A DNA stretch of 64,000 nucleotides from Candidatus Falkowbacteria bacterium (lineage in GTDB: Bacteria; Patescibacteriota; Patescibacteriia; CAIXNZ01): contig CAVZGV010000004.1 in assembly GCA_963774955.1 (NCBI GenBank), positions 195,522 to 259,521 on the forward strand. The letters run 5' to 3'. The notes beneath the pieces were generated by a model. That model was not told the origin of the DNA. It was given only the letters and a program-made list of their open reading frames with translations, and did no database searches. The translations under genes and the position numbers were made by a program. Shown piece by piece: positions 1 through 64,000 of this stretch. Each line of letters opens with the position of its first letter. Within the stretch, counting starts at the first letter, position 1.

Positions 1-1296
1 TTTATCCTGAATATAGATGATAAAATAGTTATTATTGGAGTACCTAATGCCTTCACTAAAAGCTGGCTGGAAAAAAAATACAATTCTGAGCTGCTTAAGG
101 CGTTACGAAACATTACCGGCTCCAATCTAAAAGAAATAACCTACAAGGTTGCCTCGTCTAAGGAGCTAAATGAACAAACTCCGGTTGAATATTCCAAGCA
201 AGAAGAGGATGAAACAGAAAAAATACCCTCTGAAAAATTTACGCCCTCAACCGCTTCTCCTTTGGCTAGCTCTTTTGGTTTGAATCCAAAATATACTTTC
301 AATAATTTTGTTGTGGGCAAAAATAATGAATTGGCTCGAGCCGCTTCCTTGGCTGTAGCCAGTAATCCCGGGGTTACCTATAATCCGTTGTTTCTTTATG
401 GAGGCGCTGGCCTCGGAAAAACTCATCTTTTACAGGCTATTGGCCATGACATTTTATCACGGCGGCCTGAGCATAAAATTCTTTATATCACCTGCGAAAA
501 ATTTACCAATGATTTCATTAATTCGGTTTCCAATGGTAAGGCCGCTAGCTTTAAAGATGTCTATCGTTCTGTTGATGTGCTTTTAATCGACGACATTCAG
601 TTCTTGGCGGGAAAAGACGGAACCCAGGAAGAATTTTTTCATACTTTTAATAGCCTGCATCAAAACAATAAACAGGTTGTCTTATCATCAGATCGTCCGC
701 CAAAGTCAATACCGGCTCTGGACAATCGACTTTTAACCCGCTTTGAATGGGGGATGATTGCGGATATATCCTTGCCGGATTTAGAAACCAGAATGGCTAT
801 TTTAGAAACCAAACTTAGAGAAAAAGGCTATACTTTAGATAAAGGTGTTGTTAATTTTTTGGCCAACAACATTGTCTCTAATATCAGAGAACTGGAAGGA
901 GCCTTAAACCGGATAATGGCGTATCATCAGCTAAATGCGCTGCCTCCAACCCTTGAAAGTGTTAAAAAGATTCTCTCTGGATTAACGACCAATTTACAAA
1001 AAAAGTCTATAACTACGAAAGACATTGTTAATACTGTGGCTAATTTTTATGATGTTTTAATTGATGATATTATGGGCGGCTGTCGAGAAAAAAAGCTGGT
1101 AACCCCGCGCCAAATTATTATGTTTTTAATGCGTGAAGAAATTAAAAGCTCTTTTCCGACCATTGGCCAGGAACTGGGCGGTCGTGATCACACCACGGCT
1201 ATTCACGCCGTAACTAAAATTAAAAATGACTATGATAATGATGAAAGGATTCGCAGAGAAATAGAACAAATCAGGCAACGCTTGTATAATATCTAA
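1..1296 (+). CDS. dnaA: Chromosomal replication initiator DnaA (5' end may lie before the window; the frame is open from base 1)
   Basis: Frame 1 is open from position 1 and reads 'VIIGVPNAFTKSWLEKKY...' (DnaA domain I). Walker A 'GGAGLGKTHLL', the AAA+ sensor motifs and the C-terminal DNA-binding helix-turn-helix are present. dnaN follows directly. Confidence 0.9.
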   Translation, partial: FILNIDDKIVIIGVPNAFTKSWLEKKYNSELLKALRNITGSNLKEITYKVASSKELNEQTPVEYSKQEEDETEKIPSEKFTPSTASPLASSFGLNPKYTFNNFVVGKNNELARAASLAVASNPGVTYNPLFLYGGAGLGKTHLLQAIGHDILSRRPEHKILYITCEKFTNDFINSVSNGKAASFKDVYRSVDVLLIDDIQFLAGKDGTQEEFFHTFNSLHQNNKQVVLSSDRPPKSIPALDNRLLTRFEWGMIADISLPDLETRMAILETKLREKGYTLDKGVVNFLANNIVSNIRELEGALNRIMAYHQLNALPPTLESVKKILSGLTTNLQKKSITTKDIVNTVANFYDVLIDDIMGGCREKKLVTPRQIIMFLMREEIKSSFPTIGQELGGRDHTTAIHAVTKIKNDYDNDERIRREIEQIRQRLYNI

Positions 1297-1384
1297 CCCT
1301 GTTAAAAAGCTGTTGAAACTTCTGGGTAAAAAGTATTTATTACTTGTTCACTCATTGAACGCAAAAATAAAAAAACTTTTTCAG

Positions 1385-1558
1385 CCCATTTAATCCACAA
1401 ACTAATCACAAGATTGCACATGGTTTTTCCAAAACTTATAAACATAGCGGTGAAGTATTTTAACCAACATTAATCGAGTGAAAAACTTTTCCTTTCTACT
1501 TATCCACCCCCTTATTACTATTACTATAATAAATAATTAATAAATAATAATATATAAT
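1385..1558. promoter_or_regulatory. oriC-like dnaA-dnaN intergenic region with DnaA-box-like 9-mers and an AT-rich unwinding stretch
   Basis: TTAATCCACA at about 1390-1399 and TTATCCACC at about 1500-1508 (each one mismatch from the TTATCCACA consensus), followed by the AT-only run 'ataataaataattaataaataataatatataatat' before dnaN. Confidence 0.4.
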
Positions 1559-2719
1559 ATGAAAATATCTTGTACTCAAGAAAATTTAAATCAAGGTTTA
1601 AATATTATTTCACATATAGCCAGCAAAAACACATCTTTACCAATTTTAAACAATGTTCTAATTAAAGCCGAGAAAGGCGTTTTAACTTTAGTCACAACTA
1701 ATTTGGAAATGGGGATTAAATGCCAAGTCCGGGGAAAAATTGAAAAAGAGGGTAATTATACGGTCAACTCTAAATTATTTACTGATTATATAAATTTATT
1801 AAATAATCAAAAAATAGAGCTTGAATATAAGAATGATAATTTGGAAATTACCACCGAACAACAATCCACAAAAATTAAAGGCAATAGCGCTGATGAATTT
1901 CCCTTAATTCCCCAATTAGAAAGGAAGAGTCCTTATAAATGCAGACTTAATGATATTGTAACGGCTTTTTCCCAGGTCTTGTTTGCGGTTTCGGTTTCAG
2001 AAACCAGGCCTGAAATTTCCGGTGTTTATCTTAACTTTTCAGAAGACATAATTACATTAGCCGCAACAGATAGTTATCGCTTAGCGGAAAAACAAATTAA
2101 ATTAAAAGAAAAAAGCAAAGAAGAACGGGAGGTGATTTTACCGGCTAAAACAGCCCAAGAATTACTGAGAATTCTCGGAACAGTTTCTCATGGACAATTG
2201 GAAGATGAAAAAGAGCCGAATAATTATGTGGAAATATATTTTGAAGATAATCAGGTTTTATTTGTTTTTGATAATGTCGAATTGGTTTCCCGCATTATTG
2301 AGGGTCAATATCCCAACTACAAGCAAATAATTCCGGCAAATTTTAAAACCAAAGGGGTGGTTAATATTTCCAGCTTTGTTAAGGCGGTAAAAACCGCAGC
2401 CTTGTTTTCCCGCACCGGTATTTTTGATATTAATTTGGAATTTAAGGGCGGTAACTTAATTGTTTCCTCTACTAATAATCAATTAGGCGAAAACAAAGCC
2501 AAGCTAGAAGGCCAGATAACCGGAGATGACAATAAAATAGTGATTAATTATCGTTATTTATTGGATGGTTTACAGAACATTGATTCCACGGATGTTATTT
2601 TTGAAATGATTGACTCTGCCAATCCCTGCATTCTACGCCCGGCCGAAAGCTTGAATGACAAAAAAGAAGCCATCGCGGCCCAGGATTATTTGTATATCAT
2701 AATGCCGATAAAGCAGTAA
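1559..2719 (+). CDS. dnaN: DNA polymerase III beta sliding clamp
   Basis: 386 aa. Three-domain clamp architecture. The N-terminal 'MKISCTQENLNQGLNIISHIASKNTSLPILNNVLIKA' is typical of DnaN. The gene is in the conserved position after dnaA. Confidence 0.9.
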   Translation: MKISCTQENLNQGLNIISHIASKNTSLPILNNVLIKAEKGVLTLVTTNLEMGIKCQVRGKIEKEGNYTVNSKLFTDYINLLNNQKIELEYKNDNLEITTEQQSTKIKGNSADEFPLIPQLERKSPYKCRLNDIVTAFSQVLFAVSVSETRPEISGVYLNFSEDIITLAATDSYRLAEKQIKLKEKSKEEREVILPAKTAQELLRILGTVSHGQLEDEKEPNNYVEIYFEDNQVLFVFDNVELVSRIIEGQYPNYKQIIPANFKTKGVVNISSFVKAVKTAALFSRTGIFDINLEFKGGNLIVSSTNNQLGENKAKLEGQITGDDNKIVINYRYLLDGLQNIDSTDVIFEMIDSANPCILRPAESLNDKKEAIAAQDYLYIIMPIKQ

Positions 2720-2896
2720 AGGTTAAATAAAAAATTAAATAGAAAAGATAAAACAGTAGAAATTAAAAAGAGGGTGTCAAAGCTCTCTTTTTGTGTTAAA
2801 ATAAAGGAAAGATTAACCACGAAATTTTAATCACTAAAAAACACGAAATGCGGGTTTTGTGCGTTTCGTGCAAGTTTTTGTGGTTCAGTTATCACT

Positions 2897-3613
2897 ATGA
2901 ACCCTAAATTAATCTTCGACATCGAAACAATCGGCGAGAACTGGGACGACATGGATGAAACCACCCAAAAAGCCTTGACTTATTGGTTAAAGAAGGATGC
3001 CTATTCAGAAGAGGCTTATGCAGCTGCCTTGGCCAATGTCAAAAACGAATTGGGATTTTCGCCTTATACCGGGCAGATTGTGGCTATCGGCGTTTTGGAA
3101 GTGGAAACAAATAAAGGCGCGGTTTATTATCAGGCACCGGAAAAATCCACAGAAGATTTCGAAGAAGATGGAATCAGGTTTCGAGCTTTGAGTGAAAAAG
3201 ATATGTTGGAAAATTTTTGGAAGGGCGCTATAAATTACACAGAATTTATCAGCTTTAACGGCCGGGGGTTTGATGTGCCTTTTTTAATGATTCGTTCAGC
3301 AGTCAACAGTATTAAACCGACCAAAGACCTGATGTCCAATCGCTATTTAAGCAGCCAGAAATTTAATGCCCAACATATTGATTTAATGGATCAGCTGACT
3401 TTTTACGGTGCTGTCCAAAGACGACCCAAGCTGCATTTGGCTTGCCGGGCCTTTGGCATCAAAAGTCCCAAAGATAATGGAGTTGATGGGGATGAGGTTA
3501 ATCCACTTTTTAAAGCTAAGGAATATCTGAAAATAGCCAAATACAATGCGGCAGATTTAAAGGCGACCCGGGAATTATATTTAAAATGGCAAGAATTTAT
3601 TAATATAAAATAA
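2897..3613 (+). CDS. RNase H-like 3'-5' exonuclease (PolB-exonuclease-like, COG3359/YprB type)
   Basis: 'LIFDIETIG' DEDD Exo I motif and 'FNGRGFDVPFL' Exo II-like motif. 238 aa. Confidence 0.6.
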   Translation: MNPKLIFDIETIGENWDDMDETTQKALTYWLKKDAYSEEAYAAALANVKNELGFSPYTGQIVAIGVLEVETNKGAVYYQAPEKSTEDFEEDGIRFRALSEKDMLENFWKGAINYTEFISFNGRGFDVPFLMIRSAVNSIKPTKDLMSNRYLSSQKFNAQHIDLMDQLTFYGAVQRRPKLHLACRAFGIKSPKDNGVDGDEVNPLFKAKEYLKIAKYNAADLKATRELYLKWQEFINIK

Positions 3614-3660
3614 TCATCAGAAGTTTTGACTTTTAATTTTTAATTTTTGAATTTAAGTTT

Positions 3661-4557
3661 ATGTGGCTATACCTGGCGATTTTCGCCTATTTCTTATTTG
3701 CCCTGGCCAATATCGGTGACAAACTGGTGGTCAGTAAATTTAAAACCGAACCCATCGTTTACGCCTTTTACGTGGGGTTTTTAGGCGTGACTTCCATAAT
3801 TTTGATTCCCTTGGGAGTTCATTGGCAGTCCCTGGGTTTGTTAGTTTTTTCTCTCTTGGCTGGTGTCACCTTTGTGTTGGCGTTATTTTTTATGTACAAG
3901 GCTTTAAGTCTGGGCGAAACTTCCAGAGCCATTACCATCATGGGCGGGTCCAGTCCCATTTTTACATTTTTACTGGCCAATTTATTTTTGCATGAAAAAC
4001 TACAGTTTCAGGAAGTTGGCGCCTTTATTATTTTAGTTTTAGCTATCATTTTAATCAGCTGGGAAAAAGAAAGACCGCTACGTAAAAAATATCACGAGAG
4101 TATGATTTTTTGGTCAGTTCTGGCCGGGCTATTATTTGCCATAAATTATACATTAACCAAGCATCTATTTAATAATGATACTTTTATCAGCGTATTTTTT
4201 TGGACCAGAATTGGCGGCGTTATCACTGCCTTGGTTATACTCTTAATTCCCAAAGCCAGAAAGTTAATTGCCGTTGACTGGAAACGACCTAAAAAGCAAA
4301 AAGGTTCCCTGCTTTTTGGAATTCAGGTTTCCGGCGGGTTGGGCGTTATTTTGCAAAGTTACGCTTTAAATCTGGCTAGTCCAACTTTGGTCAATTCCTT
4401 ACAGGCGATTCAATATGCCTTGGTCTTTGTCTTCGCGCATTTATTAGGCAGGAAAATTCACCAGCTTCAGGAAAAAATATCCAGGGTAGAATTAATCCGC
4501 AAGATTGCCGCCTTTATCTTGATTTTTGTCGGTTTGTATTTACTTGCTAAAATATAA
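3661..4557 (+). CDS. DMT/EamA-like polytopic membrane transporter
   Basis: About 10 hydrophobic helices arranged as two repeated halves. No soluble domains. Confidence 0.45.
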   Translation: MWLYLAIFAYFLFALANIGDKLVVSKFKTEPIVYAFYVGFLGVTSIILIPLGVHWQSLGLLVFSLLAGVTFVLALFFMYKALSLGETSRAITIMGGSSPIFTFLLANLFLHEKLQFQEVGAFIILVLAIILISWEKERPLRKKYHESMIFWSVLAGLLFAINYTLTKHLFNNDTFISVFFWTRIGGVITALVILLIPKARKLIAVDWKRPKKQKGSLLFGIQVSGGLGVILQSYALNLASPTLVNSLQAIQYALVFVFAHLLGRKIHQLQEKISRVELIRKIAAFILIFVGLYLLAKI

Positions 4558-4561
4558 AAAT

Positions 4562-5566
4562 ATGCGTTTACTCAAAAAAACTAAAGTAATAATTTTTATG
4601 CTAATTTTTATTATTGTTTTAATTTGTGTCGGCATTGCTTATTGGGCACACGTTACCTATCAGCCTAATCGTCAAACAGCCTATGGTGTAACTTTTTCCA
4701 AAGAATTTGCGCAATACCTTGGTTTAGACTGGCAGCAGACATATACGGCAATTTTAGATGATTTAAAAGTAAAATATATCAGAATTCCCACTTACTGGAA
4801 TCAGCTGGAACCGGAAATAAATATTTATAATTTTAAGGACTTTGATTGGCAAATATCAGAAGCCGCCAAAAGAAATGTGCGGATTGTCTTGGTTCTTGGT
4901 CGTCGTCAACCGCGCTGGCCCGAATGCCACGATCCAATTTGGGTGGCAGGTTTGGCAGATAATGAGGTCAGGGCCAAAATTTTATATAACATTGAACTCC
5001 TGGTAAATCGTTATAAAGATAATCAGGCGGTGGAAATTTGGCAAATTGAAAATGAACCATTTTTAGATTTTTTCGGTGAGTGTCCGAAAATGAACAAAAC
5101 AGAGTTGCAGGAAGAAATCAGTTTGGTTCAGAAGCTGGATAAAAGAAAAATTTTAATTACTGATTCCGGAGAGCTGAGTACTTGGTATCCGGCCATTAAA
5201 ATGGGAGATATTTTTGGCACAACCTTATATCGCACAACATATAATAAATATTTTGGTTATTGGAATTATTTTTTCCTGCCCGCCTCTTATTATCGGTTAA
5301 AAGCCTTAATTTGGGGCCAGCCTTTGGATGCAGCTTTTGTCGCAGAATTACAGGCAGAGCCCTGGTTTCCCGAAGGACCGCAGAAAACTGATGTGGACAA
5401 GCAATTAAAACTCATGAATGCCGATAAATTAAAGGCCAATGCTGACTATGCCAATAAAACCAATTTTTACCGGGCTTATTTCTGGGGAGTGGAATGGTGG
5501 TATTGGCTGAAAACCGCCAAAGGTAACAGTTCAGTTTGGGATGCGGCTAAGCAGTATTTTAAATAG
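4562..5566 (+). CDS. Membrane-anchored glycoside hydrolase, clan GH-A-like (GH5/GH113-like)
   Basis: N-terminal transmembrane anchor. 'IENEPF' (acid/base Glu after beta-4) and a W/Y-rich TIM-barrel-like sequence. The ATG at 4562 is preferred over the overlapping upstream start at 4526. Confidence 0.45.
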   Translation: MRLLKKTKVIIFMLIFIIVLICVGIAYWAHVTYQPNRQTAYGVTFSKEFAQYLGLDWQQTYTAILDDLKVKYIRIPTYWNQLEPEINIYNFKDFDWQISEAAKRNVRIVLVLGRRQPRWPECHDPIWVAGLADNEVRAKILYNIELLVNRYKDNQAVEIWQIENEPFLDFFGECPKMNKTELQEEISLVQKLDKRKILITDSGELSTWYPAIKMGDIFGTTLYRTTYNKYFGYWNYFFLPASYYRLKALIWGQPLDAAFVAELQAEPWFPEGPQKTDVDKQLKLMNADKLKANADYANKTNFYRAYFWGVEWWYWLKTAKGNSSVWDAAKQYFK

Positions 5567-5604
5567 CAAGCTAACTTGTCAAAATAATATATAATTATTT
5601 CCCC

Positions 5605-5634
5605 GTAGGCGTCACAAGATTGTGGCGCCTACGT
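5605..5634 (+). terminator. Copy 1 of a conserved palindromic hairpin element (CGTAGGCG.CACAAG.TTGTG.CGCCTACG)
   Basis: Near-perfect inverted repeat immediately 3' of the GH gene. The single mismatch is a U-G wobble only in the + strand transcript. Confidence 0.5.
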
Positions 5635-5696
5635 TCGTTTCTGTGATTGACAAGGTAAATTTTAATTGCTAAGGTTTTTGCAAAGGAGGGTAACTC

Positions 5697-6098
5697 ATGG
5701 GAAAATCTCCACAAGCAATAGAGGGGCAGCATATTTTTTCGGCAAAACATTTAAATTTTCGATCAGAAGAAAAGAGGTTGTTGGTAATGGGTGCTGTCGA
5801 TGAAGATTTTTATAACGTTCTGATTTGTTTGGTGGCCGACTTCATGAAAAAGTTATGGAGCCAGGGAAATCATTCAGACAGAAATGCCAAAATTTATATG
5901 GACTATCGACATTTTGATCTACTAGATCGTGTTTCTTTTAGCGAGCTGGGCGCACGTTTTGATCTTTGTCCTTCAAGAATTAGGCAAATTATTAGCAAAA
6001 CGGACAGATTGATTGCCAACAAATTGCTAAGGGATAAATTAAAAATAGAACTTTATTATCAAGTTTTAGCTAAAGCTCTGGAAAGTAAACCTGATTGA
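5697..6098 (+). CDS. Small protein with a sigma-70 region-4-like helix-turn-helix
   Basis: 'SFSELGARFDLCPSRIRQIISKTDRLIANKL' resembles sigma70 region 4.2. Shine-Dalgarno sequence 'aaaggaggg' upstream, and a terminator hairpin at about 6108-6140. Confidence 0.35.
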   Translation: MGKSPQAIEGQHIFSAKHLNFRSEEKRLLVMGAVDEDFYNVLICLVADFMKKLWSQGNHSDRNAKIYMDYRHFDLLDRVSFSELGARFDLCPSRIRQIISKTDRLIANKLLRDKLKIELYYQVLAKALESKPD

Positions 6099-6444
6099 GA
6101 GTTTTTCAAAATCCCCCTTACGGGCGGGATTTTTTTAATAGGTCAAAAGGTTTATAATTAGCTTTAAAAAACTCGACTTATCCACATTTTAATTTGGCTA
6201 ACTCTTGACAAAAATTAAGCCTATGTTATAAATAGAGTATTAGCCAATAAATTTATGAACAATTTTCAAATCTTAAAATCCATCAGACAAATGTGGTCTC
6301 GCTCATATCAAGCAGGGCTATTTTTCCGTCTGGATTTAGGATAAGAATAATTATATAGACAAATTATATTCAGATAGAAAGATAGCCTGCGATAGGGCTA
6401 TTTTTCTTTTGTACATTCAAAGATCAAAAACAAGGGGGTGGAAG

Positions 6445-6627
6445 ATGATCAGGAAAAAAAAGCTGCCTCAAAAAGCTGATGAAATGGGTAATGTCACGGC
6501 CGATAATGATGGTTTGTATAACGACATGATTTATCTGTCGGTTGGTATTGATGGAGCAGATCGTTGTTATAGCCACGAAGATCCGTTTTGCCAGGGACCG
6601 GAATATAATTTCGATGAGTTTCACTAG
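6445..6627 (+). CDS. Hypothetical small protein (61 aa)
   Basis: Strong Shine-Dalgarno 'aagggggtgg' 5 nt before the ATG. No recognizable domain. Confidence 0.3.
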   Translation: MIRKKKLPQKADEMGNVTADNDGLYNDMIYLSVGIDGADRCYSHEDPFCQGPEYNFDEFH

Positions 6628-7156
6628 TGAAAGCGGCAAAGGCAGTTTCTGAATAATCAGAGGCTAAGGTAAAAATTTTCAGCTAAAAAGGAGAAGAACA
6701 TTGAAGCAGAGTAAAGACAACGGTACTCGCCGGGACGGGCCTTGCGCCAAATCCAACATCGGATCGCGGGACAGCGGTATCAACCGTAACAAAAACAGCA
6801 AGCGCGATTCGGGCAACCGGATTTCCTGGGGCTGGTTCAGCCTCTAGGCCCCCACAACTAGGCAGCCTCGCATCATGAGGTGCGAGGTTGCCAAGCTAAA
6901 AAAATCACCGGGCTGGTTAAAAATAGATTCAAAGTGCCAAATGGAATTGGCTGGGCAAAACTGCAAGGTTGAAAGGAGAGAAAAATGATCCGGTCCTACC
7001 GCAATTACATGTCCTGGAAGTAAGCGGCTTTGCCGCTATTTTCTACTTCACATCTTTAAATTCAAATTTCCAGCCGTGAATTTAGGGATAAACCCCAACC
7101 CCCGTACCATTTAAACAAATGGTACGGGGTTAACAAATCTTAAATTATTTAAATAT

Positions 7157-8248
7157 ATGAAAGCGCAGCAGATTTTAGACAAGTTGGTACAATTTAATAC
7201 AGTCGATGATCAGGATAACAGCGGTATCATGAAATTTTTGTCAGATATATTAAGTCCGGCAGGTTTTAAAATCCATCTGGTTAAAAATAAAATTTCCGGA
7301 AAATTAAACCTGCTGGCCAAGTTTAATCAGAAAAAGCCGGTCTTAACTTTTTCCGGCCATACAGATACTGTTCCGGCGACTAACGCCTGGACTTGTTCTC
7401 CGTTCAAATTAACACCTAAAGGAGAAAATTTATATGGCTTGGGAACCGGCGATATGAAAGGACCAATAGCCGCCTTTATCAGCGCAACCTTAAATACGAA
7501 TTTGCAGACGCTGAAAAGAGGTCTTAATTTGGTTTTTACTTACGGAGAAGAGAAAGAGTTGGATGGCATCCAAGAATTTCTAAAAAAAATTAAGCTTAAG
7601 ACCAAACTAGTGATTGTTGGCGAAGATACCGGATTAATCCCTGTTGTGGCCAGTAAAGGTGCCTATGCGGTAAAAATTGAATTTCAGGGCAAAGCTGCAC
7701 ACGGCGCAGATGTTAATAAGGGTATTAATGCGATTATCTCGGCTCAGAAGTTTATTGATAAGCTAAATCAGTATTTTATCGCTTTACAATCTTCTCAGAA
7801 TAAAATATTTGAAATTCCGTTTGCGACCCTCAATGTTGCCAAAATAATCGGCGGCGATTTAATCAACCGCATCCCTGATTATTGTTATTTGGAGTTTGAA
7901 TACCGCACCATCAATAAGCAGCAGGGAGCCAAGATTTATCAGGATATTTTGGAAATTTTAAGGTCTTTGGATTGCAAATTCAAAATCAAGCTGGATTTGC
8001 AGATTCAGCCTATGTTTTCGGCGCCTAAGAGCAAGTATGCGGCGGCGTTAGCAAAAATTACTGGCCAGCAGCCCTTGGGTGTCAATGGAACCTGTGAAGG
8101 GTCTTTTTACAGCAAATACGGCTATGATTGTTTGGTCTTAGGTCCGGGTAATAATATGGCGCATCAGCCCAATGAATATATTAGTGAAGATCAATTGGAA
8201 CAGGGAGTTAAAGTTTACCAAAAAATAATATCTCAATTTTGTCAGTAA
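7157..8248 (+). CDS. M20 family metallopeptidase/deacylase (ArgE/DapE-like)
   Basis: 'SGHTDTVP' metal-binding motif, 'GTGDMKG', a dimerisation-domain insert, and C-terminal 'HQPNEY'. Confidence 0.8.
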   Translation: MKAQQILDKLVQFNTVDDQDNSGIMKFLSDILSPAGFKIHLVKNKISGKLNLLAKFNQKKPVLTFSGHTDTVPATNAWTCSPFKLTPKGENLYGLGTGDMKGPIAAFISATLNTNLQTLKRGLNLVFTYGEEKELDGIQEFLKKIKLKTKLVIVGEDTGLIPVVASKGAYAVKIEFQGKAAHGADVNKGINAIISAQKFIDKLNQYFIALQSSQNKIFEIPFATLNVAKIIGGDLINRIPDYCYLEFEYRTINKQQGAKIYQDILEILRSLDCKFKIKLDLQIQPMFSAPKSKYAAALAKITGQQPLGVNGTCEGSFYSKYGYDCLVLGPGNNMAHQPNEYISEDQLEQGVKVYQKIISQFCQ

Positions 8249-8273
8249 TAGAAGAGAAATGTAACCAAGATAC

Positions 8274-8320
8274 CACGTAGGCGACACAAGCTTGTGTCGT
8301 CTACGTGTGGGTTTTTACAT
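8274..8320 (+). terminator. Copy 2 of the palindromic element plus a T-tract (intrinsic terminator of the M20 gene)
   Basis: CACGTAGGCGACACAAGCTTGTGTCGTCTACGTG followed by 'GGGTTTTT'. The single mismatch is a G-U wobble in + strand RNA. Confidence 0.6.
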
Positions 8321-8364
8321 ATTATTTTATGTCAATTTAGACCTTTTTTTGATATAATGCAAAC

Positions 8365-9531
8365 ATGAAAAACAAACTTAAAATCGGATTTTTTACCGAT
8401 ACTTATTTACCCCAGGTCAATGGCGTGGTGACTTCCATTGAACTTTTTCGCCAGGAATTGGAACGCCAGGGACATAAGGTTTATATTTTTTGTCCCCGGG
8501 TAGCCGGCGAAAAAGACAGCGCTCGGGTGATTCGCTTCAAATCATTCCGTTTTTTATTTCAGCCCGAATATCAGGTATCCATACCTTTTTCCCGACATAT
8601 TTTGCGAGACTTTTGGTCTAAAGATTTGGATATAGTTCATGCCCATACCCCCTTTAGTATCGGTTTGATGGGCTACTATTATGCTTATATAAAGAAAGTA
8701 CCTTTTATCCATACCTATCATACTTTATATCCGGAATATATTAAATCTTACATTCTTAAAGGCCGGTTAATTACCCCCGGGATGGTGGCCAAATTAAGTG
8801 CAGTCTTTTCCAATCGTTGCGATTTAACCATTGCGCCTTCAGTTAAAATAAAAAAATTATTGGCAGGTTATGGCGTGACTAAACCAATTGATGTTTTAGC
8901 TACCGGAATAAACATTAAAGAGTATAGTACTAAAATTAAACAAAATAATTTCCGCCGGCAGTATGGACTTAAACCTGCTGATAAACTTTTGATTTTTGTC
9001 GGTCGTTTAGGGAGAGAGAAGAATATTGATTTTTTGATTTCTGCTTTGCCTTTGATTCAGAAAAAAGTATCCGCCTCAGGCGGAAAAAATACTAAATTAA
9101 TTATTGTCGGTGACGGTCCTCATCGAGCAAACCTGCAAAAGCAGGCAGTTAATCTGAAACTTAAAGATTCGGTTGTTTTTACCGGCTATTATACAAAGCC
9201 AGAAGTGATCAAGGCTTATCAGGCCAGTGATATATTTGCTTTCGCGTCTTTAACCGATACGCAAGGAATGGTGGTAGTAGAAGCCGCTGCAGCCGGGTTG
9301 CCAATTGTAGCTGTAAAAGACGATGCCTTCGGCGAATTTTTGCAGGATGGGAAAAATGGCTTTAACACCCAGCAAAACAAAAAAGACTTTAGTACCAAAG
9401 TCAGTCAAATTTTAAACAATAGGGTTCTCTATACTAAAATGTCCAAAAAGTCTCAGGAGATTGCCAGGGAGTTTACGATTGAAAAGCAGACGAAGAAGCT
9501 GGTAAAAATTTACCGAGATTTAAAGGTATAA
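8365..9531 (+). CDS. GT4 family glycosyltransferase (GT-B fold)
   Basis: N-terminal 'KIGFFTDTYLPQVNGV' and the C-terminal E-x7-E-like region 'EAAAAGLPIVA'. TATAAT at about 8353. Confidence 0.8.
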   Translation: MKNKLKIGFFTDTYLPQVNGVVTSIELFRQELERQGHKVYIFCPRVAGEKDSARVIRFKSFRFLFQPEYQVSIPFSRHILRDFWSKDLDIVHAHTPFSIGLMGYYYAYIKKVPFIHTYHTLYPEYIKSYILKGRLITPGMVAKLSAVFSNRCDLTIAPSVKIKKLLAGYGVTKPIDVLATGINIKEYSTKIKQNNFRRQYGLKPADKLLIFVGRLGREKNIDFLISALPLIQKKVSASGGKNTKLIIVGDGPHRANLQKQAVNLKLKDSVVFTGYYTKPEVIKAYQASDIFAFASLTDTQGMVVVEAAAAGLPIVAVKDDAFGEFLQDGKNGFNTQQNKKDFSTKVSQILNNRVLYTKMSKKSQEIAREFTIEKQTKKLVKIYRDLKV

Positions 9532-9679
9532 TTTTGGCTAATTTTAAAGTAATACTTCTATAAAAAGACCGATAATTCGGTCTTTTTTATTTTTTGATTA
9601 GTATACTAGTCAACTTTTAGCTAAAATCCTTGACGAAAGTTTTAAATATGCTATAATGTGATTATTATAATGATTAAAT

Positions 9680-11353
9680 ATGATTATGATTAAGGTTAAA
9701 TTAGATCAATTGGCAGAGAAGTTAAACAAATCAATAACAGATATTGCCAAAGAAACTAAGTTAAATCGCAATACCATAACTGCTTTATGCCATAATAAAG
9801 TGGATGGGATTAAATTTGCCACCTTAGAGCGCATTTGCAATGCTTATAAAGTCGGAATCGGAGAACTACTTGAAATAGAAAATATCAATATTAATAAGAT
9901 AAAAAAGGAAGCAATCTACAAACAAGAAGGCGCGGCCGTGCCCCTTACTTGCTGGCCTTGGTTATTGGCCTCAACCAGAATCAATAATCCATTTCTGGAT
10001 TATGGCTACGGCAATATTAATTTTTACAGCCTTAAAGAGTATATAGAGGTCTATTGGGATAAAGATGCCTTGAGAAAAACTGCCATAAATGTTTATGAAA
10101 AATATGCTGTTAAGAAAAATTTAGATATATTCTTTAATAATTATCTAAAGGCCGCTGATAAATTGAAAGAAATGTATCTGAAGGCTGATCGGCAAAATGT
10201 TTTAGATTTTAATAATAATCAGCTCGTGGATTATTTTAAGCAATTGATGGAAGCATACGCAGGTATGTGGGATAATGCGCTGTTTGTCGATGCTTTTGAT
10301 CCAGGGTATGATCAGGAAAAAATCAATGAACTTGTAAACAAATACGGTTTTAACAAAGAAGACGTCCAGACGCTGACAACATCTGAAATCATGTCTTTCA
10401 ACAGTGAGCAGCTTTATGAGCTTTTGAAAATAGTCAAAACAATAAGAGATAAAAAGATATCAGGCCAGGTTCTGCAGCAGTTTATCGATAAAAATGATGC
10501 AATTAAAAAATATATCTGGAATTATGATTATTACTGTTCAAATTATGCGCAAACAAGCCATATAAATCGGGTAAATTTAGCTCAAGAAATTAGAAAATAC
10601 CTCAAAAACGAAAAGTTATTCCAGGAGGAATTTTATAAACTTGATAATTTTACCGAGATTCAAAAGGCTAATAAGTTAAAAGTACTTAAAAAATACAAAA
10701 TTACTGAAAATCCTTTATATTTCTTTAGTCTGCTGACATATTGGCGGGAAAATCGCAAACAGGTTAATTTAATGGGTTTTCATGTCTTTGATTTAATCCT
10801 GCAATCGTTGGAAGAAAAAACCGGCATTGAAATGAAATATTTAAAATATCTGGTTGATGACGAAATTCTTCATGTCTTAAAGGGCAGTATAGATCTGGAA
10901 ACGTTGAAGAAACGCAGGGAAACTGGTTGCTTTTTCAGCTTTAAAAACGGTGACTATCAGCTTTTTATCGGCAAGCAGGCTGATTCTTTAAAAAATGAGC
11001 TGGAAAATCAGTTAAATACCCAGGCTGATTTAAAGATAATTCCTGGACAGGTGGCCTGTCAGGGCTATGCCAAAGGCATTGCCAAAATCATATTAAATGT
11101 TAACGATTTTAATAAACTAAAGCCGGGAGAAATATTAGTAACCGGCATGACCAGACCGGAATTCATACCATTAATGAGAATAGCAGCTGCAATCGTGACT
11201 AATGAAGGCGGCATTACCTGCCATGCGGCCATTGTTAGCCGGGAACTGGGCAAACCCTGCATCATTGGCACGGGCAATGCCACCCAACTAATTAGAGATG
11301 GTGATTTAATTGAAGTCCGGGCAAATCATGGTACCGTTAGAATCTTGAGTTAG
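9680..11353 (+). CDS. XRE-type HTH fused to a helical domain and a C-terminal PEP-utilizing-enzyme swivel (phosphohistidine) domain. Paralog 1 of the array.
   Basis: N-terminal 'ITDIAKETKLNRNTITALCHNKVDGIKFATLERICNAYKVGIGELL' (HTH_XRE). C-terminal 'GEILVTGMTRPEFIPLMRIAAAIVTNEGGITCHAAIVSRELGKPCIIGT' (PF00391-like, catalytic His). Confidence 0.7.
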   Translation: MIMIKVKLDQLAEKLNKSITDIAKETKLNRNTITALCHNKVDGIKFATLERICNAYKVGIGELLEIENININKIKKEAIYKQEGAAVPLTCWPWLLASTRINNPFLDYGYGNINFYSLKEYIEVYWDKDALRKTAINVYEKYAVKKNLDIFFNNYLKAADKLKEMYLKADRQNVLDFNNNQLVDYFKQLMEAYAGMWDNALFVDAFDPGYDQEKINELVNKYGFNKEDVQTLTTSEIMSFNSEQLYELLKIVKTIRDKKISGQVLQQFIDKNDAIKKYIWNYDYYCSNYAQTSHINRVNLAQEIRKYLKNEKLFQEEFYKLDNFTEIQKANKLKVLKKYKITENPLYFFSLLTYWRENRKQVNLMGFHVFDLILQSLEEKTGIEMKYLKYLVDDEILHVLKGSIDLETLKKRRETGCFFSFKNGDYQLFIGKQADSLKNELENQLNTQADLKIIPGQVACQGYAKGIAKIILNVNDFNKLKPGEILVTGMTRPEFIPLMRIAAAIVTNEGGITCHAAIVSRELGKPCIIGTGNATQLIRDGDLIEVRANHGTVRILS

Positions 11354-11474
11354 TATATAGGATTGAATAAAAGGTCGCATTAGCGGCTTTTTATTATTGA
11401 CAAAATTTATTAATTATGCTAAGATGGTATTAATTAATACCTTTAAAGTATAGTAATAATAATCCTCAATTATT

Positions 11475-12032
11475 ATGCTGGAAAACTTATTCTCAAGCCA
11501 AGTAATTTTTAAGCTTTTGAGCCTGATGTTTAGCCAGGAAGAACAGGAATTTTCAACTCCGGAACTGGTTAAATTAACCGGTAAAAAACAGACCAATATC
11601 ATGCGTGAGCTGGAAAAATTGGCTAATTGGGACATGGTGATTAAAACTAAAAAGGGCAAGCAGAATTTTTATCGGCTTAACACCAAATACGCTTTTTATG
11701 AGCAGTTAAAAAGTCTGTTTTTAAGATATTTAGGTGCCAACAAAAAGTTTATGGTTTACACGGAGGAAGCCAATGCCGCTTTGCTCACGCTTAATTATTT
11801 TTCTATTGCCTATGCCAATCCCCTGGCTGTTAATTTGGGCATTTTGAGTCAGATGCCAGATTTGCTTTCATATTACAAAAATAATTATGTGCGTTTTTAT
11901 TTTGAAAAAGACGTGGTAGAAAAAATTACTGCTGAATCATTAAAGAAGCTGAGAACTGATGCCAGCTTTGTTAAAGATATTATTTACCAGCAATCAATTG
12001 CCAAAGGCGAAGAAGCTTTGAGTTTTATTTAA
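11475..12032 (+). CDS. Winged-helix transcription-regulator-like protein
   Basis: 'STPELVKLTGKKQTNIMRELEKLANWDMVIKTKKGKQNFYRL' winged HTH. 185 aa. Confidence 0.4.
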   Translation: MLENLFSSQVIFKLLSLMFSQEEQEFSTPELVKLTGKKQTNIMRELEKLANWDMVIKTKKGKQNFYRLNTKYAFYEQLKSLFLRYLGANKKFMVYTEEANAALLTLNYFSIAYANPLAVNLGILSQMPDLLSYYKNNYVRFYFEKDVVEKITAESLKKLRTDASFVKDIIYQQSIAKGEEALSFI

Positions 12033-12035
12033 CAA

Positions 12036-13208
12036 ATGAAGGCCAACGATTATAAAGTTACAGCCGCAGAAGCTTTAAAGCTGCTGGATCAATTTACAGA
12101 TATTATTAATACCCAGATTTCCTTAAACTGCATCGCTATTTTAGATTTATTTAATGAGCCGTACAGCAATTATTTAAAAACCTATTTACAGAAGCAGATC
12201 AAAGAGACTGATTTACGCCTGAATTATGTACTGGAAAAATTACTAGCGCCTGAGCAGCTGACCTGGACCCAGCTTTACCGCCGTGAAATGATCAAGCTGG
12301 TTTTAAAGTATAAAGCAGAAAAGATTGACTATAAGCCTGAACTGCAAACCATTCATGCCAATTGGAAATGGCTGAACTTCAATTACCGCGGACCGGAATA
12401 TACTCTGGAATATTTTGCACAGATATTTAATGAAATGATAAATAAGGCTTTGTCTGAGCTGGAAATAGAGCTGGATTTTATTGATAATAATCAGACTTAC
12501 GTCCTCAAAGAAAAAAACAAAATTTTTAAAGAGCTGAAAATCGACCAGCAACACCAGGATTACATCAATGCTTTGAGCATCCTCTCGTATTTGAAAGTCT
12601 ATCGTAAAGATACGGCTTTTTTATTGGTTTTTCTAACTCTTAAAATCATGGAACAGTTTGCGGACGGTTTGAAAAAGGAAAACTGGCTTTATTTGACTCA
12701 GTCTGAGGCGCGCGATCTGATCAAGGGGCAGTTAAATGTTACTAAAGCTCAGCTGATTGAAAGGGAAAAGGAATGCGCTTACCTCGGTCAGGAAAAGATA
12801 TTAATGGTAGGTCACGACGCCGCCAAATTCGTGGCTGATAATACCATAGCGGATAAATTTAGCGAAGCCGGTGGTTTAAAACTCTTAGAAGGAACCACTG
12901 CTTGTTTGGGTAAAACCGGTGACTGGGTGTACGGCAAAGTAAAAATTATTAATCAGCCAGAAGATATGAGTAAAATGGAATACGGGGACATTTTGGTCTC
13001 TTATGCGACCATTCCTGATATTTTGCCAGCCATGAAAAAAGCCGCAGCCATTGTCACTGATCAGGGTGGTATTACTTCACATGCAGCCATTGTTTCCCGC
13101 GAATTAAATATTCCCTGCGTGATCGGCACCAAATATGCCACTAAAGTCTTTAAAGACGGAGACAAGGTGATTGTCTGTCCGCGTCATGGGCATATTAGAT
13201 TTCAATAA
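12036..13208 (+). CDS. Swivel-domain paralog 2 (helical N-terminal domain plus PEP-utilizing mobile domain)
   Basis: C-terminal 'DILVSYATIPDILPAMKKAAAIVTDQGGITSHAAIVSRELNIPCVIGT'. The 'W-x-W-L-N-F-N-Y-x-G-P' motif is shared with the other paralogs. Confidence 0.7.
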   Translation: MKANDYKVTAAEALKLLDQFTDIINTQISLNCIAILDLFNEPYSNYLKTYLQKQIKETDLRLNYVLEKLLAPEQLTWTQLYRREMIKLVLKYKAEKIDYKPELQTIHANWKWLNFNYRGPEYTLEYFAQIFNEMINKALSELEIELDFIDNNQTYVLKEKNKIFKELKIDQQHQDYINALSILSYLKVYRKDTAFLLVFLTLKIMEQFADGLKKENWLYLTQSEARDLIKGQLNVTKAQLIEREKECAYLGQEKILMVGHDAAKFVADNTIADKFSEAGGLKLLEGTTACLGKTGDWVYGKVKIINQPEDMSKMEYGDILVSYATIPDILPAMKKAAAIVTDQGGITSHAAIVSRELNIPCVIGTKYATKVFKDGDKVIVCPRHGHIRFQ

Positions 13209-13259
13209 TTAATAGTTAGAAGAATATAAATTTAAAATAAATCAGTAAAAATTAATCAT

Positions 13260-14793
13260 ATGGCTTTAAGACAACAATTTGACCGCAAAAATATTTTAAT
13301 CTTCCCTTGGTATATTGCGGATTTGACCTTAACTAAGGATATTGCCGCCATTGCTGACGGCCAAAAAGTTAAGGATTGTTTGGTTATTATTGAAAATTAT
13401 TATTTTAAATATGCCATGGATGTGGACTCGGTCAAAGAGACTGCCCTGGCGATTTTAAATAAATTGGTCAGTGATCCTAAATATTTTGCTTTGGCTAAGA
13501 AGATGATTTATGATTTTGGCGAAGACTTGCTGGCCTTTGGTGACAAAATTAAGGATATTGATTTAGCTCAGGCCAGTAACGAAGATTTATTGAATATTTA
13601 TGCTGAATATACGGAACATTTGAAAGCCATGCGCACCTGGGGCTGGATCCCGGCCATTATTGATGGCACGACTGAAAGCTTTTTGACCGATACGATTATG
13701 GCTAAATTCGGCGCCTATTTAAAAATAATTAATCAGGAGGATAAAATTGCAGCTTTTTACAGCTTATTAAGCTCCAGTGAAAAAATGAGCGAAGTCCAGA
13801 CAGAGGAATTGGCCAGGCTGGATTTACTTTTTAAAATTTTAAAGGATAAGCAAACTGCGTCAAATACTTGATCTGATCAAGTCCAATAATTATCAAGAAA
13901 TAAAAACGCAATTTCCTAAAATATTATAAATTATTAGCTAAACATTTACAGGATTTTGCCTGGCTGCCTTTTGCTTATATTGGCCCGGTCATGTCCTGGG
14001 AATATTTATTTAAATTAATTAATGATAATTTAAACAGCGGGGATATTAAGGCTCAGAAAGAAAAAATCATCAATCATTACAAATCAATTAAAAAAGACAA
14101 AGCCGCTTTGATTAAGAAATTAAAATTGCCGGCTGATTTGCAGTATATTTTTCAGATTTCCACTGAATTCATGTTTATCAAAGATTACCGCAAGGGCATT
14201 TATCAGAAATCTTATGTTTATATGGATCCGGTCATGGCTGAAATCGCCAAAGACTTAAGTCTGAACTTTAAAGCAGGTCAAATTTTTAATTTATGAAGAT
14301 GTTGCTGATGCTTTATTGAATAATAAGGCGGATTTTTATCGTCAGACTGTGCCGAACAACGCCAAAAAAAATGTTGTTATTATGCGACTGACGGTGCAAT
14401 TAAAGTTTATCAGGGGGAAGAATGTGAACAAATGATTAGCTAAATATCTTAAGAGCAACACCGCAAGTTGACGTCAGCCACATTAAGGAATTAAAAGGCA
14501 TGACTGCTTACCCGGGTAAAGTTACTGGTACTGCCAAGATTGTCTTATTGGAAAAAGATGTCAGCAAAGTCCAGGCCGGTGATATTTTGGTTTCTTCGGC
14601 GACTAATCCTGATTTGATTGCGGCCATGAAAAGAGCTGCTGCCTTTGTGACTGATACGGGCGGTATAACTTGTCATGCGGCCATTGTCTCTCGTGAGTTG
14701 AAAAAGCCCTGTATTATTGGCACTCAGCATGCGACTAAGGTCATTAAGGATGGTGATCATGCTGGAAGTTGACGCTGACCATGGCATTGTCAA
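13260..14793 (+). pseudogene. Decayed swivel-domain paralog, broken into three frames (ORFs 13260-13871, 13991-14296 and 14500-14772)
   Basis: Family motifs appear in consecutive frames, including 'DFAWLPFAYIGPVMSWEY' upstream of the 13991 ORF with no start codon. The swivel domain ends 'KDGDHAGS*', while the +1 frame continues 'MLEVDADHGIVKILNK*'. This indicates a 1-nt indel near 14746. Confidence 0.55.
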
Positions 14794-14827
14794 AATTTTA
14801 AATAAATAATTAATTTAAGTAAAATTT

Positions 14828-15432
14828 ATGTCTATCTTAGAAATAAAAAATTTACCCGAGCAATATGAGGCGCTTTGGCAGCGCTGCGCGCCTTTATTAC
14901 AAAAAGGACGGCCAGATGACGAGGGCCATGCCAAAGATACAGTGGAATTTGTTTTAAATTATCAGGGCGATTTGCCGTTTGATCCGGAAGTCATTATTCC
15001 CGTGGCTATGATGCATGATATCGGCCATTCCGCGTTATTGCCAGAGCATTTAAAATACGTACTGGCGGCGTTAAAATAAAAAATGGCAAATTGGTTCACA
15101 TGCTGGCCGGCGCGAAAATTGCTCATGATTTATTGGTTGACAATTAAGCTATGATCACGGCCAATATCAAGGAAATCGTGGATATTATCAGTATTCATGA
15201 CTGGGATCAATTGGACATTCCTGAGGCAAAGACGGTTTATGATACTGATAATAAAAAGTTCTTTCATGATATTGATGCATTAGACCGCTTTAATCAGGAG
15301 CGTTTGGAATATTATAAAAATTCATTTCAGCAGGGTGAACTGCAGAAATTGATAACCAAGCAGTTGGATGTTTTCTTTTATCCGGAATTTAAAAAAATCG
15401 CCGAGGCGAGATTCAAAATTTTGAAGTTTTAA
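14828..15432 (+). pseudogene. HD-domain phosphohydrolase, interrupted by in-frame stops and a frameshift
   Basis: 'MMHDIGHS' HD motif in ORF 14828-15079. After the TAA, the same frame continues 'KNGKLVHMLAGAKIAHDLLVDN*'. A third piece (15151-15432) lies in another frame. Confidence 0.4.
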
Positions 15433-15436
15433 ATTT

Positions 15437-16880
15437 ATGATTAGCGATGTCTTAAAAAAATACAGCCAAGGGCGGAACTTAATGAAGCAAGAAGGCGCCT
15501 TCTCTTTATTAGCATCTTATGGTTTTTGCGCGCTCGGTTTATTTGGACCAAAGTGGTATGACCTTTACCGCAATGATTATAATTTTTTCTTGGGCATATT
15601 TGATCAGACGAATGGCCTTTTTGTTTTTGATTGGGGTAAATATAAGGAAACCACCGACATTGAATATCGTCTGATGATTAAAGAAGGTAAAGGTAGTTAT
15701 TTAAGAGTTTTACCTTTATTTGAGAAGCATTCTGCCGAGATGTTTAAACTCTATCAGGCCAATCATCCAGCAGTTATTGCTAAAATGGATATTGAAAAAT
15801 TAAGGCAACATATTATTAATTCAAATGAATTAACTTCAATTATATTAAGAGACACGCTGTTTAGCGAGTCTTTTGATGAAGATATGGCCAAAGTCTATTA
15901 TTTGCAGGCAGGCGGCCAGGAAGAATATTTCCAGGAATTTTTTGCCATGACCTCTGCGTTGACGTTTGATTCATTTAAATTTAGGAGAGATAAGATTATC
16001 TTAAATGATGCAAAACAAAAAAAGATTGATTATTATAAGTTGCAATACATATATACTGATCACTTTGCTGGCAAACTTTTAATTGAGGTTGAAAAAATGG
16101 TGAATAATTTGAATTTTAATATACTTTTGGAAGAGATAAAAATTAATGATCAACAGGTAGAGAATAATAAAGAAAGAAGGGAAAAATACATCCAAGCTTT
16201 ACCCGACAGTTTGAAAGCATTAGCTCATTTTATGGAAGTGACCATGCGCATCAGAGATGAAAGGCAAGATTGTTTTGCCCAAGGTATGACCATTGCATAT
16301 AACTGCGCTTATGAATACTTTAAGCGGCTAGGTTTTAATCCTAAAGATTGTATTTATTCTTTTTATACTGACTATTTGAATAATATTTTGGAAAACCCCG
16401 AATATTCACAACTGATTGAGAACAGAAAAAAGGGCTGTGCCGTGATTGCAGAAGCAGGCCAGCCAGTAAAATATACCTGGGAATTCAAGGAATATCAGCA
16501 AGTTACGCCAGGAATTTTTAGATATTGTTGAAGCTTCAGTTAAAAAAGAAAATTCCCTAGAGCAGATTAAAGGCCAGGTTGCTAATCCAGGCAAGATAAA
16601 GGGCATGGTTAAAATAGTTTTAAGCAGTACTGATTTTGCCAAATTTAATAAGGGTGATATTTTAGTCGCCTCTATGACCAGGCCAGAATATGTGCCAGTA
16701 ATGAAAAAGGCTAAAGCAATTATCACTGATGAAGGCGGTATCACCTGCCATGCCGCCATTGTCTCCCGGGAATTAAATATACCCTGCATAATTGGCACTA
16801 AAAATGCGACTAGAATTTTGCAAGATGGGGATGAAGTGGAAGTGGATGCCAATAATGGCACCATTAAGATAATTAAATAA
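15437..16880 (+). pseudogene. Swivel-domain paralog with a single frameshift at about 16490-16509. It could instead be an authentic frameshift or a sequencing error.
   Basis: ORF 15437-16531 carries the N-terminal family motifs ('RIRDERQD', 'RKKGCAVIAEAGQ'). Frame 0 is open from 16470 and reads 'RQEFLDIVEASVKKENSLEQIKGQVANPGKIKGMVKIVL', which continues into ORF 16605-16880, a complete swivel domain. Confidence 0.55.
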
Positions 16881-16886
16881 TATTTT

Positions 16887-18395
16887 ATGACTGAGACTAA
16901 AAATAATGTAACGAAATTAGACTGGCAGGAATACATCCGCAGCGGCGCCAATTATCATCTGATGCTGCCTTATGTTGACGGCATCACCCTTGGCGTTAAG
17001 GCAATATTCGGCCAGTCAATCAGCCATTTCATGGCCTTTTTTGAAGGCACGACATTATACTGGTACTATGTTGCCCAGGAATTAGCTGCTTTGGGCAGAG
17101 TTATTGTCGCCAAATTATTGGAGTCTGAGTTTAGAACTAATTTTTTTGCAGTCTGGAATAATTATAAAAATGAACTGGACAATTTGATTAATAAATTTCA
17201 GCTGGAACAAATTAAAAAATTATCTAACCAGGAACTGGCTGACCTTTATCGCGGCTATTTTAAGCAATTGACTGAGTGGTGCGGCTATAGCATGTCCATA
17301 GATGCCACGGATGAATCTTTAATGGCGGATATCCCCACCAGAATTAAAGCTATCATGAAAAATGTCTTGGCTGACGGTTATACAGAAAAGGAATATATCA
17401 GAGCGTATAATATTTTAACCCAGCCGGAAAAATTTTCCTACATGAACGAAGAACGGCTGGCATTATTACAGCTGGCTAAAGATTTACAGTCCGACACAAT
17501 TAAAAAGGACGATTTGGCCTATCAGCAGCAAGTTCAAGCCGTTTTGGATAAATATTGGTGGACTGATATGGGCTGGGCTAAAGGCCAACCAAAAACTAAA
17601 AGCGATGTGGCTAAAAGCTTGGAAGAAATTGTTAAGGCAGGTCAGGATCTTGACGAGGAAATTAAAAAGATTAAAGCTTTACCCGCCAAAATAAAAGCTG
17701 CTAAAGCTGAACTGGAAAAAACCTACCAGTTTAGTCAGGATCAAGATTTAATCCAATTACTGGATTTATTTGACCAGTTGGTTGAATATCATGATTTAAG
17801 GAAAGAAACGCAGATGAAAACTAATTACTGGCACTATCTGGTTTTTGCGGAGATTGCTCAAAGAAAAATGATTGAGCCGCAGCTTTTAGACTGGTGTAAT
17901 TTGGCTGAACTGGAAAGTTTATTAATCGGGAATGAATTTGATCGGGAGGAAATGAGCCGCCGCTCAGTTAATTACCTAAGATTAAATCTTGAGGGAGTTT
18001 TGAGCCTTTATGCCGGCGAAGAAGCCAAAGCCAGGCATGATGAGGTTTTAGGCTTGCAGTTGGAGCAGGTGCATGATTTGCAGGGTATTAGCGCTTCTGC
18101 CGGCAAAGTGGCCGGCCGCGCCCTGGTTGCCCTAAGCATTGAAGCAGCCAAAGATATTAAGCCGGGTGAAATTTTAGTGACTGGCATGACCACCCCGGAA
18201 TTTGTGCCGGCCATGAAGAAAGCCGCGGCCATTGTTACTGATGAAGGCGGGATTACCTGCCATGCGGCCATAATTTCACGAGAGCTGGGACTTCCCTGTG
18301 TGGTCGGCACCAAATTCGCCACCCGCCTGATTAAAACAGGTGATCTGATTGAAGTGGCAGCCAATCACGGTATTGTTAGATTATTAAATAAATAA
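16887..18395 (+). CDS. Swivel-domain paralog 5
   Basis: C-terminal 'GEILVTGMTTPEFVPAMKKAAAIVTDEGGITCHAAIISRELGLPCVVGT'. Begins 7 bp after the previous gene. Confidence 0.7.
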   Translation: MTETKNNVTKLDWQEYIRSGANYHLMLPYVDGITLGVKAIFGQSISHFMAFFEGTTLYWYYVAQELAALGRVIVAKLLESEFRTNFFAVWNNYKNELDNLINKFQLEQIKKLSNQELADLYRGYFKQLTEWCGYSMSIDATDESLMADIPTRIKAIMKNVLADGYTEKEYIRAYNILTQPEKFSYMNEERLALLQLAKDLQSDTIKKDDLAYQQQVQAVLDKYWWTDMGWAKGQPKTKSDVAKSLEEIVKAGQDLDEEIKKIKALPAKIKAAKAELEKTYQFSQDQDLIQLLDLFDQLVEYHDLRKETQMKTNYWHYLVFAEIAQRKMIEPQLLDWCNLAELESLLIGNEFDREEMSRRSVNYLRLNLEGVLSLYAGEEAKARHDEVLGLQLEQVHDLQGISASAGKVAGRALVALSIEAAKDIKPGEILVTGMTTPEFVPAMKKAAAIVTDEGGITCHAAIISRELGLPCVVGTKFATRLIKTGDLIEVAANHGIVRLLNK

Positions 18396-18400
18396 ATCAT

Positions 18401-19729
18401 ATGATCAATTTTAAAAAAGAAGATTTTTTCATGACTGGTTCGGCTCAGTCGGCTTTGATTTATAACTACATTTCAGCCTTGGGTTCTTTAAGCTCATTTG
18501 GCAAAGCTAATGGTGGGATATTATTGTATGAAAATAATGTTGTAACGTTTTATTTTTCTAAACAAGGTATTATTGATTTTAAAAATAAATTGATCAAGAA
18601 GAAAATCGAATATTTTGAAAAAAATTTTACACGCTGGCAGGCAAAATGGCGGAACAAAGAAGCGATTCTTTATAAATTAGCTACACAGGGTAAAAATTGG
18701 CGTAAGAACTGGCAGCGTTTAGACAAATTATGTTTTAAGTACTGGCATGATTCTTATTTTGTTGATACCTATGATCATTTTGCCGAAGAATTTGACCGGC
18801 AAATTATTAAATCTTTAAAAAAGGCCAGGCTTGATCCGGAATTGCGCAATGAATTAGTCTTACCTGACGTAGCGACTAAAGTTCAGGAAGTAGCGGTGCA
18901 ATTACAGGCAGTTAAAGACGGACAATTATCCAAATCAGAATTTTTGAGAAAGTATTGGTATAGCCATGGCTCCTGGAACGGGGGAGAAGTATTAACCAAA
19001 GAATTATTAGACAAAGATCTGGCCAGTATAGATATTGATCTGCATTTTACAATCAGGAAAAAGATCCACGAGGAAGTTGATCCCAAATTGGATAAAAAGA
19101 CCTTAAATTTGCTCAGAGTCCTAAGATTCTTTGCGCTTTGGCGTGATGAGCGTAAGGCCTTTTTGCAAATGATCAGCTTGGGTTTTCGTAAAGTCGCCTT
19201 AGCTGCAGCCAACGAATTAAACGTTGAATCCAAAGCAATTGAATTTGCTTTCCGCGATGAAATTGATGAAGTTTCACATAATCCTCAAAAATTTTTAGAA
19301 CGCAAGAATAGATCAGTTTTATTACTTCCCAATTCTCAGACTCACGGCCAAATTTTGGTTGGAGCCGAAGTAGAGCCGTATTTCCAGGAATTTATGGCCA
19401 CGACCGAAGTCCGGGAAATCAAGGGCATTGTGGCCTCACCGGGCAAAGTCCAGGGAATTGCCAATGTAATTTTACGTCAGCATCAGTTTTTTGAATTTAA
19501 TGAAGGCGATATTTTAGTCACTACCATGACCCGGCCGGAATTTATGCCTTTAATGAAGAAAGCTAGCGCTATCGTCACTGACGAAGGCGGACTGACTTGT
19601 CATGCAGCCATTGTTTCCCGGGAATTAAAAAAGCCCTGCATTGTGGGCACAAAAGATGGGACCAGGATTTTTAAAACAGGGGATAAAATAGAAGTTGATG
19701 CTAACTTGGGGGTGATTAAGAAAATTTAA
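18401..19729 (+). CDS. Swivel-domain paralog 6
   Basis: 'WRDERKAF' motif. C-terminal 'GDILVTTMTRPEFMPLMKKASAIVTDEGGLTCHAAIVSRELKKPCIVGT'. Confidence 0.7.
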   Translation: MINFKKEDFFMTGSAQSALIYNYISALGSLSSFGKANGGILLYENNVVTFYFSKQGIIDFKNKLIKKKIEYFEKNFTRWQAKWRNKEAILYKLATQGKNWRKNWQRLDKLCFKYWHDSYFVDTYDHFAEEFDRQIIKSLKKARLDPELRNELVLPDVATKVQEVAVQLQAVKDGQLSKSEFLRKYWYSHGSWNGGEVLTKELLDKDLASIDIDLHFTIRKKIHEEVDPKLDKKTLNLLRVLRFFALWRDERKAFLQMISLGFRKVALAAANELNVESKAIEFAFRDEIDEVSHNPQKFLERKNRSVLLLPNSQTHGQILVGAEVEPYFQEFMATTEVREIKGIVASPGKVQGIANVILRQHQFFEFNEGDILVTTMTRPEFMPLMKKASAIVTDEGGLTCHAAIVSRELKKPCIVGTKDGTRIFKTGDKIEVDANLGVIKKI

Positions 19730-19739
19730 GTACATAAGT

Positions 19740-21251
19740 ATGAATCCATTAGAGCGGATTAAACAATTTAAACCAGGCGATTGGTATCCGGAAAATACTC
19801 CCTCCCGGCCTTTAATGGTATCAGGTATTGCCAGAGGCTTTACTACCAATATTCTTAAAAACTATAAGCTGGTGCTCTGTTATTTTAGTCAGGGAAAAGT
19901 GTCCTGGATTACTTTGATTAAAGACCAGCAGGAAATAGGAGAACTGATTTGGCAAAAGCAAATGCAGGATAATAAGTATTGGCTTAACCAATTTGCGACT
20001 TATGAGCAGATTAGAAATAATCTGGCTCAAAATTTTGACTTACTTAAAAATAAGTATTTAAGAGAGTTAAGTGATAATCAGCTTGTTGAGGACATAAATA
20101 ATTACGTGACTCAGCAGTGGGCCACCAGAAAATATGATAGTTTGGTAGATCCTTATCTGTTTTATGCGGAAAATAAACTCCCTGAGTTATTGAGGCAATT
20201 TGTCCGGGCCAAGGCGGAAATTGCCTTAAAGCCCCAGGAAGCAATGGAAATTATTACCAAACCAGAAGTACCTTTCTTTTTAAACAAATACTTTTTAGAT
20301 TTGATCGATATTGCCAGGTCAATCAAAAGTGATCATGAGTTAGCAGCTAAAATTTTAGCTGAAGAAATCAAGGAAGCTGATTTACCCCAAGGTTTAATTG
20401 AGCGAATTAAAAAGCATGCAGACAAATATTGCTGGATTAAAGTGGAAAGTTTTTATGGTGCCAATGAGTATACTTTCAATCATATTATAAACGAATTGCA
20501 AAAATTGTTAGCGGCTGATTTAGAGGCAGAAGAAAATCAACATAAAGCCTGGCAGCATAATAAAAAAATAAGGCAGGAATTTTTGATTAAGCACAATTTT
20601 AGTGATGAGATTCGGGCGTTTGCGGATTTGGCGCCTGTATTTGCCAAATGGCAGGATTTAAGAAAGATTAATTCCGTTATGACCACCTATTTGCACGCCA
20701 AATATCTGCAGGAATTGAGTAGGCGGCTAGGTTTGACTGAAGATGAATTGGCTTACCATGATTTTCAGGAGCTAACCCAAATATTACAGGGTAAAATCGG
20801 GCAGGCTGAATTACAGAAAAGAAAAGAAGGCTGTCTGTTTGTCTTTCAGAATGACGGTTTTGAAATGTTTTATAAAGAAGATGTGCAGGATTTAATCAAT
20901 GACATTGTAAATCCGGATTTAAAGGGGATTACTGAATTCAGCGGCATGGTTGCCTCGACCGGCCAGACCCAGGGAACGGTTAAAATTGTCATTACAGTTG
21001 AGGATATGCAGAAAATGAACAAAGGCGATATCCTGGTTTCTACCATGACCAGGCCGGAACATTTACCGGCCATGAAAAAGGCTAGCGCCATAATTACCGA
21101 TGAAGGCGGCATTACCTGTCACGCGGCCATAATTTCCAGAGAATTAAACATTCCCTGCGTCATTGGCACTAAAATCGCCACTCATGTTTTAAAAGATGGC
21201 GATCAAGTAGAAGTTGACGCCAATCAAGGTATAGTTAAAATAATTAAATAA
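19740..21251 (+). CDS. Swivel-domain paralog 7
   Basis: 'WQDLRKIN' motif. C-terminal 'GDILVSTMTRPEHLPAMKKASAIITDEGGITCHAAIISRELNIPCVIGT'. Confidence 0.7.
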   Translation: MNPLERIKQFKPGDWYPENTPSRPLMVSGIARGFTTNILKNYKLVLCYFSQGKVSWITLIKDQQEIGELIWQKQMQDNKYWLNQFATYEQIRNNLAQNFDLLKNKYLRELSDNQLVEDINNYVTQQWATRKYDSLVDPYLFYAENKLPELLRQFVRAKAEIALKPQEAMEIITKPEVPFFLNKYFLDLIDIARSIKSDHELAAKILAEEIKEADLPQGLIERIKKHADKYCWIKVESFYGANEYTFNHIINELQKLLAADLEAEENQHKAWQHNKKIRQEFLIKHNFSDEIRAFADLAPVFAKWQDLRKINSVMTTYLHAKYLQELSRRLGLTEDELAYHDFQELTQILQGKIGQAELQKRKEGCLFVFQNDGFEMFYKEDVQDLINDIVNPDLKGITEFSGMVASTGQTQGTVKIVITVEDMQKMNKGDILVSTMTRPEHLPAMKKASAIITDEGGITCHAAIISRELNIPCVIGTKIATHVLKDGDQVEVDANQGIVKIIK

Positions 21252-21260
21252 ATTAGAAAT

Positions 21261-22715
21261 ATGTTAACATTTTCAGATTGGCAAAATATTTTAAACGAAG
21301 ATTGGTATATCCAGGGCTTTAATGCCGCTCCGATTTTTCTTAATACCGCAGCATATAGTGGTTTGATTATGAAAGACAAGGTGGGGTTTGGCTACACTCA
21401 TTTTTTGTTTCAATACCAAAAGAAATATGCGGAAATGGGTTACTTAAATGATGATTTTATGCGTCTATGGCAGATTATCAAGGAAAAATTGGCGGCTGAC
21501 TCCGATTATTTATCTAAAGTTAAAAAACAGTATGAAACTGAATTGGAGCAATATGAGCCTATTCATAAAAGATTGGAGCAGGAAGATTTAACAAAACTGG
21601 ATGATTCAGAAATCATTAAATTATTAAAAAGCTCTTGCCGGAATATGACTGATGCGGTTGGCATTGCGCATTTGATCGAGCCGATCGGCATTTTTTTGGA
21701 GCAGGAATTTAAAGCTGATTTAAAAAATTTTGTTCAGGAGGAAAAAGAATATAATCGCATTTTCGGCATATTGTCCACGCCGACCCAAAGTTCATTTTTA
21801 GCGCTTGAAGAACAGGAATTAAAAAACATTGCGGCTTTGAAATCTAATCAACAGGCTGCCGCACTGGCTGAACATGCCCGAAAGTATTTTTGGCTGAATA
21901 ACAGTTTTGCCGGGCCGCAGAACATTGATCCGGCGCAATTCAGTAAAAGATTGGCAGCCTTTAAAATGCAAAAAGTTGAAAATCCCTCAGTTTCAGCGGC
22001 TGAACAAAAGAGTGGCTTAATTAAGACTTTAAGGTTAGATCAGGCAATCATTAAAAAGATTGGAATTATTGATTACTGCACTATTTGGCAGGATGAACGC
22101 AAAATCAATGTGCTTAAAGCAATCGGATATTTAGGCAAAGTATTAGCTGAACTCGGACGACGTTTGAACATTGATCCTGTTAATCTTTATTTTTTGGCAA
22201 CTACTGATTTTTTAAATATTAAATCCATAGCCGAGTTAAAATCCTTAGAACCTGAATTGCTGGCTCGACAAGCTGGTTCATTCTTCCTGATTAACGGTCT
22301 AAACCAGGAAGAAGTCGCCAGGGGAAGTGATTATGAGAAATTAATCGATTATAAAAAGGAATTGGAAGTTACGCAAAGCTTTAAAGGTACTGATTTGCAC
22401 GGTTCTATTGCCAATGGCGGCACAGCGATCGGCATTGTAAAAGTTTGCAAAAACTTAAGCCAAATTCACAAAGTTCAGCCAGGAGATATTTTAGTTGCTT
22501 CCATGACGCGTCCCGAATATATTCAGGCAATTAAAAAGGCTGCGGCCATTATAACTGATGAGGGCGGCATTACCTGTCATGCAGCCATTGTGTCCCGGGA
22601 ATTAAATATCCCGGCCGTTATTGGTACCAAAATCGCCACCAAAGTTTTAAAAGACGGCATGAAAGTCGAAGTCAAAGCCAATCACGGCTTGGTCAGAATT
22701 TTAGAAAATATTTAA
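21261..22715 (+). CDS. Swivel-domain paralog 8
   Basis: 'WQDERKIN' motif. C-terminal 'GDILVASMTRPEYIQAIKKAAAIITDEGGITCHAAIVSRELNIPAVIGT'. Confidence 0.7.
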   Translation: MLTFSDWQNILNEDWYIQGFNAAPIFLNTAAYSGLIMKDKVGFGYTHFLFQYQKKYAEMGYLNDDFMRLWQIIKEKLAADSDYLSKVKKQYETELEQYEPIHKRLEQEDLTKLDDSEIIKLLKSSCRNMTDAVGIAHLIEPIGIFLEQEFKADLKNFVQEEKEYNRIFGILSTPTQSSFLALEEQELKNIAALKSNQQAAALAEHARKYFWLNNSFAGPQNIDPAQFSKRLAAFKMQKVENPSVSAAEQKSGLIKTLRLDQAIIKKIGIIDYCTIWQDERKINVLKAIGYLGKVLAELGRRLNIDPVNLYFLATTDFLNIKSIAELKSLEPELLARQAGSFFLINGLNQEEVARGSDYEKLIDYKKELEVTQSFKGTDLHGSIANGGTAIGIVKVCKNLSQIHKVQPGDILVASMTRPEYIQAIKKAAAIITDEGGITCHAAIVSRELNIPAVIGTKIATKVLKDGMKVEVKANHGLVRILENI

Positions 22716-22731
22716 ATAGTATATTAATATT

Positions 22732-24198
22732 ATGTTGACTCTCGATCAAGTTAAAAATATCAAATGGTATCGCCAGTCAGGGGCGGGGATTCCATTGAGC
22801 ATTGGCATGCCATTTTTGGGCATTGCCATCATGAATAAAGTTTCCGGTTTTTATTACCCCAATGATTTGGGTACTTTTTTGAAAACTGGCAAGGGTTTTA
22901 CTTTTTATCATTACTTTGATTATTTTTTGACCCTGGAACAGGTCAAGAAAATTTTTAAAACATTGGAACAAGATCCTGAGCATTTTAGCAAACTTAAGGG
23001 GAAATTTTATCAGGCCGGACCTAAAATGGAAGCCGAGGGTTTAGCGATTCTCGATAAGTCAGTATTTTCTCACGAGTTCCAGCAGGGTTATCAAAAGACA
23101 TATGATTACACTATGGATTTTTGGGGTAATTCACTTTACGTTGACCTGATGGATCCTTTTGAGATTCAGGTCATTGATTTTATTTTTGGTGACATCAAAA
23201 AGAAAATAAACAAAGCAGAATTAAATATTTTAATGAGTCCGGATGAATTGTCCAATTACCAGAAGCAGCAAGCTGAGCTTTTGGAACTGCTTAAAGTCGC
23301 CCAGGCAAAAGGGATTGATAGCAGCGAGGTCTTAACAGGTGCAAAAGAATTATCCCGTAGATATTACTGGCTCAAAAATGATTATGAAAAAGTGGAATTT
23401 CTTGATGCCGATTATTTTATGAATGAAATCAAGAAATTGTTGGTAGATCCCAAGGAAGCTGATAATATCAGCAGAAATCTGCAGAAAAGTCGTGAGTTAC
23501 AGATTGAGAAGCAGACAATTATTAAAAAATATAATTTTTCGGAGATATTGGTTAATCATCTGAATTTTTTCAACTGGGTGACGATCTTGCGAGATGACCG
23601 CAAAAAATATAACCAGATCAGCAATTATATTCTGATTAAAACCATTGAAAAAATTTCTGAGGAAGCAGGAATTGATCTTGAGCTTTTAAAATATGCCATG
23701 CCCAATGAAATAATTAAAATAATTAATAAGGATGCTAAAATCGCGACTGAACTGGAGCAAAGAGCCAATTTGGGCTTAATCGTGTTTGCCGATACCATTG
23801 AAGTGCTGGAAGTTTACTCTGGTAAAATCGCCAAAGAATATTTTGACATCATTGAAAGTACTATTGCTGCCTCGGAAATTAAAGGTACGACTGCTTCACC
23901 CGGTAAAGTTATCGGCACAGCCAAAATTATTTTAAGTCAGCATGATTTTGATAAAATGAAGCCAGGCGATATTATTGTCGCTTCCATGACCAGGCCGGAA
24001 TATGTGCCGATTATGAAAATTGCTCTGGCGATTGTAACTGATGAAGGAGGGATTACTTCGCACGCAGCTATTGTTTCGCGGGAATTAAATATACCCTGCA
24101 TTACTGGAACCCAGGTAGCAACGAGGTCTTTACAAGACGGAGATTTAATTGATGTTAATGCCGATCATGGTTTAGTAAAAATAGTTAAGAAAGCGTAG
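22732..24198 (+). CDS. Swivel-domain paralog 9
   Basis: 'LRDDRKKY' motif. C-terminal 'GDIIVASMTRPEYVPIMKIALAIVTDEGGITSHAAIVSRELNIPCITGT'. Confidence 0.7.
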   Translation: MLTLDQVKNIKWYRQSGAGIPLSIGMPFLGIAIMNKVSGFYYPNDLGTFLKTGKGFTFYHYFDYFLTLEQVKKIFKTLEQDPEHFSKLKGKFYQAGPKMEAEGLAILDKSVFSHEFQQGYQKTYDYTMDFWGNSLYVDLMDPFEIQVIDFIFGDIKKKINKAELNILMSPDELSNYQKQQAELLELLKVAQAKGIDSSEVLTGAKELSRRYYWLKNDYEKVEFLDADYFMNEIKKLLVDPKEADNISRNLQKSRELQIEKQTIIKKYNFSEILVNHLNFFNWVTILRDDRKKYNQISNYILIKTIEKISEEAGIDLELLKYAMPNEIIKIINKDAKIATELEQRANLGLIVFADTIEVLEVYSGKIAKEYFDIIESTIAASEIKGTTASPGKVIGTAKIILSQHDFDKMKPGDIIVASMTRPEYVPIMKIALAIVTDEGGITSHAAIVSRELNIPCITGTQVATRSLQDGDLIDVNADHGLVKIVKKA

Positions 24199-24264
24199 CT
24201 TTTGGAACTTTTCAATTAATTAGGTATATTTAGGTTAGTATTTTTTATTATATTTTCAAATTTT

Positions 24265-25170
24265 ATGTTTAAAAACAGCTTGGAGCTTGGTCCTGATTCC
24301 GTCAATAAATTAACTAAGAAAAAAGAACGCTACGAAAATGCCAGTTCAGTAATTGAGCTTAATTTTTTTCGCCATGGCGACAAGGAAAGCGATAAAAGTA
24401 AGTCTGATTTGGAGATTGAACTGACCAAGGCGGGCGGCAAAGAAGCAGCGGCCAAAAGTAAAACTAAAAGCATTGAGCAGTCTTTGGCTTTGGGCAGCGC
24501 CAGAAACAGGGCTCAACAGACCGCCGGTTTGGTCATGGCCGGGCGCTCTGAGCGCATTACCGGCGAGGAAAGCTTAGCCGAACTCAAAATAAAACTTGAT
24601 CAAGAATTGAAAGTCGGCTCTAAAATCGGCATTGATAAGCGCTTGGATTTTATCATGGACATGAACAGACCCTATGACCAGGAGCTGATGGTGGCTTTTA
24701 AAAAAGGTGAATTTTTACCATTTTTATTTAATGATAGCGATCAACTAGCTAAAGCAGAGGACCTAAAAGAGGGCATGACTTATTCAGGCACGGCCAGTGA
24801 AATTGCCAAGATCGTAGCCAAATATCTAAAAATTGCGCCGCGCTGGGACCAATTGGTTGCTGATGACAAAAAGAAATACTCCAAAATTATGGAAAGATAT
24901 CTGGGCAGCCATCAGGGTGTGGTTGAAACGTTTTTAGCCAAAGTGATTGAAAAGACTAAAGGTGTAGAAGAAAGAAACAACTTTCAGGCAGTCTTAAATA
25001 ATCAGGGCTTTGGCTTTGTCGAAGGCTATCAGGTACAGATCATCAATAAAGCAGGGGAAAAACCGAAAGTATATATTTCGTATAAAAAAGAAAAAGACGG
25101 CCAAACAGTTTACCAATTTAACCAGGAAATAGAGTCACGAATTTTAGAGCAAATTATCAAAGGCAAATAA
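24265..25170 (+). CDS. Histidine-phosphatase superfamily protein (PGAM/SixA-like)
   Basis: 'FFRHGDKES' (RHG catalytic motif), 'LTKAGGKEAAA', 'GSARNRAQQTA' and later 'GSHQG' (second His). Confidence 0.5.
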   Translation: MFKNSLELGPDSVNKLTKKKERYENASSVIELNFFRHGDKESDKSKSDLEIELTKAGGKEAAAKSKTKSIEQSLALGSARNRAQQTAGLVMAGRSERITGEESLAELKIKLDQELKVGSKIGIDKRLDFIMDMNRPYDQELMVAFKKGEFLPFLFNDSDQLAKAEDLKEGMTYSGTASEIAKIVAKYLKIAPRWDQLVADDKKKYSKIMERYLGSHQGVVETFLAKVIEKTKGVEERNNFQAVLNNQGFGFVEGYQVQIINKAGEKPKVYISYKKEKDGQTVYQFNQEIESRILEQIIKGK

Positions 25171-25219
25171 GCAAAAGAAGAAGGCCAGGGAGAAATCCCT
25201 GGTCTTTGGTAAAAGCATT

Positions 25220-25771
25220 TTAGTCCGAGGCAATTACCGCCCTGATATTGCCCTCATCGTCCTGGATGAAGTCAACATACTCAAGCGGTTGCAGACTTCT
25301 GCCGGTGGCATCGCAGGCCATGGCGCAAAGGGAAATGATCGGGTCATGGCCGATAGCCAGACCATAGCCATCATCCGGCATTTGAGCGAACATTTTGATC
25401 AGACCGGATATGGCCCAGTCGCGGATGGGCTTGCGCTCCTCTTCCGTTTCAAAGGCAATCATGAAGGTGGCTAAACCATCATGGCCTTGGGCCGCAGCAT
25501 TTTTCCAGGCCGGGGTGGACAGAGTTTTGAACATTTCCTCATTGCCCAGTTCGGCCACGGCTTCATGCACGCGAATCTCGTAGCCGGTCCGCTGTTTGTG
25601 GCAGTGGCTGGCCAGCGCTGCCAATAGGGTTTGAGCGGTCCTGGCCCAGTCACTGTAAAACAGATCAGTGACATTGGTCAGGTCCACCTGTTTCCCGGCC
25701 TGCTGCAATCCAGCAGCACTGATGTTTTGGCCATTCTTGTCTCCATGCCGCATGTACCTGATTTTCTTCAT
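25220..25771 (-). CDS. Histidine-phosphatase superfamily protein (PGAM/SixA-like). The gene is compositionally G+C-rich.
   Basis: 'IRYMRHGDKNG', 'ISAAGLQQAG', 'SDWARTAQT', 'AIGHDPI'. It is markedly G+C-richer than its neighbours. Confidence 0.55.
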   Translation of the reverse strand: MKKIRYMRHGDKNGQNISAAGLQQAGKQVDLTNVTDLFYSDWARTAQTLLAALASHCHKQRTGYEIRVHEAVAELGNEEMFKTLSTPAWKNAAAQGHDGLATFMIAFETEEERKPIRDWAISGLIKMFAQMPDDGYGLAIGHDPIISLCAMACDATGRSLQPLEYVDFIQDDEGNIRAVIASD

Positions 25772-25889
25772 TTTTCCTCCGTATTTTGTCTTGTTTTTTG
25801 GCTAACCTCTGCGTGATTACTAATATAGTAGCTTATCATATTTTGAAAATAAAGTCAAGAGTAAATCACCTTTATTTTTAGGCTGATTT

Positions 25890-26567
25890 TTGCTATATTT
25901 AAGCTATTATAAGATACTAATTAAGCTCCTAGTTAAAATGATTATGTTAGACAAAGAATCAGGGTTAAACAGAGAAAAGGCGCCTGAATTTAAAAAAGTT
26001 GTCCAGGAATATAAGACATTATCGATTGCTTATGAATTGGCAATCAAGCCTTGCTTTATCTTTGGTGAAATATCAGATGCCTTGGATATTGCCCAGGTTT
26101 ATCAGATTATAAATTTGCAGTTTAAAGATAAAACAACTGGTAAAATCATAAAAATTGCTGACTTGGTTCCGGCTGGCTTTAAACTGGGACTGGTTAAGGG
26201 GAGCGGAGCAAGATTTATCAGGCAGAAGAAATTAATAACCGTGCCTAGCCTCGGCGAACCGGGTAATCAATTTGTTTTGTTGCATGAGATTGGTCATGCT
26301 CATCAAAAAAGAAAAGAGGAAGATAATTTTCATAAGCTAAATACCAAAGACGGCGAATTGGATATTTTAAATCATCTTTCAGATCAGGAATTTAGAAAAG
26401 AATGGCCGTTTGAAGAACAGGCGGATAAATTTGCTGCCGAAAAATTATTAGAAATACGCAGGCAAGGTCTTGACCTGGAGCCGGAAAAGCCCGGTCAGAT
26501 ATTAGAAGATTACATGAAAGAAAGATTAGACCGCTTAAAACATCTTATGTCACTTTGTGAAAAATAA
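25890..26567 (+). CDS. Putative HExxH zinc-metallopeptidase-like protein (ImmA/IrrE-like motif)
   Basis: 'FVLLHEIGHAHQKRKEED'. The exact start is uncertain because there are several in-frame ATGs. Confidence 0.35.
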   Translation: MLYLSYYKILIKLLVKMIMLDKESGLNREKAPEFKKVVQEYKTLSIAYELAIKPCFIFGEISDALDIAQVYQIINLQFKDKTTGKIIKIADLVPAGFKLGLVKGSGARFIRQKKLITVPSLGEPGNQFVLLHEIGHAHQKRKEEDNFHKLNTKDGELDILNHLSDQEFRKEWPFEEQADKFAAEKLLEIRRQGLDLEPEKPGQILEDYMKERLDRLKHLMSLCEK

Positions 26568-26583
26568 TTAAAATTATAAATTT

Positions 26584-27540
26584 ATGTCTGAATTAATCAA
26601 AATTTTCACAGAACTTAATAAAAACAGCACTCATTTAGCCGGAGGTAAAGGCGCGTCTTTGGGCGAGATGACCCAGGCAGGGATTCCGGTACCGCCTGGT
26701 TTTGTGGTTACGGCCAAAACCTTTGACCGTTTTCTGGCAGAAACTGATTTGACCCAGGAAGTAGAAGCCCAATTGGATAAGGTTAATTATGATGATGTAG
26801 CCTCTGTAGAAGAAGCTTCCAAGACAATTGCCGATTTGATCCATGATGCCAAGTTTCCGGAAGATTTGGAAATTGAAATTATGGCGGAATTTAAAAAATT
26901 AGATGTGGAATTTGTGGCAGTCCGTTCGTCAGCTACGGCCGAAGATTCTTCAGTGGCTTCCTGGGCAGGTGAGCTGGAAAGTTATCTGAATACTGATAAA
27001 AATCATTTATTGGGCAATGTTAAAAGATGTTGGGCTTCCTTATTTACCCCGCGAGCTATTGTTTATCGCATGGAAAAGGGTATGCGCGAAACAAAAGTAT
27101 CTGTTGCCGTGGTAATTCAGGCCATGGTGCAGTCAGATATTTCCGGTATTTGCTTTACAGTCCATCCGGTAACCAAAGATAAGAATCAGCTGATCATTGA
27201 GGCGGGATATGGTTTGGGTGAGGCTATTGTTTCCGGCCAGGTTACGCCTGATTCTTATGTTATCCATAAGGATGATCTGGAAATTATAGATATTAATATC
27301 GCCGACCAGGAAAGAAAAATTATGCGCAAACCAGAAGGCGGTAATCACTGGGTTGTGATTGATGCCGCAGACAGGGCTAAGCAAAAATTAGCTGGCGAGC
27401 AGATTATTGAATTAACTAAAATTTGTCTCAACATTGAAAAGCATTATGGTTTCCCCTGTGATATTGAATGGGTCATGACCAAAAAGTTAAATGAGTGGGA
27501 GTTCTTCATCGTGCAGTCACGGCCGATCACTACTTTATAA
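26584..27540 (+). CDS. Stand-alone PPDK_N-type ATP-grasp nucleotide-binding domain (the N-terminal domain of PEP synthase / pyruvate,water dikinase / rifampin phosphotransferase). It has no swivel or PEP-binding domains.
   Basis: 'LAGGKGASLGEMTQAGIPVPPGFVVTAKTF', 'VAVRSSATAEDSSVASWAGELESYLN', 'VAVVIQAMVQSDISGICFTVHP', 'LIIEAGYGLGEAIVSGQVTPDSYV'. It ends at 318 aa, followed by a terminator. Confidence 0.75.
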   Translation: MSELIKIFTELNKNSTHLAGGKGASLGEMTQAGIPVPPGFVVTAKTFDRFLAETDLTQEVEAQLDKVNYDDVASVEEASKTIADLIHDAKFPEDLEIEIMAEFKKLDVEFVAVRSSATAEDSSVASWAGELESYLNTDKNHLLGNVKRCWASLFTPRAIVYRMEKGMRETKVSVAVVIQAMVQSDISGICFTVHPVTKDKNQLIIEAGYGLGEAIVSGQVTPDSYVIHKDDLEIIDINIADQERKIMRKPEGGNHWVVIDAADRAKQKLAGEQIIELTKICLNIEKHYGFPCDIEWVMTKKLNEWEFFIVQSRPITTL

Positions 27541-27580
27541 AAAAAGCCCCGGACAAGAAATTGTCCGGGGCTTTTTATTT
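27541..27580. terminator. Bidirectional intrinsic terminator
   Basis: 'aaaaaagCCCCGGACAAgaaaTTGTCCGGGGctttttatttt' between two convergent genes. Confidence 0.6.
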
Positions 27581-30477
27581 TAATCCAAGATATTGAGATT
27601 TAAACTATTTGACTGACTGCTCTGGCCTGATTCTTCGGAAAATTGGGCATAGACTTGATAACTGCCGGCTGGCGGCGGGTTTTGCCAGGTAATTGTCATC
27701 TGGTCATTGTTAATATTGAGCACTTCTGCCAATTGAGCTTGGTTGCCACCAAAAGATGCATAGTAAAAAGTAATTTTTTGTAAGCCTTTGGTTTTGGTCA
27801 GGGTAAAATCAATATTAAGCGGGAAATTAGATTGATAAAAAGAGCCATTGTCTCTGGGTGAGATCCAGTTTATCTGGGGCGCGGCATAGGGCAGCATGAT
27901 ATTAACATCTATTTCAAGGCTATTGGCATTATCAATGTCATCATAGGCCGTGGTTTTAAGTTTATGATAGCCATTGGCAACGTCAAGATAGTTTAGATCA
28001 AGACTATAAGGATATTGACTGACCATACCGATAACCTGACCGTCAACTTCGTAAATGACTCTGGAAATTCCGCGTGGAGCGCTAGCCTGAACTTCAAGTC
28101 GGACAGGATATGATTCCAGGGTTTGATTAATTTGAGGTGAAAGCAGGGTAATCGTCGGTCTGTTTTCAAGAATATGAAGGTCATCGAATTCAGTCGGGGC
28201 ATTTTCCGAGATTAATTCAATATTTTGTTCTTTGGCAATTTTTTCAGCCCAGGCTCTGACTCCGTCTTCCCAGGGTTGAAACATCGGATCGCCGGCCGGA
28301 TTTTCCGGGGGTGGACCCTGCGGGTTATCCTTGCTGACATAATATAAAATATCATGATGCTGGTTGAATTTTTTCTTCTCCCGATATGATTCCGGGGTCA
28401 GTGGTGTAGCTAATTTGCCGGAAGCGCGGTCAATTTCCACTTCCTGATCAGAGGGAATAATGCCTCGTAAAATCGGCTGTAAATCTTCTGATAGTGGTTC
28501 GGGAGATTTAAATGATTCTACCGGAGTTCCAGATAAAATTCTGCGCATGTATTCATTCCAAATTGGAGCGGCAACTCTGGAGCCACTGGCGCCATTGGTC
28601 ATATCATCACCATTACTGTTGCCCACCCAGACGCCGGTCACATATGAAGGCGTATAACCGATGGCCCAGGCATCATTATTGTCATTGGTTGTTCCTGTCT
28701 TGGCGCAAACCGGTCGATCTCTTAAGGTCAAAAGCGAGCCAGCGCCAAAAACATAGGCGCGCGCTCCATCATCAGATAAAATGCTGTTTAATTGTCGGGC
28801 AGTATTTTCGCTCCAGACCTTGTGTTTCTTTTCCTGAAATTCTTCCAAAACCTGGCCGCTTTTATCTTCAACCTTTAATATCGCGGCAATTTCTGCGCGT
28901 TCTCCGTCACGGGCAAAGGCGGTGAAGGCGCCGACATGATCAATTAGTTTGACTTCGCAGCCGCCCAAGACCAAAGATAAGCCGCACTGGGTTTTTTCAT
29001 TAATAGTTGAATACCCCAGGCTCATCATAATACCCTTGACGTACTCAATGCCGGCTAAATATAGAGTTTTTACTGCAGGAATGTTTAATGACCCGGCTAA
29101 AGATTTGCGCATAGTCAGAGGACCGCGTTCCTTTTTATCAAAATCCATGGGCGCATAGGGTTTGGGATCTGACGGAAAGGTTGTATTGGTATCGTATAAC
29201 ACAGTTTCGGTCGTATAGCCTTTTTCAAAGGCAGAAGCATAAACAACAGGTTTAATTGATGAACCAGGTTGTCTGGGCATAATTGAGACATTAACCTGGC
29301 CGTCTATTTCGTCATTATTAAAGTCCTGAGAGCCGACCATGGCCAGGATTTCACCGGTTTTGGCGTCAACAGAGACTAAGGCTGCATTGGTAGCATTATA
29401 TTTTAAATTATTTTCATTGGCATTGGTCACTGCTTCTTCGGCAATCAATTGTTTTTCAATATCTAAAGTGGTAATAACTTTCAGTCCGCCCTGGTCAACC
29501 AGTGTTTCACCAAGTTTTTCCGCTAATAATTCTTTAACATAAAATACAAAATGTGGCGCCACTAAACCGCTTAATTTTTCTTTTTTAAATTCAAGTTTCT
29601 CCTCTTTAGCCGCAGCCGCTTCTTCTTTGGTAATCCAGCCGATTTCAGCCATCTGATCAAGAATCCAATGTTGGCGTGCAAAAAGCTGGTCAGTATGAGA
29701 ACCATAGGGAGACATCCTGGTGGGAGCCTGTGGAATGGCAGCTAAAATAGCGGCTTCAGCCAGAGTAACATCACTCGCATGCTTGCCAAAGAAATAATTA
29801 GAGGCTGATTCAACACCATAATTTACCGAACCGTAAGGGATTTCATTAAAATACATTTTTAAAATTTGGTCCTTGGTAAACTTTCTTTCAATCTGATAGG
29901 ACAAAATCCATTCTTTTATTTTTCTGGCAATACTGCGCTCATTGGTTAAAATGGCATTTTTGACAAACTGTTGGGTTAAAGTCGAGCCGCCTCTGACACC
30001 TTTGCCTCGTAGGGGATCTAAAATTACACCCTGGATAATAGAAAAGAAATTAATGCCGTGATGTTCATAAAAATGGCGGTCTTCAGCAGCCAAAGTCGCT
30101 TTTATTATATAATCATTAATTTTGTCCAGTTCAATTACGGTTCTTTTTTCATCACCGTGAATTTCCCAAAGCAAGGTTTCGCCTTTGCGGTCGTAAATTT
30201 TTGTAGATTCTGAGATTACGCGGTCAATAACCTTGTTGGGATCAGGCAGCTGTCCAGAATACCAGGCCACGGCTCCGACAAAGAAAATGCCACCCAATAA
30301 AAAAAGAAATATAGCGGCAACAACTGCTATTTTTACAATTTTTACAGGGTCAATTTTATGTTTTTTGGAGGAGCTTAAAACCAGGGCTTTAAGCTTGGCC
30401 AATAGCCCCTGTTTTTTAAGGCGTTTTTTATACTTTTCCCAGTTCTTTGGTGATTGGGTTAAGTTTGGAATAGGCAT
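27580..30477 (-). CDS. Class A penicillin-binding protein (PBP1A-type glycosyltransferase GT51 plus transpeptidase), with a C-terminal beta-rich extension
   Basis: GT51 motifs 'EDRHFYEHHGI' and 'RGGSTLTQQ'. Transpeptidase motifs 'SSIKP' (SxxK), 'SLN' and 'KTGTT'. N-terminal transmembrane anchor. 965 aa. Confidence 0.85.
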   Translation of the reverse strand: MPIPNLTQSPKNWEKYKKRLKKQGLLAKLKALVLSSSKKHKIDPVKIVKIAVVAAIFLFLLGGIFFVGAVAWYSGQLPDPNKVIDRVISESTKIYDRKGETLLWEIHGDEKRTVIELDKINDYIIKATLAAEDRHFYEHHGINFFSIIQGVILDPLRGKGVRGGSTLTQQFVKNAILTNERSIARKIKEWILSYQIERKFTKDQILKMYFNEIPYGSVNYGVESASNYFFGKHASDVTLAEAAILAAIPQAPTRMSPYGSHTDQLFARQHWILDQMAEIGWITKEEAAAAKEEKLEFKKEKLSGLVAPHFVFYVKELLAEKLGETLVDQGGLKVITTLDIEKQLIAEEAVTNANENNLKYNATNAALVSVDAKTGEILAMVGSQDFNNDEIDGQVNVSIMPRQPGSSIKPVVYASAFEKGYTTETVLYDTNTTFPSDPKPYAPMDFDKKERGPLTMRKSLAGSLNIPAVKTLYLAGIEYVKGIMMSLGYSTINEKTQCGLSLVLGGCEVKLIDHVGAFTAFARDGERAEIAAILKVEDKSGQVLEEFQEKKHKVWSENTARQLNSILSDDGARAYVFGAGSLLTLRDRPVCAKTGTTNDNNDAWAIGYTPSYVTGVWVGNSNGDDMTNGASGSRVAAPIWNEYMRRILSGTPVESFKSPEPLSEDLQPILRGIIPSDQEVEIDRASGKLATPLTPESYREKKKFNQHHDILYYVSKDNPQGPPPENPAGDPMFQPWEDGVRAWAEKIAKEQNIELISENAPTEFDDLHILENRPTITLLSPQINQTLESYPVRLEVQASAPRGISRVIYEVDGQVIGMVSQYPYSLDLNYLDVANGYHKLKTTAYDDIDNANSLEIDVNIMLPYAAPQINWISPRDNGSFYQSNFPLNIDFTLTKTKGLQKITFYYASFGGNQAQLAEVLNINNDQMTITWQNPPPAGSYQVYAQFSEESGQSSQSNSLNLNILD

Positions 30478-30583
30478 AAAAATAACTGATAACTTATAGC
30501 TAAGAACTAATAACGTTGGAGTTATTAATTAGAATTATAGTTTATTTTGGCTAAAATTTCAAGTGTTAATGAATTATACAATT

Positions 30584-31348
30584 TTATTTTACTTCCAGGT
30601 TTACAATATCTTTTCTTTCCCAAGCCAGATTAAATATCTGCCTTAGGGCATCGGCGATATCAGGATTATTTATGACAATGCCCTGGGCATAGCGGTGGGA
30701 GGTTATTTGCACGAATTTATCAAAAATCTCAATAGAGATATTGCTGTCATATTTATTTCTATCCAATAATTTAAGGTTAATTAAATTGTATTTAGGATCT
30801 TGGTGTTTTATATATTCATGAATTGTCGGGTCATCAACAGTAAGTCCCTTTATTCTTATCTTAGCCCGTCTCATGGCTTCATTTACTTCAGGCCAGTAAG
30901 CCAATAATGCCGGGTCAGTGTCGCGGCTATGAGCAAAAAAAGCAGAGATGGGAGCATCTTTTTTATATGCCTTAATACCTTTGGCATACATATCTTTTAT
31001 GCCGGCTAAACCTTCATAATAGGTAACACTGACTTCATTTTTCTTGCCTTTCCTTAAAGCCTTTAATTCACCAAGTGCTTCTTGCGCAGTCTGCAATTTG
31101 CTTTGCGCCTGGGCAAAAAGATCTTCCGGCGGAGTCGCAACATACTGCAGTACCTTTTCGCGGGGGATTTTGGTGACTGCGCTTTTATCAATCAATTCAT
31201 CTAAAATCACATAAGTCGTGGATTTTTTAATCTGGCTATGCTTGGACACTTGATAGGCAGTAGCCTTGCCAAGCTGAAGCAGGCTCAAATACGTTTGGGC
31301 CTGTTTTTCGTTTAAACCGATATTTTTAAGTGATTGTATAAGATCCAT
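30584..31348 (-). CDS. TrmB-family transcriptional regulator (N-terminal winged HTH plus C-terminal domain)
   Basis: 'KQAQTYLSLLQLGKATAYQVSKHSQIKKSTTYVILDELIDKSAV' HTH. 254 aa. Confidence 0.5.
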   Translation of the reverse strand: MDLIQSLKNIGLNEKQAQTYLSLLQLGKATAYQVSKHSQIKKSTTYVILDELIDKSAVTKIPREKVLQYVATPPEDLFAQAQSKLQTAQEALGELKALRKGKKNEVSVTYYEGLAGIKDMYAKGIKAYKKDAPISAFFAHSRDTDPALLAYWPEVNEAMRRAKIRIKGLTVDDPTIHEYIKHQDPKYNLINLKLLDRNKYDSNISIEIFDKFVQITSHRYAQGIVINNPDIADALRQIFNLAWERKDIVNLEVK

Positions 31349-31576
31349 ATGTTTATGACAAGCCGCAACTAATATGTCATGGTGAGCTTTATCGATTCAG
31401 GAGATTTTAAGGGACAAGCCCTAAAATCAAAGCATTCAAAACTTACATTTCTATTATAGCACACCCTGAAAAAATAGTCAATATTTTTGACGAATGTGAA
31501 ATGAGTAATTTAAGCAATATGGCTAATATTCGTAGAAATAACTTCCTATTTATATTCGCATTATTAGTCATAAGTC

Positions 31577-31605
31577 TTGACAAAATTTCAAAGATATGCT
31601 ATACT
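31577..31605 (+). promoter_or_regulatory. Consensus sigma70-type promoter (TTGACA-17-TATACT) driving the first gene of the G+C-rich island
   Basis: TTGACA at about 31577-31582 and TATACT at about 31600-31605 with a 17-nt spacer. A ~120 nt leader runs to the ATG at 31726. Confidence 0.45.
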
Positions 31606-31725
31606 GCTATATCAGGCTGAGACAGGGACAACCTAGTTCAAGCTTGAAAACAACGAAAACCAAGTTCTTTAAAGATAAACATACCCTCAACAGTCCGGCA
31701 ATGCGCGGATAAAAAGGAGAGACTG

Positions 31726-32163
31726 ATGATTTCTTATAAGGTTATCGTGGATTATACCCTGACCCTGGCCGAAATGATCGTTGCTGGCAACCATGGGCGG
31801 TTCTGGGATGAGAATGATGATTCCCGCTTTCCGCTTCAGGGAACTGGTCAGCATGAAGTGGAACTGGTTCTGGTTCCAGTTTATCTGAATCAGGATGTCG
31901 AGACTTGGGATGTTCTGGAATATATGGACAGTCAAGGCTTGGAACCGGCCAACATCGAGCAGTTGCTCGCCTTTGGCACGACGTATCCGAAAATTCGCAG
32001 AGAATTTTCGATAGTCGCCCTTGGGTCATCCACAAAGGGTAGATATCATCGATACTATCCGTGTCTGGTGAGTTACGATGGCCGACGTGATCTACACCTC
32101 TGCCAGACTGATGACCACCCTTGGGATGGCGAAAGTTTTTTTCTAGCCGTCCGCACAAAATAA
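31726..32163 (+). CDS. Hypothetical protein, family A (cytoplasmic paralog of 36264-36800)
   Basis: Shine-Dalgarno 'aaaaaggagag'. Alignable with the 36264 protein (YK.xVxY.L...EM..A.N, ...VP..., GL..AN..QLLA, IVA.GS). Markedly G+C-richer than the genome. Confidence 0.5.
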   Translation: MISYKVIVDYTLTLAEMIVAGNHGRFWDENDDSRFPLQGTGQHEVELVLVPVYLNQDVETWDVLEYMDSQGLEPANIEQLLAFGTTYPKIRREFSIVALGSSTKGRYHRYYPCLVSYDGRRDLHLCQTDDHPWDGESFFLAVRTK

Positions 32164-32173
32164 AGTTGCATCA

Positions 32174-32260
32174 GGGGAGAAAACAGAGAACAATATCTGT
32201 TTTGCTCCCCACCTAAATTTAGTCTTTAAGAGAATCTTGAAGATTGAAATGTAGGGGTTC
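32174..32260 (+). repeat. Island cassette element copy A (CCCC-ended hairpin, then ACCTAAATTTAGTCTTTAAG, then TTGAAAtgtAGG..GTTCTTTA)
   Basis: Shares the hairpin and both conserved blocks with the copies at about 33204-33290 and 34000-34080. A degenerate copy lies at about 32927-32990. Confidence 0.5.
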
Positions 32261-32310
32261 TTTAAACCAAAACAATCAAACTGTCAGTTAGCTGACAAAA
32301 GGAGTTTATC

Positions 32311-32553
32311 ATGCAGACTTTTGCTAAGGTTAACGTTTGTGGTAATCGGGTACGCACCATTCAGATCCAGGGGCAGAAATTGCCCTCGGGCATATCTGAT
32401 CAAGTGTGGAGCTTGAACGGGCTTTTAGAAGCCCTCAAGTTCTACCCCAACGTGCAGTTCAGACGTTGGGTCCGGGAGTATCGGGTTTACACCAGGTGGT
32501 TGCCTCTGAACTGCTTGCCCGTAAAACTCCTGGAGCTGGTCAGGCCCCGCTAG
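32311..32553 (+). CDS. Hypothetical small protein (80 aa)
   Basis: Shine-Dalgarno 'caaaaggag'. Follows cassette copy A. Confidence 0.35.
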   Translation: MQTFAKVNVCGNRVRTIQIQGQKLPSGISDQVWSLNGLLEALKFYPNVQFRRWVREYRVYTRWLPLNCLPVKLLELVRPR

Positions 32554-33203
32554 GTGTGAGCGAAATTACACTAAGTCTTCGGAAAGATTCCGAAGCCCGA
32601 TTAACTTATTCAGTTGATTGGCAAGTATCTCCCTTAAAAAAGGAGATAAATGGGGAGTAACATATAACTCCCCTCTAAGTTTTAGACTTGCAATTGGCAT
32701 ATAGCTGATTGAAAGCCTGAAAGATTGGATTTTAGCTCTTTAAAACATCCACCCGCAACCAGTTCGCCAAAGGCGGACAAGGAGGGAACGATGATTATCA
32801 AGTTTATCGGCATTATGGCGTCCCTGGGCGTTCCGTATCTCGAAGGTCGCTTCGAGGACGGGCTCATCCGAGCCTACATTCTGCCGAACGGCAATGTCAT
32901 CGAGGTAAAACTCGAGTGACCTTGCCTCTTATATTTAGTCTTTCAAATGGCTTTGGCTGGTTGAAAGATTGAAACATAGGTCTGAAGTAAATTAAATCTA
33001 TGTAACCACGGGAGTAAGGATACAAACCCTTTACTCCTCAGGCGGTCAGAGTAATTAACTGGCCATTACCCTTGCCGTCATTTGCCGATGCGAGAAAAGG
33101 CAATGCAATTCTTGGGGAAGATCCGAAGCGCGCTAGGGACTACGCGGACAATATCAGCCCCTGGGGGAAGTAGGAGCCTTCCCCAGAGTTATTTCAAAAA
33201 GCT

Positions 33204-33290
33204 GGGGAAATGCATATAATGCTTTCCCCACCTAAATTTAGTCTTTAAGTTAATAACTTAAAGTTTGAAATATAGGTTTGAGTTCTTTAC
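33204..33290 (+). repeat. Island cassette element copy C
   Basis: 'GGGGAAATGCATATAATGCTTTCCCC' hairpin followed by ACCTAAATTTAGTCTTTAAG ... TTGAAATATAGGTTTGAGTTCTTTA. Confidence 0.5.
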
Positions 33291-33342
33291 ATTTTTTATC
33301 ATACCCAGCCATTCCGTTATACGGGATAAAAAGGAGATTCTC

Positions 33343-33963
33343 ATGGCAGCTGCAAAACCAGCTTCAAGTTCCAGGTCTGTTTCTCGTTCCCAGTCGGTTG
33401 CTAGCTCGGAAAGTTATTACCAGGCAGCGGCTGAACCAGAGGCGGTAAGCGTACCAAAAGCCATGGCGCAAGCGCAGGCACAAGCTGAAGCAGTGGCAGA
33501 GGCAATGCTTGTCATTGTCTGTGAATGCTGCGACGCGATATTGGGCATGATTGCGGATACAGCGCGTCCGCCGATTGAAATGCGTTGCCCGCATTGCGGA
33601 TATGCATTTATGCTATATCAGACGCCCAGATGGAATTTTGATTATCCGCAGTGGGCAGTTCCAGCTTGCGACAAAGAGGTCATTGAGAAAAATCCTAAGC
33701 CTGACCAAAATCAAGGAGGCATTAGAATGGAAATCACCACCGGTTGTGGCATTGGCTGGTACCAGCAGCTGGGCTGTATCGTCATCAACAACCCTTTGGG
33801 ACAGAGAATGTTCTGGCCGAACGGCGATGACAAAAAGTCCGTGTCCTTGATCAAGGATGAAAATGATTTCTTTGCTTTCGCGGAAATCATTGCCGAGATC
33901 AACGGAATGAAGATCGTTGAGGCCAAAAGATTCCACTACGGCCCGATGTTCTTCTTGGGTTAA
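33343..33963 (+). CDS. Zn-ribbon protein with an Ala/Ser/Gln-rich N-terminus and a C-terminal ~75 aa 'GCGxGWYQQ...GPMF' domain (family B)
   Basis: Shine-Dalgarno 'aaaaaggag' before the ATG at 33343. 'CECCDA...CPHCG' zinc-ribbon-like motif. The C-terminal domain is duplicated as a stand-alone gene at 34867-35106. Confidence 0.5.
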   Translation: MAAAKPASSSRSVSRSQSVASSESYYQAAAEPEAVSVPKAMAQAQAQAEAVAEAMLVIVCECCDAILGMIADTARPPIEMRCPHCGYAFMLYQTPRWNFDYPQWAVPACDKEVIEKNPKPDQNQGGIRMEITTGCGIGWYQQLGCIVINNPLGQRMFWPNGDDKKSVSLIKDENDFFAFAEIIAEINGMKIVEAKRFHYGPMFFLG

Positions 33964-33999
33964 TAAACCTAGCCGCCACTTGCGAGCGAAATCGCAAAA

Positions 34000-34080
34000 G
34001 GGGAGTAAAATGAAAATTTTGCTCCCCACCTAAATTCTGTCTTTAAGATAACTTCTTAAAGTTTGAAATATAGGTAAGCG
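34000..34080 (+). repeat. Island cassette element copy D
   Basis: 'GGGGAGTAAAATGAAAATTTTGCTCCCC' hairpin followed by ACCTAAATTCTGTCTTTAAG ... TTGAAATATAGGTAAGCGTTCTTAAA. Confidence 0.5.
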
Positions 34081-34121
34081 TTCTTAAAACGTTAATTGTC
34101 TGATAAACAAGGAGGAATCTG

Positions 34122-34325
34122 ATGAAATACCACGAAGTGGCTCGTAAATTGATCCTGCTTGGTTGTCGGGAAATCATGACCAAGGGCGGACAACACCGTA
34201 AATGGGTTAACCCGCAAACACAGGCCATGGCAGTCCTACCTTATTGGGGTTCCAAGGAACTCAAATCTGGTACGGTCAAAGCTGTGTTCCGACGTCTTGG
34301 GGTTAACGAATATTGCAACTGTTAG
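34122..34325 (+). CDS. hicA: HicA-family mRNA interferase toxin (YcfA-like)
   Basis: 67 aa. 'KYHEVARKLILLGCREIMTKGGQHRKWVNPQTQAMAVLPYWGSKELKSGTVKAVFRRLGV' fits the HicA pattern (KGSH-like 'GGQHRK', followed by 'G.K.L..GT....L'). Shine-Dalgarno 'aaggagg'. Confidence 0.6.
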   Translation: MKYHEVARKLILLGCREIMTKGGQHRKWVNPQTQAMAVLPYWGSKELKSGTVKAVFRRLGVNEYCNC

Positions 34326-34372
34326 CAACTGCCGCCTATCTCGGCGGGGTAAAAATTGATTAGGAGAAAAAA

Positions 34373-34843
34373 ATGAGTCCAATGATGATGTGTCCGGTTT
34401 ATCGTCCGGAACCAGAGAGGACGCCTGTCATGGAATCCCGGCCTCAGCTGAGGGCAGAAACAGACAAGGATAAAATTACCCGATTCTTTGGGGATTTTAC
34501 TTCCACACCATTGGCCGTTTGTCCTTCGTGTAAGCATGAACTGACAGACGAAGAAATCAGGAAGGGTTTTTCCACTGACCCGCTTGATTTCAACACCACC
34601 TGTCCTAAGTGTGGAACACGATTCTTCGCCTCTCTGATTATCAGCGTTGACGGTAGGGTGGTTGAGCAAATCACTTACTTCTGCCCTGATCAGACTCTAC
34701 ATCAAATGAAGACTATCAAAGTCGAGCGCGGCAGAATCGGTATTGTCTACCTTGGCAAACATGATCGGCAGCTTTTCTTCAACATCGTCAGGCATTTTCG
34801 CACTTACAACCAAGGTCTTAAAAGACTGAAACTTCTGGTCTAA
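34373..34843 (+). CDS. Hypothetical Zn-ribbon protein (156 aa). It sits where a HicB partner would be expected but is not HicB-like.
   Basis: Shine-Dalgarno 'aggag'. 'CPSCKHE...CPKCG' four-Cys motif. Confidence 0.4.
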   Translation: MSPMMMCPVYRPEPERTPVMESRPQLRAETDKDKITRFFGDFTSTPLAVCPSCKHELTDEEIRKGFSTDPLDFNTTCPKCGTRFFASLIISVDGRVVEQITYFCPDQTLHQMKTIKVERGRIGIVYLGKHDRQLFFNIVRHFRTYNQGLKRLKLLV

Positions 34844-34866
34844 CTATGAGGTAAAGGAGCTTAAGG

Positions 34867-35106
34867 ATGATAATGATTACCAGTGGCTGTGGCCTCGGTT
34901 GGTACCAGCAGCTTGAATGCATTGTCGTCAATGATCCTTCAGGGCAGAGAATCTTCTGGCCGAACGGTGATGACAAACGCATTTGTAGTTTGATTCATGA
35001 TGAAAGCGAGTTCTATGCTTTTGTCGAAATCATCGCCGAACTTAACGGGCTGAAGATCGTTGAGGCTAAAAGGTACCACTATGGCCCGATGTTCATTCTT
35101 GGCTAA
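34867..35106 (+). CDS. Stand-alone family B domain protein (79 aa)
   Basis: Aligns along its whole length with the C-terminus of the 33343-33963 protein ('TSGCGLGWYQQLECIVVNDPSGQRIFWPNGDDK...IVEAKRYHYGPMFILG'). Followed by the conserved 'CCGCCAnTTGCGAGCG..AATCGCAA' hairpin, as is its paralog. Confidence 0.5.
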   Translation: MIMITSGCGLGWYQQLECIVVNDPSGQRIFWPNGDDKRICSLIHDESEFYAFVEIIAELNGLKIVEAKRYHYGPMFILG

Positions 35107-35215
35107 TTAAAATAAACCGCCAGTTGCGAGCGGGAATCGCAACAGAAAGAACCAGGTGTAAAATCGGTTCAAAAAAGAGCCAGGTGTGAAACCGGCTCTT
35201 TTATATTTGCTCAGA

Positions 35216-35479
35216 TTATTTTTCAAGCGCTTCTGTAAAACGTTCTCGTAATTTTTTTATACCATCCTTAAATTCTCCTTTTTTATCATCATCAAGTTCT
35301 TCCAGCTTTTTTATGGCGTCATTAATTTCTTCTTTGAGTCCTTCCAGCGGCTTATTGTCTTTAATCAGGTTTTCAAGTTTATGTAACAACCCTTGAATTC
35401 TGGTGATTTCTTTGGTTGTTCTTTCGAGATCAGTGCGTCTTTCTTTGCCTGATTCAAAAAATCCAGATTCGATGCCCAT
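35216..35479 (-). CDS. Small coiled-coil protein (87 aa, Glu/Lys-rich)
   Basis: On the same strand as ruvC and immediately downstream of it. Heptad-like 'LLHKLENLIKDNKPLEGLKEEINDAIKKLEEL'. Confidence 0.35.
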   Translation of the reverse strand: MGIESGFFESGKERRTDLERTTKEITRIQGLLHKLENLIKDNKPLEGLKEEINDAIKKLEELDDDKKGEFKDGIKKLRERFTEALEK

Positions 35480-35504
35480 AGGATTTTAAGGTTAATTATT
35501 AAAA

Positions 35505-36020
35505 TTATTTAATTTTATCGAGAAAATTTTTAGCCTGCAAATAGGTAAGCGCAATAGCCAAAGCATCAGCCGCGTCATCTGGTTTGGGAATGGTTCTGAG
35601 TTTAAGTAATATTTTGACCATATTCTGCACCTGGCATTTGTCTGCCTGGCCATAGCCGCAGACAGCCTGCTTGACCTGCAGGGGGGTAAATTCAAAAAGT
35701 GGGAGTTTGTTTAGAATTGCGGTCAGTAAAATTACTCCACGGGCTTGGCCGACATTAAGCGCAGTTTTAACGTTTTTCGCAAAGTATAATTGTTCCACGC
35801 AAACAGCATCTGGTTTATACTTTTTCATAATCTTGCTTAAAGCCTGATGCAGATATTTTAAGCGTTCAGAAAATTCCTGTTTGGTTGTGGTGGTAATGAC
35901 GCCATAATCCAAAACTTCCAGCTCTTTATTTTTTTCCGTAATCAAAGCAAAGCCCGTGGTGGCAAAGCCGGGATCGATGCCGAGGATGGTGAAGGGGGAA
36001 TTGGGTTTAGATTGGGACAT
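35505..36020 (-). CDS. ruvC: Holliday-junction resolvase RuvC
   Basis: 'ILGIDPGFATTGFALI', catalytic Asp/Glu pattern. 171 aa. Confidence 0.85.
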   Translation of the reverse strand: MSQSKPNSPFTILGIDPGFATTGFALITEKNKELEVLDYGVITTTTKQEFSERLKYLHQALSKIMKKYKPDAVCVEQLYFAKNVKTALNVGQARGVILLTAILNKLPLFEFTPLQVKQAVCGYGQADKCQVQNMVKILLKLRTIPKPDDAADALAIALTYLQAKNFLDKIK

Positions 36021-36047
36021 AATTTATTTATATTGAAGTTTAGGAAT

Positions 36048-36109
36048 CACGGATAATGTTCACGGATTGCACGGATGTTGATCCTTGAGATCCGTGATAA
36101 AAATCCGTG
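36048..36109. promoter_or_regulatory. Cluster of CACGGAT direct and ATCCGTG inverted heptamers in the divergent ruvC / family-A promoter region
   Basis: Three CACGGAT copies (about 36048, 36061, 36070) and two ATCCGTG copies (about 36090, 36103) within roughly 62 bp, beginning about 30 bp upstream of the ruvC start codon. Confidence 0.35.
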
Positions 36110-36263
36110 GTTTAGAGGCTTTCATACATTCAGTCTACCAAATCTTCCTATTATTGACAAAAAGTTTTTTTAATTGTAAGTTTGGGGTAGTTACTCAAGT
36201 GTCCTTTTAACATATTTGGGGTAAACCAGCTAACATGTGCCATTCATGGCAGGAGGTGCAATC

Positions 36264-36800
36264 ATGAAAAAAATAGAAAGCAGGGGATTGGTAGTAATGA
36301 TTTTTGTTTTAATCATCATTGTAAGTGTCGGAATACAATGTGATAATCAAGTCCCGAAAAACCTAAGGGTTTATAAGGCGACAGTGAATTATAATTTGTC
36401 TCCTGATGAAATGCTTATAGCAAGCAATTATCAATGGTGTGCCGGCGATCTTAAAAAGGATCAATTAACCGGTAAGGGCGTTCAGGAGATTGAACTTTTT
36501 GTAGTCCCCATCGAAAAAGAATTTTTGTCGGGGGAAGTTGTTCAGTACTTAAATAGTTTAGGGCTTAAATCTGCAAATTTTGCGCAACTACTCGCATTAG
36601 CAGCAATCGATCCTGATATTGAAAAAGATGGAGCGATTGTAGCAATGGGATCTCAATGGTGGGATTACGACAAAGACCGTGTTTGTCCTGTATTACGTAA
36701 CGATAATGGTAAACGCGGTATTGCGATCCAACGGATGAGATATTTAAATTTGCTGGATGTTACTTGGGATACACAATACCGTTTTTTAGCCTATAAATAG
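36264..36800 (+). CDS. Hypothetical secreted/lipoprotein-like protein, family A (paralog of 31726-32163 with an N-terminal signal/anchor)
   Basis: Shine-Dalgarno 'ggcaggagg' before the ATG at 36264. 'MKKIESRGLVVMIFVLIIIVSVGIQC'. The rest aligns with the 31726 protein. Confidence 0.5.
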   Translation: MKKIESRGLVVMIFVLIIIVSVGIQCDNQVPKNLRVYKATVNYNLSPDEMLIASNYQWCAGDLKKDQLTGKGVQEIELFVVPIEKEFLSGEVVQYLNSLGLKSANFAQLLALAAIDPDIEKDGAIVAMGSQWWDYDKDRVCPVLRNDNGKRGIAIQRMRYLNLLDVTWDTQYRFLAYK

Positions 36801-36941
36801 GAATAACAAGAAGCGAGACGCGATGCGTTTCGCTTTTTAAAATTTAAAAATATCAGCATGCATTGACAAAGGACAAAGTTTAAGTTAAAATAGATAATCA
36901 AGGTTCTTTTTACTCCAAACGCTAGCCAAGGAGGCTTGATC

Positions 36942-38087
36942 ATGAAAAGATTGATAATTATCGTAACAGCCATAATTCTGGGAGGGATGCCAATGATAGC
37001 TAAGGCTCATTCTGTCGGTGTTAAGGTTTTGGACCTGAACAATGGCCAGAGGATCATTGTCTGGTATCCAGGCATCAGGTTGGCTAGACAGGAACCGTTT
37101 TCCCATTTTGGCAGGGCCAGAAGCTTAAATGCTTATCTTGACGCCCCAATCGATTTTTTTGGAGCGCCTTACCCGCTGATTGTCCGGTCTCATGGCTTGG
37201 GCATGGGTGCGCTGGACGCTGTTAACTGGTCTGTCAAAGTCGCGGCTGAAGGCTTCGTGGTTGTGGCTTTTGACCACAGCGATGCTCTGGCCTGTAAACT
37301 GGACGGGTCAAGTGATTTAGATTGGATTGCGGCCAGCAAGGCCATGATTCAGTATCATGATGACTTTGATATGGCGGTTCAGACCGCCTTTAGTCAAAGT
37401 CTGACTTATCTGGACAATTCGGTTTATCGTACTCGGGAATTTTCCGCTGTCTTGGATGGAGTCTTGGTTCATCCGTTTTTTCAGGGTTTAATTGATCCTG
37501 ATAAGATCGGCGCGGCTGGTCATTCTTTTGGCGGAGCTACAGTCCTGGCTTTAGGTCATCAGGCTGAAATGGATTGTACTGATCCGGCTAGCTATTCGCC
37601 GCAAATTTGCGGCACTAACCCAAGTACGGGGTTTTCAGGTAGCTTTTTAGCCAGTCAGTGCTGCCGGCCGGCTTATCAGGGCAAAAAGAGCAGCTTCTAT
37701 GACCCGCGAGTTAAAGCTGTTATGGCAGTCGGTCCTGGCACATTTCTTTTCTGGCCGCTGGAAGTCAATATTCCGGTCATGCTGATTAGCGGCGATCATT
37801 TCGAGGTTGATCAGCAGAACATGACCAAGCCGTTTGAAACATTTTCGCAGGTTTATTGGTTGGTGGTAAAGAACACCGACCACATGAACTGGGTATCCTG
37901 GATTTACAATAATATTCCCGGAGCGCCAATGTTTTTTAAAGGCTACAGAGCTTACTGGCTTAAGCAGGCGATTTTTCAGGAATATTCACTGGCTTTTTTC
38001 CAGGCTCACCTTAATGGCGATTTTACCCAGCTGAACAGGCTGAAAAATATTCATTGTTCCCGCATCAACTTCAGATATAAACCTTAA
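36942..38087 (+). CDS. Secreted alpha/beta-hydrolase (esterase/lipase-like)
   Basis: Signal peptide 'MKRLIIIVTAIILGGMPMIAKAHS'. 'GHSFGGA' nucleophile elbow (GxSxG). Shine-Dalgarno 'aaggagg'. Confidence 0.6.
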   Translation: MKRLIIIVTAIILGGMPMIAKAHSVGVKVLDLNNGQRIIVWYPGIRLARQEPFSHFGRARSLNAYLDAPIDFFGAPYPLIVRSHGLGMGALDAVNWSVKVAAEGFVVVAFDHSDALACKLDGSSDLDWIAASKAMIQYHDDFDMAVQTAFSQSLTYLDNSVYRTREFSAVLDGVLVHPFFQGLIDPDKIGAAGHSFGGATVLALGHQAEMDCTDPASYSPQICGTNPSTGFSGSFLASQCCRPAYQGKKSSFYDPRVKAVMAVGPGTFLFWPLEVNIPVMLISGDHFEVDQQNMTKPFETFSQVYWLVVKNTDHMNWVSWIYNNIPGAPMFFKGYRAYWLKQAIFQEYSLAFFQAHLNGDFTQLNRLKNIHCSRINFRYKP

Positions 38088-38108
38088 GATTCAATTGTAA
38101 TCATAAAG

Positions 38109-38138
38109 GGCGATTCCGCAACGCGGCTCGCCCTTTTA
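38109..38138 (+). terminator. Intrinsic terminator GGGCGA-ttCCGCAACGCGGc-TCGCCC-TTTT (copy 1)
   Basis: Perfect 6-bp stem plus a T-tract 3' of the hydrolase gene. The 24-nt core is identical to the copy at about 38563. Confidence 0.55.
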
Positions 38139-38285
38139 TAATTTGACAGAATTATGAAAATTTTATATTTTAATATTAACAACTTCTATACGTTCAAATA
38201 AAATATGGGCCAGCTGCGGTTATTTGTAGGCTTAAAGTTCTTAAAGAAAGTATTCAAAAATTTTTAAGCAAAAAAGGAGTAGAAA

Positions 38286-38507
38286 ATGAGTAGGACTGGT
38301 TATAAAGCTCAATATCGTCAGCATCTCCATCAAGATCCAAAACACAGGCGCTTTTTGGCTAAAGATTCAGAAGCAAATAGGAGAAATTTATTAGGGGCTG
38401 AACTGCTTGAATATAAAAAATTTGTAAATGCAGCCTTGGAAACTTTTTTTATGGAATGCCGCCGGCTTGTAATGAAACTAAAGAAAGACCCGAATAAGGA
38501 GGACTAG
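38286..38507 (+). CDS. Hypothetical small basic protein (73 aa)
   Basis: Shine-Dalgarno 'aaaaaggag'. No recognizable domain. Confidence 0.3.
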   Translation: MSRTGYKAQYRQHLHQDPKHRRFLAKDSEANRRNLLGAELLEYKKFVNAALETFFMECRRLVMKLKKDPNKED

Positions 38508-38562
38508 CTGAAAAAATATGCTCTGGCCGAAACAATATTTTTCAGCCACTTGAAACCCAAAA

Positions 38563-38590
38563 GGCGAGACCGCAACGCGGCTCGCCCTTT
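38563..38590. terminator. Intrinsic terminator GGCGAGACCGCAACGCGGCTCGCC-TTTT (copy 2, bidirectional position)
   Basis: Same core as the 38109 copy. Lies between the convergent 38286-38507 gene and yebC. Confidence 0.55.
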
Positions 38591-38616
38591 TATAATTCGT
38601 TTAAAATTAGTGTTAA

Positions 38617-39348
38617 TTAGTTTTCCCCTAAATTCGTCCAATAATCATCCACATCCTCATTTTCATCCAGAGCTTCAAAAAAATTACTTAATTTCTGTCC
38701 GGTTTCATCATTAACTTTTACTTGTTCCTTGGCCACATATTCCATGGCAGCATCTTCCAGGTTAAAACCCAGATCTTCCAGCCCTTTTTTGACTTTTTGT
38801 AAATCAGGAATTCCGCAAGATACAGTAACGCCTTCTTCACTTTTTTTAATATCTTGAGCGCCTAAGTCAATTAACTGCAATTCAAGTTCGTCCCAGTTTT
38901 TTTTAGATAATTGTTCGTTGCTGAGGCGAATGACGCCTTTATTTTCAAATTGCCAGGCTACAGCTCCGGGTCCACCCAGGGAACCGCCATATTTGGAAAA
39001 TAAATGCTTTAACTCTGAAGAACTACGGTTTTTATTATCGGTTAAACATTTAACTATCACGGCAACGCCGCCAGGGCCAAAACCTTCATAAACCATTTCT
39101 TCAATAGTTGCGCCCTCAAGTTCTCCGGTACCGCGTTTAATTGCGCGGTCAATGTTTTCTCTGGGCATATTGGCGGCTTTGGCTTTGTCCATGGCTAAAC
39201 GCAAAGAAAAATTAGTAACGGGATCACCGCCCCTTTCTTTGGCTGACACAGTAATTAATTTGGCCAGTTTGGTAAATAAAATCGCGCGCTTAGCATCTGT
39301 AGCGCCCTTAGCTCTTTTGGTTGTGGCCCACTTTGAGTGTCCGCTCAT
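38617..39348 (-). CDS. yebC: YebC/PmpR-family transcriptional regulator
   Basis: 'MSGHSKWATTKRAKGATDAKRAILFTKL...' over the full length. 243 aa. Confidence 0.85.
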   Translation of the reverse strand: MSGHSKWATTKRAKGATDAKRAILFTKLAKLITVSAKERGGDPVTNFSLRLAMDKAKAANMPRENIDRAIKRGTGELEGATIEEMVYEGFGPGGVAVIVKCLTDNKNRSSSELKHLFSKYGGSLGGPGAVAWQFENKGVIRLSNEQLSKKNWDELELQLIDLGAQDIKKSEEGVTVSCGIPDLQKVKKGLEDLGFNLEDAAMEYVAKEQVKVNDETGQKLSNFFEALDENEDVDDYWTNLGEN

Positions 39349-39597
39349 ACATTAAGTCTAAAGTATAAAGTCTAAAGTCTAAAGTTTGGAGTTTTTAATA
39401 TATTTTTTCCTTAACTTAGCCTTTCGGATAATAGAATCTTACCAAAATCATTCATTAAAATCAAGAAGAATTGAAACAATTTGATAAATTAGCCGATTTT
39501 ATCCCCAAAAAACTATTGCTATTTATGAATAAGCTGTTATACTGGTAACAAATAGAATTTAAATCAGTTTTTATCCAGACTCAGTTATTTTATTGCC

Positions 39598-40260
39598 ATG
39601 CCTAATAAAATGACGGTCGGGAATCGAATTATGTACCAGGTTTTTTTTGTCTGTTTTTCTTGGTTTTTATTATTGCTGGCGGCTTTTTATCTAGGACTAT
39701 ATTCCATAGCTTATTATTTGGGAATTATTATTGTCGTTTTTACGACATTTTTTTTACTCTTTATTTTGCAGGAATTTTTTCGGGTAGTTATTAGGGGCAA
39801 TGCTCCATATGTGACTAGCTCAAAGAAATTTATTAGGAAAATTATTGATTCCGTGGATTTTAAAGAAGGCGCCCTGGTTTACGAACTAGGTTGTGGAGAT
39901 GCCAGGTTTTTAAGGGAATTGGTTAAAAAACACAATGTACAGGCAATCGGTTATGAGTATTTTTTGGTTCCATATCTAATTGCAAGATTCTTTAATTTTT
40001 TCAGCCGCAATAAGGTTAAAATATATTTTAAGGACATTAGCAAGGTGGATTTATCAGAGGCAGATTACATCTATTGTTATTTGATGGTCAAACAAATGGA
40101 TGTTTTGGAGAAAAAACTGCAGCAAGAATTAAAACCCGGCGCTTTGGTTATCTCCAATACATTCGTGTTTAAGACTTGGCAGCCGGAAAAGGTCATTGTT
40201 TTAGACGAAAATAAAAATTATAAACTCAGCAATAAGATTTATCTTTACCGCAAAGTTTAA
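39598..40260 (+). CDS. Membrane-anchored class I SAM-dependent methyltransferase
   Basis: Two N-terminal transmembrane helices. Motif I 'VYELGCGDARF'. Confidence 0.55.
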   Translation: MPNKMTVGNRIMYQVFFVCFSWFLLLLAAFYLGLYSIAYYLGIIIVVFTTFFLLFILQEFFRVVIRGNAPYVTSSKKFIRKIIDSVDFKEGALVYELGCGDARFLRELVKKHNVQAIGYEYFLVPYLIARFFNFFSRNKVKIYFKDISKVDLSEADYIYCYLMVKQMDVLEKKLQQELKPGALVISNTFVFKTWQPEKVIVLDENKNYKLSNKIYLYRKV

Positions 40261-40307
40261 ATCTTGATTAAATACCAAAAATTAAGTTTTCTTGCTATAA
40301 TTAGACC

Positions 40308-41927
40308 ATGAAGTGGCGTAATATTGCAATTAAACTCCAAGAACTGATTGCCCGCAATCAGTTTGTTTTATATCTGGCTGTTTTTGGGCTGGCTTTTTTT
40401 TGTTATCTCTGGATTCAATCCACCCCCTCAATGATTGACCCGGATTCTTTTTATCATTTAAAAATGGTTAAATTAACTGCCCAGCAGGGGCCGGTGCTGG
40501 ATTTCCCCTGGCTGCAGTTTACGGTTTTAAAAGATTACTATACTGACCATCATTTTCTATATCATGTAGCGGCTATTCCCTTTATTGAAATTATGGGTGA
40601 TTTTTTGGGCTTCAAATATTACACTGCTTTTTTAGCGGCTTTTTTTATCATTCTGGTCTATTGGTTTTTTAAACGTCAGCAGATAAAATGGGCAGAATTT
40701 TTTATTTTAGCTCTGCTTTTTGCCCCGGCTTTTATGTTTCGTGTTTCTTTAACTAAAGCCACGGCTTTTTCCCTAATATTATTGTTTTTTAGTATTTATA
40801 ATGTTTTTCAGAAAAAATATTGGCCTTTATTTCTGATTTCATTTATATATGTTTGGTCGTATGGCGGCTATTTTTTAATTTTAGGTATGGCTTTGATTTA
40901 TGTTGCGGCGGAGACTATTTATTTGGTACTGCAAAATGAATTTGAAGATAGAAAGAAAACATGGCCGCGACTCAAAACCATGGCAAAAAATACAGTTATT
41001 TATTTTTTTAGCCCGGCACATTTAAAATTAATCGGCGTAGTTATTATTGGTCTGGCAGCCGGCATTGTCATTAATCCCTACTTTCCCAAAAATTTATATT
41101 TTATCTGGCAACAATTAGTTCAAATCGGCTTGATTAATTATCAGGGCCTGGTTAATGTCGGCGGGGAATGGTATCCATATCAGGCCTGGAATTTAATCGC
41201 TGATATTAATTTGGTTGCCTTGATCGCAGTTAGTGCTTATGTTGCTTTTATCGTTAGTTTTAAAAAACAACAGCCAAAATCATACTTTTTTTTATTGACC
41301 AGTGTTTTGTTTTTAATCTTGACTTTGAAATCTAAGCGTTATGTCGAATATTTAGTGCCCAACCTGGTTTTTTTTGCAGCTTTTAGCTTTAACTATGCAG
41401 TTCAAAATCATCAGCTGAAAGCCGCCTATTTAAGATGTAAAAATGTTGCTTATTCAATGAAATATTTGCTGGCGATACTCTTGGTTTATCTCAGTATCCT
41501 GGTAGTTTCTGTCTGTGTCAGAAATGTCCTGGCTACGAAACAATCGTTTAGCGGGGGCATAGGTTTTCAAAATTTTGCAGGCATATCTCAATATTTAAAA
41601 ACAAATGCCCAGCCCGGACAAATTATCATGCATACTGATTGGGATGATTTCCCCATGCTTTTTTACCATAATGATAAAAATTATTATATTGTCGGTTTGG
41701 ACCCGACCTTTATGTATAATTATAATAAGGACCAGTATAATCTTTACGCTGATATTACTACGGCTAAAAAAAAGGATAATCTGTATCAAGCCGTTAAGGA
41801 TACTTTTAGAGCCAGTTATTTTATAGTCAATAAAGACAGGGGGCAATTGAAAAAAAACTTGGAAAATGACGGCGGATTTGTTATGGTTTATGAAGACAAG
41901 GATGCCTGGCTCTACCGGTTGAAATAG
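40308..41927 (+). CDS. Polytopic membrane protein (possible GT-C-type glycosyltransferase)
   Basis: At least 12 predicted helices, with a C-terminal soluble segment. Confidence 0.35.
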   Translation: MKWRNIAIKLQELIARNQFVLYLAVFGLAFFCYLWIQSTPSMIDPDSFYHLKMVKLTAQQGPVLDFPWLQFTVLKDYYTDHHFLYHVAAIPFIEIMGDFLGFKYYTAFLAAFFIILVYWFFKRQQIKWAEFFILALLFAPAFMFRVSLTKATAFSLILLFFSIYNVFQKKYWPLFLISFIYVWSYGGYFLILGMALIYVAAETIYLVLQNEFEDRKKTWPRLKTMAKNTVIYFFSPAHLKLIGVVIIGLAAGIVINPYFPKNLYFIWQQLVQIGLINYQGLVNVGGEWYPYQAWNLIADINLVALIAVSAYVAFIVSFKKQQPKSYFFLLTSVLFLILTLKSKRYVEYLVPNLVFFAAFSFNYAVQNHQLKAAYLRCKNVAYSMKYLLAILLVYLSILVVSVCVRNVLATKQSFSGGIGFQNFAGISQYLKTNAQPGQIIMHTDWDDFPMLFYHNDKNYYIVGLDPTFMYNYNKDQYNLYADITTAKKKDNLYQAVKDTFRASYFIVNKDRGQLKKNLENDGGFVMVYEDKDAWLYRLK

Positions 41928-41963
41928 GGAAAAATAACGAGTATTTACACTAGTCAACAAATT

Positions 41964-42686
41964 ATGAAAATTTTAATTGTGCTACCTGCCTATAACGAAG
42001 CCAAAATATTAGAGGCTAATGTCACTAAGCTTTTGTTATTTGTCAGGGCCAATTTAAGCAACCAGGAATTTAAGCTTATAATTTCCGATAATAATTCTAC
42101 TGATGATACCCAAACAGTCGCAGAGAGCTTAAAAGTAAAATTTCCTGAAGTTGATTATATTTTTGTCCCCGAACAGGGTAAAGGCAACGCCATAATGGTT
42201 CCTTGGCAAAAACTGCAAAATGACTATAATCTTTATATTTTTATGGATGCTGACTTGGCTACAGACTTGCAGTCTTTGCCGGATTTAATTTCTGGGCTTA
42301 ATAATGGATATGATCTGGTGCTGGGCTCCAGATATTTGAAGGCTTCCCAGGTCAAAAGAACTATTTGGCGGCGGATGTTTTCCCTTGGCTATCGCTGTTT
42401 ATTGAAATTAGTTTTAGGCACAAAAGTGCGTGATTTACCCTGCGGTTTTAAGGCTGTTACCCCAAGGGTCGTGAAAGAAATTATACCAAAAATAAGGAAC
42501 CATACCTGGTTTTTTGATTCTGAAATGGTATTTTTAGCTGAAAAAGACGGCCTGAAAATAAAAGAGATTCCTGTTAAGTGGCAGGAACCCCGGGGTAATG
42601 AAGATAAAAGCCGGGTTAATATGCTTAAAGTTACTAGTCTATATTTTAAAGAGGTTTGGCGACTCAGAAAACAATGCAAAAAATAA
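41964..42686 (+). CDS. GT2 family glycosyltransferase (polyprenol-phosphate sugar synthase, Dpm1/GtrB-like)
   Basis: 'ILIVLPAYNEA', 'ISDNNSTDDT', 'FMDADLATD' (DxD). Confidence 0.75.
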   Translation: MKILIVLPAYNEAKILEANVTKLLLFVRANLSNQEFKLIISDNNSTDDTQTVAESLKVKFPEVDYIFVPEQGKGNAIMVPWQKLQNDYNLYIFMDADLATDLQSLPDLISGLNNGYDLVLGSRYLKASQVKRTIWRRMFSLGYRCLLKLVLGTKVRDLPCGFKAVTPRVVKEIIPKIRNHTWFFDSEMVFLAEKDGLKIKEIPVKWQEPRGNEDKSRVNMLKVTSLYFKEVWRLRKQCKK

Positions 42687-44302
42687 TTAATTTTATTTGT
42701 GCTCATAGCAGCTGGTCACTGTTGGTGATCCTATTTATAGCCCTTATCTTTAGGGTTATTTTAATTGATAAAATACCCGGGGGTTTGCAGGGTGATGAAA
42801 GCCTGATTCTATATAATGCCTGGTCAATTGCTGAAACCGGTGCTGATATTTTTAATGACAGCTTGCCAGTACATTTAAGGGGTTATGGCTGGGGAGAAAA
42901 TTCCTTTTTAGTTTACTTGCTGGTGCCGCTGATTAAATTATTTGGTCCCTTTCAGGTCTCAATTTTTCGGTTAGTAGTTGTTTTATTCCATTTACTGCTA
43001 ATATTATTTTCATTTTTTTTGGCCAGGGAATTATTTGATGAAAAAGTCGGCCTGTTAACGGCTTTATTTTTAACTTTTTCACCCTGGGATTTAGCCTTAT
43101 CCCGGATATTATTCAATGTTTCTCTTTTGCCTTGTTTTTATATTGCCGGACTGTATTTTTTAATTGTTGGTCTAAAAAGAAAACGGGTTGTTTATTTCAT
43201 GATCTCTGGTTTTATCTTAAGTTTAACTTTTTATATTTATGCTTTATCATATTTTTGGGTGCCCATTCTAGTGTTGATAACAGCAATTTCATTTTGGCCA
43301 AAAATAAAGGCCTTAAAATACTGGCATTTTCTAGGGTTTACACTGACGGTCTTGATCATTGGCTTGCCTATCATTTTATTTTATATAAAAAATCAATTCG
43401 GTTTATTGCTGAACCTGGATAAATTCTTGTTTTTTTCTCTGCCCAAATTAACCTCGACCCGTTTTAATAATATTTCAATTTTAAATGAAATTGATATTTT
43501 AATGCCACTAAGCTTGGCCAAAAATTATTTGGCCCATTTTAATCCGGTTTTTTTATTTTTTAATGCGACTTTGCCCAGCTTTGTAAAACACTTCGGATTA
43601 ATTCAGCTTTATGAACTGCCGTTTTTGGTTATCGGCTTGGTCTTAATTTTCATTAATTCACGGTCAGCCAACTATAAGTTTCTTATTTTATGGCTTTTGG
43701 CGGCGTCGTTACCAGTGGCTTTGACCATTGAAAATCTGCCCCATCCCTTACGTTTTGTGAGCGCCTTGCCGATTTTTGAAATCATTGCCAGCCTGGGAAT
43801 TATTTATTTTTTTACCAAGTTTATAACCAACAGAAGAAAAATACTCATGACTTATATTGTTTCAATTGCCATTATTGTTACTGTGGGCTCATATTTTTTT
43901 AATTACTATGTTATTTATCCGCAGACTTCATTCAGGGAACAGCAAGCAGGCAGCCAAGAACTGACTGAGTTTATTCAGGAAAATTATAACCAATATACCA
44001 ATATTTATATTGTAAATCGCGGTTGGTTATATCTGTACTTTCCTTATAATTATTTGTATTTTGCCCGGATTCAGCCGCAAAGGATTCAAGCCCTAAAATT
44101 TGAGCAATTGAAAACAAATTTTGTGCTTGATAAGATAAATTTTGTAGATAAATTGCCAGTGTCTGCGGCTGAAAACGAGCTGACTCAAGATTTGTATTTA
44201 CTGCCAATCGGAGAGGCCTTTGACGGTTTTATTAAGAGTAAACAGCTGCTTAAAGAATTTAAAGATTTAAATAACCAGACCTACTTTGTTGCGCTTAAAT
44301 AA
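42674..44302 (+). CDS. GT-C fold glycosyltransferase (ArnT/PMT-like, GT39/GT83 family)
   Basis: 'GLQGDESLILYNAWSIAETGAD' (DE motif in the first periplasmic loop) and a multi-pass topology. The ATG at 42674 is preferred over the TTG at 42656. Confidence 0.6.
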   Translation: MQKIINFICAHSSWSLLVILFIALIFRVILIDKIPGGLQGDESLILYNAWSIAETGADIFNDSLPVHLRGYGWGENSFLVYLLVPLIKLFGPFQVSIFRLVVVLFHLLLILFSFFLARELFDEKVGLLTALFLTFSPWDLALSRILFNVSLLPCFYIAGLYFLIVGLKRKRVVYFMISGFILSLTFYIYALSYFWVPILVLITAISFWPKIKALKYWHFLGFTLTVLIIGLPIILFYIKNQFGLLLNLDKFLFFSLPKLTSTRFNNISILNEIDILMPLSLAKNYLAHFNPVFLFFNATLPSFVKHFGLIQLYELPFLVIGLVLIFINSRSANYKFLILWLLAASLPVALTIENLPHPLRFVSALPIFEIIASLGIIYFFTKFITNRRKILMTYIVSIAIIVTVGSYFFNYYVIYPQTSFREQQAGSQELTEFIQENYNQYTNIYIVNRGWLYLYFPYNYLYFARIQPQRIQALKFEQLKTNFVLDKINFVDKLPVSAAENELTQDLYLLPIGEAFDGFIKSKQLLKEFKDLNNQTYFVALK

Positions 44303-44356
44303 AAAAACACCTCTATCGAAGCGGGGCAGGCTTAAATAATCATTATTAATATGATT

Positions 44357-46249
44357 TTAAAAGTTTAATGCACCGATTGTTTCATAACGGTCAAATTCCC
44401 AGGTAATACTGCCAATGCCATTAAGTCCGGGCATGCCGTCAAAGCTGATAATTTCAGCTTTTTTTATTGGCCCCAGATCAAAAAAGTTTAGCTGGATGAT
44501 TTGTCCCGGTTGCCAATTGTGCGTCGGATAAAAACCATAGCCCAGCGGAAAGATTTGGTCATTAATTTTTATAAAATAATTTTGCTCTAGAGGAGTTAAA
44601 GCTTTAAAAAACAATGATAGCTGGGTTGCAGTTTGAGCAGAACCCATGAAGGCTAATTTGGCCTGAAGAATTTGGTTTTGCGGGCTAGATATTTGCGGTA
44701 ATTCCTGATCATTATAGACAATATAAAGCTGAGTGGTAGATGGTGTCTCGGATTTTTGCCATAAAGCCAGGTTGCGCGATACTTTTGTAAGTTTAAAATT
44801 CTTTTCCTCAAGCAGGCTCTTTAATCTGTCTGGAATTTTGTAATAATAGTCTGGATATTTTTGGGCAAATTGCAGCTGAAAGGTTATATAGTCGCTAAAA
44901 TCAATTAAAAGATATTGAGTCTCGTCAGGAATAATATAATCTCCGGCATTAAATTGCTGCCTGCCGGTAACCGCATAATTTAAGGGATAAATATATTGCC
45001 GCGAAGACAGATTTGTTACTAAATCATAAGAAGTTACCAGAGATGCTGATTGCGGTATTTGGGCTACAAACTCCTGTTTAATGGAGGTATTGGCATAATT
45101 AAAATGGATAACGGTCTTGGCCAGGCAGGGCAGGGGACCGAGAATAATAAAATTATAAAGCAAGCCGCCGATAAAAATCAGAGGCAGGACCCCGCCATAT
45201 TCGCGATTAATAAAGGAAATCTTGGAATTTTTGCTCATGGCTTTTAGTGAGAAAATAGTGGCAAGACTAAAAATTATCAGATAAATCGCGCCATAGTGCC
45301 CTTTAATCGTGGCTCCGGTGGCAAAAGACGCCAGCATTAATTGCAGCAGATTACCCAGGCAGAGAAGCAGGTATTTTGGCCGCCAAACCGGAATAAATAA
45401 AAAGACCAGAAAGAAACCCAAAATTAATTCAAGATTTTGAACCGTAACAACATGAGTAAATACCAGAGGAAATTTAGCAAAGAAATTTATAAAAATTTCT
45501 CCCGGAGTTTTGCCCAGCCAATAATAATAAGTCAAAAATTTATAAGAAGACATTGAAGAGACCAGGGCGGCTAATTTCATAATAATTAAAAAGTATGAAG
45601 CGGCCAGCAAAGAGGGTGTCAGAATCCATTTAAGTTTTTTTCTATCCAGGAGGGCAACCAGGCCAAATAAGAAAATCACAAAGGCCACGTCCTCACGCAC
45701 TAACAAACTGAGTCCGCACCAGGCCAGAAAAGGCCAGAATTTATTCTGATCATAAAAATAAAAAGTCCAGGCTATAAAAAAAGGAGCAAAGGCTAGAATA
45801 TGAAATTCATATAGGGCAATATTGAAGGTCAGCGGGTTAAATAAAAAAAGCAGAATAACCAATAGTCCCAATTGAGGCGTTAAGTGCTTTTTGGCCAGCA
45901 GGTATAGGGGAATGGCAGTAAAGCCTAATATGCAGGCTTGAATAAAAAGCAGATTAAGAGGCGAGCGCCAGATAGTATAAATTGGGACTAGAAAAAAGAT
46001 GATTAATTCAAAATGGTCACCTAAATATGAGGTCGGATGAATGGAAAATTCAAATAAACGGCCGAATGAGGAATTATAAAAGACTTGGTTGAAAATGGCT
46101 AAATCCAGGCCATTATAAAGGAAATTAAAGTATTTGTATAGACAGATTCCAAAAATAATAAAAATATAGATAAAAATTAAGCCAAAAGTAATTTTGGCTA
46201 ATTTTGGCCAATCAAGCTTTTTAAACCATTTAAATTCAGGAGTTTTCAT
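44357..46249 (-). CDS. Large polytopic membrane protein (DUF2079-like / putative GT-C-like)
   Basis: 630 aa, multi-pass, with a C-terminal soluble domain. Confidence 0.35.
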   Translation of the reverse strand: MKTPEFKWFKKLDWPKLAKITFGLIFIYIFIIFGICLYKYFNFLYNGLDLAIFNQVFYNSSFGRLFEFSIHPTSYLGDHFELIIFFLVPIYTIWRSPLNLLFIQACILGFTAIPLYLLAKKHLTPQLGLLVILLFLFNPLTFNIALYEFHILAFAPFFIAWTFYFYDQNKFWPFLAWCGLSLLVREDVAFVIFLFGLVALLDRKKLKWILTPSLLAASYFLIIMKLAALVSSMSSYKFLTYYYWLGKTPGEIFINFFAKFPLVFTHVVTVQNLELILGFFLVFLFIPVWRPKYLLLCLGNLLQLMLASFATGATIKGHYGAIYLIIFSLATIFSLKAMSKNSKISFINREYGGVLPLIFIGGLLYNFIILGPLPCLAKTVIHFNYANTSIKQEFVAQIPQSASLVTSYDLVTNLSSRQYIYPLNYAVTGRQQFNAGDYIIPDETQYLLIDFSDYITFQLQFAQKYPDYYYKIPDRLKSLLEEKNFKLTKVSRNLALWQKSETPSTTQLYIVYNDQELPQISSPQNQILQAKLAFMGSAQTATQLSLFFKALTPLEQNYFIKINDQIFPLGYGFYPTHNWQPGQIIQLNFFDLGPIKKAEIISFDGMPGLNGIGSITWEFDRYETIGALNF

Positions 46250-46292
46250 ATCTATATTTTAGCTTAAATTTAGTAAAATATAAAGGCGGGTA

Positions 46293-46321
46293 TTGACAAA
46301 TGACTATTAATATGCTATACT
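46293..46321 (+). promoter_or_regulatory. Consensus sigma70-type promoter TTGACA-17-TATACT upstream of the G+C-rich lipoprotein gene
   Basis: TTGACA at about 46293 and TATACT at about 46316. The 'ATATGCTATACTG' -10 context matches the island promoter at 31600. Confidence 0.45.
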
Positions 46322-46410
46322 GTAGAGATTGAAGAAATTCGGAAATTGTCTTTAGTTATACCAATAACAAGTTGCAAACAAACTGCCCTCAGGGCAGAGG
46401 AGGAAAAATC

Positions 46411-46950
46411 ATGAAGAAAGTCACCGTTCTTTTTATGGCGTTGATCGCGACCGTCGCGATTTTCACTGGCTGTGCCACTGCCAAACGCGGCGATACCTCG
46501 TATCACGGGCCGAGTAATGCTCGGGCCGAAGAAGTGATCGAGCCCAGCCCTGGCTGGTCCGTAGCCCAGGAGGCCGTCCGCAACAACCCTAATGCCAACG
46601 TGCGCATGCGGTCGGGCAGTGACGTTTTCGAGTACAACCCTCCCGGTTCCACCCCAGCTCCTGGCAATGATCTGCCTGCCAATGGTATGCTCAAAGGCAC
46701 TTTTCACAACGGTATGCCCGACGTGATTGATGTTAAAATCATCCATTCTGGCAGTGTCGTGGACAGCTTTTCCGTCCAGCCGGGACAGTGTAAGCCTGTG
46801 CCTTTGCCTCCTGGCAAATACAGCTATACTGTTTCGAATCGCGGGACTGGAGAGAACGTCAGCCTGCCTTTCGAGCTCATGGGAGTGAGAAACTACACCT
46901 CTCCATGTGGAGGCGGGCACGTAGATTTCGTGCTCTACGTCGTGCCGTAA
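46411..46950 (+). CDS. G+C-rich lipoprotein of unknown function (probably horizontally acquired)
   Basis: Shine-Dalgarno 'gaggagg'. 'MKKVTVLFMALIATVAIFTGC' lipobox. Clearly G+C-richer than the surrounding genes. Hairpin terminator at about 46961-46995. The antisense ORF 46315-46920 is judged spurious. Confidence 0.55.
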   Translation: MKKVTVLFMALIATVAIFTGCATAKRGDTSYHGPSNARAEEVIEPSPGWSVAQEAVRNNPNANVRMRSGSDVFEYNPPGSTPAPGNDLPANGMLKGTFHNGMPDVIDVKIIHSGSVVDSFSVQPGQCKPVPLPPGKYSYTVSNRGTGENVSLPFELMGVRNYTSPCGGGHVDFVLYVVP

Positions 46951-47003
46951 AATGAATATAAAAGGGCAATCCTTCGGGATTGCCCTTTTCTTTTTGAATT
47001 TTT

Positions 47004-47441
47004 TTAGGTGCTGGCGCCTGGATTCATAGGACCGCCACCACCTTCAAGTGATGCCCTTAAGATGGCATTAACCACAAAGGTTGTGATGGCATAGGCAGTC
47101 GCAATAATTAACACCCCAATAACCGCATAAATAATGACATTCTTGGCATGTTCAACTTTTTTGGCTTCACCGGTTGAGGTCATGTATAAAACTCCGCCAT
47201 AAATCATTAAAATTACAAAGACTATACCTAAAAGGCCAAGCATTATTTGAATGATTGTCGCGGCAATTTGTGCCGGGTGAGCCGGTTCATCCTGTCCATA
47301 CACCTGGCCGCCGAAATTTTGAATAGAATTGGTGATAGAACCGCCGGCAGGAGTGTCGCCGGTTGCGAAAACAGCGCTAACGGACATTAAAATGCAACAA
47401 ACAATGATTAAGAGTTTAAAGGCCAGATATATTTTTTTCAT
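47004..47441 (-). CDS. Pilin-like small secreted protein with a two-TM core (VirB2/TrbC-like topology), array member 1
   Basis: Signal peptide, variable segment, then 'IIQIMLGLLGIVFVILMIYGGVLYMTSTGEAKKVEHAKNVIIYAVIGVLIIATAYAITTFV'. Confidence 0.55.
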   Translation of the reverse strand: MKKIYLAFKLLIIVCCILMSVSAVFATGDTPAGGSITNSIQNFGGQVYGQDEPAHPAQIAATIIQIMLGLLGIVFVILMIYGGVLYMTSTGEAKKVEHAKNVIIYAVIGVLIIATAYAITTFVVNAILRASLEGGGGPMNPGAST

Positions 47442-47464
47442 ACAATTTTACTTTAATTTATATT

Positions 47465-47851
47465 TTATTGAGGAATTAATGATTGTTCAATGCTGCTGGA
47501 AACAAAATAAGCTATGGTGTAAGCCATTAAGACAATGGCCAGGCCGATGACCGCAGTAATCAGCAGCCCTTTAGCTTTTTGTACTTTTTTTGGCTCACCC
47601 TGAGAAAACATATATAAAGTACCGCCGTAAATAAAGACGATCATGAAAATTACGCCCACAAAAACAATCAGGCTTTTTATTAGGACGGCGGCAAAGCTTT
47701 GGGGCGTGGCTTTGCCCAGATTAGTTACATTGCCGGCGGTATTTTGTAAACCTCCGGAAAATTGGCTAGCCTGCACGGCTTGAATTCCAAAAGTAGAAAA
47801 TAAAATAAATATCAAAAAGAAAATGGCCAGACATGTATAAAATTTTTTCAT
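47465..47851 (-). CDS. Pilin-like two-TM protein, array member 2
   Basis: 'LIKSLIVFVGVIFMIVFIYGGTLYMFSQGEPKKVQKAKGLLITAVIGLAIVLMAYTIAYFV'. Confidence 0.55.
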   Translation of the reverse strand: MKKFYTCLAIFFLIFILFSTFGIQAVQASQFSGGLQNTAGNVTNLGKATPQSFAAVLIKSLIVFVGVIFMIVFIYGGTLYMFSQGEPKKVQKAKGLLITAVIGLAIVLMAYTIAYFVSSSIEQSLIPQ

Positions 47852-47864
47852 AAATGTAAGCGTT

Positions 47865-48251
47865 TTATTTTAGGGATGTTTCCAGGGTTGTGGCAATGAA
47901 ATATGTAACCGCATAGGCCGTCATCACAATAAGAAATCCAAAAATTGCCAGTTTGAGCAGATCCTTGGCCTTTTTAATTTTGGACTCTTCGCCTAGCGAA
48001 GTCAGGTAAGTAAATCCGCCGTAAATAAACATAATAACAAAGACTATGGCGATTAGGCCCAGTAAAACTTGGATTATTTGAGCGGCCAAACCAGCCAGCG
48101 AAGTCTCTGTCTTTATGCCGGCGCCTTCGCCAGTTTGGGCAATAAAGCCATTTACATTGCTTAAATTCAAAGGCTGGGCAAAGGTTATGGTTGCTTGGGC
48201 GCCAAGACTAATAACTAAAAGTAAAATAATGATCCAATGGGATATTTTCAT
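47865..48251 (-). CDS. Pilin-like two-TM protein, array member 3
   Basis: 'IIQVLLGLIAIVFVIMFIYGGFTYLTSLGEESKIKKAKDLLKLAIFGFLIVMTAYAVTYFI'. Confidence 0.55.
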   Translation of the reverse strand: MKISHWIIILLLVISLGAQATITFAQPLNLSNVNGFIAQTGEGAGIKTETSLAGLAAQIIQVLLGLIAIVFVIMFIYGGFTYLTSLGEESKIKKAKDLLKLAIFGFLIVMTAYAVTYFIATTLETSLK

Positions 48252-48282
48252 AAACCATAATTTAAAAAGATACTTATTGGGC

Positions 48283-48780
48283 TTAACGGCAGTCGCAACA
48301 ATGAGGTGATTCAGCTGGGCAGCTTAATTGACCCAGGTCAGGACAACTAGCGCAATTTTCCTGGGCGCATGTTCCGGGGCAGGTTTGCCCGGCCGGCTGA
48401 GTGGCATTTTCAATGGTACTGGCCACAAAATAGGTAATTGAATAGGCGGCCATAATTATTATAAACCCGATTATGGCTTTGCTGATAATTTGTTTGGCCT
48501 TTTTTATTTTTGCCTCCTCGGCAGCGGAGGTCATGTAAGTAAAGCCTCCGTAGATAATTAAAATTAGAAAACCAGCGCCGACCAAGCCTAAAAGAGCGTT
48601 GATTACCCGGGCAATAATTAAGCCGAGATTACCCTGATTTTCCGAATAACCAATGGTATTTCTGGTGGAGTTTAAAAATTCATTCTGATTGGCAAAGCTA
48701 TAACCAAAAGCCGGGCTAAAGTACAAAAACAAGCCCGAAATAATAAGCACTAAAAATATTAAAAATAATTTATTTTTCAT
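48283..48780 (-). CDS. Pilin-like two-TM protein with a Cys-rich C-terminal tail, array member 4
   Basis: 'VINALLGLVGAGFLILIIYGGFTYMTSAAEEAKIKKAKQIISKAIIGFIIIMAAYSITYFV' followed by '...CPGTCAQENCASCPDLGQLSCPAESPHCCDCR'. Confidence 0.55.
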   Translation of the reverse strand: MKNKLFLIFLVLIISGLFLYFSPAFGYSFANQNEFLNSTRNTIGYSENQGNLGLIIARVINALLGLVGAGFLILIIYGGFTYMTSAAEEAKIKKAKQIISKAIIGFIIIMAAYSITYFVASTIENATQPAGQTCPGTCAQENCASCPDLGQLSCPAESPHCCDCR

Positions 48781-48798
48781 TTTATTTAAAAGGCCCGG

Positions 48799-49167
48799 TT
48801 ATTGCGCGGTTAGCGTACTGAAAATCAGCGAGGTAATCGCATAGGCTGCGCCTAAAACCATGGCGCCGATAATGGCCCAGGTAATAACTGTACGACCCTT
48901 TTTTAAGGTTGTTTCAGTGCCTGCTGAAGCCATCATTAATATTCCGCCATAAATAATTAGAAACAAGAAAAGTGATCCGGCCAGAGCTAAGCCTGCGCCG
49001 GCAATCCGACCCAAAAAAGCCGGGACGCCACCGCCGCCAAATTCAGGTAATTTAGCTTCTGACTGAGTTCCGGGAAGGCCATAATCAGCAGTCGCCTGGG
49101 TTTGATTTAACGGTACTAGGCAAGTCAACGTGACTATAAATAAAGATAATATTATAAATGTTTTCAT
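48799..49167 (-). CDS. Pilin-like two-TM protein, array member 5
   Basis: 'GAGLALAGSLFLFLIIYGGILMMASAGTETTLKKGRTVITWAIIGAMVLGAAYAITSLI'. Confidence 0.5.
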   Translation of the reverse strand: MKTFIILSLFIVTLTCLVPLNQTQATADYGLPGTQSEAKLPEFGGGGVPAFLGRIAGAGLALAGSLFLFLIIYGGILMMASAGTETTLKKGRTVITWAIIGAMVLGAAYAITSLIFSTLTAQ

Positions 49168-49238
49168 GATTTTGTGTAAAAAATTCCCCTAAGGGATGAG
49201 GGATGGACAGGCGTCCATCCCTCAAAAGGTACATTAGA

Positions 49239-49628
49239 TTATAGGGCACCTGTAGTTGCACCAATAATAGAATTGATGACAAAGGTGGCGATGGCATAGG
49301 CCGTTAAAACAATAATCAGGCCAATAATGCCGGAGTAAATCAACTGTTTAGCTTTTTTAACAGATTCTTCATTACCCATTGCAGTCATATACTTGAAGCC
49401 GCCAATCAAAATGATTAAGACAGCAACAATTCCCAATAAACCCATGGCTACGCGGATGATATTAGCGATGGTGATTCTAACATCCTGGGTTCCCATGCCA
49501 ATGTATGGTCCGACGTATTGGTTTAGACCCGGATCAATGGTTTTGCCTGTAGCACTAACCATTAAAGGCATGACCAAGATGCCGATAAGGGCTAAAGAAA
49601 GTGCTAACTTGACTAAATTCTTTTTCAT
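49239..49628 (-). CDS. Pilin-like two-TM protein, array member 6
   Basis: ATG start at 49628 ('MKKNLVKLALSLALIGILVMPLMVSATG'). 'IIRVAMGLLGIVAVLIILIGGFKYMTAMGNEESVKKAKQLIYSGIIGLIIVLTAYAIATFV'. Confidence 0.5.
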   Translation of the reverse strand: MKKNLVKLALSLALIGILVMPLMVSATGKTIDPGLNQYVGPYIGMGTQDVRITIANIIRVAMGLLGIVAVLIILIGGFKYMTAMGNEESVKKAKQLIYSGIIGLIIVLTAYAIATFVINSIIGATTGAL

Positions 49629-49741
49629 GTTTTTTTTACCCTTTGTCAATACTCGGTTTAGAAAAACCAAGCATTGATAAGTTAATTATTAATATTTAAT
49701 TGTTTACTATATTATAATATTATTTCCTACATTTAGCAATT

Positions 49742-50338
49742 TTATTGAGGTGCTTGGGTTTCGCCGCCTCCGCCTCCACCGCCGGTAGTCAGGCCGGTAA
49801 AAATAAAATTAACAATCACATAACTGCCCAAGATTACCATAATGCCGATAATGGCCCAGGTAATTATTTTTTTGCCTGCCTGAATCTTGGGGTCTTGCCC
49901 GGCTGCGGTCATGAGCATAAAACCGCCATAAACAAACATAAATAAGGCCACAGAACCGGTAATGCCCAAAACAGCGTTAATCACCCGACCAATAACAGTA
50001 TTAATGCCGGAAATGCCGGAAACGCCCAAGGGATTAACTTCGCTAAGGTCAACAGTGGTGCCTCCAGTGGTGGCTGGTGGTTGCTGGGTTGTTGGGGGGG
50101 GGGTTGTTGGTGAAGGAGTTTTGGGGACACAACATTCTTTTCCTGCGGCACTTGTACAATCACTTGTAAATTGACTATTTTCAGTTGCAGGATTACAAGT
50201 ATTACCACCTTCCATATTAGTAAAACGACAATTACCACCTAATTCACTACAAGTGGCTGCTAGGGTTACTTTAGGTGAACTAAAAAACAAGCCGGTGAAA
50301 AGCAGTAAACATAAGATAATTAACCAGTTTTTTTTCAT
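49742..50338 (-). CDS. Pilin-like two-TM protein with a Cys-rich and Pro/Thr-rich N-terminal extension, array member 7
   Basis: 'CSELGGNCRFTNMEGGNTCNPATENSQFTSDCTSAAGKECCVPKTPSPTTPPPTTQQPPATT', then 'VINAVLGITGSVALFMFVYGGFMLMTAAGQDPKIQAGKKIITWAIIGIMVILGSYVIVNFI', then a poly-Gly tail. Confidence 0.55.
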   Translation of the reverse strand: MKKNWLIILCLLLFTGLFFSSPKVTLAATCSELGGNCRFTNMEGGNTCNPATENSQFTSDCTSAAGKECCVPKTPSPTTPPPTTQQPPATTGGTTVDLSEVNPLGVSGISGINTVIGRVINAVLGITGSVALFMFVYGGFMLMTAAGQDPKIQAGKKIITWAIIGIMVILGSYVIVNFIFTGLTTGGGGGGGETQAPQ

Positions 50339-50419
50339 AAAGATATGTTTTTAAGTTTTAAAATATAATTATTTACCCATCTTTGCGGCTATAGCGTGGG
50401 TTTTGTCTGGGAAGTTTTT

Positions 50420-51409
50420 TCATTCAGGTTGACAGGTAGATATTGAAGCAATACCCGGAGTATCTTTACATTTAGATCCTGGCGGGCAGGGAATGTCATC
50501 ATCACCAGCAAGTCCACGATCGATGTTGGCATCTTCGCATTCTTGTCCTACTGTTATGGCGCTAACGCATTTGCCTCGTCCGTCATCATCCTTACCATCT
50601 CCATAGGGTGGTTCCGCAAATTCAAAGCAAATGCCAGATTGGCACTCAGCTTTATCATCACAGTCGCTGTCAACACCATTTCCTTTTTTATTAGCAACAC
50701 AACATTGTCCGGCAATACATTGTGTAGTTGCTGCTCCACCAAAAAATCCGGCGCAATAAGCATCAACACAAGCAAGATTATCTGCGCCATCAATTTCCAT
50801 GTCTTTACAGCCAAATTTAGCAGGGTCTTCAATTTTACCGCCACTGGGTAATTTTGTGGCGCAAATTTTGGCTTTGGTGCAATACAAAGTTGCACCGCAT
50901 TCAGCGGTTTTAGCGCAGGGTTTGCCTATCTTATCCGCATCACTGGGTTTGGGCATAGCGTCTGTAAGATTGACTGCGTTTTCAGGCGGTTTAGGCGTAA
51001 ATGAAACAGGAACACAGGTAAGCTTGGCTTGCCAGTCAAATTCTTGAGCGGTTAAAACCGAAACTAAGGTCGTAACAATCAGGTAAGCGGAAAAAATAAT
51101 ACCCAAGCCGATAACGGCATTAACCAGAATATCTTTCCCCTTTTTAATATTTCCCTCATTACCGCCGGAAACCAGCCAGGTAAAACCGCCATAGACAAAC
51201 ATTAAAAGCACCAAACTGCCGATTATGCCCAGAATTACTTTGCCGGCATTGATGGCTGTCTGTAAAATATCACACAAGGAACAGTCGCCGGTGCTGGTGC
51301 AGGCAGGCAGGATAGAATCCTGAGCCCAGGCAATCTGAGATAAAGAAACCAAAACCCCCAAACTTATTAAAATTATAAGCAAAAATCTGATTTTTTTAAA
51401 GCTGGACAT
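50420..51409 (-). CDS. Pilin-like two-TM core fused to a ~220 aa Cys-rich extracellular domain, array member 8
   Basis: 'VILGIIGSLVLLMFVYGGFTWLVSGGNEGNIKKGKDILVNAVIGLGIIFSAYLIVTTLV' followed by a domain with more than 25 Cys residues and D/G-rich segments. Confidence 0.55.
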   Translation of the reverse strand: MSSFKKIRFLLIILISLGVLVSLSQIAWAQDSILPACTSTGDCSLCDILQTAINAGKVILGIIGSLVLLMFVYGGFTWLVSGGNEGNIKKGKDILVNAVIGLGIIFSAYLIVTTLVSVLTAQEFDWQAKLTCVPVSFTPKPPENAVNLTDAMPKPSDADKIGKPCAKTAECGATLYCTKAKICATKLPSGGKIEDPAKFGCKDMEIDGADNLACVDAYCAGFFGGAATTQCIAGQCCVANKKGNGVDSDCDDKAECQSGICFEFAEPPYGDGKDDDGRGKCVSAITVGQECEDANIDRGLAGDDDIPCPPGSKCKDTPGIASISTCQPE

Positions 51410-51441
51410 AAAAATATGTAAATTAATAATCGGTATAAATT

Positions 51442-52818
51442 TTATTGGATGGTCAGGCTAACTTTGCTATTGGCCTGGCTGACCAGATCAATAGTTTTAT
51501 AAGCACCGGTTAAATTATCCGTAATCATATCTGTAAATATTTTCTCGGCAGTTTGCGGGTTTTTGCCTTTATACCAACTGCGGGCCGTCAGGATTTGTTC
51601 CACAAAAGGTGCCAGCACCACATCATCTTGCTGCCATTCAATCAATGAGCGTAAAGCAACCGGCTTTTGCGCCTTGGTCACATATTTTTTATTAATATCC
51701 TGATTGGTTGTAATGAATAATAAGAAATCCCAGGCCTCATTTTGATACTGACTTTTTTTAGAAACGGTTTCTGCCCAGTAATTGGCGAAATTAATTGAAG
51801 GCTGTGAAAGCTGCGGTATGGGGGCAATATCAAAATTAAGTTTGGGTGCTTGGGTTTTAATAGTCGGAATATCAAAGGCATAGCCGATATAAAAAGCAGT
51901 CAGACCTTGGATAAAAGCTTGTTTAGAATTTGGCATGGTTTCATTCCAGGAATAGGCTTCATTGCTGGGGACGGCAAAACGATTATAAAAGTTTAAGGCC
52001 GAAACAGCCGGAGCATCTACACTTGTGTAACCTAGAGGTTTGGCATTAAATGTCGGAAAGCCGTTATCATCAGTCATTGGAGCGCCGACTTGCATCATCA
52101 GCAAGCTCAGAATGTCAGAGGCGCGGTTAACATTAGCAGCCGTGCCCATCGCTACACCGGACTGGATAATATCTTTTTGCGGATCGCGTTTGGTCAATTT
52201 ACCGACCTGCACCAGGAGCTGATCCCAGGTTGTAGGCGGGGCTGTAATCCCGGCGTTATTAAGTAAATCTCGATTATAAAACAAAGCCAGCGTGTCAATG
52301 CTTAAAGGCAGACCATATATTTGGCCGTCGATCAGCTGGTTATCAGTGACTACATCCGGAAATAAAATGCTCAGATCTCTGGTTGTCAGAGTCTTTTTTT
52401 GCTGTTCCTTGGTGTAGGTTACTTTTTGAAGTGTACCCATCTGGACCGAGTAAAGCATTTTTATCTGGGCCGGCAACGGTTGGATTTTAGACTGGTATTT
52501 TTTCATCCAAGTAGTTTGAATGGAAAAAATATCCGGACCGCGATCTTCGGCCAGCGCATTGAGCACTTTATCCTCGTATTCATCATAGCGAAAATTTTCA
52601 TAGCGGATGGAAACATAGGGATTGATTTTTTGGTATTCAGTTATTAACTCGCTGATATTGTCGCTTTCCTCAAAAACTTTCCAGTATTTCAAGGTTATTG
52701 GTTTGGGTGGCCCTTCTTTTATCACACCAGCCGGCAAACTGCCGCATTTGGCGCCGGTAGTAGCCAGAAAGGCAAAAATTAAGAAGGCGATGATTAGTTT
52801 TTTGTTTGGTTTTAACAT
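51442..52818 (-). CDS. ABC-transporter extracellular solute-binding protein (family 1, sugar-type), lipoprotein-like
   Basis: Signal/lipobox 'FLATTGAKC'. 458 aa, periplasmic-binding fold size. W/Y-rich. Confidence 0.5.
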   Translation of the reverse strand: MLKPNKKLIIAFLIFAFLATTGAKCGSLPAGVIKEGPPKPITLKYWKVFEESDNISELITEYQKINPYVSIRYENFRYDEYEDKVLNALAEDRGPDIFSIQTTWMKKYQSKIQPLPAQIKMLYSVQMGTLQKVTYTKEQQKKTLTTRDLSILFPDVVTDNQLIDGQIYGLPLSIDTLALFYNRDLLNNAGITAPPTTWDQLLVQVGKLTKRDPQKDIIQSGVAMGTAANVNRASDILSLLMMQVGAPMTDDNGFPTFNAKPLGYTSVDAPAVSALNFYNRFAVPSNEAYSWNETMPNSKQAFIQGLTAFYIGYAFDIPTIKTQAPKLNFDIAPIPQLSQPSINFANYWAETVSKKSQYQNEAWDFLLFITTNQDINKKYVTKAQKPVALRSLIEWQQDDVVLAPFVEQILTARSWYKGKNPQTAEKIFTDMITDNLTGAYKTIDLVSQANSKVSLTIQ

Positions 52819-52897
52819 ATTTTTGGAAAATTTTTTAATTTATATTTTTATTAAACCGTTAATTTGCGCTGATGGCTTGGAGACTGAAAACATGCCG

Positions 52898-53767
52898 TTA
52901 GTTAATGGAGTCTAGGTACTCTTTAAATTCTTTGGCCAGGTCAGGACGCTGTAAGGCAAAATCAACATTGGCTTTGAGCCAGCCGAGCTTGGAGCCCGTA
53001 TCATAATAATTGCCTTCAACTAAACAGGCGTAAAGGTTTCGTTTTTGTGACAAATTAAAAATGGCATCTACCAGCCACAGTTCGCCGCCTTGGCCGATCT
53101 TGGTTTTTTCCAGAATATCAAAAATGTCAGGGGTTAAAATATAGGCGCCGATAGTGCCTATGCGGCTGGGCGCTTTGTCCGGTCCAGGTTTTTCAACGAT
53201 TTTTTTTACTTGGATAATATTTTTTTCAACTTCAGAACCTTCAATGACTCCGTATTTTTTAGTTTCCTCATCATTGATTTTTATGGCAGTTAAAACCGGA
53301 GCCTGGTATTTTTCATAAACAGCCATCAGTTGCTTTAAACGCGGCTGGCCTTGGTTGTTGACAAATAAATCATCTCCCCAAATAACCGCAAAAGGCTCAT
53401 CGCCAATAATTTTTTTGGCATTTAAAACAGGCGTGCCGTTGCCGTAAGGTCCTTTTTGGCGGACATAAATAAAATTGGCCATGTCGGCAATTTCTTTTAT
53501 TTCTTCTCTCATATCTTCTTTGCCGGTTTTTTTCAGCCAGTTTTGCAGTTCATAATTATAATCAAAATGATCCTCAATTGCCCGTTTTGATGCGCCCGTA
53601 ACTAAAATAATGTCTTCAATGCCTGAAGCCACGGCTTCTTCAACTATATATTGAATTACCGGTTTATCAATAATCGGCAGCATTTCTTTGGGCATGGCTT
53701 TGGTCGCTGGTAAAAATCTGGTGCCAAATCCGGCCACTGGAATGATACACTTTTTAATAGCATTCAT
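52898..53767 (-). CDS. galU: UTP-glucose-1-phosphate uridylyltransferase (GalU-type sugar-nucleotidyltransferase)
   Basis: 'KKCIIPVAGFGTRFLPATKAMPKEMLPIIDKPVIQY' signature. Start at ATG 53767 ('MNAIKK') rather than the ORF-track start at 53833. Confidence 0.8.
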   Translation of the reverse strand: MNAIKKCIIPVAGFGTRFLPATKAMPKEMLPIIDKPVIQYIVEEAVASGIEDIILVTGASKRAIEDHFDYNYELQNWLKKTGKEDMREEIKEIADMANFIYVRQKGPYGNGTPVLNAKKIIGDEPFAVIWGDDLFVNNQGQPRLKQLMAVYEKYQAPVLTAIKINDEETKKYGVIEGSEVEKNIIQVKKIVEKPGPDKAPSRIGTIGAYILTPDIFDILEKTKIGQGGELWLVDAIFNLSQKRNLYACLVEGNYYDTGSKLGWLKANVDFALQRPDLAKEFKEYLDSIN

Positions 53768-53886
53768 AGCTAAATTATAGCACAAACAGTGATAAATTTG
53801 AAAGTGAATCTGGGCAAGACTCGTAGCCGGCAAACGAGCTGGCCGGGAAATAAAAAATCCCCGGCTAAGTGAGGGGATTTTTTTGT

Positions 53887-55932
53887 TTATCTGTCGACCC
53901 TGGTATACGTCAGAAAATTATCCGCACCATTTATATAGACCTGGTCACTGCCGGAGGTAAGCAGATAAACATGAGGATAGGTATTGGGTTTCCAATATGG
54001 CTGAATTTTGAAGTCAAAGGTAATTTCTTCTCCGGGATTGACCGTAGTTTTCGTAGTTTTTATAGTTTTATTGTTTTGCCATGACCAGTCCCTGAACCAT
54101 GAATTTGTGCCGTCAATATCCGTGCTTTTTAAGGTAACATTAGTCCAGGCTTTACTGCCGATGTTTTTAAAGGTAAGTTTGACTTTTGGTCGCCATGAAG
54201 TTTTAACGGCGATGGGCAGGGTATTGGCTGTAATTTGGGCAGCATAGGGTGCCACAACATCAATGACCTGAGCCAGACTGAAAAATTCAGTCTCATTATA
54301 ATTTAAACTTACGGTCAAAGGAATGGATCCGGGATTTTTTGGGGCTTGAATGGGGAATTCAAAAGTAGCCGTGGCATTTGGATAGATCAATTCTTCTCTG
54401 GGAGTAAATGAACCGGATTGGTCAGACCAAGTAGCAGTTTTTAAGGTTGAATTTGCGGTTAGTATTTTTAATTTCAGACTGCTTTTTTTCCAGGTTTGAT
54501 TGCCGTCATTACGAAACTGCATAAGAACTGTTTGGTCTTGTTGCAGGGATAATTGGCCGGGCAGATTTGACTGAAGTAAACTGGCTTTAAATATCATTTG
54601 TTCCGATTGAGTATTTTGGCAGTCGCAGGCAATTTTATGGGCAGTAATTGAAAAATCAGTCTCAGGGAAATAGCCTTTATTTTGCCAGGCGAGAATGAAA
54701 TTTTTTGTTTCAGTAGACTGTTGCGGTGAATTCAGGGTGATTTTAAACCTGCCGATCTGACCGGGATAAACATTGCCGTCTATAAGCTTGAAAACAGGGA
54801 AACTATTAGTGGCCATTTTTACTCCGCCAGCTTCATCCGAAGCCAGCGCAATTTTTAAAGTATCAATTTTCGCAATTTTATTTTTGATTTGGGAGTCTGT
54901 TAAATACAGATAATTATCCTCATAACCCCGCCAGGTGGCTTGGCCGGTATTTTTAAATTGGGCATAAATATCCGCAGATTTAGTTTCTTCGATATTAATT
55001 TCCGTGGCGCTCAGGCTGACAAATTGAGCTCCGGTCGGCAGCGGTTTCTTATATCCGCCCAGATCAATCAAGGCATTATAGGCAAGTTGTCTGACTTCAG
55101 GCAGGGTATTAGAAATTAAATTACCGGGACAAGTGGTGTTGCCGACATCGCGATGACCGATTACGTTTGGTAAAATCTGTCCGTGAAACTCACTTTGCCC
55201 CAGAGGATCAATATTAAATTCTTGACCTTTAAGCGCGATTAAGTTATCCAGTGATAGTTTTGTTGCTTCGGTTAAATTGTCCGGAGTATTGCAATTAATT
55301 TTATTTTTTTCATTTTGTTGGTTGTCATAACAGCCTAAAATAGCAATACCGATGGTGTTTCGGTTTCTTAAATAAGCATGACCGCCGACAACGCCATCAC
55401 CGCCTGCTCGTCCTTCATATATATTGCCGTTGGAATCAATCAGATAATTATAACCGATATCGCCCCAGCCCAGCTGGACAGCATGGTAATAATAAATCGC
55501 GCGCATTGTTGCTTTGGGGTCAAGATTGGCTTTTTCACCGGCAGTATGATGGAGCACAAATTTTTGCGGAGTATAATATTCTTCCGGCCATAAATTGGCG
55601 CCGCTGGGTTCAAAGCGTAAAGATTCATCAGCGCCCCATTCAGCCCGGGAAATAATTTTTAAATTCTGATCATTAGCACTTAAGCTGATTTTAAAGTTTC
55701 CGGCTGGTCCTTTGGTTGTATCCAAATATGTAAATTGCAAATTTTGCAGGTCTGTTTTGGCCTCATTGGCATTAAAAATCAGTTTGTATTGAAATGAATC
55801 TGTCAGTTTGGTCGGGATCATCTGACTGGTCAGCTGGGCTTTGGCCGTGTCTTTACCCTGAGAATCATCATCAAGCTCCATTTTTATCCAATCACTCCAG
55901 TTTTCATTCAAAAAACGAACATACAAGTTCAA
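53887..55932 (-). CDS. N-acetylmuramoyl-L-alanine amidase (Amidase_2/PGRP domain) with C-terminal beta-sandwich repeats. The 5' end is frameshifted relative to a signal-peptide ORF (55904-56200).
   Basis: 'FVLHHTAGE', 'GWGDIGYNYLID', 'GHRDVGNTTCPG' (zinc amidase motifs). The ORF has only a TTG start. Its frame stays open upstream of the TTG and overlaps the signal-peptide ORF 55904-56200, which is in another frame. Confidence 0.6.
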   Translation of the reverse strand: MNLYVRFLNENWSDWIKMELDDDSQGKDTAKAQLTSQMIPTKLTDSFQYKLIFNANEAKTDLQNLQFTYLDTTKGPAGNFKISLSANDQNLKIISRAEWGADESLRFEPSGANLWPEEYYTPQKFVLHHTAGEKANLDPKATMRAIYYYHAVQLGWGDIGYNYLIDSNGNIYEGRAGGDGVVGGHAYLRNRNTIGIAILGCYDNQQNEKNKINCNTPDNLTEATKLSLDNLIALKGQEFNIDPLGQSEFHGQILPNVIGHRDVGNTTCPGNLISNTLPEVRQLAYNALIDLGGYKKPLPTGAQFVSLSATEINIEETKSADIYAQFKNTGQATWRGYEDNYLYLTDSQIKNKIAKIDTLKIALASDEAGGVKMATNSFPVFKLIDGNVYPGQIGRFKITLNSPQQSTETKNFILAWQNKGYFPETDFSITAHKIACDCQNTQSEQMIFKASLLQSNLPGQLSLQQDQTVLMQFRNDGNQTWKKSSLKLKILTANSTLKTATWSDQSGSFTPREELIYPNATATFEFPIQAPKNPGSIPLTVSLNYNETEFFSLAQVIDVVAPYAAQITANTLPIAVKTSWRPKVKLTFKNIGSKAWTNVTLKSTDIDGTNSWFRDWSWQNNKTIKTTKTTVNPGEEITFDFKIQPYWKPNTYPHVYLLTSGSDQVYINGADNFLTYTRVDR

Positions 55933-56200
55933 AATTTGGATTTTGATCGATTTTACTTTGGTTCCAACTTATATAAAGGGCATTAAAGGGGAAATCTGCA
56001 ATTAAAACCGGGGAAATTGTTTCATTTTGGCTTATATTAGCAGAAATAAAAAATGAACCATTTTTAGCAGGTTCACTGATAATCATTTGGCCCATTTTAG
56101 TTTCAGTATTTGGTTGTGCATAAGCTAAAACAAACGCTAGCAGGGCAGAGCCGAAAATAACTAAAATTAGCACTAATTTGGTTTTAATTTGATACTTCAT
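55904..56200 (-). CDS. Signal-peptide-bearing N-terminal segment. It is probably the true 5' part of the amidase gene, separated by a frameshift at a T6 run.
   Basis: 'MKYQIKTKLVLILVIFGSALLAFVLAYAQ' signal peptide. Ends inside the amidase frame near 'cgttttttgaatg'. Confidence 0.35.
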   Translation of the reverse strand: MKYQIKTKLVLILVIFGSALLAFVLAYAQPNTETKMGQMIISEPAKNGSFFISANISQNETISPVLIADFPFNALYISWNQSKIDQNPNFELVCSFFE

Positions 56201-56351
56201 TTTGTTTTTTTATTTTTATTTTTGTCTAAATTAGGCTTAATTTAGCTTAATTCTATAATCATTATAGCAAATTTTTTGGACTTTGTAAAGGGGTATGTTG
56301 CTTTTACGGCTAAAGTTACTGCGGAAAGTTATGAGTTACCAGTGTTGGGGG

Positions 56352-56630
56352 CGTTCGTTTGGAATCCAATTCCTACGTAATTTTAGCTTAATTAATAACT
56401 TGAGAGTTTTCCCTAGGGAATTGGATTCCGAATGAAGATTATGACGTTCGTTTGGAATCCAATTCCTACGTAATTTTAGCTTAATTAATAACTTGAGAGT
56501 TTTCCCTAGGGAATTGGATTCCGAATGAAGATTATGACGTTCGTTTGGAATCCAATTCCCTCGTAATTTTAGCTTAAATCATAACCTGAGCATTTTCCTA
56601 TAGGGGATTGGATTCCGAATTCAGTTTTCA
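56352..56630. repeat. Tandem direct repeat, 3 x 93 bp. Each unit holds a 13-bp perfect inverted repeat GGAATCCAATTCC ... GGAATTGGATTCC.
   Basis: Units begin at about 56352, 56445 and 56538. The first two are identical and the third is degenerate. The repeat is intergenic, between the amidase and flippase genes. Confidence 0.7.
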
Positions 56631-56708
56631 GTCTCATTATTTTCGCTAATTAACAATAAAAAACACTCCTCTGGAAGCGTTTTTTTAGGTTAATTTCTTT
56701 AATTTTAA

Positions 56709-58163
56709 TTATGGTTCGGCTTCAATTTTGGGTTGTTCTGGCTCACTTTTTAGCTTTACAATTTCGAGAATCAGATTTTTATCTATGCCCTTTAATAGAT
56801 ATAAAACTCCCAGATAAATAACGCCGGCAAAGAATAATTGCAGAATTACATTCAAGTCAGTGATAAAGTGCAGACTAACACACATGATCAAGGTTGCCAA
56901 AATAATTTTTGGTAAAATTTTTAACGAGGGGACTTGCCCGGTTGTTTTGGTAACGACAATAAAATTCACGGTAAAAATAAAGGCTTCAGAAATGATGGTA
57001 AAGACTGCGGCGCCCCAATAGCCGTAAATCGGGATAGTAATAATGTAACCGGCTAAAGCAACAATGGCGTTAATTATATAAAATTTGACCATCTGGGTTT
57101 GTTTGTCCAAGACAACAATGGTATAGCCGTAGATGGAATTGATAAAAATAATAGCTGTGGCAATAATCAAAATTTTCAAGATGTCTCCGGAAACAGCAAA
57201 GTCAGGGCCGGCAATCAAGGTCATCAATTTCCCGGCTACAAAAAAAGTGCCAAAGGTCATGGGCACGGTAACAATTAAAAGCAGATCAAAGATTTTTTGA
57301 AAAAATTCTTTAAATTTTTCTAAGTTTTTGGTCGTCCAGTATACGGTTAATAACGGCATGACAATACCCATGAACATAAAAATAAAATTAACCAGGATTT
57401 CCAGCACCCGGTAAGGCGCATTATAAATTCCGACTTCAGCCTGAGTGCGAACCAGAGAGAGGATTAAAGTGTCGGCCTTGAAGTAGACCAGATTAAAGGC
57501 AATGCAGAGGGCAAGCGGCCAGGTTACCTTGAGAATTTTTTTCCACTCGGGCCAGTTAAATGTAAATTTGATTTTGACATAGCGTAAAGCAAAAATATAA
57601 TTGATCAGAAAATTTATCAAACTGCCCAGAACAACCGCCCCCATAATGGCCAAGAGTCCATAATTCAAATATGCAAAAATTGCGGTTAGGACCAGGAGGA
57701 TTGCGCGTCCGACAATTTCCGCGATGGTTACAGCGACCATCTTTAATTCTTTTTGGTACAGGCTGATTAATATTTGGTTTAAAGCTGAAAAGAAAAAAGA
57801 TGCCGTAGTGACTGCGATGCCGATTTTGACCAGATTATCATAGGGAAAGAAAATAACAACCAGGGGAGCGATGCCCAGAAAAATCAGAGCTGAAAAAAAT
57901 CTTAAAGTAAATAAGTTATTAAAAGTTTCCTGCTGATTATTTTGCGGATCGGAAATTAAACGCAAGACAGCAACGGACAAACCCATATCGACCAGAATGG
58001 CAAAAAATTGCAGGTAGGCCGTAATCGTTGAATACTGGCCAAAGCCGATCTGGCCCAGATAGCGGGCCATGATAGCAATGGTTAAGACACCTAAAAAAGT
58101 GCCGACTATTTTGCCGGAAAATTGGATCATGGTACTATGGGCGATTTTACGGGTTAGGGACAT
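56709..58163 (-). CDS. Wzx-like oligosaccharide/polysaccharide flippase (MOP superfamily)
   Basis: 484 aa, 12-14 transmembrane helices, 'polysaccharide biosynthesis protein' pattern. Confidence 0.65.
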   Translation of the reverse strand: MSLTRKIAHSTMIQFSGKIVGTFLGVLTIAIMARYLGQIGFGQYSTITAYLQFFAILVDMGLSVAVLRLISDPQNNQQETFNNLFTLRFFSALIFLGIAPLVVIFFPYDNLVKIGIAVTTASFFFSALNQILISLYQKELKMVAVTIAEIVGRAILLVLTAIFAYLNYGLLAIMGAVVLGSLINFLINYIFALRYVKIKFTFNWPEWKKILKVTWPLALCIAFNLVYFKADTLILSLVRTQAEVGIYNAPYRVLEILVNFIFMFMGIVMPLLTVYWTTKNLEKFKEFFQKIFDLLLIVTVPMTFGTFFVAGKLMTLIAGPDFAVSGDILKILIIATAIIFINSIYGYTIVVLDKQTQMVKFYIINAIVALAGYIITIPIYGYWGAAVFTIISEAFIFTVNFIVVTKTTGQVPSLKILPKIILATLIMCVSLHFITDLNVILQLFFAGVIYLGVLYLLKGIDKNLILEIVKLKSEPEQPKIEAEP

Positions 58164-58598
58164 AGGAGAAGGGTAAAAAGAGAAAGAGGGGTAAGGGTGG
58201 TAAGAAGGGTTAATTTTATTGCTCCAGTCTGAAGGACAGCAACCGTTTTCGTTCTTTCACTTATCATACCAAAATTTTTACTTTTTTAACATCATTTTAC
58301 TGAAAGTCAGTAGCCTAAAAACAGGTCGAATTTTCAAGACTCAATCTGAATTAGTCTTTGTAATTAGCCAAAATTTGCTGAGTAAAATTTTTGAACAAAA
58401 ACCCCAAAATCATTGACCAAATGTGAAAAAAATGATATAATAGATTATACAAGATCAAAAAAGTATTTGCTACGGTTTGGGCAGAACTAAATTCAACCGC
58501 CTTTGATACGTTAAGGCGCTATGGCGGATGGAGTAGTCCCCTGACTAAGGTAAATTTAAAAATTGACTTGTGAAAAATAAAAAACAAAAATAAAAATT

Positions 58599-60773
58599 AT
58601 GAAAAATCTATTTAATCTTTCCTTAGGCTGGAAAGAAGTCCAAATACATAATCGAGCTATGATGCGTAAAAAGTCGCAAATCGACTTTTGGTTAAGCATA
58701 ATCATAGCTTTTTTAATTATATTCGTCATTACCCAATTGCTCTCAAAGGTGGATTTATATATCCGTTCACCGTTGGAAAGGAGTTTGTCATTATTAAGCC
58801 CATTGCAAATTAATAATGCCTCAGCTGCGACTGAAGAAGCTTTGAAAATGATACAGTCTCAGGATTATTTACAGCTCAAACCCGGGGCCAGCACTGAATT
58901 TACAGTCGGTTATAAAAATACCGGCAGTTTAACCTGGAAACAAAACGGCAGCGGCAAGGTTGATATTCGCCGTAAAGATACCTACGCCTTAGTCTTTAAA
59001 GCGGACTTGCAGGTTAATGAGAATAAACCCGGAGAAATCGGCTACTATAAAATGAAATTAACAGCCCCGACTAAAGAGGGCAGCTATAAATATAAATTTT
59101 TATTGGTTCGTGACGGCTCTAAAGTTTTAACAGGTAGTGATTTGGATATTGTTATTGTAGTTACCAATTCAGCAACTGCCGTTACCAATACCGTAGCCGT
59201 TAACAATATTATTACGACTCAGCCTGCTCCGATTATTACAGCCGTAGCCACCAACCAGGAGGCTTTAAAATTAGTTCAGTCAGAGACTAACTTGCAAATG
59301 AAACCAGGTTCAGTGTCTGAGTTTACAGTCGGTTATAAAAATAACGGTCAAGCAATCTGGAAACAAAGTGCTAGCGGTAAAGTTGATCTGCGACGCCAGG
59401 ATTCCAAGACAATGGCGTATAAGGCTTCATTATCGACCAAAGAGAATAAACCCGGTGAAATCGGTTATTATAGTATGAAATTGTATGCACCGACCTCTGA
59501 AGGTACTTATACTTTCAAGTATGTTTTGGTTCGTGATGAGAAAACCATTTTAAGCGGCAGTGAATTAACTTTAGTTATTAAGGTAACCAAAAATCCTGTT
59601 CAGCCGCAACTGGCGGTCAATTCCAACACTCAGCCTGCGACGGCAGTAACTTCAAATGTTACTACCAAGCCCATGGGTTTGGCTGAAATATGTTTGAGTT
59701 TTGGCAAAGCTAACTTTAAGGCCGCTACTATTGATAAGCTTTTGGCTGATGAATGTTTGAAAATCGGCATTAAAGTTACAGACGAAGGCACTTCTTATAT
59801 TAATTTAAATACTCAACCAGTAGCGCAAACCGCTACTTATCCCGCTGTTCAGCCAACTCCGATCCCGACTCCGACTCCAACACCAACTCCGACAACAGCT
59901 AACGGACCGATGCTTCGTGTAGGCTTATACTCCACAACCGAGCCGATTATTATCACTGCAAATGCTGATTATAAAATTTTAGACCAGAATAAAAATATTT
60001 TAGCATCTGTACCTGCCGGAATTTCAGCCACAGTCCAATTTAACTTTGCCTCAAAAACTTATTCCTTTACCGCCAACAGTACCAGCTCAGCCTCCAGCTC
60101 TTATCTTAGATTTGAAAGCGCCAATAGCGGAAATGTCTTTGAAATAGTCTCATTAAATCAAAGACCGGCCTGGAATCAGACCCTGAATGACAATAAATAT
60201 CTGGGCACGCTGGAAATCCGTTATGCAGCGGCAACTTCCAAATTATGGGTAATTAATGAAATCGAACTGGAAAGCTATTTAAAAGGTCTGGCGGAAACTT
60301 CCAATTCTTCGCCCATGGAATATCAAAAGGCTTTGATTACAGCCGCTCGTACTTATGCCATGTACCATTATAACCGCGGGACCAAGCATGCAGCTGAAAA
60401 TTACACAATTGACGCGACCTATGATCAGGTTTATAAAGGGTATAATTCCCAGATTCGGTTGACACAGGTTAGCCAGGCAGTTGAAGCCACAAGAGGTCAG
60501 GTAGTGACTTATAATGGTGTAGTCGTGGTCACTCCATATTTCTCTTACTCTGACGGCTGGACCAGAAATTGGGAAGATGTCTGGGGTGGTGCTTCTATAG
60601 CCTGGTGCCGTTCAGTCAAAGAACCGGCTGATTATGACAAGACAACCATGTACGGTCATGGTGTCGGTATGTCAGCTCATGGGGCTTTGCATCTGGCCGC
60701 CAATTACAATTATACATTTGATCAGATTTTGAAGTATTATTATACCGGTATTGCTGTGCAAAAAATTTATTAA
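58599..60773 (+). CDS. Secreted SpoIID/LytB-domain protein with two N-terminal ~115 aa beta-sandwich repeats
   Basis: C-terminal 'AARTYAMYHY...YKGYNS...VVVTPYFSYSDGWTRN...MSAHGA' (SpoIID/LytB). Internal repeats 'LKPGASTEFTVGYKNTGSLTWKQ...NKPGEIGYY' occur twice. Pro/Thr linker 'PTPIPTPTPTPTPT'. Confidence 0.65.
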   Translation: MKNLFNLSLGWKEVQIHNRAMMRKKSQIDFWLSIIIAFLIIFVITQLLSKVDLYIRSPLERSLSLLSPLQINNASAATEEALKMIQSQDYLQLKPGASTEFTVGYKNTGSLTWKQNGSGKVDIRRKDTYALVFKADLQVNENKPGEIGYYKMKLTAPTKEGSYKYKFLLVRDGSKVLTGSDLDIVIVVTNSATAVTNTVAVNNIITTQPAPIITAVATNQEALKLVQSETNLQMKPGSVSEFTVGYKNNGQAIWKQSASGKVDLRRQDSKTMAYKASLSTKENKPGEIGYYSMKLYAPTSEGTYTFKYVLVRDEKTILSGSELTLVIKVTKNPVQPQLAVNSNTQPATAVTSNVTTKPMGLAEICLSFGKANFKAATIDKLLADECLKIGIKVTDEGTSYINLNTQPVAQTATYPAVQPTPIPTPTPTPTPTTANGPMLRVGLYSTTEPIIITANADYKILDQNKNILASVPAGISATVQFNFASKTYSFTANSTSSASSSYLRFESANSGNVFEIVSLNQRPAWNQTLNDNKYLGTLEIRYAAATSKLWVINEIELESYLKGLAETSNSSPMEYQKALITAARTYAMYHYNRGTKHAAENYTIDATYDQVYKGYNSQIRLTQVSQAVEATRGQVVTYNGVVVVTPYFSYSDGWTRNWEDVWGGASIAWCRSVKEPADYDKTTMYGHGVGMSAHGALHLAANYNYTFDQILKYYYTGIAVQKIY

Positions 60774-61037
60774 TTAAATATAAATAATAAAACGTATGCC
60801 AAGATTTTCATTTGAAAGAGGTGATTCTGATGCCGAGAAACCGCAAACTATTAAGCCGGATGAAATTAAAAAAAAGCCGAGGCAGAATATGACGCTGGAA
60901 GAGATTGAGAGCTTGGTTAGAGCAGAATTATATAATCAAGATAACCAAAAATGAAATTAATTTAAAATTTAATTCTAAATCTGCTAGTTTAAATAAAAAA
61001 GAGTCTCGTCTTACGGGGCTCTTTTTATTTGGTTATT

Positions 61038-61619
61038 TTATTCTGCAGCTTGTTTTTTTTCTTTGATTTCGGCAAAGACCCTGTCGTCAAAGTTTTTTTC
61101 GTGTTTTTCAATCAGGTTGTTTAAGATGCGTACAATTTCAAAGGGATTATCCACCTGGCGGAAAAGGAAACGCTGAATTTCACCGGCAGTCTGGACATGG
61201 ACATCACCGTAAGAAAATAAAGATGGCCAAAAGCCTTTTTGGAGGCCGGTTACATCCTGAATCCTCTCCAGGCTATGTTCAGATATTTCGCGGTTAAATA
61301 AACCGCGCTGTTCAATATTTATAATTCTTTGGTCAGTAACTATCCAGACATCCAGAAAATAATCTATAAAAGTATTCAAAAAGAAAAGCATGACAAATAA
61401 ATAATAAAGACTGCCCAAAAGCAGTAAAAACGAATATGGAGCTGCCAGACTGATAATCGTGAAGAAATTTGCGTATAAATAAAAATATACTCCAACAGGG
61501 ATAAATATTATAACTACAAGCAGAGCCCAGCGGCCGGCTAAAGCCACGGGATGACGACGTAAAAACAGCACAAGTTTTTCACCTTTTTGTCTGTTGGGGA
61601 TGGATTTTTCGATATACAT
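61038..61619 (-). CDS. Membrane protein with a bacterial PH domain (YdbT/bPH_2-like)
   Basis: Two transmembrane helices followed by 'VWIVTDQRIINIEQRGLFNREISEHSLERIQDV'. Confidence 0.5.
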   Translation of the reverse strand: MYIEKSIPNRQKGEKLVLFLRRHPVALAGRWALLVVIIFIPVGVYFYLYANFFTIISLAAPYSFLLLLGSLYYLFVMLFFLNTFIDYFLDVWIVTDQRIINIEQRGLFNREISEHSLERIQDVTGLQKGFWPSLFSYGDVHVQTAGEIQRFLFRQVDNPFEIVRILNNLIEKHEKNFDDRVFAEIKEKKQAAE

Positions 61620-61667
61620 ATATAATAACTAATAATTTACAACTAAGAACTAAAAACTATGGAAGAT

Positions 61668-61892
61668 TTAAAATACCAGGGTTTGCGACCAGTCAATTTG
61701 GGAACCGAGTTTGTAGGTAATAAATAAAATTAAAACCACGCCGGCCAAAAAGATAAAGGTTACAAAAAAACTGCTAAAGCTTAAAAAGCCGTAATTAAAT
61801 AAATGGACAAGATTAAAAATAGCAAAGACAATAAATCCTGCCAAAGCAAGGCCGTAAATGATGAGTAAGACGTAAAGGGAAATTTCGATCAT
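61668..61892 (-). CDS. Small two-TM membrane protein (74 aa)
   Basis: Entirely hydrophobic. Adjacent to the bPH gene. Confidence 0.3.
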   Translation of the reverse strand: MIEISLYVLLIIYGLALAGFIVFAIFNLVHLFNYGFLSFSSFFVTFIFLAGVVLILFITYKLGSQIDWSQTLVF

Positions 61893-61951
61893 GTGATATT
61901 AAGGCTATATTAGGTTATATAAAGTTTTTTGAGGTTATATAAGGTTGCTTG

Positions 61952-62983
61952 TTAGAATAAAGCGCTTGAATTATCAGTAACCGGTTTCATGCCTAAATGT
62001 TCGTAACCCAACTTGGTTACGGTGCGGCCGCGGGGAGTGCGGGATAAAAAGCCCAGTTGCATTAGAAATGGTTCATAAATATCTTCAATCGTATCCATTT
62101 CTTCCCCAATGGCTGCGGCCAGCGTATTTAAGCCGACCGGACCGCCGGAAAATTTTTCAGCGATTACTAATAGGATTTTGCGGTCAATTTCATCCAGACC
62201 AAGATGATCAATATCCAGTTTAGCCAAAGCGTCATTAGCCAGTACTAAGTTAATTTTACCATTTCCTTTGACCTGAGCAAAGTCGCGTACGCGTTTGAGC
62301 AGTCGGTTGGCAATGCGTGGGGTCTTGCGACTGCGGCTGGCAATCTGCTGGGAGGCTGGTTCATCTATTTCAATGTCCAGAATTTGGGCGGCGCGTTCAA
62401 TAATTTTTTGAATATCTTCGTCCTTATAAAAATCTAAACGGAAATTAACCCCAAAGCGGTCGCGCAGGGGAGAGGAAATCAAGCTGACTCTGGTCGTGGC
62501 GCCGATTAAAGTAAATTTAGGCAGATCTAAACGTAAAATTCTGGCGCTGGGGCCTTTACCAATGACAATATCCAAAGCAAAATCTTCCATGGCCGGGTAA
62601 AGGATTTCTTCAATGACTTTATTTAAACGATGAATTTCATCAATGAATAAAATATCGCCATTGGCCAGATTAGTTAAAATCGCGGCCAGATCCCCGGTTT
62701 TTTCAATGGCCGGCCCGGAAGTGATTTTAATATTGGATCCCATTTCATTGGCAATAATATGAGCCAGTGTTGTTTTGCCCAAGCCGGGACAGCCGTGTAA
62801 AAGTACATGTTCAATCGGTTCATTCCTCTTTTTAGCCGCAGCCATAAAAATAGACAAGTTGTCCTTGACCTTGTCCTGACCAATATATTCCCCAAGCTTT
62901 TTCGGTCGTAATGATTTTTCAAAGGCAACTTCGTCAGGGGATTCTTTGGTCGAAATTATGCGATTTTTATCGTCTTTAGTCAT
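61952..62983 (-). CDS. ruvB: Holliday-junction branch-migration helicase RuvB
   Basis: '[14 protein letters not shown]' Walker A, '[10 protein letters not shown]' Walker B, and the C-terminal winged helix. Confidence 0.9.
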
Positions 62984-63067
62984 AATCTTATTGTTATCTT
63001 AACGGTTTTGAGAGGAAAAAACAAGTTGTCTCGCGTGCTGGTAGCATTAATAAATTACCCACGTCCC

Positions 63068-63101
63068 CACGTAGGCGCCACAAGCTTGTGGCGCCTACGT
63101 G
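63068..63101. terminator. Copy 3 of the palindromic element, a perfect 34-bp palindrome CACGTAGGCGCCACAAGCTTGTGGCGCCTACGTG
   Basis: Lies between ruvB and the upstream minus-strand gene. Both arms are identical. Confidence 0.5.
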
Positions 63102-63173
63102 GAGGCTATTCTCTATATTTCGTATTAAATAAAAAACCGGGCAAGCAGTTGCTTGCCCGGTTGCGTCGGCGGG

Positions 63174-64000
63174 TTACCTAGTGACAGTGACCCAAGCCAG
63201 AGCATTCGTGGTTACCGAGGCAGGAATTGGGTTGTTCTCCAGAAGTGGAGTGTTAAACCCGATCGGCATCAGATAAGCCCTGATTTCAGGCGCATTGGTG
63301 TCACCGGTTCCGGTGGTGACATTGTTGGTCCACCAGCCGTCCGGATAAATCATGGTGTCTGGTTCTTCCCAGGTCGGCTTGTTGTACCAGCCTGAGCCGG
63401 TGTAAATGAAGATGATGACTTTAGTTTCACCCGGTTTGACATGACTGACCTGACCTTGCAGCCAGGCAGTACTGCCTTTGGGCGGAACATAAGTAAAGAC
63501 AATACTGGGTGTGCCCGGACCGTTAACGAGGTTATCACCAGACCAGTTGTCGGCAACAGTCTCCCCGTCAAAAACCGATTGCATCCCGGGTTTCATTTCT
63601 CCGGTTTCTTCCCAGATCCCCCAGCTTTTACCCTGAACGCCCTCGTCGTAAAATTTCCAGAGCTCATCGTAGGCTTCAAAGTAGAAATAATTTATGTTTT
63701 CAGCCCGAGCCCAGGAAATAAAGTTTTTGAAATAAGCAGCCGCGTTGGCCGGAGAAGGGATGGCCTTGATTTTTGTTTCACCTGCGCTGGGCCAGCCGAT
63801 TTCACCGATAATCACGTCTTTACCAAACTGGGTTTTCATCTTGTAGTAAACCTGCTTGGTATAATAGACTGCGTATTTCAGGTCAATACCTTCCCAATAA
63901 GGATAGATGTTGCAGAAGACCAAGTCTGATTCAGTCACCAGTTCCGGGTGTTTGCGCAGGATATTGTAGGTATCAGAGTAAACAACCGGAATTTCCGGTG
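63174..64000 (-). CDS. Glycoside hydrolase, clan GH-A (GH17-like beta-1,3-glucanase-like). The 5' end lies beyond the window.
   Basis: 'VIIGEIGWPSAG' (GH17-type nucleophile motif E-x-G-W-P-S). The frame is open to the window edge. Confidence 0.45.
   Translation of the reverse strand, partial: PEIPVVYSDTYNILRKHPELVTESDLVFCNIYPYWEGIDLKYAVYYTKQVYYKMKTQFGKDVIIGEIGWPSAGETKIKAIPSPANAAAYFKNFISWARAENINYFYFEAYDELWKFYDEGVQGKSWGIWEETGEMKPGMQSVFDGETVADNWSGDNLVNGPGTPSIVFTYVPPKGSTAWLQGQVSHVKPGETKVIIFIYTGSGWYNKPTWEEPDTMIYPDGWWTNNVTTGTGDTNAPEIRAYLMPIGFNTPLLENNPIPASVTTNALAWVTVTR

Follow-up and report, generated by a model that had tools for sequence, protein, structure and literature searches.

Why does a tiny-genome, Parcubacteria-type bacterium carry nine related genes for proteins ending in a phosphohistidine swivel domain, and what would they have to do with the lone ATP-grasp gene downstream? 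The window analyzed here is a 64,000-nucleotide stretch of the genome. At 9680-27540 it holds nine same-strand paralogs (p1-p9), whose products we call H subunits, each joining a divergent helical N-terminal domain (N-domain) to a C-terminal PEP-utilizers swivel domain with a catalytic His. The stand-alone ATP-grasp gene (GR) closes the region, which reads as follows:

9594-9613: candidate operator, the 20-bp palindrome TTGATTAGTATACTAGTCAA, just upstream of the p1 promoter-like site; consensus match only
9630-9657, + strand: promoter-like site before p1, TTGACG-16-TATAAT with a TG extension; consensus match only
9680-11353, + strand: p1, intact, 557 aa; XRE-type HTH (HTH_26, residues 7-67), then a helical N-domain like that of rifampin phosphotransferase (RPH), then the swivel His domain
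11475-13208, + strand: p2, winged-HTH-fused; an in-frame TAA at 12030-12032 leaves a 185-aa and a 390-aa ORF
13260-14814, + strand: p3, decayed, at least three frames; His motif TDTGGITCH still legible
14828-15432, + strand: HD-domain phosphohydrolase pseudogene, frameshifted, about 205 aa if whole
15437-16880, + strand: p4, decayed by a single frameshift near 16500; swivel His motif intact
16887-18395, + strand: p5, intact, 502 aa; the copy used for modelling
18401-19729, + strand: p6, intact, 442 aa; motif WRDERK
19740-21251, + strand: p7, intact, 503 aa; motif WQDLRK
21261-22715, + strand: p8, intact, 484 aa; motif WQDERK
22732-24198, + strand: p9, intact, 488 aa; motif LRDDRK
24265-25170, + strand: HP1, histidine-phosphatase superfamily, 301 aa; RHG motif, second Arg, second His
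25220-25771, - strand: HP2, short histidine-phosphatase-like, MRHGDK...GHD; own terminator; no Pfam match reaching threshold
25890-26567, + strand: ImmA/IrrE (M78)-like zinc peptidase with HEIGH; a 16-bp gap separates it from GR
26584-27540, + strand: GR, stand-alone ATP-grasp, 318 aa; PPDK_N only, E 2.2e-99
27541-27576: bidirectional intrinsic terminator, 16-bp stem with 8 G-C pairs, lying between GR and the PBP1A gene that converges on it

The first-pass annotation described a C-terminal swivel with a catalytic His behind a divergent helical domain, and this architecture stands. Seven ORFs (p1, p5-p9 and 12036-13208) match PF00391 (Pfam) over their C-terminal ~72-100 aa (E 1.5e-26 to 6.5e-24), and all seven carry T-D/N-E/Q-G-G-I/L-T-C/S-H-A-A-I-V/I-S-R-E; the core of this first catalytic site, GGxT(C/S)H, is readable in every copy. 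The annotation's count of seven intact and two decayed genes survives in part. tblastn and profile searches confirm p3 (pieces at 13260-13871, 13904-14293 and 14440-14769, C-terminal end at 14760-14814) and p4 (15425-16528 and 16470-16877) as the decayed pair, but the ORF at 12036-13208 is not a gene of its own. It shares its frame with 11475-12032, only the TAA stands between them, and the joined p2 translation aligns over residues 1-574 with single winged-HTH-fused ORFs of 616-621 aa in related loci L041 and L055. The set therefore comprises six intact paralogs, one nonsense-interrupted and two frameshifted. Likewise, the reported spacers of 5-20 bp are real for p4-p9 (5-16 bp) but do not extend to the rest, as p1 is followed by a 121-bp gap containing a hairpin and a promoter-like site.

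GR could in principle be the 5' piece of an ordinary ppsA cut by the assembly, with the paralogs being unrelated swivel proteins, and among NCBIfam models PEP synthase matches it best (E 6e-102, covering positions 4-337 of a 798-position profile). However, its stop codon lies within contiguous sequence and is followed directly by the terminator, its natural 3' end, and by the convergent gene for a 965-aa PBP1A, so it is not a truncated ppsA. The window holds no C-terminal ppsA remnant after GR, no second GR and no further swivel copy, and stand-alone GR ORFs (mostly 310-350 aa, range 250-383) adjoin H genes in 15 other loci. We reject this reading, which the sequence itself refutes and which is left with a negligible chance of being right. 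GR has, as first claimed, neither a swivel nor a PEP-binding domain, and its nucleotide-binding core is present, including GGK22GA and VR114SSATAED. It scores 355-443 bits against most H-fused GRs and the closest stand-alone ones, versus 217-263 bits against canonical PpsA ATP-grasp domains, while some stand-alone GRs are quite divergent from it (124-280 bits). By these scores, the window GR belongs with the GRs of the arrays and not with PpsA.

Like GR, the swivels are closest in sequence to PEP synthase (about 1e-35 to 1e-39 for the swivels; PDB 8a8e), a resemblance that extends to the T-x-H regulatory-Thr position. Unlike in PpsA or pyruvate phosphate dikinase, however, the domains sit on separate polypeptides and a helical RPH-type domain replaces the PEP/pyruvate-binding TIM-barrel, which is found nowhere in the window cluster. 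The JGI name ‘phosphoenolpyruvate synthase/pyruvate phosphate dikinase’ is therefore misleading.

What, then, is the N-domain? An N-domain-only profile found no match in the PDB by sequence, but with p5 modelled, the only solved structure matching both N-domain and swivel is RPH-Lm (PDB 5FBS/5FBT/5FBU, 5HV1), at 15-21% sequence identity to RPH and with the same domain order. This bears out the proposal of an RPH-like substrate-binding helical domain followed by a His domain, with the difference that RPH is a single 865-aa chain with its own ATP-grasp. The match includes a second catalytic site. Among the N-domain motifs originally listed, W-R/Q-D-E-R-K is real (R-K is invariant in 7/7 window copies and a 73-sequence family alignment; p1 reads WRENRK, and the decayed p4 RDERQ, K to Q), whereas W-x-x-x-F-x-G-P is loose, being (K/R)-Y-x-W then aromatic-x-G. 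Profile alignment places the family motif R/H/Q-D/E-x-R-K (H302-D303-x-R305-K306 in p5, whose catalytic His is His459) on the RPH-Lm phosphotransfer site R666-E667-Y-P-K670, where either R666A or E667A eliminates rifampin phosphorylation and the same hydrogen-bond network includes K670 (PMC4844700). The R666 equivalent is R, Q or H among the paralogs, and p2, with its swivel His intact, lacks the acidic residue in the alignment, so not every copy need be active. Membership in the RPH family itself is excluded (51-82 bits against the NCBIfam rifamycin-phosphotransferase cut-off of 999), and nothing indicates rifamycin as a substrate. The prodiginine ligases PigC, RedH and HapC are RPH-like three-domain enzymes too, and NCBIfam matches of p7 and p8 to them continue for ~100 aa ahead of the swivel, reaching the C-terminal portion of the ligases' middle domain. 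These ligases work as one chain and prepare an aldehyde for condensation by activating it, and membership fails at 52-85 bits, far under cut-offs of 1300-1350.

A division of such an enzyme into two chains has precedent. The nearest two-component small-molecule dikinases, HpeHI (Rhodococcus), CreHI (Corynebacterium) and phenylphosphate synthase PpsAB (Thauera), likewise pair a separate ATP-grasp subunit with a subunit in which an RPH-type helical domain for substrate binding precedes a C-terminal swivel His domain, with the same inferred mechanism (ATP to AMP + Pi + X-P via phospho-His) and a complex that is transient, not a fused chain (PMC12167813). HpeHI assembled in this way is an active dikinase, and its conserved His is essential (PMC12167813). 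The differences are also clear. These systems are unfused 1:1 pairs in aromatic-catabolism operons of free-living bacteria, whereas the window has a single ATP-grasp gene alongside nine H genes (nine or more in some relatives, which include polyproteins of up to nine modules), aromatic-catabolism genes are absent, and the hosts belong to CPR and DPANN. The window N-domain is not detectably related by sequence to the HpeHI-type subfamily, NCBIfam PRK08296 models match the swivel only, and two residues before the His stands the Thr of PEP synthase rather than the Met of HpeH and RPH. The initial impression that no such system had been described is thus too broad for the 1:1 split but holds for the one-to-many form, which appears unstudied; our literature search found no paper on one-to-many arrays or polyproteins.

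The first-pass annotation suggested looking for this neighborhood in CPR genomes, and it is there. In 83 related loci of bacterial (CPR) and archaeal (DPANN) origin, each covering no more than 10 kb to either side of the gene that matched, arrays reach nine intact paralogs, more with fragments, and the ATP-grasp never exceeds one. Exactly one GR occurs in 12/17 loci with at least five modules and two occur in none, in keeping with the idea of one ATP-grasp beside many swivel subunits. A single stand-alone GR accompanies the array in archaeal and CPR loci alike (L002, L004, L007, L009, L012, L018, L036), and in L045, L082 and L035 a GR-H fusion is followed by H genes lacking a GR. Natural polyproteins combine one ATP-grasp with 2-9 modules in up to 3761 aa:

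L042: 3761 aa, one GR and nine swivel domains
L043: GR and four modules
L049: GR and four modules
L082: GR and three modules
L022, L023, L035: GR and two modules each
P0125: GR and three modules
P0127: four modules, GR internal

The same split layout turns up repeatedly in ultra-small bacteria and archaea. We consider it probable, if well short of certain, that it represents a split RPH-type dikinase in which one ATP-grasp charges many H subunits in trans, each with its own substrate. The H subunits might instead be independent of GR, using another donor or acceptor (acyl-phosphate, PEP) or acting as X-P:Y phosphotransferases, with GR serving elsewhere. HpeH alone moves phosphate from 4-phosphoacetophenone to acetovanillone (PMC12167813). 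PTA_PTB phosphate acyltransferase genes lie inside four arrays (L005, L006, L009, L013; the two that were scored gave E 5e-88 and 7e-95). The P0124 polyprotein has PTA_PTB between its three H modules and lacks a GR, a hint that phosphoryl groups may enter or leave by another route. In addition, no GR is seen in the stretch examined for 15/30 loci with at least three H modules, and the window GR lies outside the array's transcription unit, 2.4 kb downstream, past an opposite-strand gene and paired with the M78-like peptidase. Many of the GR-less loci, however, are cut by contig ends, no Pta is present in the window, and the PEP-binding domain is absent from every array protein scanned in the window and related loci. 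At least nine independent polyproteins fuse one GR to several H modules, GR is never more than single per array, and the window GR is closer to array-associated GRs than to PpsA. We regard GR-independent H subunits as unlikely.

Do the paralogs differ in what they bind? Their paralogy is true by sequence comparison, and divergent, far beyond chance, at 27-30% overall identity, 18-21% in the N-domain and just 63-73% of DNA over the swivel-coding ends. In BLAST comparisons, neighbors share 27-36% identity versus 41-48% with proteins elsewhere: p1 is best matched in another genome (L016, 45%), p8 shares 48% identity with an array member from Nealsonbacteria, and for 102/108 array members the best BLAST match lies in a different locus. 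These patterns point to ancient, separately conserved subfamilies rather than recent duplicates, so the paralogs most likely take different substrates. Against the split-dikinase reading stands the condition of the array, which may be a decaying remnant or a fast-turnover, conflict-type family (antibiotic or toxin inactivation, as with RPH) with little current function here. All disrupted genes, three of the nine paralogs and the HD gene, fall within 11.4-16.9 kb, which makes some of the set, at the least, dispensable in this host. The nearest characterized single-chain relative is an antibiotic-resistance enzyme, and CPR resistome surveys report RPH-like genes (PMC8651080). Yet the six intact copies bear both catalytic motifs, 41-48% identity across CPR phyla is unlike a recent birth-and-death expansion, all copies score far below the NCBIfam RPH cut-off, no PADLOC model matches H or GR, and the N-domain has no match in phage or plasmid collections. 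Decay or conflict thus seems quite improbable as the main explanation.

The HTH-fused copies raise another possibility, namely that the chemistry is the same but the H subunits are sensors or regulators. GR would charge the His, a ligand would drain the phosphate, and DNA binding by the HTH copies would be controlled, much as PTS-dependent PRD regulators are controlled by phosphorylation state. Three unrelated HTH types are fused (XRE in p1, winged HTH in p2, MerR/excisionase-type HTH_17 in p5's nearest homologues), about 1/8 of best N-domain matches bear an N-terminal extension of about 70 aa, and many solitary H genes are long forms, probably HTH-fused. Palindromes lie at both promoters, and GR is adjoined by an ImmA/IrrE-like peptidase (Peptidase_M78 E 2.7e-3, below cut-off; PADLOC capP 3.3e-6), a usual partner of XRE repressors, which was not found in the other arrays. 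The fused HTH types and candidate operators fit regulation better than the earlier idea of DNA as the substrate of the HTH-fused copy, an idea left without support. As an account of the whole family, however, sensing is unlikely: among the six intact window copies only p1 has a DNA-binding domain, most of the family lacks one, HTH-less copies keep the second catalytic site, the palindromes are AT-rich, consensus-level matches, and the phosphatases, PTA_PTB and other enzymes with arrays suggest metabolite turnover.

Under the split-dikinase reading, GR would bind ATP and pass a beta-gamma pyrophosphoryl or beta-phosphoryl group to the swivel His of a docked H subunit (p1, p5-p9, possibly p2). 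The charged swivel would swing back to its own helical N-domain, where the R/H/Q-D/E-x-R-K site would hand the phosphate to a hydroxyl or similar nucleophile of a substrate held in a paralog-specific pocket, for a net reaction of ATP + X to AMP + Pi + X-P. HTH-fused p1 and p2 probably tie ligand or phosphorylation state to array transcription. In the bacterial PTS, Enzyme I supplies a range of sugar-specific Enzyme II modules as well as PRD regulators, and the arrangement proposed here is alike by analogy: a single enzyme does the charging, the acceptors are many and substrate-specific, His carries the phosphate, and some members are fused to DNA-binding domains. Enzyme I has a homologous swivel domain, but the donor here would be ATP, through the ATP-grasp, rather than PEP, and HPr, EII and membrane components are lacking.

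Phosphohydrolases of three superfamilies (His_Phos_1, HD and, in archaea, HAD) recur within arrays, and probably dephosphorylate products or reset phospho-His carriers. HP1 has homologues inside the L060, L050 and L035 arrays and more distant ones in L014 and L002, and HP2 has one in L050. The HD gene of the window, a pseudogene that the first-pass annotation did not list, is intact inside the arrays of L007 (6141-6758, Pfam HD, 4.4e-8), L022 and L045.

The cluster runs from a terminator at 9562-9587, behind a GT4 glycosyltransferase gene, to a strong bidirectional terminator at 27541-27576, and all of its genes lie on the plus strand with the single exception of HP2. The PEP-utilizers mobile (swivel) domain forms the C-terminus of seven ORFs (Pfam, E 1.5e-26 to 6.5e-24), and tblastn together with a profile of these seven copies recovers two further copies, both broken by frameshifts. 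We refer to these paralogs as H; each places a helical N-terminal domain (N-domain) before the swivel. By its YebC homologues, the organism is placed in the Parcubacteria group of CPR bacteria, close to Buchananbacteria (84-89% identity to Candidatus Parcubacteria, 81% to Buchananbacteria).

Features of the cluster
9680-24198, plus: nine H paralogs, p1-p9, of which six are intact (p1 and p5-p9)
11475-12032 and 12036-13208, plus: p2, the one H gene split by a nonsense codon
13260-14814, plus: p3, frameshifted H gene (one of two)
14828-15432, plus: dead HD-domain phosphohydrolase gene (one)
15437-16880, plus: p4, frameshifted H gene (the other of two)
24265-25170, plus: HP1, histidine-phosphatase superfamily
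25220-25771, minus: HP2, histidine-phosphatase superfamily
25890-26567, plus: ImmA/IrrE-like peptidase gene
26584-27540, plus: GR, the ATP-grasp gene

The second p2 segment is the distal part only; the first is in the same frame, with a TAA at 12030-12032 between them, and the joined halves give one segment (1-574) that aligns with single homologues of 616-621 aa starting with a winged HTH (e.g., in the related loci L041 and L055). A frameshift divides the dead HD gene into two small ORFs, of 83 and 93 aa; its intact form, of ~205 aa, is found within related arrays (L007:6141-6758, L022:4298-4915, L045:7792-8442). All four disruptions of the cluster, in p2-p4 and the HD gene, fall inside 11.4-16.9 kb. 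Assembly error could in principle account for them, yet they are confined to 5.5 kb and the other long ORFs of the window are intact.

Identity among the H paralogs is 27-30% overall, falling to 18-21% within the N-domain, which no Pfam or NCBIfam model covers. A confident AlphaFold2 model of p5 (pLDDT 93.5, pTM 0.90), built with 73 family sequences, retrieves in Foldseek a single solved structure that matches beyond the swivel, that of Listeria rifampin phosphotransferase (RPH; E 8.3e-17, TMq 0.57, ~580 columns), all other matches being restricted to the swivel domain of ~100-130 residues. A family profile aligns with residues 613-878 of the same enzyme (E 8e-33). The relation to RPH was recovered only with the full-length profile and the structure model, and an N-domain-only profile had no meaningful match among PDB sequences. 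In the profile alignment, the best-conserved N-domain motif falls on RPH R666-E667-Y-P-K670, the second phosphotransfer site, where p5 has H302-D303-L-R305-K306 and the other paralogs have R/Q-D/E-x-R-K; its Lys never varies, whether among the seven window copies or across the 73-sequence alignment. Stogios et al. (PMC4844700) showed for RPH that the second phosphotransfer, the one directed at rifampin, is lost in the R666A and E667A mutants and that K670 takes part in the same hydrogen-bond network. The first site reads T-D/N-E/Q-G-G-I/L-T-C/S-H; each of the seven readable full copies retains it, as do the two decayed ones. Judged by these alignments, H keeps both catalytic centers of the RPH-type second half-reaction, an argument for the H proteins being active phosphotransferases and not decoys. 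In sequence, the swivel domain most resembles that of PEP synthase, down to a Thr two residues before the His; this residue is Met in RPH and HpeH.

GR is a genuine stand-alone ATP-grasp gene. Its product covers the full PPDK_N model with no other domain (Pfam, E 2.2e-99), and nucleotide-binding motifs, among them GGK22GA and VR114SSATAED, are present. The first-pass annotation had considered that this ORF could be the 5' fragment of a ppsA gene truncated by assembly, a reading refuted by the sequence: GR ends at a stop codon at 27540, with a terminator of 16-bp stem directly 3' and a convergent 965-aa PBP1A gene opposite. A second ATP-grasp, a further swivel copy and a PEP-binding domain are all absent from the window. 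Scores of GR are 355-443 bits with most H-fused GRs and the closest stand-alone GRs, as opposed to 217-263 bits with the ATP-grasp domains of canonical PpsA, and some stand-alone GRs are more divergent from it (124-280 bits).

HpeHI, CreHI and PpsAB are active two-component dikinases whose complex is transient; ATP is presented by the ATP-grasp subunit and pyrophosphorylates the swivel His of the other subunit, from which the gamma-phosphate is lost before the beta-phosphate goes on to the substrate (PMC12167813). The window cluster resembles these systems in carrying the ATP-grasp (PPDK_N) domain on its own polypeptide, in joining a helical domain of the RPH rifampin-binding fold to a C-terminal swivel, and in placing the catalytic His within T/S-x-x-G-G-x-x-x-H near the C-terminus. 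The known systems are 1:1 gene pairs, however, whereas nine H genes accompany one GR here. PpsA, CreH and HpeH are ~45% identical to one another, while the H N-domain has no sequence-level kinship with them as judged via the NCBIfam model PRK08296 (600-aa proteins with a C-terminal swivel), which matches H in the swivel region only. Unlike the separate chains found here, RPH is a single chain of ATP-grasp, RIF-binding and swivel domains, and with 51-82 bits against the RPH model NF041857 (cut-off 999) the H proteins are not RPH. PEP synthase and PPDK differ in their C-terminal TIM-barrel PEP/pyruvate-binding domain (PEP-utilizers_C), for which Pfam gives no match among the cluster proteins or among eight relatives with the swivel only; on this missing domain, the cluster proteins are not PEP synthases. 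By analogy, and given its shared structural features, the system is predicted to work like the two-component RPH-like dikinases: GR would charge each H in trans, and each H would phosphorylate its own substrate. The predicted reaction, in which phosphate from ATP would reach a small-molecule hydroxyl by way of phospho-His with release of AMP and Pi, is supported solely by conservation of both phosphotransfer sites.

Homologues of p5 are found in CPR bacteria (Parcubacteria and others) and DPANN archaea (Woesearchaeota, Nanoarchaeota). We scanned 83 related loci with profiles of our own for HN (the N-domain), SW (the swivel) and GR. These loci were chosen by swivel-motif similarity, so frequencies describe the sample rather than all genomes, and their taxon labels are public record titles, some of which look unreliable ('Gammaproteobacteria' and 'Methanosarcinales' TPA bins with typical DPANN- or CPR-like arrays). 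Among the 83 loci, arrays of many H genes with one GR recur in both CPR and DPANN, as does the fusion of GR to several modules, each an N-domain plus swivel. Exactly one GR is present in 12 of the 17 loci with at least five modules and two GRs in none of the 17; many of the remaining loci are cut by a contig edge. For each GR, the relatives have at most 9 intact H genes or 9 fused modules.

Arrays and polyproteins among related loci (L) and proteins (P)
L002, marine archaeon: 5 H, 1 stand-alone GR, 3 HAD genes
L004, Woesearchaeota GCA_016192995: at least 6 H, 1 stand-alone GR
L007, Nealsonbacteria: 8 intact H genes plus fragments, 1 stand-alone GR
L009, Woesearchaeota: 9 H, 1 stand-alone GR
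L012: 9 H, 1 stand-alone GR
L018, Iainarchaeum: 5-6 H, 1 stand-alone GR
L036: 5 H, 1 stand-alone GR
L042:965-12250, Woesearchaeota MAG: polyprotein of 3761 aa (the largest), 1 GR and 9 swivel domains
L043, Nanoarchaeota: polyprotein of 2029 aa, GR and 4 modules
L049: polyprotein of 1997 aa, GR and 4 modules
L082: polyprotein of 1410 aa, GR and 3 modules
L022 (Moraniibacteria), L023, L035: polyproteins with GR and 2 modules each
P0125: polyprotein, GR and 3 modules
P0127: polyprotein, 4 modules, GR internal

The loci also include ordinary RPH-like chains (GR+HN+SW, 835-859 aa; L037, L045, L062), and in L045, L082 and L035 an H-fused GR is followed by further H genes without a GR. That one ATP-grasp domain may serve several H modules is most strongly supported, on the available evidence, by the fusions. 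The first-pass annotation had proposed such one-to-many charging in trans and regarded the layout as previously undescribed. For the split itself this novelty falls away with HpeHI, CreHI and PpsAB; for one-to-many arrays and polyproteins it apparently stands, as the literature on CPR/DPANN and swivel or dikinase proteins, covered incompletely and so giving absence of evidence only, yielded no paper on either, and a CPR resistome paper merely counts 'rph' hits.

Some array members belong to a shorter class (339-357 aa), in which the swivel stands behind a ~260-aa N-domain unmatched by the HN profile or Pfam: L082:10112-11149, L050:3940-4974, L054:9479-10534, L018:8614-9666 (minus strand), L078:9431-10447 and L048:11385-12455. 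This ~260-aa domain may be a second class of substrate domain.

Every window paralog is closer to a protein of another genome than to its own neighbors. Best matches are a Nealsonbacteria protein for p8 (48% identity) and proteins of L016 for p1 (45%), L019 for p6 (42%) and L001 for p5 (41%), against 27-36% identity to neighbors, and across arrays the best match lies in a different locus for 102 of 108 members. Together with an identity of 63-73% among the swivel-coding DNA ends of the paralogs, these matches rule out recent tandem duplication or gene conversion. By these comparisons, the subfamilies that make up the arrays separated long ago, as would fit distinct, conserved specificities. 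The three broken copies could also be taken as the mark of a decaying or conflict-type family, a reading opposed by the six intact copies beside them and by conservation across phyla. Searches of phage and plasmid collections with the N-domain (tblastn) gave no match, and thus no sign of a mobile-element origin at that sensitivity. The N-domain family is large and unnamed: among 1.84 billion representatives at 50% identity, an N-domain-only profile finds 4119 clusters at E <= 1e-3 and 2626 at E <= 1e-10, multi-module proteins included.

To survey companion genes, we clustered ORFs within and beside the arrays, H and GR excepted, with no preselection, and then scanned them with Pfam. Histidine-phosphatase-superfamily proteins, with R36, H37 and R82 invariant, occur in the window (two), L060, L050 (two), L035, L014 and L002; HAD hydrolases recur mostly in archaeal loci; and HD phosphohydrolases recur in L007, L022 and L045, in addition to the dead window copy. 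The presence of phosphohydrolases of three unrelated superfamilies in the same position suggests that phosphate removal belongs to the system, and these enzymes would reset either products or carriers. A hexapeptide-repeat (LbH) protein adjoins GR in five archaeal loci. Pta, LbH, HAD and DUF5674 genes, companions of related arrays, were sought in the window and none was found, the HD pseudogene being the only such companion there. TrmB regulators adjoin related arrays in L012, L021, L048 and L066, as do GT4 genes in L030 and L051 (twice); the window cluster is itself flanked by a TrmB-family regulator (30584-31348, minus) and a GT4 glycosyltransferase (8365-9531, plus).

A PTA_PTB phosphate acetyl/butyryl transferase lies within four arrays (L005:1899-2888, L006:7494-8504, L009:17848-18837, L013:3-647), and in P0124, a polyprotein without an ATP-grasp domain, it is fused in frame between H modules (residues 512-814, E 4e-70). 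This hints at a link to acyl-phosphates, and H might then act independently of GR, drawing on an acyl-phosphate or another donor, a reading also favored by P0124 with its missing GR, by loci without a GR and by the phosphotransfer activity of HpeH itself; the many GR fusions, however, count against it. As for substrates, the GT4, TrmB, LbH and HAD neighbors hint at sugars, PTA_PTB at carboxylates and acyl-phosphates, and RPH itself, by analogy, at xenobiotics. More speculatively, and in our view improbably, the system could be a general ATP-driven, PTS-like phosphoryl distribution network in CPR and DPANN, which are without PTS. The ATP-grasp 'Enzyme I analogue' would charge up to ~10 swivel carriers, each phosphorylating, and so trapping or activating, a different scavenged metabolite; HTH-fused carriers would relay to transcription which substrates are available; the cycles would be closed by phosphatases, joined in some lineages by the phosphate acyltransferase; and the 2-9-module polyproteins would be the fused form.

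Promoter- and terminator-like sites, which are consensus matches only, suggest three transcription units: p1 alone, p2 through HP1, and the peptidase gene with GR. A near-perfect 20-bp palindrome, TTGATTAGTATACTAGTCAA, lies at 9594-9613, upstream of the p1 promoter-like site, and the p2 promoter-like site is overlapped at its second hexamer by an imperfect palindrome of 38 bp (11415-11452). HTH-fused copies would regulate transcription, with the two palindromes as candidate operators, and both palindromes lie in AT-rich regions where they could arise by chance. Many p5 homologues carry an N-terminal HTH of MerR/excisionase type. The HTH fusions and palindromes would favor a mainly regulatory phosphorelay, a reading opposed by the absence of an HTH from most copies and by companions that are enzymes.

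An XRE-type HTH occupies residues 7-67 of p1, alongside the ImmA/IrrE (M78)-like peptidase in the same cluster. M78-like peptidases and XRE-type HTH proteins form a usual protease-repressor pairing, and CapP is the partner of an XRE-type repressor in CBASS. The peptidase has a HEIGH motif and appears to be co-transcribed with GR; it is restricted to the window and was not seen among the other 83 loci. It also weakly matches the PADLOC capP model (3.3e-6). No PADLOC model matches H, GR or the phosphatases, and we therefore rejected a known anti-phage defense system.

At ~18 kb, in an organism with its proteins recorded on a 455-kb contig, the cluster is a heavy investment for a reduced genome, and is thus probably central to how such symbionts handle outside molecules. 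For enzymology, the system would widen two-component dikinases from 1:1 pairs of aromatic catabolism to a one-to-many design and giant modular polyproteins, and the H set offers natural specificity variants on one scaffold. H-only proteins, without ATP-grasp and PEP-binding domains, are publicly labelled 'phosphoenolpyruvate synthase/pyruvate phosphate dikinase' (e.g., P0026, P0065, P0077) or 'PEP-utilizing enzyme'. Such mislabels can yield false calls of gluconeogenesis or PEP synthase in metabolic reconstructions of CPR and DPANN. Large, conserved, misannotated and costly for a tiny genome, the family can be tested directly, with soluble proteins, two defined catalytic sites and an obvious labelling assay.

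Rfam has no match anywhere in the window. Beyond the cluster, the stretch at 31400-38600 has few long ORFs and a somewhat higher G+C (0.43-0.47). ARAGORN calls a tRNA-Leu(CAG) at 37315-37396, where Rfam gives no tRNA even at E <= 0.01; the call lies inside a PAF-acetylhydrolase-like ORF (36936-38087), which together with RuvC (35505-36020, minus strand) makes up all that is recognizable in this stretch.

Follow-up and report, generated by a model that had tools for sequence, protein, structure and literature searches.

In plants, glucan-water dikinase (GWD) is functionally paired with the phosphoglucan phosphatases SEX4 and LSF2. The PEP synthase regulatory protein PSRP/DUF299 acts on the Thr beside the catalytic His. 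Among the small-molecule dikinases, rifampin phosphotransferase (RPH) is a single chain and HpeHI, CreHI and PpsAB are two-component enzymes (PMC12167813, PMC4844700). The Hpe and Cre pathways later dephosphorylate the compound that they have phosphorylated (PMC12167813). For the phosphohistidine phosphatase SixA of E. coli, the reported targets are the HPt of ArcB and the carrier NPr of PTS-Ntr (PMC7948535). The Patescibacteria (CPR) represent a large share of bacterial diversity, but their genomes are tiny and few systems of regulation or metabolism can be recognised in them. A survey of the CPR resistome counts rph-like matches only, and our literature search found no paper describing the dikinase arrays reported here or their phosphatases.

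The window analysed, that is the whole stretch of 64,000 nt from Candidatus Falkowbacteria bacterium (GCA_963774955.1, contig CAVZGV010000004.1, positions 195,522-259,521 of the forward strand), contains a split, multi-module relative of RPH and of the two-component dikinases HpeHI, CreHI and PpsAB. One stand-alone ATP-grasp (PPDK_N) dikinase subunit (26584-27540, plus strand; Pfam PPDK_N E 2.2e-99), corresponding in NCBIfam to the N-terminal third of PEP synthase / rifamycin phosphotransferase, is accompanied by at least seven intact modules made of an RPH-like substrate domain and a His swivel. Five of them are found in tandem on the plus strand between 16887 and 24198 (16887-18395, 18401-19729, 19740-21251, 21261-22715 and 22732-24198; PEP-utilizers E 1e-24 to 1e-27). 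Two more, identified by HMM matches to the N-domain and the swivel, are located within 9680-13208 on the same strand (9680-11353 and 12036-13208), the first carrying an N-terminal Xre-type HTH (Pfam HTH_26) together with PEP-utilizers. A winged-helix-like ORF of 185 aa (11475-12032, plus strand; PADLOC PDC-M05A E 1.4e-16) lies between these two modules. HMM matches to N-domain and swivel fragments also marked fragmented modules on the plus strand (13260-13871, 13991-14296 and 14500-14772; 15437-16531 and 16605-16880), and an HD-hydrolase gene (14828-15426, plus strand) is frameshifted, giving two HSPs in different frames in a tblastn search with the HD protein of L001, the locus of the closest relative.

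The profile of the module paralogues aligns to residues 521-878 (RIF-binding and swivel) of rifampin phosphotransferase 5hv2 with an E of 5.6e-32. The modules have about 25% overall identity and an invariant G-G-x-T-x-H-A core (in the T-x-H of the swivel, H444 is invariant and T442 at least 90% conserved), the swivel being the sole element common to all. As in HpeHI, CreHI and PpsAB, the array is divided into an ATP-grasp subunit and a subunit combining a RIF-binding-like domain with the His swivel, and both the separate PPDK_N protein and its T-x-H-bearing partner are present in the window. It differs from those systems in having one ATP-grasp gene per 7-9 diversified modules, or, in other lineages, fused to two or three of them as giant PPDK_N-[Ndom-swivel]x2-3 proteins, in its Patescibacteria hosts of minimal metabolism, in the absence of carboxylase or oxidase genes from the array and in its linkage to histidine phosphatases or LMW-PTPs, an association absent from the papers found. 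The combination of a swivel-type dikinase with a dedicated phosphatase or Thr-acting protein is reminiscent of GWD/SEX4 and PSRP, T-x-H being present in all modules here. Those systems, however, use unrelated phosphatase families (dual-specificity; DUF299) and show no genomic linkage, and carbohydrate-binding modules are lacking in the present array. About 15 kb of the locus is devoted to 7-9 diversified dikinase modules and phosphohydrolases of as many as three kinds (hp1, hp2 or LMW-PTP, and HD). The two-component dikinase subfamily, only recently defined, would gain with it an architecture of one charger and many modules.

The initial annotation had described two convergent genes of the histidine phosphatase superfamily directly after the swivel array, and we confirm their coordinates and the branch-1 catalytic Arg-His…Arg…Glu…His set. 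HP1 (ORF1, hp1 family; 24265-25170, plus strand, 301 aa) starts 67 nt past the last swivel gene and is the final gene of the plus-strand dikinase operon. ORF2 (hp2 family; 25220-25771, minus strand, 183 aa) is antisense to the array. The two stop codons are separated by 49 nt, where a hairpin (25181-25206, inverted repeat I20, with CCAGGGA-gaaa-TCCCTGG at 25185-25202) is terminator-like at least for the minus strand (site 25202-25185). Upstream of ORF2 (25772-25849, minus strand), a GGAGG ribosome-binding site precedes the ATG by 5 nt, and a consensus scan picked out a sigma-70-like site (25849-25822), which is a match to the consensus only. Between ORF2 and the ATP-grasp gene there is an ImmA/IrrE (M78)-like metallopeptidase gene (25890-26567, plus strand; Pfam Peptidase_M78 E 0.0027, under the cut-off; PADLOC capP E 3.3e-6), for which tblastn of the fetched loci, closest relative included, gave no match. 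Since it is missing in the closest relative, it is probably not a core part of the system. An anti-phage defence system was considered and rejected; the PADLOC candidate models match only this gene and the winged-helix ORF, both peripheral, and HP1, ORF2, PPDK_N and the modules had no PADLOC match.

HP1 is a divergent histidine phosphatase of branch 1. Its match to Pfam His_Phos_1 (PF00300) covers the N-terminal 76 aa only, with 23.9 bits against a gathering threshold of 21.7 (E 3.7e-5). The RHG attributed to both proteins is there (R36-H37-G38) and the S-x-x-x-R-A-x-Q-T-A motif is exact (S78...R82-A-Q-Q-T-A87). HP1 has 70 homologues; R36, H37, R82 and H216 are invariant in 68 of the family and E102 is at least 90% conserved, while the Gly of the RHG is conserved neither in this family nor in that of ORF2. 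The role of E102 is given by position, within the stretch aligned to the PhoE region that contains the catalytic Glu of that enzyme. The AlphaFold2 model of HP1 (pLDDT 93.4) shows a helical insertion of about 100 aa (helices 104-199) and an extra three-stranded C-terminal beta unit. With Foldseek, it retrieved branch-1 phosphatases at a probability of 1.0 and TM of 0.4-0.6. The best matches, in both sequence and structure, were PhoE, RosC, TIGAR, phosphoserine phosphatase and glucosyl-3-phosphoglycerate phosphatase, with SixA lower (query-normalised TM 0.28-0.31 versus 0.40-0.45 for the closest small-molecule phosphatases). HP1 has the core fold of the PhoE group (PhoE 1ebb/1h2e, RosC, TIGAR, phosphoserine phosphatase and Rv2419c), is likewise capped by helices and, as in that group, has a Glu some 20-27 residues past the second Arg, but by sequence only its first ~80 residues align (E ~5e-5), the query-normalised TM is at most 0.45, the insertion is longer in HP1 and the C-terminal unit is an addition. 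In one locus (L003) HP1 is fused to an FGase amidohydrolase. The cap, the top matches and this fusion point rather to a small molecule as the substrate of HP1. A cap is also compatible with protein substrates, as in Sts-1 and PGAM5, which are both capped.

ORF2 taken as a single sequence gave nothing relevant in Pfam, NCBIfam or PDB and profile searches were required. The profile of its family retrieved 153 clusters of proteins of about 180 aa, and hhalign related this family to that of HP1 with a probability of 94%. Against PDB the hp2 profile reached TIGAR and a putative SixA at E ~1e-4, and the GH-x-P motif of ORF2 aligns to the latter (4hbz). A His_Phos_1 match was obtained for 21 of the 77 hp2 members scanned (best 3.8e-8), with none for ORF2 itself. 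The RHG was correctly assigned here too (R8-H9-G10), but the second motif, annotated in both proteins, has two mismatches in ORF2 (S40-D-W-A-R44-T-A-Q-T-L). Conservation across 77 relatives is at least 90% for R8, H9, R44, H142 and P144, E74 is almost invariant among close relatives, and the catalytic roles are given by position; some 98 residues separate R44 and H142. An AlphaFold2 model built from a three-sequence alignment was unusable (pLDDT 47). Close homologues were limited to two among 5.8 billion proteins, and a metagenome scan with a narrower hp2 alignment recovered 6 loci only. The low dN/dS (about 0.11-0.14 with two orthologues), the ribosome-binding site and the lack of an Rfam match indicate that ORF2 is a real coding gene, and a structured RNA behind its G+C-rich block was rejected on the Rfam and dN/dS results.

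Both proteins belong to the same superfamily as SixA, have the catalytic R-H...R...H set and are found, as is SixA, with a pathway that includes a PEP-utilizer swivel domain; ORF2 is also close in size (183 versus 161 aa) and has the GH-x-P motif. SixA has a minimal, uncapped fold of about 160 aa with an active site open to proteins, whereas HP1 is twice as large and capped, and the locus has no two-component or PTS partner. Membership of SixA is not supported: HP1 reaches 21.3 bits with the SixA model TIGR00249, for which the cut-off is 74.5, and ORF2 does not match it. At the family level 20 of 68 hp1 members match this model at all (best E 1.6e-6) and 4 of 77 hp2 members do (best E 1.6e-3). 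HP1 and ORF2 are each the representative of an uncharacterised family that is neither SixA nor phosphoglycerate mutase.

Both families are conserved partners of the multi-copy split dikinase array across Patescibacteria (CPR) genomes. Of 29 GTDB species loci, 25 have the hp1 gene at 2.6 kb or less from dikinase genes and 22 have it at 300 bp or less, often with a gap of 1-15 bp or an overlap with the neighbouring dikinase gene. This linkage holds for loci with one module or with nine, always with a single hp1 per locus. The synteny with swivel genes extends to hp2, which adjoins PPDK_N/swivel genes in 10 of 11 informative loci (the window, L001, L009, L044, L045, L047, L048, L049, L050 and L052) and is on the opposite strand in all of them but L050, where it is co-directional with PPDK_N. 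Around one hp2 locus, L051, 8 kb of sequence contains no dikinase gene. Most hp1 loci have no hp2. In L010/L011 and L028 an LMW-PTP with an intact C-x5-R-S motif occupies an antisense, G+C-rich slot, which would be equivalent to the hp2 slot judging from position, orientation and composition only. The LMW-PTP family is known mainly for protein phosphatases. An HD-domain hydrolase is a recurrent accessory gene (L001, L012, L037, L044, L045 and L052). The arrangement recurs in Parcubacteria/Paceibacteria, Uhrbacteria, Moranbacteria and contigs labelled Saccharibacteria.

We tentatively favour the view that HP1 and ORF2 serve as dedicated phosphohydrolases of a dikinase system spread across the Patescibacteria, with a division of labour between them. 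The single ATP-grasp protein would pyrophosphorylate the catalytic His of many interchangeable modules, and each module would then phosphorylate an acceptor of its own, in the manner of RPH, HpeHI, CreHI and PpsAB. HP1 closes the operon, is frequently coupled to it in translation and has a helical cap above the active site. It may hydrolyse the phosphomonoester products of the modules, which would turn phosphorylation into a passing step, for activation or capture; the dephosphorylation that comes later in known two-component dikinase pathways (PMC12167813) would agree with this. The small ORF2, whose gene runs antisense to the operon or diverges from it, has an LMW protein phosphatase in its stead in other lineages; it could be a protein phosphatase that discharges the swivel modules, at the catalytic His or the neighbouring Thr, acting as a brake or reset. 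Its SixA-like size and GH-x-P motif, together with the LMW-PTP in the equivalent slot and the precedent of SixA on a PTS phosphocarrier (PMC7948535), would count in favour of an action on proteins. The predicted chemistry would be common to both, with the His of the RH motif as nucleophile (H37 in HP1, H9 in ORF2), two Arg, a second His and a Glu acid/base. Against this explanation, one phosphatase for up to nine modules suits the shared swivel as well as it suits a broad-specificity esterase, and co-expression of a kinase with a phosphatase that undoes its product or its phospho-enzyme makes for futile ATP hydrolysis, barring an intermediate step or tight regulation. Apart from an HD hydrolase, no modifying enzyme is conserved in the locus, and the absence of hp2 from most hp1 loci also counts against it. 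This partnership of kinase and phosphatase provides a concrete handle on the role of the array, be it scavenging, detoxification or signalling.

The constancy of one hp1 for one to nine modules, whose only shared element is the swivel, and its translational coupling to a dikinase gene would also fit both proteins being SixA-like, dephosphorylating and so resetting the swivel His as the initial annotation suggested, with neither of them acting on small molecules. SixA provides a precedent, as a superfamily member acting on a PTS phosphocarrier (PMC7948535), and the HTH-fused module hints at a phosphorylation state that may convey information. We consider this unlikely given that HP1, with 301 aa and a large helical insertion, has small-molecule phosphatases as nearest matches and lower TM with SixA, that the SixA model scores are far under the cut-off, that L003 joins HP1 to an amidohydrolase of small molecules and that a phospho-His phosphatase active at all times and co-translated with the kinase would waste ATP without pause. 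A similarly low probability is assigned to the opposite idea, namely that both are small-molecule phosphoester phosphatases downstream of the modules (phosphorylate, use, dephosphorylate) with no protein substrate. The system would then resemble the Cre/Hpe aromatic pathways or GWD with SEX4/LSF2, and small molecules are the substrates of most His_Phos_1 enzymes. The later dephosphorylation step of the characterised two-component dikinase pathways (PMC12167813) is in line with this and the recurrent HD-domain hydrolase suggests a general phosphoester turnover. However, no modifying enzyme that could act between kinase and phosphatase is conserved in any of the dikinase loci examined, the HD hydrolase being the only recurrent one, and the antisense slot is interchangeable with LMW-PTP, while the separate, opposite-strand ORF2 looks regulatory.

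More speculatively, and with a probability that we regard as small, the array and its phosphatases could form an unrecognised sensing and regulation system of the histidine-phosphorelay type in Patescibacteria. The ATP-grasp 'charger' would phosphorylate ligand-specific swivel modules (one of them HTH-fused), ligand binding would discharge them and hp2 or LMW-PTP would reset them, the antisense place and the G+C-rich, atypical codons having been selected to throttle or time expression.

That HP1 and ORF2 are housekeeping enzymes unrelated to the array (cofactor-dependent phosphoglycerate mutase, CobC or phosphoserine phosphatase) is very improbable. In its favour, N-terminal segments weakly match models of cobC, acid phosphatase and archaeal dPGM (the last in 17 of 68 hp1 members, best 2.5e-5), and one JGI homologue is annotated as phosphoglycerate mutase. 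Against it, all scores are 5-10 times under the curated cut-offs, neither HP1 nor ORF2 of the window matches dPGM models, the top 50 Foldseek matches of HP1 include no dPGM and the linkage to dikinases is strong and lineage-wide.

The minus-strand gene is much richer in G+C than its neighbours, as had been pointed out. ORF2 has a GC of 0.545 and a GC3 of 0.647, versus window ORF means of about 0.39-0.40 and 0.41 (z 3.4 for GC and 3.8-4.5 for GC3), ranking first among the 54 window ORFs. The G+C-rich block has the extent of the coding sequence and the amino-acid composition is shifted as well (GARP z +1.8); the composition of HP1 is ordinary (z 0.2). These values, and the only two close homologues in the protein collections, are what could be expected if ORF2 had been recently acquired from a G+C-richer donor and stood beside the array by coincidence, functionally unconnected to it. 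The initial annotation had suggested a recent acquisition, and this explanation is now largely refuted and scarcely credible. The G+C offset is positive in all 12 hp2 family members examined and hp2 G+C follows that of the host (r 0.87, slope 0.74), the offset disappearing in a host of G+C 0.575. The closest relative, L001, keeps the position, the orientation and the excess (0.498 versus 0.381) in spite of saturated synonymous sites (dS 2.5; 1.7-2.5 between ORF2 orthologues), and the dikinase neighbours are present in 10 of 11 informative loci. Flanking ORF2 in the window there are no direct or inverted repeats of note, no mobile-element genes and no adjoining integrase, and a mobile cassette was rejected for the window. 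ORF2 is therefore not a recent import here, being G+C-rich in every lineage examined, and its high G+C is a maintained trait of the hp2 family and no mark of recent transfer. This family-wide excess is a caution against taking local G+C anomalies as recent transfer. With regard to translational selection for GC3, the other G+C-rich ORFs of the window are not recognisable as highly expressed genes. The excess is common to the unrelated LMW-PTP genes that occupy the equivalent antisense slot. The antisense phosphatase genes have a gene-specific composition that is maintained across hosts of 27% to 58% G+C.

Two convergent genes of the histidine phosphatase superfamily directly follow the swivel array, as the initial annotation had described. 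The first, HP1 (24265-25170, plus strand, 301 aa), begins 67 nt past the final swivel gene (22732-24198), and the second, ORF2 (25220-25771, minus strand, 183 aa), faces it, the two stop codons lying 49 nt apart on either side of a G+C-rich hairpin (25185-25202). The R-H-G motif is found in both (R36-H37-G38 in HP1, R8-H9-G10 in ORF2). The other motif ascribed to the pair, S-x-x-x-R-A-x-Q-T-A, is exact in HP1 (S78-A-R-N-R82-A-Q-Q-T-A87) and only approximate in ORF2 (S40-D-W-A-R44-T-A-Q-T-L49).

The array itself belongs to a split dikinase. Its "swivel" proteins end in a C-terminal PEP-utilizers domain, and a profile of 20 swivel paralogues aligned to residues 521-878 of the Listeria rifampin phosphotransferase (RIF-binding domain plus swivel). 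Together with a stand-alone ATP-grasp PPDK_N gene (26584-27540, E 2e-99) this is the split architecture of HpeHI, CreHI and PpsAB, described as two-component small-molecule dikinases (PMC12167813). Unlike them, the array has one ATP-grasp gene and many modules, seven intact (one with an N-terminal HTH) and two fragmented, with only ~25% identity outside the swivel. In other lineages PPDK_N is fused to two or three units of domain plus swivel, in giant single polypeptides of 1,600-2,300 aa (L015 4008-9302, L021 2143-7383, L030 5042-9922 and L052 1-6697; L numbers denote loci fetched from other genomes or contigs), which supports the logic of one charger serving many modules.

The Pfam domain His_Phos_1 matched residues 34-109 of HP1 barely over the gathering score. 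HP1 has 70 homologues of ~290 aa, nearly all from Patescibacteria metagenomes. When 68 of them are aligned, R36, H37, R82 and H216 never vary and E102 is kept in at least 90%; by position these residues make up the branch-1 histidine phosphatase set Arg-His/Arg/Glu/His. AlphaFold2 gave a confident model (pLDDT 93.4, pTM 0.90) with a core sheet, an insertion made up mainly of helices (lying between residues 104 and 199, with a single short strand) and, at the C-terminus, an additional three-stranded unit. Foldseek retrieved only distant PDB matches (query-normalised TM 0.40-0.45), all small-molecule phosphatases: a mycobacterial hydrolase, RosC, TIGAR, phosphoserine phosphatase and glucosyl-3-phosphoglycerate phosphatase. 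SixA entries came 18th or lower (TM 0.28-0.31), and the top 50 PDB matches contained no true phosphoglycerate mutase. The best PDB sequence match of the family profile was the broad-specificity phosphatase PhoE (E 5e-5, covering the first 80 residues), and the NCBIfam matches (cobC, acid phosphatase, SixA, archaeal dPGM) were all many-fold under their cut-offs. The residue set, the model, the distant structural matches and the sub-cut-off scores indicate that HP1 represents a separate divergent family, capped and with its catalytic residues intact.

ORF2 as a single query gave no match in Pfam, NCBIfam or PDB, and only two close homologues were found (72% and 56% identity). The profile built from these three sequences reached 153 representative clusters of ~160-200 aa. 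Among 77 aligned members at least 90% retain each of R8, H9, R44, T48, G76, H142 and P144, and 21 of the 77 match His_Phos_1. Against PDB the family profile picked up TIGAR as well as 4hbz, a putative SixA, both at E ~1e-4, with a second stretch, non-significant alone (E about 150), aligning the GH-x-P motif; hhalign paired the N-terminal motifs of the ORF2 and HP1 families with a probability of 94%. ORF2 is a genuine gene under purifying selection, since its dN/dS values against its orthologues are 0.336/2.48 and 0.184/1.66, although its non-synonymous evolution is 3-8 times faster than that of HP1 (0.107) or PPDK_N (0.042). Structure prediction from the three-sequence alignment gave an unusable model (pLDDT 47).

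Both proteins have the residues that define branch 1; HP1 also agrees in profile and fold, and ORF2 in profile at the family level only. The initial annotation had posed a choice between SixA and phosphoglycerate mutase, and neither fits: both proteins stay below the SixA cut-off, HP1 differing also by its cap, and no profile or structural match ties them to dPGM. A SixA-like mode of action is possible for ORF2.

The linkage to the dikinase genes is conserved. For HP1 homologues of 40-81% identity, all the long contigs inspected place the gene (hp1) next to a swivel array or PPDK_N-swivel fusion, except for the Azambacteria contig L003, where the distance is ~2 kb. A second hp1 copy in L003 (3594-5564, plus strand), between the PPDK_N and swivel genes, carries a fused N-formylglutamate-amidohydrolase-family (FGase) domain. 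Across 29 loci of GTDB species representatives, retrieved via the phosphatases and with mechanical ORF calling, hp1 is at most 300 bp from a dikinase gene in 22 and at most 2.6 kb in 25, often with gaps of 1-15 bp or overlapping genes; the exceptions are L025, L031, L039 (contig edge) and L043 (partial match). Gammaproteobacteria or Flavobacteriaceae MAGs are named as the source of some contigs, perhaps through mis-binning. The ORF2 family (hp2) adjoins PPDK_N or swivel genes in the window, L001/L002, L009, L044, L045, L047, L048, L049, L050 and L052, always antisense save in L050, where it runs the same way as the PPDK_N gene; no dikinase gene adjoins it in L051, and L046 is not long enough to judge. 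A lack of synteny, which the initial annotation had named as an objection, therefore clearly does not apply. Two catalytically intact histidine phosphatase families are tightly linked, lineage-wide, to an RPH-like multi-module dikinase.

As had been noticed, ORF2 is G+C-richer than its neighbours, ranking first among 54 non-overlapping ORFs (GC 0.545, GC3 0.65; z = 3.4 and 4.5) in a window of G+C 0.393. The G+C-rich block coincides with its coding sequence (0.51-0.64 inside, 0.24-0.41 in the immediate flanks). The composition of HP1 is ordinary, and no offset is seen over 35 hp1 genes (mean -0.012). Recent acquisition, proposed from this contrast, is not supported. The orthologue in the closest relative, placed and oriented alike, is likewise rich (G+C 0.498 against 0.381, GC3 0.56 against ~0.38) despite saturated synonymous sites (dS 0.9-2.5 over all genes compared). 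All 12 hp2 loci have the gene above its flanks in G+C (by +0.01 to +0.15; p = 5e-4 in a sign test), and its G+C follows that of the host (r = 0.87, slope 0.74), the offset being almost nil where host G+C is 0.575. A long-resident gene with a maintained offset fits better than a recent import; codon or mRNA selection, recurrent exchange from a G+C-richer pool of genes and a local mutational regime are candidate causes.

A separate antisense, compositionally odd slot for a small phosphatase exists in other lineages too. Inside or at the end of the array it holds two LMW-PTPs with an intact C-x5-R-S motif (L010 10945-11382 and L028 3040-3489) and four other His_Phos_1 subtypes (L012 11105-11812, L026 10916-11536, L027 1881-2525 and L037 885-1484), all on the minus strand. 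These six exceed their flanks by +0.16 to +0.22 in G+C, and five have the highest GC3 of their locus, the L010 LMW-PTP being second. L010 has another G+C-rich antisense ORF just upstream of hp1 (9333-9914, minus strand, 193 aa), whose N-terminus resembles a degenerate phosphatase motif (FFAITHADK, T-H for R-H); the public gene call there is on the opposite strand and looks spurious.

HP1 and ORF2 are very probably dedicated partners of the dikinase system. We tentatively favour a division of labour, HP1 acting on module products and ORF2 on charged modules. HP1 would most likely hydrolyse phosphomonoester products, as suggested by its cap, its small-molecule phosphatase matches, the FGase fusion, its operon-end position and the Hpe/Cre-type pathways, where the product is dephosphorylated later (PMC12167813). 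ORF2 would most likely dephosphorylate charged modules at either the catalytic His or its neighbouring Thr in the conserved T-x-H, as its small size, GH-x-P motif, interchangeability with LMW-PTPs and regulatory-style gene arrangement suggest. The main rivals, that both act on the phospho-swivel, as first proposed, or that both act on small-molecule products, seem equally and rather unlikely. Beside the conserved linkage and long residence, housekeeping enzymes or chance horizontal transfer are both very improbable. In all versions a kinase co-expressed with a phosphatase of its own product or phospho-enzyme would be a futile ATPase, barring an intermediate step or tight phosphatase control. 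The literature searched describes neither these arrays nor their link to phosphatases; a CPR resistome survey merely counted rph-like genes.

Other genes of the array deserve mention. The HTH module (9680-11353, plus strand) carries an N-terminal Xre-type HTH_26 (E 2.5e-13) before the RPH-like domain and swivel and could be a phosphorylation- or ligand-dependent regulator. The plus-strand ORF at 11475-12032 (185 aa) hits PDC-M05A, a PADLOC phage-defence-candidate model (E 1.4e-16), and gives weak matches to Csa3/CARF-type winged-helix models. Broken modules occupy 13260-16880 on the plus strand (13260-13871, 13991-14296 and 14500-14772; 15437-16531 and 16605-16880). An HD-domain hydrolase gene, the third recurrent accessory of the arrays, is frameshifted in the window (14828-15426) and conserved in six other loci; the frameshift and the module fragments stem from either decay or errors in sequencing. 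An ImmA/IrrE (M78)-like metallopeptidase gene (25890-26567, plus strand; PADLOC capP, E 3.3e-6) separates ORF2 from the ATP-grasp gene and was found neither in the closest relative nor in any other fetched locus. Farther away, ARAGORN called a tRNA-Leu(CAG) at 37315-37396 (plus strand) inside the ORF at 36936-38087, while across the whole window Rfam reported no tRNA that reached its gathering score, so that either one of these calls or the ORF is doubtful. Finally, two adjacent genes with T4SS-pilin-like domains (PF18895) lie at 49742-51409 on the minus strand, beside a solute-binding protein gene.

Follow-up and report, generated by a model that had tools for sequence, protein, structure and literature searches.

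A stand-alone ATP-grasp protein beside nine RPH-like swivel modules in a Patescibacterium: a probable split small-molecule dikinase

Results and Discussion

The gene located at positions 26584..27540 (+) of the window (i.e., the whole stretch of 64,000 nucleotides that was analysed) encodes a stand-alone ATP-grasp (PPDK_N) subunit, which is probably the ATP-binding component of a split small-molecule dikinase of the RPH type, with one head serving a row of nine modules. This reading relies on the domain content, the intact catalytic motifs, the folds, the conserved linkage, and the gene fusion, as shown by the analysis. By analogy with characterised enzymes, phosphorylation would occur in trans, the single head would be common to many modules, and the substrates would be small molecules.

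The ATP-grasp subunit

The product of 318 aa covers positions 3-311 of the 328 of the Pfam PPDK_N model (E 2.2e-99); no second domain was detected with Pfam, and its C-terminus is ...FFIVQSRPITTL, immediately followed by the stop codon. The comparison with PDB sequences retrieved PEP synthase (8a8e, E 1.4e-72), HpeI (9goj, E 5.7e-55), and the ATP-grasp-only construct of RPH (5hv6, E 1.3e-62); the product and this construct end at the same residue, i.e., the protein stops cleanly at the boundary of the RPH ATP-grasp domain. It is known that in RPH-Lm the handling of ATP and Mg2+ involves K22, R117, T136, and E297, as established by mutagenesis or structure (PMC4844700). In the alignment, these residues correspond to K22, R114, S133 (a conservative replacement), and E295, so that no key residue is missing, and the same four nucleotide-binding residues, considered for PEP synthase membership, are all there. 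The whole-protein NCBIfam models are matched below their cut-offs, with scores of 342 for NF005057 (PEP synthase; cut-off 598), 336 for TIGR01418 (cut-off 740), and 297, far short of the cut-off of 999, for the RPH model NF041857.

The preliminary description of this region had proposed that the truncation belongs to the gene itself, and the homologues from other CPR genomes bear this out. The stop codon occurs right after RPITTL in 15 of the 17 Patescibacteria ATP-grasp loci, and the best 120 of about 8000 homologues are all 304-375 aa long and contain PPDK_N alone. On the basis of this shared end and of the lack of other domains in the best relatives, the early stop is, on comparative grounds, ancestral, and the gene is predicted to encode a complete, free-standing ATP-binding subunit, not a broken PEP synthase. 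The interruption of other genes of the cluster might suggest that this ORF, too, has decayed, and that it was once part of a longer, complete PpsA or RPH gene; however, the domain is full-length, its active site is intact, and a terminator lies directly after the stop codon. A degraded fragment is ruled out for all practical purposes by the retained residues, the shared position of the stop, and the abundance of homologues of equal length (64-93% identity).

The terminator, which the same description had called strong and bidirectional, was indeed found at positions 27541..27576 (either strand). It is an intrinsic terminator with a 16-bp stem including eight G-C pairs, preceded by an A-run and trailed by a T-run, whose folding energy is -28.4 kcal/mol (z = -8.4 in respect to shuffled sequences), and it separates the convergent ATP-grasp and PBP1 (27580-30477, -) genes.

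The array of partner modules

Nine PEP-utilizers (swivel His) domains are located in the 17 kb upstream of the ATP-grasp gene, all of them inside positions 9680-24198 and none elsewhere in the window; they belong to nine paralogs, six intact and three interrupted. Paralog 1 (9680..11353, +; 557 aa) is composed of a Cro/C1-type HTH (HTH_26, E 2.5e-13), an RPH-like substrate domain, and a swivel His domain (PEP-utilizers, E 6.5e-24), and its ortholog lies immediately upstream of the ATP-grasp gene in an Uhrbacteria locus (L014). The three interrupted genes follow: paralog 2 (11475..13208, +) has a winged-HTH-like N-terminus, a substrate domain, and a swivel, with an in-frame TAA at 12030-12032; paralog 3 (13260..14772, +) harbors several frameshifts, owing either to gene decay or to a faulty assembly; and in paralog 4 (15437..16880, +), a frameshift separates the substrate domain (15437-16531) from the swivel (16605-16880). 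A substrate domain followed by a swivel is also found in paralog 5 (16887..18395, +; 502 aa; PEP-utilizers, E 2.9e-25) and paralog 6 (18401..19729, +; 442 aa; E 1.5e-26), both with an ortholog in locus L001, in paralog 7 (19740..21251, +; 503 aa; E 8.9e-26), and in paralog 8 (21261..22715, +; 484 aa; E 3.5e-24). The last one, paralog 9 (22732..24198, +; 488 aa), joins, in its AF2 model, an RPH rifampin-binding-like domain to a swivel whose catalytic residue is His444.

The AF2 model of paralog 9 (pLDDT 92.5, pTM 0.91) was compared with the PDB using Foldseek, and the top matches were the RPH structures 5fbu/5fbt, with an alignment of about 567 columns (E 1e-12, TMq 0.58). Among PDB structures, only RPH can be superposed on the entire model; for PPDK, enzyme I, and pyruvate kinase, the similarity is confined to the swivel domain (TMq about 0.2). 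On the basis of this model, the divergent N-terminal domain of the paralogs is confidently predicted to adopt the rifampin-binding fold of RPH. The identity between the partner substrate domain and RPH is about 15%, too low for a reliable mapping of the rifampin-contacting residues; when the partner family is aligned to RPH as a profile, the match spans residues 622-866, R666 and E667 included, and a conserved partner motif, (R/Q/H)-D-x-R-K, is aligned with these two residues, which are essential for the second phosphotransfer of RPH (PMC4844700).

The catalytic His is invariant in all the paralogs, within the motif GGIT[C/S]H, and the position -2 from it is occupied in all cases by Thr, not by Met. 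The longer motif GGIT[CS]HAAI[VI]SR corresponds to the PEP-synthase consensus (GGxT[S/C]HAA[IV][IV][AS]R), and the swivel domain matches PEP synthase 8a8e with E 3e-26. Among themselves, the paralogs share 48-61% identity in the swivel and 20-26% in the substrate domains, a pattern that fits a common docking partner and different substrates. Since the substrate domains are anciently divergent in comparison with the similar swivels, and since several of the paralogs are individually represented by orthologues in other Patescibacteria genomes, one head would serve several different substrates.

The preliminary description had taken the canonical PpsA as its reference, and this frame has to be abandoned: no PEP/pyruvate TIM-barrel was found in the ORFs scanned, and the large domain of the paralogs is predicted to have the fold of RPH. 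[quoted passage not shown] It is nevertheless highly improbable because no PEP/pyruvate domain was found, PEP-utilizers_C being absent from the ORF, from its nine partners, and from the other large ORFs scanned in the 64-kb window. Moreover, the whole-protein score of the ATP-grasp subunit is well below the PEP synthase cut-off, the large domain of the partners is foreign to PEP synthase (PMC12167813), and a single reaction needs no nine different modules.

Conservation of the linkage and transcriptional organization

The Patescibacteria comparison set included 14 related loci from a genome scan and three further distinct loci that were looked up. His-domain genes adjoin the ATP-grasp gene in 11 of the former and in all three of the latter, with a number of partners ranging from one to seven, and in loci L013 and L014, the ATP-grasp domain and a partner-type module form one ORF; these fusions support a functional link between head and modules. 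The earlier proposal that the upstream paralogs supply the His domains is thus upheld by the nine swivel domains of the array, by the linkage conserved elsewhere, and by the two fused relatives. In L004-L006, no partner gene was found in the available sequence. No neighbouring pathway gene is consistent across the loci examined, so that the context gives no clue to the substrates, and these arrays were not found described in the Patescibacteria/CPR literature on PEP-utilizing or dikinase proteins (PF00391, PF01326).

The array and the ATP-grasp gene are transcribed separately, the latter having its own promoter-like region and two other genes lying between them. This region contains a promoter-like or leader segment, tttgctatatttaagctatta (25887..25909, +), shared with L001, a syntenic, 93%-identical locus, in which the segment of the tttgctatatttaagctatta type is placed about 30 nt before the ATP-grasp start and abuts the gene directly, with no HExxH gene between; it may represent a promoter.

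In the window, the intervening gene codes for an HExxH protein. The listed ORF starts with a TTG at 25890; an ATG at 25938, giving a product of 209 aa (25938..26567, +), is the more likely start because the TTG is embedded in the promoter-like stretch conserved with L001. The HExxH stop and the ATP-grasp start are separated by 16 nt, and the two genes are probably co-transcribed.

The HExxH protein

The HExxH protein contains the motif HEIGH and, about 35 residues on, E-x-x-A-D-x-F-A, both conserved within its small family. Its profile matches are weak and M78-like (phrog_87 metallo-protease and PADLOC capP, both E 2.8e-6; Pfam Peptidase_M78, E 0.0027, with a score of 17.9 and a gathering threshold of 22). 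The AF2 model (pLDDT 82) comprises an N-terminal beta-rich domain and helices, and the fold search gave no significant PDB match. The likeness to ImmA, IrrE, and CapP (MEROPS M78) thus concerns the two motifs, the phrog_87/CapP matches, and the presence of an XRE-type HTH in the cluster; the differences concern the sub-threshold Pfam score, the predicted fold without a PDB counterpart, and the position of the HTH. No XRE-type HTH gene is adjacent to the HExxH gene, which is flanked by a histidine-phosphatase-like gene on one side and by the ATP-grasp gene on the other; the only such HTH belongs to paralog 1, 14.5 kb upstream, where it is fused to a dikinase module and does not form a small repressor encoded next to the peptidase-like gene. 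A defence system was also considered and discarded: PADLOC matched neither the ATP-grasp protein nor any of the paralogs, the weak CapP-like match of the HExxH protein being its sole result.

The family is extremely rare, with 12 matches among 1.84 billion representative proteins; a word-index homologue search returned the query alone, and a metagenome scan with the narrow alignment of the family retrieved a single, already known contig. In three of seven contexts, its members lie in dikinase-type clusters, and in the other four, no dikinase gene is nearby. The preliminary description had paired the ATP-grasp protein with the HExxH protein; this is correct for this genome, where 16 nt separate the two genes, and does not hold for the system in general: none of the 17 other Patescibacteria ATP-grasp loci examined, syntenic L001 included, has the HExxH gene. 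A tblastn search with seven family members against L001-L023 detected the family in four loci only, L016-L019, all of them fetched via HExxH relatives. In L022, the ATP-grasp gene is preceded by an ORF of 208 aa, which was evaluated as a candidate and is unrelated.

It might be argued that the HExxH and ATP-grasp genes form a dedicated two-gene unit, e.g., with a peptidase processing or activating the head or its partners. Their proximity, the common promoter-like region and terminator, and two homologues would agree with this: a 36%-identical one on an unrelated contig is placed as in the window, preceded by three PEP-utilizers genes and followed by PPDK_N, and a 43%-identical one lies between two swivel-domain genes. 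Such a unit appears improbable, however, in the light of the absence of the gene from the 17 loci, of the four contexts without dikinase genes, of the rarity of the family, and of a peptidase assignment consisting of short motif-level matches with no fold match. Judging from its distribution and motifs, the HExxH gene is a rare accessory with M78/ImmA-IrrE-like motifs, not a regular partner, and its product might possibly act in regulatory proteolysis.

Histidine-phosphatase-like neighbours and a possible signalling role

Two genes with an RHG motif are located between the array and the HExxH/ATP-grasp pair. The first one (24265..25170, +), 66 nt downstream of the array, encodes a protein of the histidine-phosphatase superfamily (His_Phos_1, E 3.7e-5; weak SixA/CobC matches), and its L001 counterpart, in the same place, is 80% identical. 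The second one (25220..25771, -; 183 aa), divergent from the pair, has no database family match and an outlier GC content of 0.54, and its L001 counterpart is 56% identical. Except for syntenic L001, the phosphatase genes were not found at the other loci examined.

These neighbours raise the possibility of signalling instead of catalysis: the swivel proteins would be sensors or regulators whose phosphorylation on His, carried out by the ATP-grasp protein and undone by the proteins of the histidine-phosphatase family, reports a ligand in a PTS-like manner, without bulk phosphorylation of metabolites. The HTH_26 of paralog 1 and the winged-HTH-like N-terminus of paralog 2 are in agreement with this idea, as are the HTH-fused form kept beside the ATP-grasp gene in a distant lineage (L014), the two RHG-motif genes (one with a weak match to SixA, a phosphohistidine phosphatase), the "regulatory" Thr of PEP synthase retained in the swivel domains, and the M78/ImmA-like protein, members of this class usually cleaving XRE-type repressors. 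Yet seven of the nine modules lack a DNA-binding or output domain, the motif aligned to RPH R666/E667, i.e., to residues for phosphotransfer to the substrate, is conserved, and, among the loci examined, the phosphatase genes are restricted to this one and L001. In addition, the characterised relatives are all enzymes (PMC12167813, PMC4844700). A purely signalling role therefore appears rather unlikely.

Comparison with known dikinases and proposed mechanism

The dikinases HpeHI of Rhodococcus, CreHI of Corynebacterium, and the phenylphosphate synthase PpsAB of Thauera/Aromatoleum need both of their components, HpeI being the ATP-grasp part and HpeH the substrate and swivel part; the mutation of the conserved His abolishes the kinase activity of a two-component dikinase, the pairwise identity in the HpeH/CreH/PpsA clade is about 45%, and HpeH, its homologues, and RPH have Met at -2 from the catalytic His (PMC12167813). 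By analogy, the system of the window is most likely a two-component small-molecule dikinase of this kind. As in those enzymes, the ATP-grasp domain forms a polypeptide of its own, of about 35-40 kDa, and the partner combines an RPH-like domain with a C-terminal swivel His, the genes being adjacent; thus, among the features of two-component dikinases, the lone PPDK_N polypeptide, the RPH-like plus swivel partner, and the co-located genes were found, whereas membership in the PRK08296 clade and Met at -2 were not. The PRK08296 (HpeH/PpsA-like) NCBIfam models match only the last 110 residues or so of the partners (60-101 bits, cut-offs 578-730); since nothing outside the swivel is matched, the partners are not close relatives of the characterised two-component enzymes. 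Further differences are that the known systems are 1:1 pairs, whereas here one head lies beside nine modules; that the HpeH-type partners are about 640 aa long and those of the window 442-557 aa; that the window swivels have Thr (PEP-synthase type) instead of Met at -2, one module being HTH-fused; and that the host is a reduced-genome Patescibacterium and not an aromatic degrader.

With RPH from Listeria (5FBS/5FBT/5FBU/5HV1/5HV6), the system has in common the same three modules and folds, with the ATP-grasp domain aligned end to end; however, RPH is one polypeptide, while the window head is separate, and fused only in the relatives L013 and L014. No support was found for rifamycins as the substrate. 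PpsA and PPDK are the closest sequence matches of the ATP-grasp and swivel domains; in contrast to them, the window system has separate polypeptides, no PEP/pyruvate TIM-barrel, and partners in which the substrate domain precedes the swivel.

According to the split-dikinase reading, which takes RPH and HpeHI as its models, ATP would be bound by the ATP-grasp protein. The C-terminal swivel of a partner would then dock on the head, where its catalytic His (GGIT[C/S]H) would accept the beta-phosphate, with AMP and Pi leaving; the swivel would swing back to the RPH-like substrate-binding domain at the N-terminus of the same partner, and there a hydroxyl-bearing small molecule, positioned by the (R/Q/H)-D-x-R-K motif, would be phosphorylated. 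The HTH-fused paralog 1 may couple phosphotransfer to transcription. Counting against the dikinase reading are the Thr at -2, the restriction of the PRK08296 matches to the swivel, the separate transcription of the head, the three interrupted modules, and the partnerless loci L004-L006. Since the analysis covered 64 kb of the genome, further ATP-grasp genes or a PEP-binding domain may also be encoded elsewhere.

A more speculative version ("one head, many hands"), which we regard as doubtful though worth considering, would make the free ATP-grasp protein the common phosphoryl donor for the diverged substrate modules and for the HTH-fused one, i.e., an ATP-driven counterpart of the PTS that traps or activates, and senses, scavenged host metabolites, the M78-like peptidase and the histidine-phosphatase proteins acting as modulators.

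Conclusions

For thousands of such Patescibacteria proteins, the annotation is "pyruvate, water dikinase" or "PEP/pyruvate-binding domain protein", and reading them as PEP synthase would wrongly introduce the interconversion of PEP and pyruvate into metabolic reconstructions; additional domain checks were already required for PEP synthase matches by Jaffe et al. 2020. In respect to the known two-component dikinases, the difference is represented by one head with many substrate modules, by swivel motifs of the PEP-synthase type, and by the HTH-fused member. To our knowledge, nine paralogs of anything are rarely kept by reduced-genome symbionts. The two-component dikinase subfamily, recently defined, is extended beyond aromatic catabolism, and its natural split and fused pairs are material for studying how a swivel recognizes its ATP-grasp partner in trans. 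Most likely, by analogy, a split-kinase design known from a few aromatic-degrading bacteria has been expanded here in CPR/Patescibacteria, and a conserved array of divergent modules with one ATP head points to an important small-molecule phosphorylation capacity, which could serve scavenging, activation, or detoxification.

The ATP-Grasp Gene

The ORF at 26584-27540 (+ strand) encodes a protein of 318 aa, ending with FFIVQSRPITTL*, whose one Pfam domain is PPDK_N (E 2.2e-99, model positions 3-311 of 328). Its stop codon is immediately followed by a 16-bp hairpin (27541-27576; folding energy -28.4 kcal/mol, z = -8.4) with an A-run on the 5' side and a T-run on the 3' side, located between this gene and the convergent gene of a class A penicillin-binding protein (27580-30477). 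The elements of the preliminary description, i.e., the stand-alone ATP-grasp ORF, the terminator, the HExxH neighbour, and the upstream His domains, were all found in place. The window itself belongs to a Patescibacteria/Parcubacteria genome, and MAGs of this kind are also the source of the closest homologues.

A short ORF of this kind might be a degraded fragment lacking ATP-grasp residues. Among solved structures, PEP synthase (8a8e, E 1.4e-72), RPH, the rifampin phosphotransferase of Listeria (about E 4e-62 for 5fbs/5hv1), and HpeI (9goj, E 5.7e-55) have ATP-grasp domains that align with the 318-aa protein over its entire length; the last residue of this protein coincides with the end of 5hv6, the crystallised ATP-grasp-only RPH construct. 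The RPH residues K22, R117, T136, and E297, probed by Stogios et al. and handling ATP polyphosphate and Mg2+ (PMC4844700), correspond in the alignment to K22, R114, S133, and E295, so that none of them is missing. Moreover, about 8000 homologues were found, the best 120 of which, almost all from Patescibacteria, are 304-375 aa long and contain PPDK_N only, and the stop directly follows RPITTL in 15 out of 17 Patescibacteria loci. The fragment hypothesis is therefore excluded and the truncation belongs to the gene itself, as originally proposed; the gene is intact and has never been longer than now.

In one related locus (L004), the ATP-grasp C-terminus occurs twice: about 500 nt beyond the intact gene, 27 of its residues are found again (11463-11543, 70% identity), probably as a gene remnant. 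The MAGs harboring L004, L007, and L012 are titled 'uncultured Gammaproteobacteria' and encode ATP-grasp proteins 67-79% identical to the Patescibacteria-type protein of the window; they are probably taxonomically mislabelled bins.

The Array of Swivel-Domain Paralogs

A tblastn search with the swivel domain disclosed nine copies, all embedded in the region 9680-24198 on the same strand and head-to-tail, and none elsewhere in the window. Six of the nine ORFs are intact (442-557 aa), with a spacing of 5-16 nt among the last five array members. The other three, interrupted by an in-frame TAA (12030-12032) in one case and by frameshifts (13871-14500; 16531-16605) in two, may be pseudogenes or metagenome assembly errors. 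At the C-terminus, every paralog matches PEP-utilizers (E 1e-24 to 1e-26) and has the motif GGIT[C/S]HAAI[VI]SRE, which is invariant; no Pfam family was found for the N-terminal 340-450 residues. The swivel domains share 48-61% identity between paralogs, whereas the N-terminal domains share just 20-26%. Orthologues of paralog 9 (22732-24198) exist in other Patescibacteria, with identities from 84% down to 32%, and those of paralogs 1, 5, 6, and 9 are recognisable in the syntenic locus L001 or in the Uhrbacteria locus L014; the paralogs are old lineages.

Paralog 1 (9680-11353) also possesses an N-terminal Cro/C1 HTH (HTH_26, E 2.5e-13), an architecture kept in L014 (8313-9983), directly upstream of the ATP-grasp gene. 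Parcubacteria and Uhrbacteria have in common this Cro/C1 HTH fused to a dikinase module, which may be a transcription factor that is controlled by phosphorylation or senses a ligand. In two loci that differ in other respects (window 8365-9531; L022 14727-15899), a gene for a GT4 glycosyltransferase lies at the edge of the dikinase array.

The structure of paralog 9 was modelled with AlphaFold2 from 20 family sequences (mean pLDDT 92.5, pTM 0.91). The Foldseek comparison with the PDB placed six RPH entries at the top (E 1e-12 to 4e-10, query TM-score up to 0.58, 560-580 alignment columns), followed by PPDK, enzyme I, and pyruvate kinase, matching via the swivel domain only (TM about 0.2). When aligned as a sequence profile, the family covers RPH 622-866 and so extends into the rifampin-binding domain by about 140 residues; its conserved (R/Q/H)-D-x-R-K motif falls on R666/E667, whose change to Ala abolishes the second phosphotransfer (PMC4844700). 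By fold match and profile alignment, the paralogs are therefore equivalent to the rifampin-binding plus swivel domains of RPH, and the ATP-grasp domain that they lack is represented by the 318-aa protein.

Linkage of Head and Modules

Of 14 related Patescibacteria loci from a genome scan, 11 have 1-7 swivel-domain genes in the flanks of the ATP-grasp gene ("head"); three more distinct loci, retrieved through exact-protein look-ups, harbor one head each, preceded or followed by 1, 3, and 4 swivel-domain genes. In L013 (10001-12085) and L014 (10001-12016), no stop codon separates the ATP-grasp frame from a short module of the partner family plus swivel (hhalign probability 99.9), giving proteins of 694 and 671 aa. 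That the two are fused in nature is an argument for joint action of the separate head and module proteins.

In L001, the order of the window is maintained, with six upstream modules, two histidine-phosphatase-like genes, and then the ATP-grasp gene (93% identical). In the window, the two histidine-phosphatase-like genes (24265-25170, + strand; 25220-25771, - strand) separate the array from the HExxH gene; they encode RHG-motif proteins of the histidine phosphatase superfamily, which may act on phosphorylated products or on phospho-His, and did not recur at the other loci. The ORF at 25220-25771 has a GC content of 0.54 (0.33-0.44 around it) and shares 56% identity with its L001 counterpart, vs. 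80-97% for the flanking genes; it may be a recent replacement or horizontal acquisition. A dnaN gene with all three beta-clamp domains is located at 1559-2719, and the window therefore probably starts close to the replication origin.

The HExxH Protein

The HExxH ORF (25890-26567, + strand; motif HEIGH) stops 16 nt before the ATP-grasp start. Its listed TTG start falls within tttgctatatttaagctatta, the same sequence found about 30 nt before the ATP-grasp ATG in L001; the gene thus occupies the ATP-grasp leader in this genome and is absent from the closest relative (L001), and the ATG at 25938 is the likelier start. HEIGH is followed about 35 residues on by E-x-x-A-D-x-F-A, both kept in the small family. 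Weak M78-type metallopeptidase profile matches were obtained (phrog_87 and PADLOC CapP, 2.8e-6; Pfam M78 under threshold), and the model (pLDDT 82) had no significant fold match in the PDB.

The family is very rare: an exhaustive search of 1.84 billion representatives yielded 12 proteins, a word-index search of 5.8 billion proteins retrieved only the query, and a metagenome scan gave one, already known, contig. Three of seven family contexts, the window included, lie inside dikinase clusters. One homologue (36% identity) is on a contig with three PEP-utilizers genes, HExxH, PPDK_N, and SecG in this order, and another (43%) has a swivel-domain C-terminus on one side and a stand-alone swivel protein of 119 aa on the other; in the remaining four contexts, no dikinase gene is nearby. 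The 119-aa protein (L016, 971-1330) is a PEP-utilizers domain with the TCH motif and without any substrate domain. The family is absent from all 17 other Patescibacteria ATP-grasp loci. The pairing previously pointed out is thus real and recurs above chance placement, yet as an occasional accessory outside the core system rather than a general partnership, which the initial interpretation overstated.

Comparison with Known Dikinases

PEP-utilizers_C was not found in the ATP-grasp ORF, in its partners, or in the other large ORFs scanned in the window, and the curated PEP synthase equivalog scores are well below cut-off; PEP synthase identity was thus rejected. The autonomy of the ATP-grasp protein and the supply of His domains in trans by the nine upstream paralogs can be retained from the initial interpretation, but not the choice of PpsA as comparator, the partner fold being that of RPH. 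For CPR genomes, hits to PEP synthase HMMs have been noted to call for additional domain checks (Jaffe et al. 2020).

Characterised split dikinases are phenylphosphate synthase PpsAB, CreHI, and HpeHI, the last being known in most detail; each needs both of its components. In HpeHI, the ATP-grasp is contributed by HpeI (PDB 9GOJ); HpeH is modelled as an RPH-like substrate domain plus swivel and, once its conserved His is replaced, kinase activity is lost (PMC12167813). The window shares with them the separation of the ATP-grasp from a substrate-plus-swivel partner, and its system would work in the same way. However, NCBIfam HpeH/PpsA-like models match the partners in the swivel domain only and far under cut-off, so that these are not close members of that clade, from which the HTH-fused paralog 1 also sets the system apart. 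At -2 from the catalytic His, the window paralogs have Thr, like PEP synthase, PPDK, and enzyme I, in which it is a regulatory phosphorylation site, whereas RPH, HpeH, and the HpeH homologues have Met (PMC12167813). For the ATP-grasp and the swivel domains of the window alike, PEP synthase is a better-scoring match than RPH or HpeI. Lastly, there are nine modules per head, vs. one in HpeHI-type systems. No description of such Patescibacteria arrays was found in the searchable literature.

The most likely mechanism, which we consider fairly probable, is that of a split dikinase of the RPH/HpeHI type, in which several substrate-specific modules would each be phosphorylated on their swivel His by one ATP-grasp head; for this system, we infer the trans-phosphorylation, the common use of the head, and the kind of substrate.
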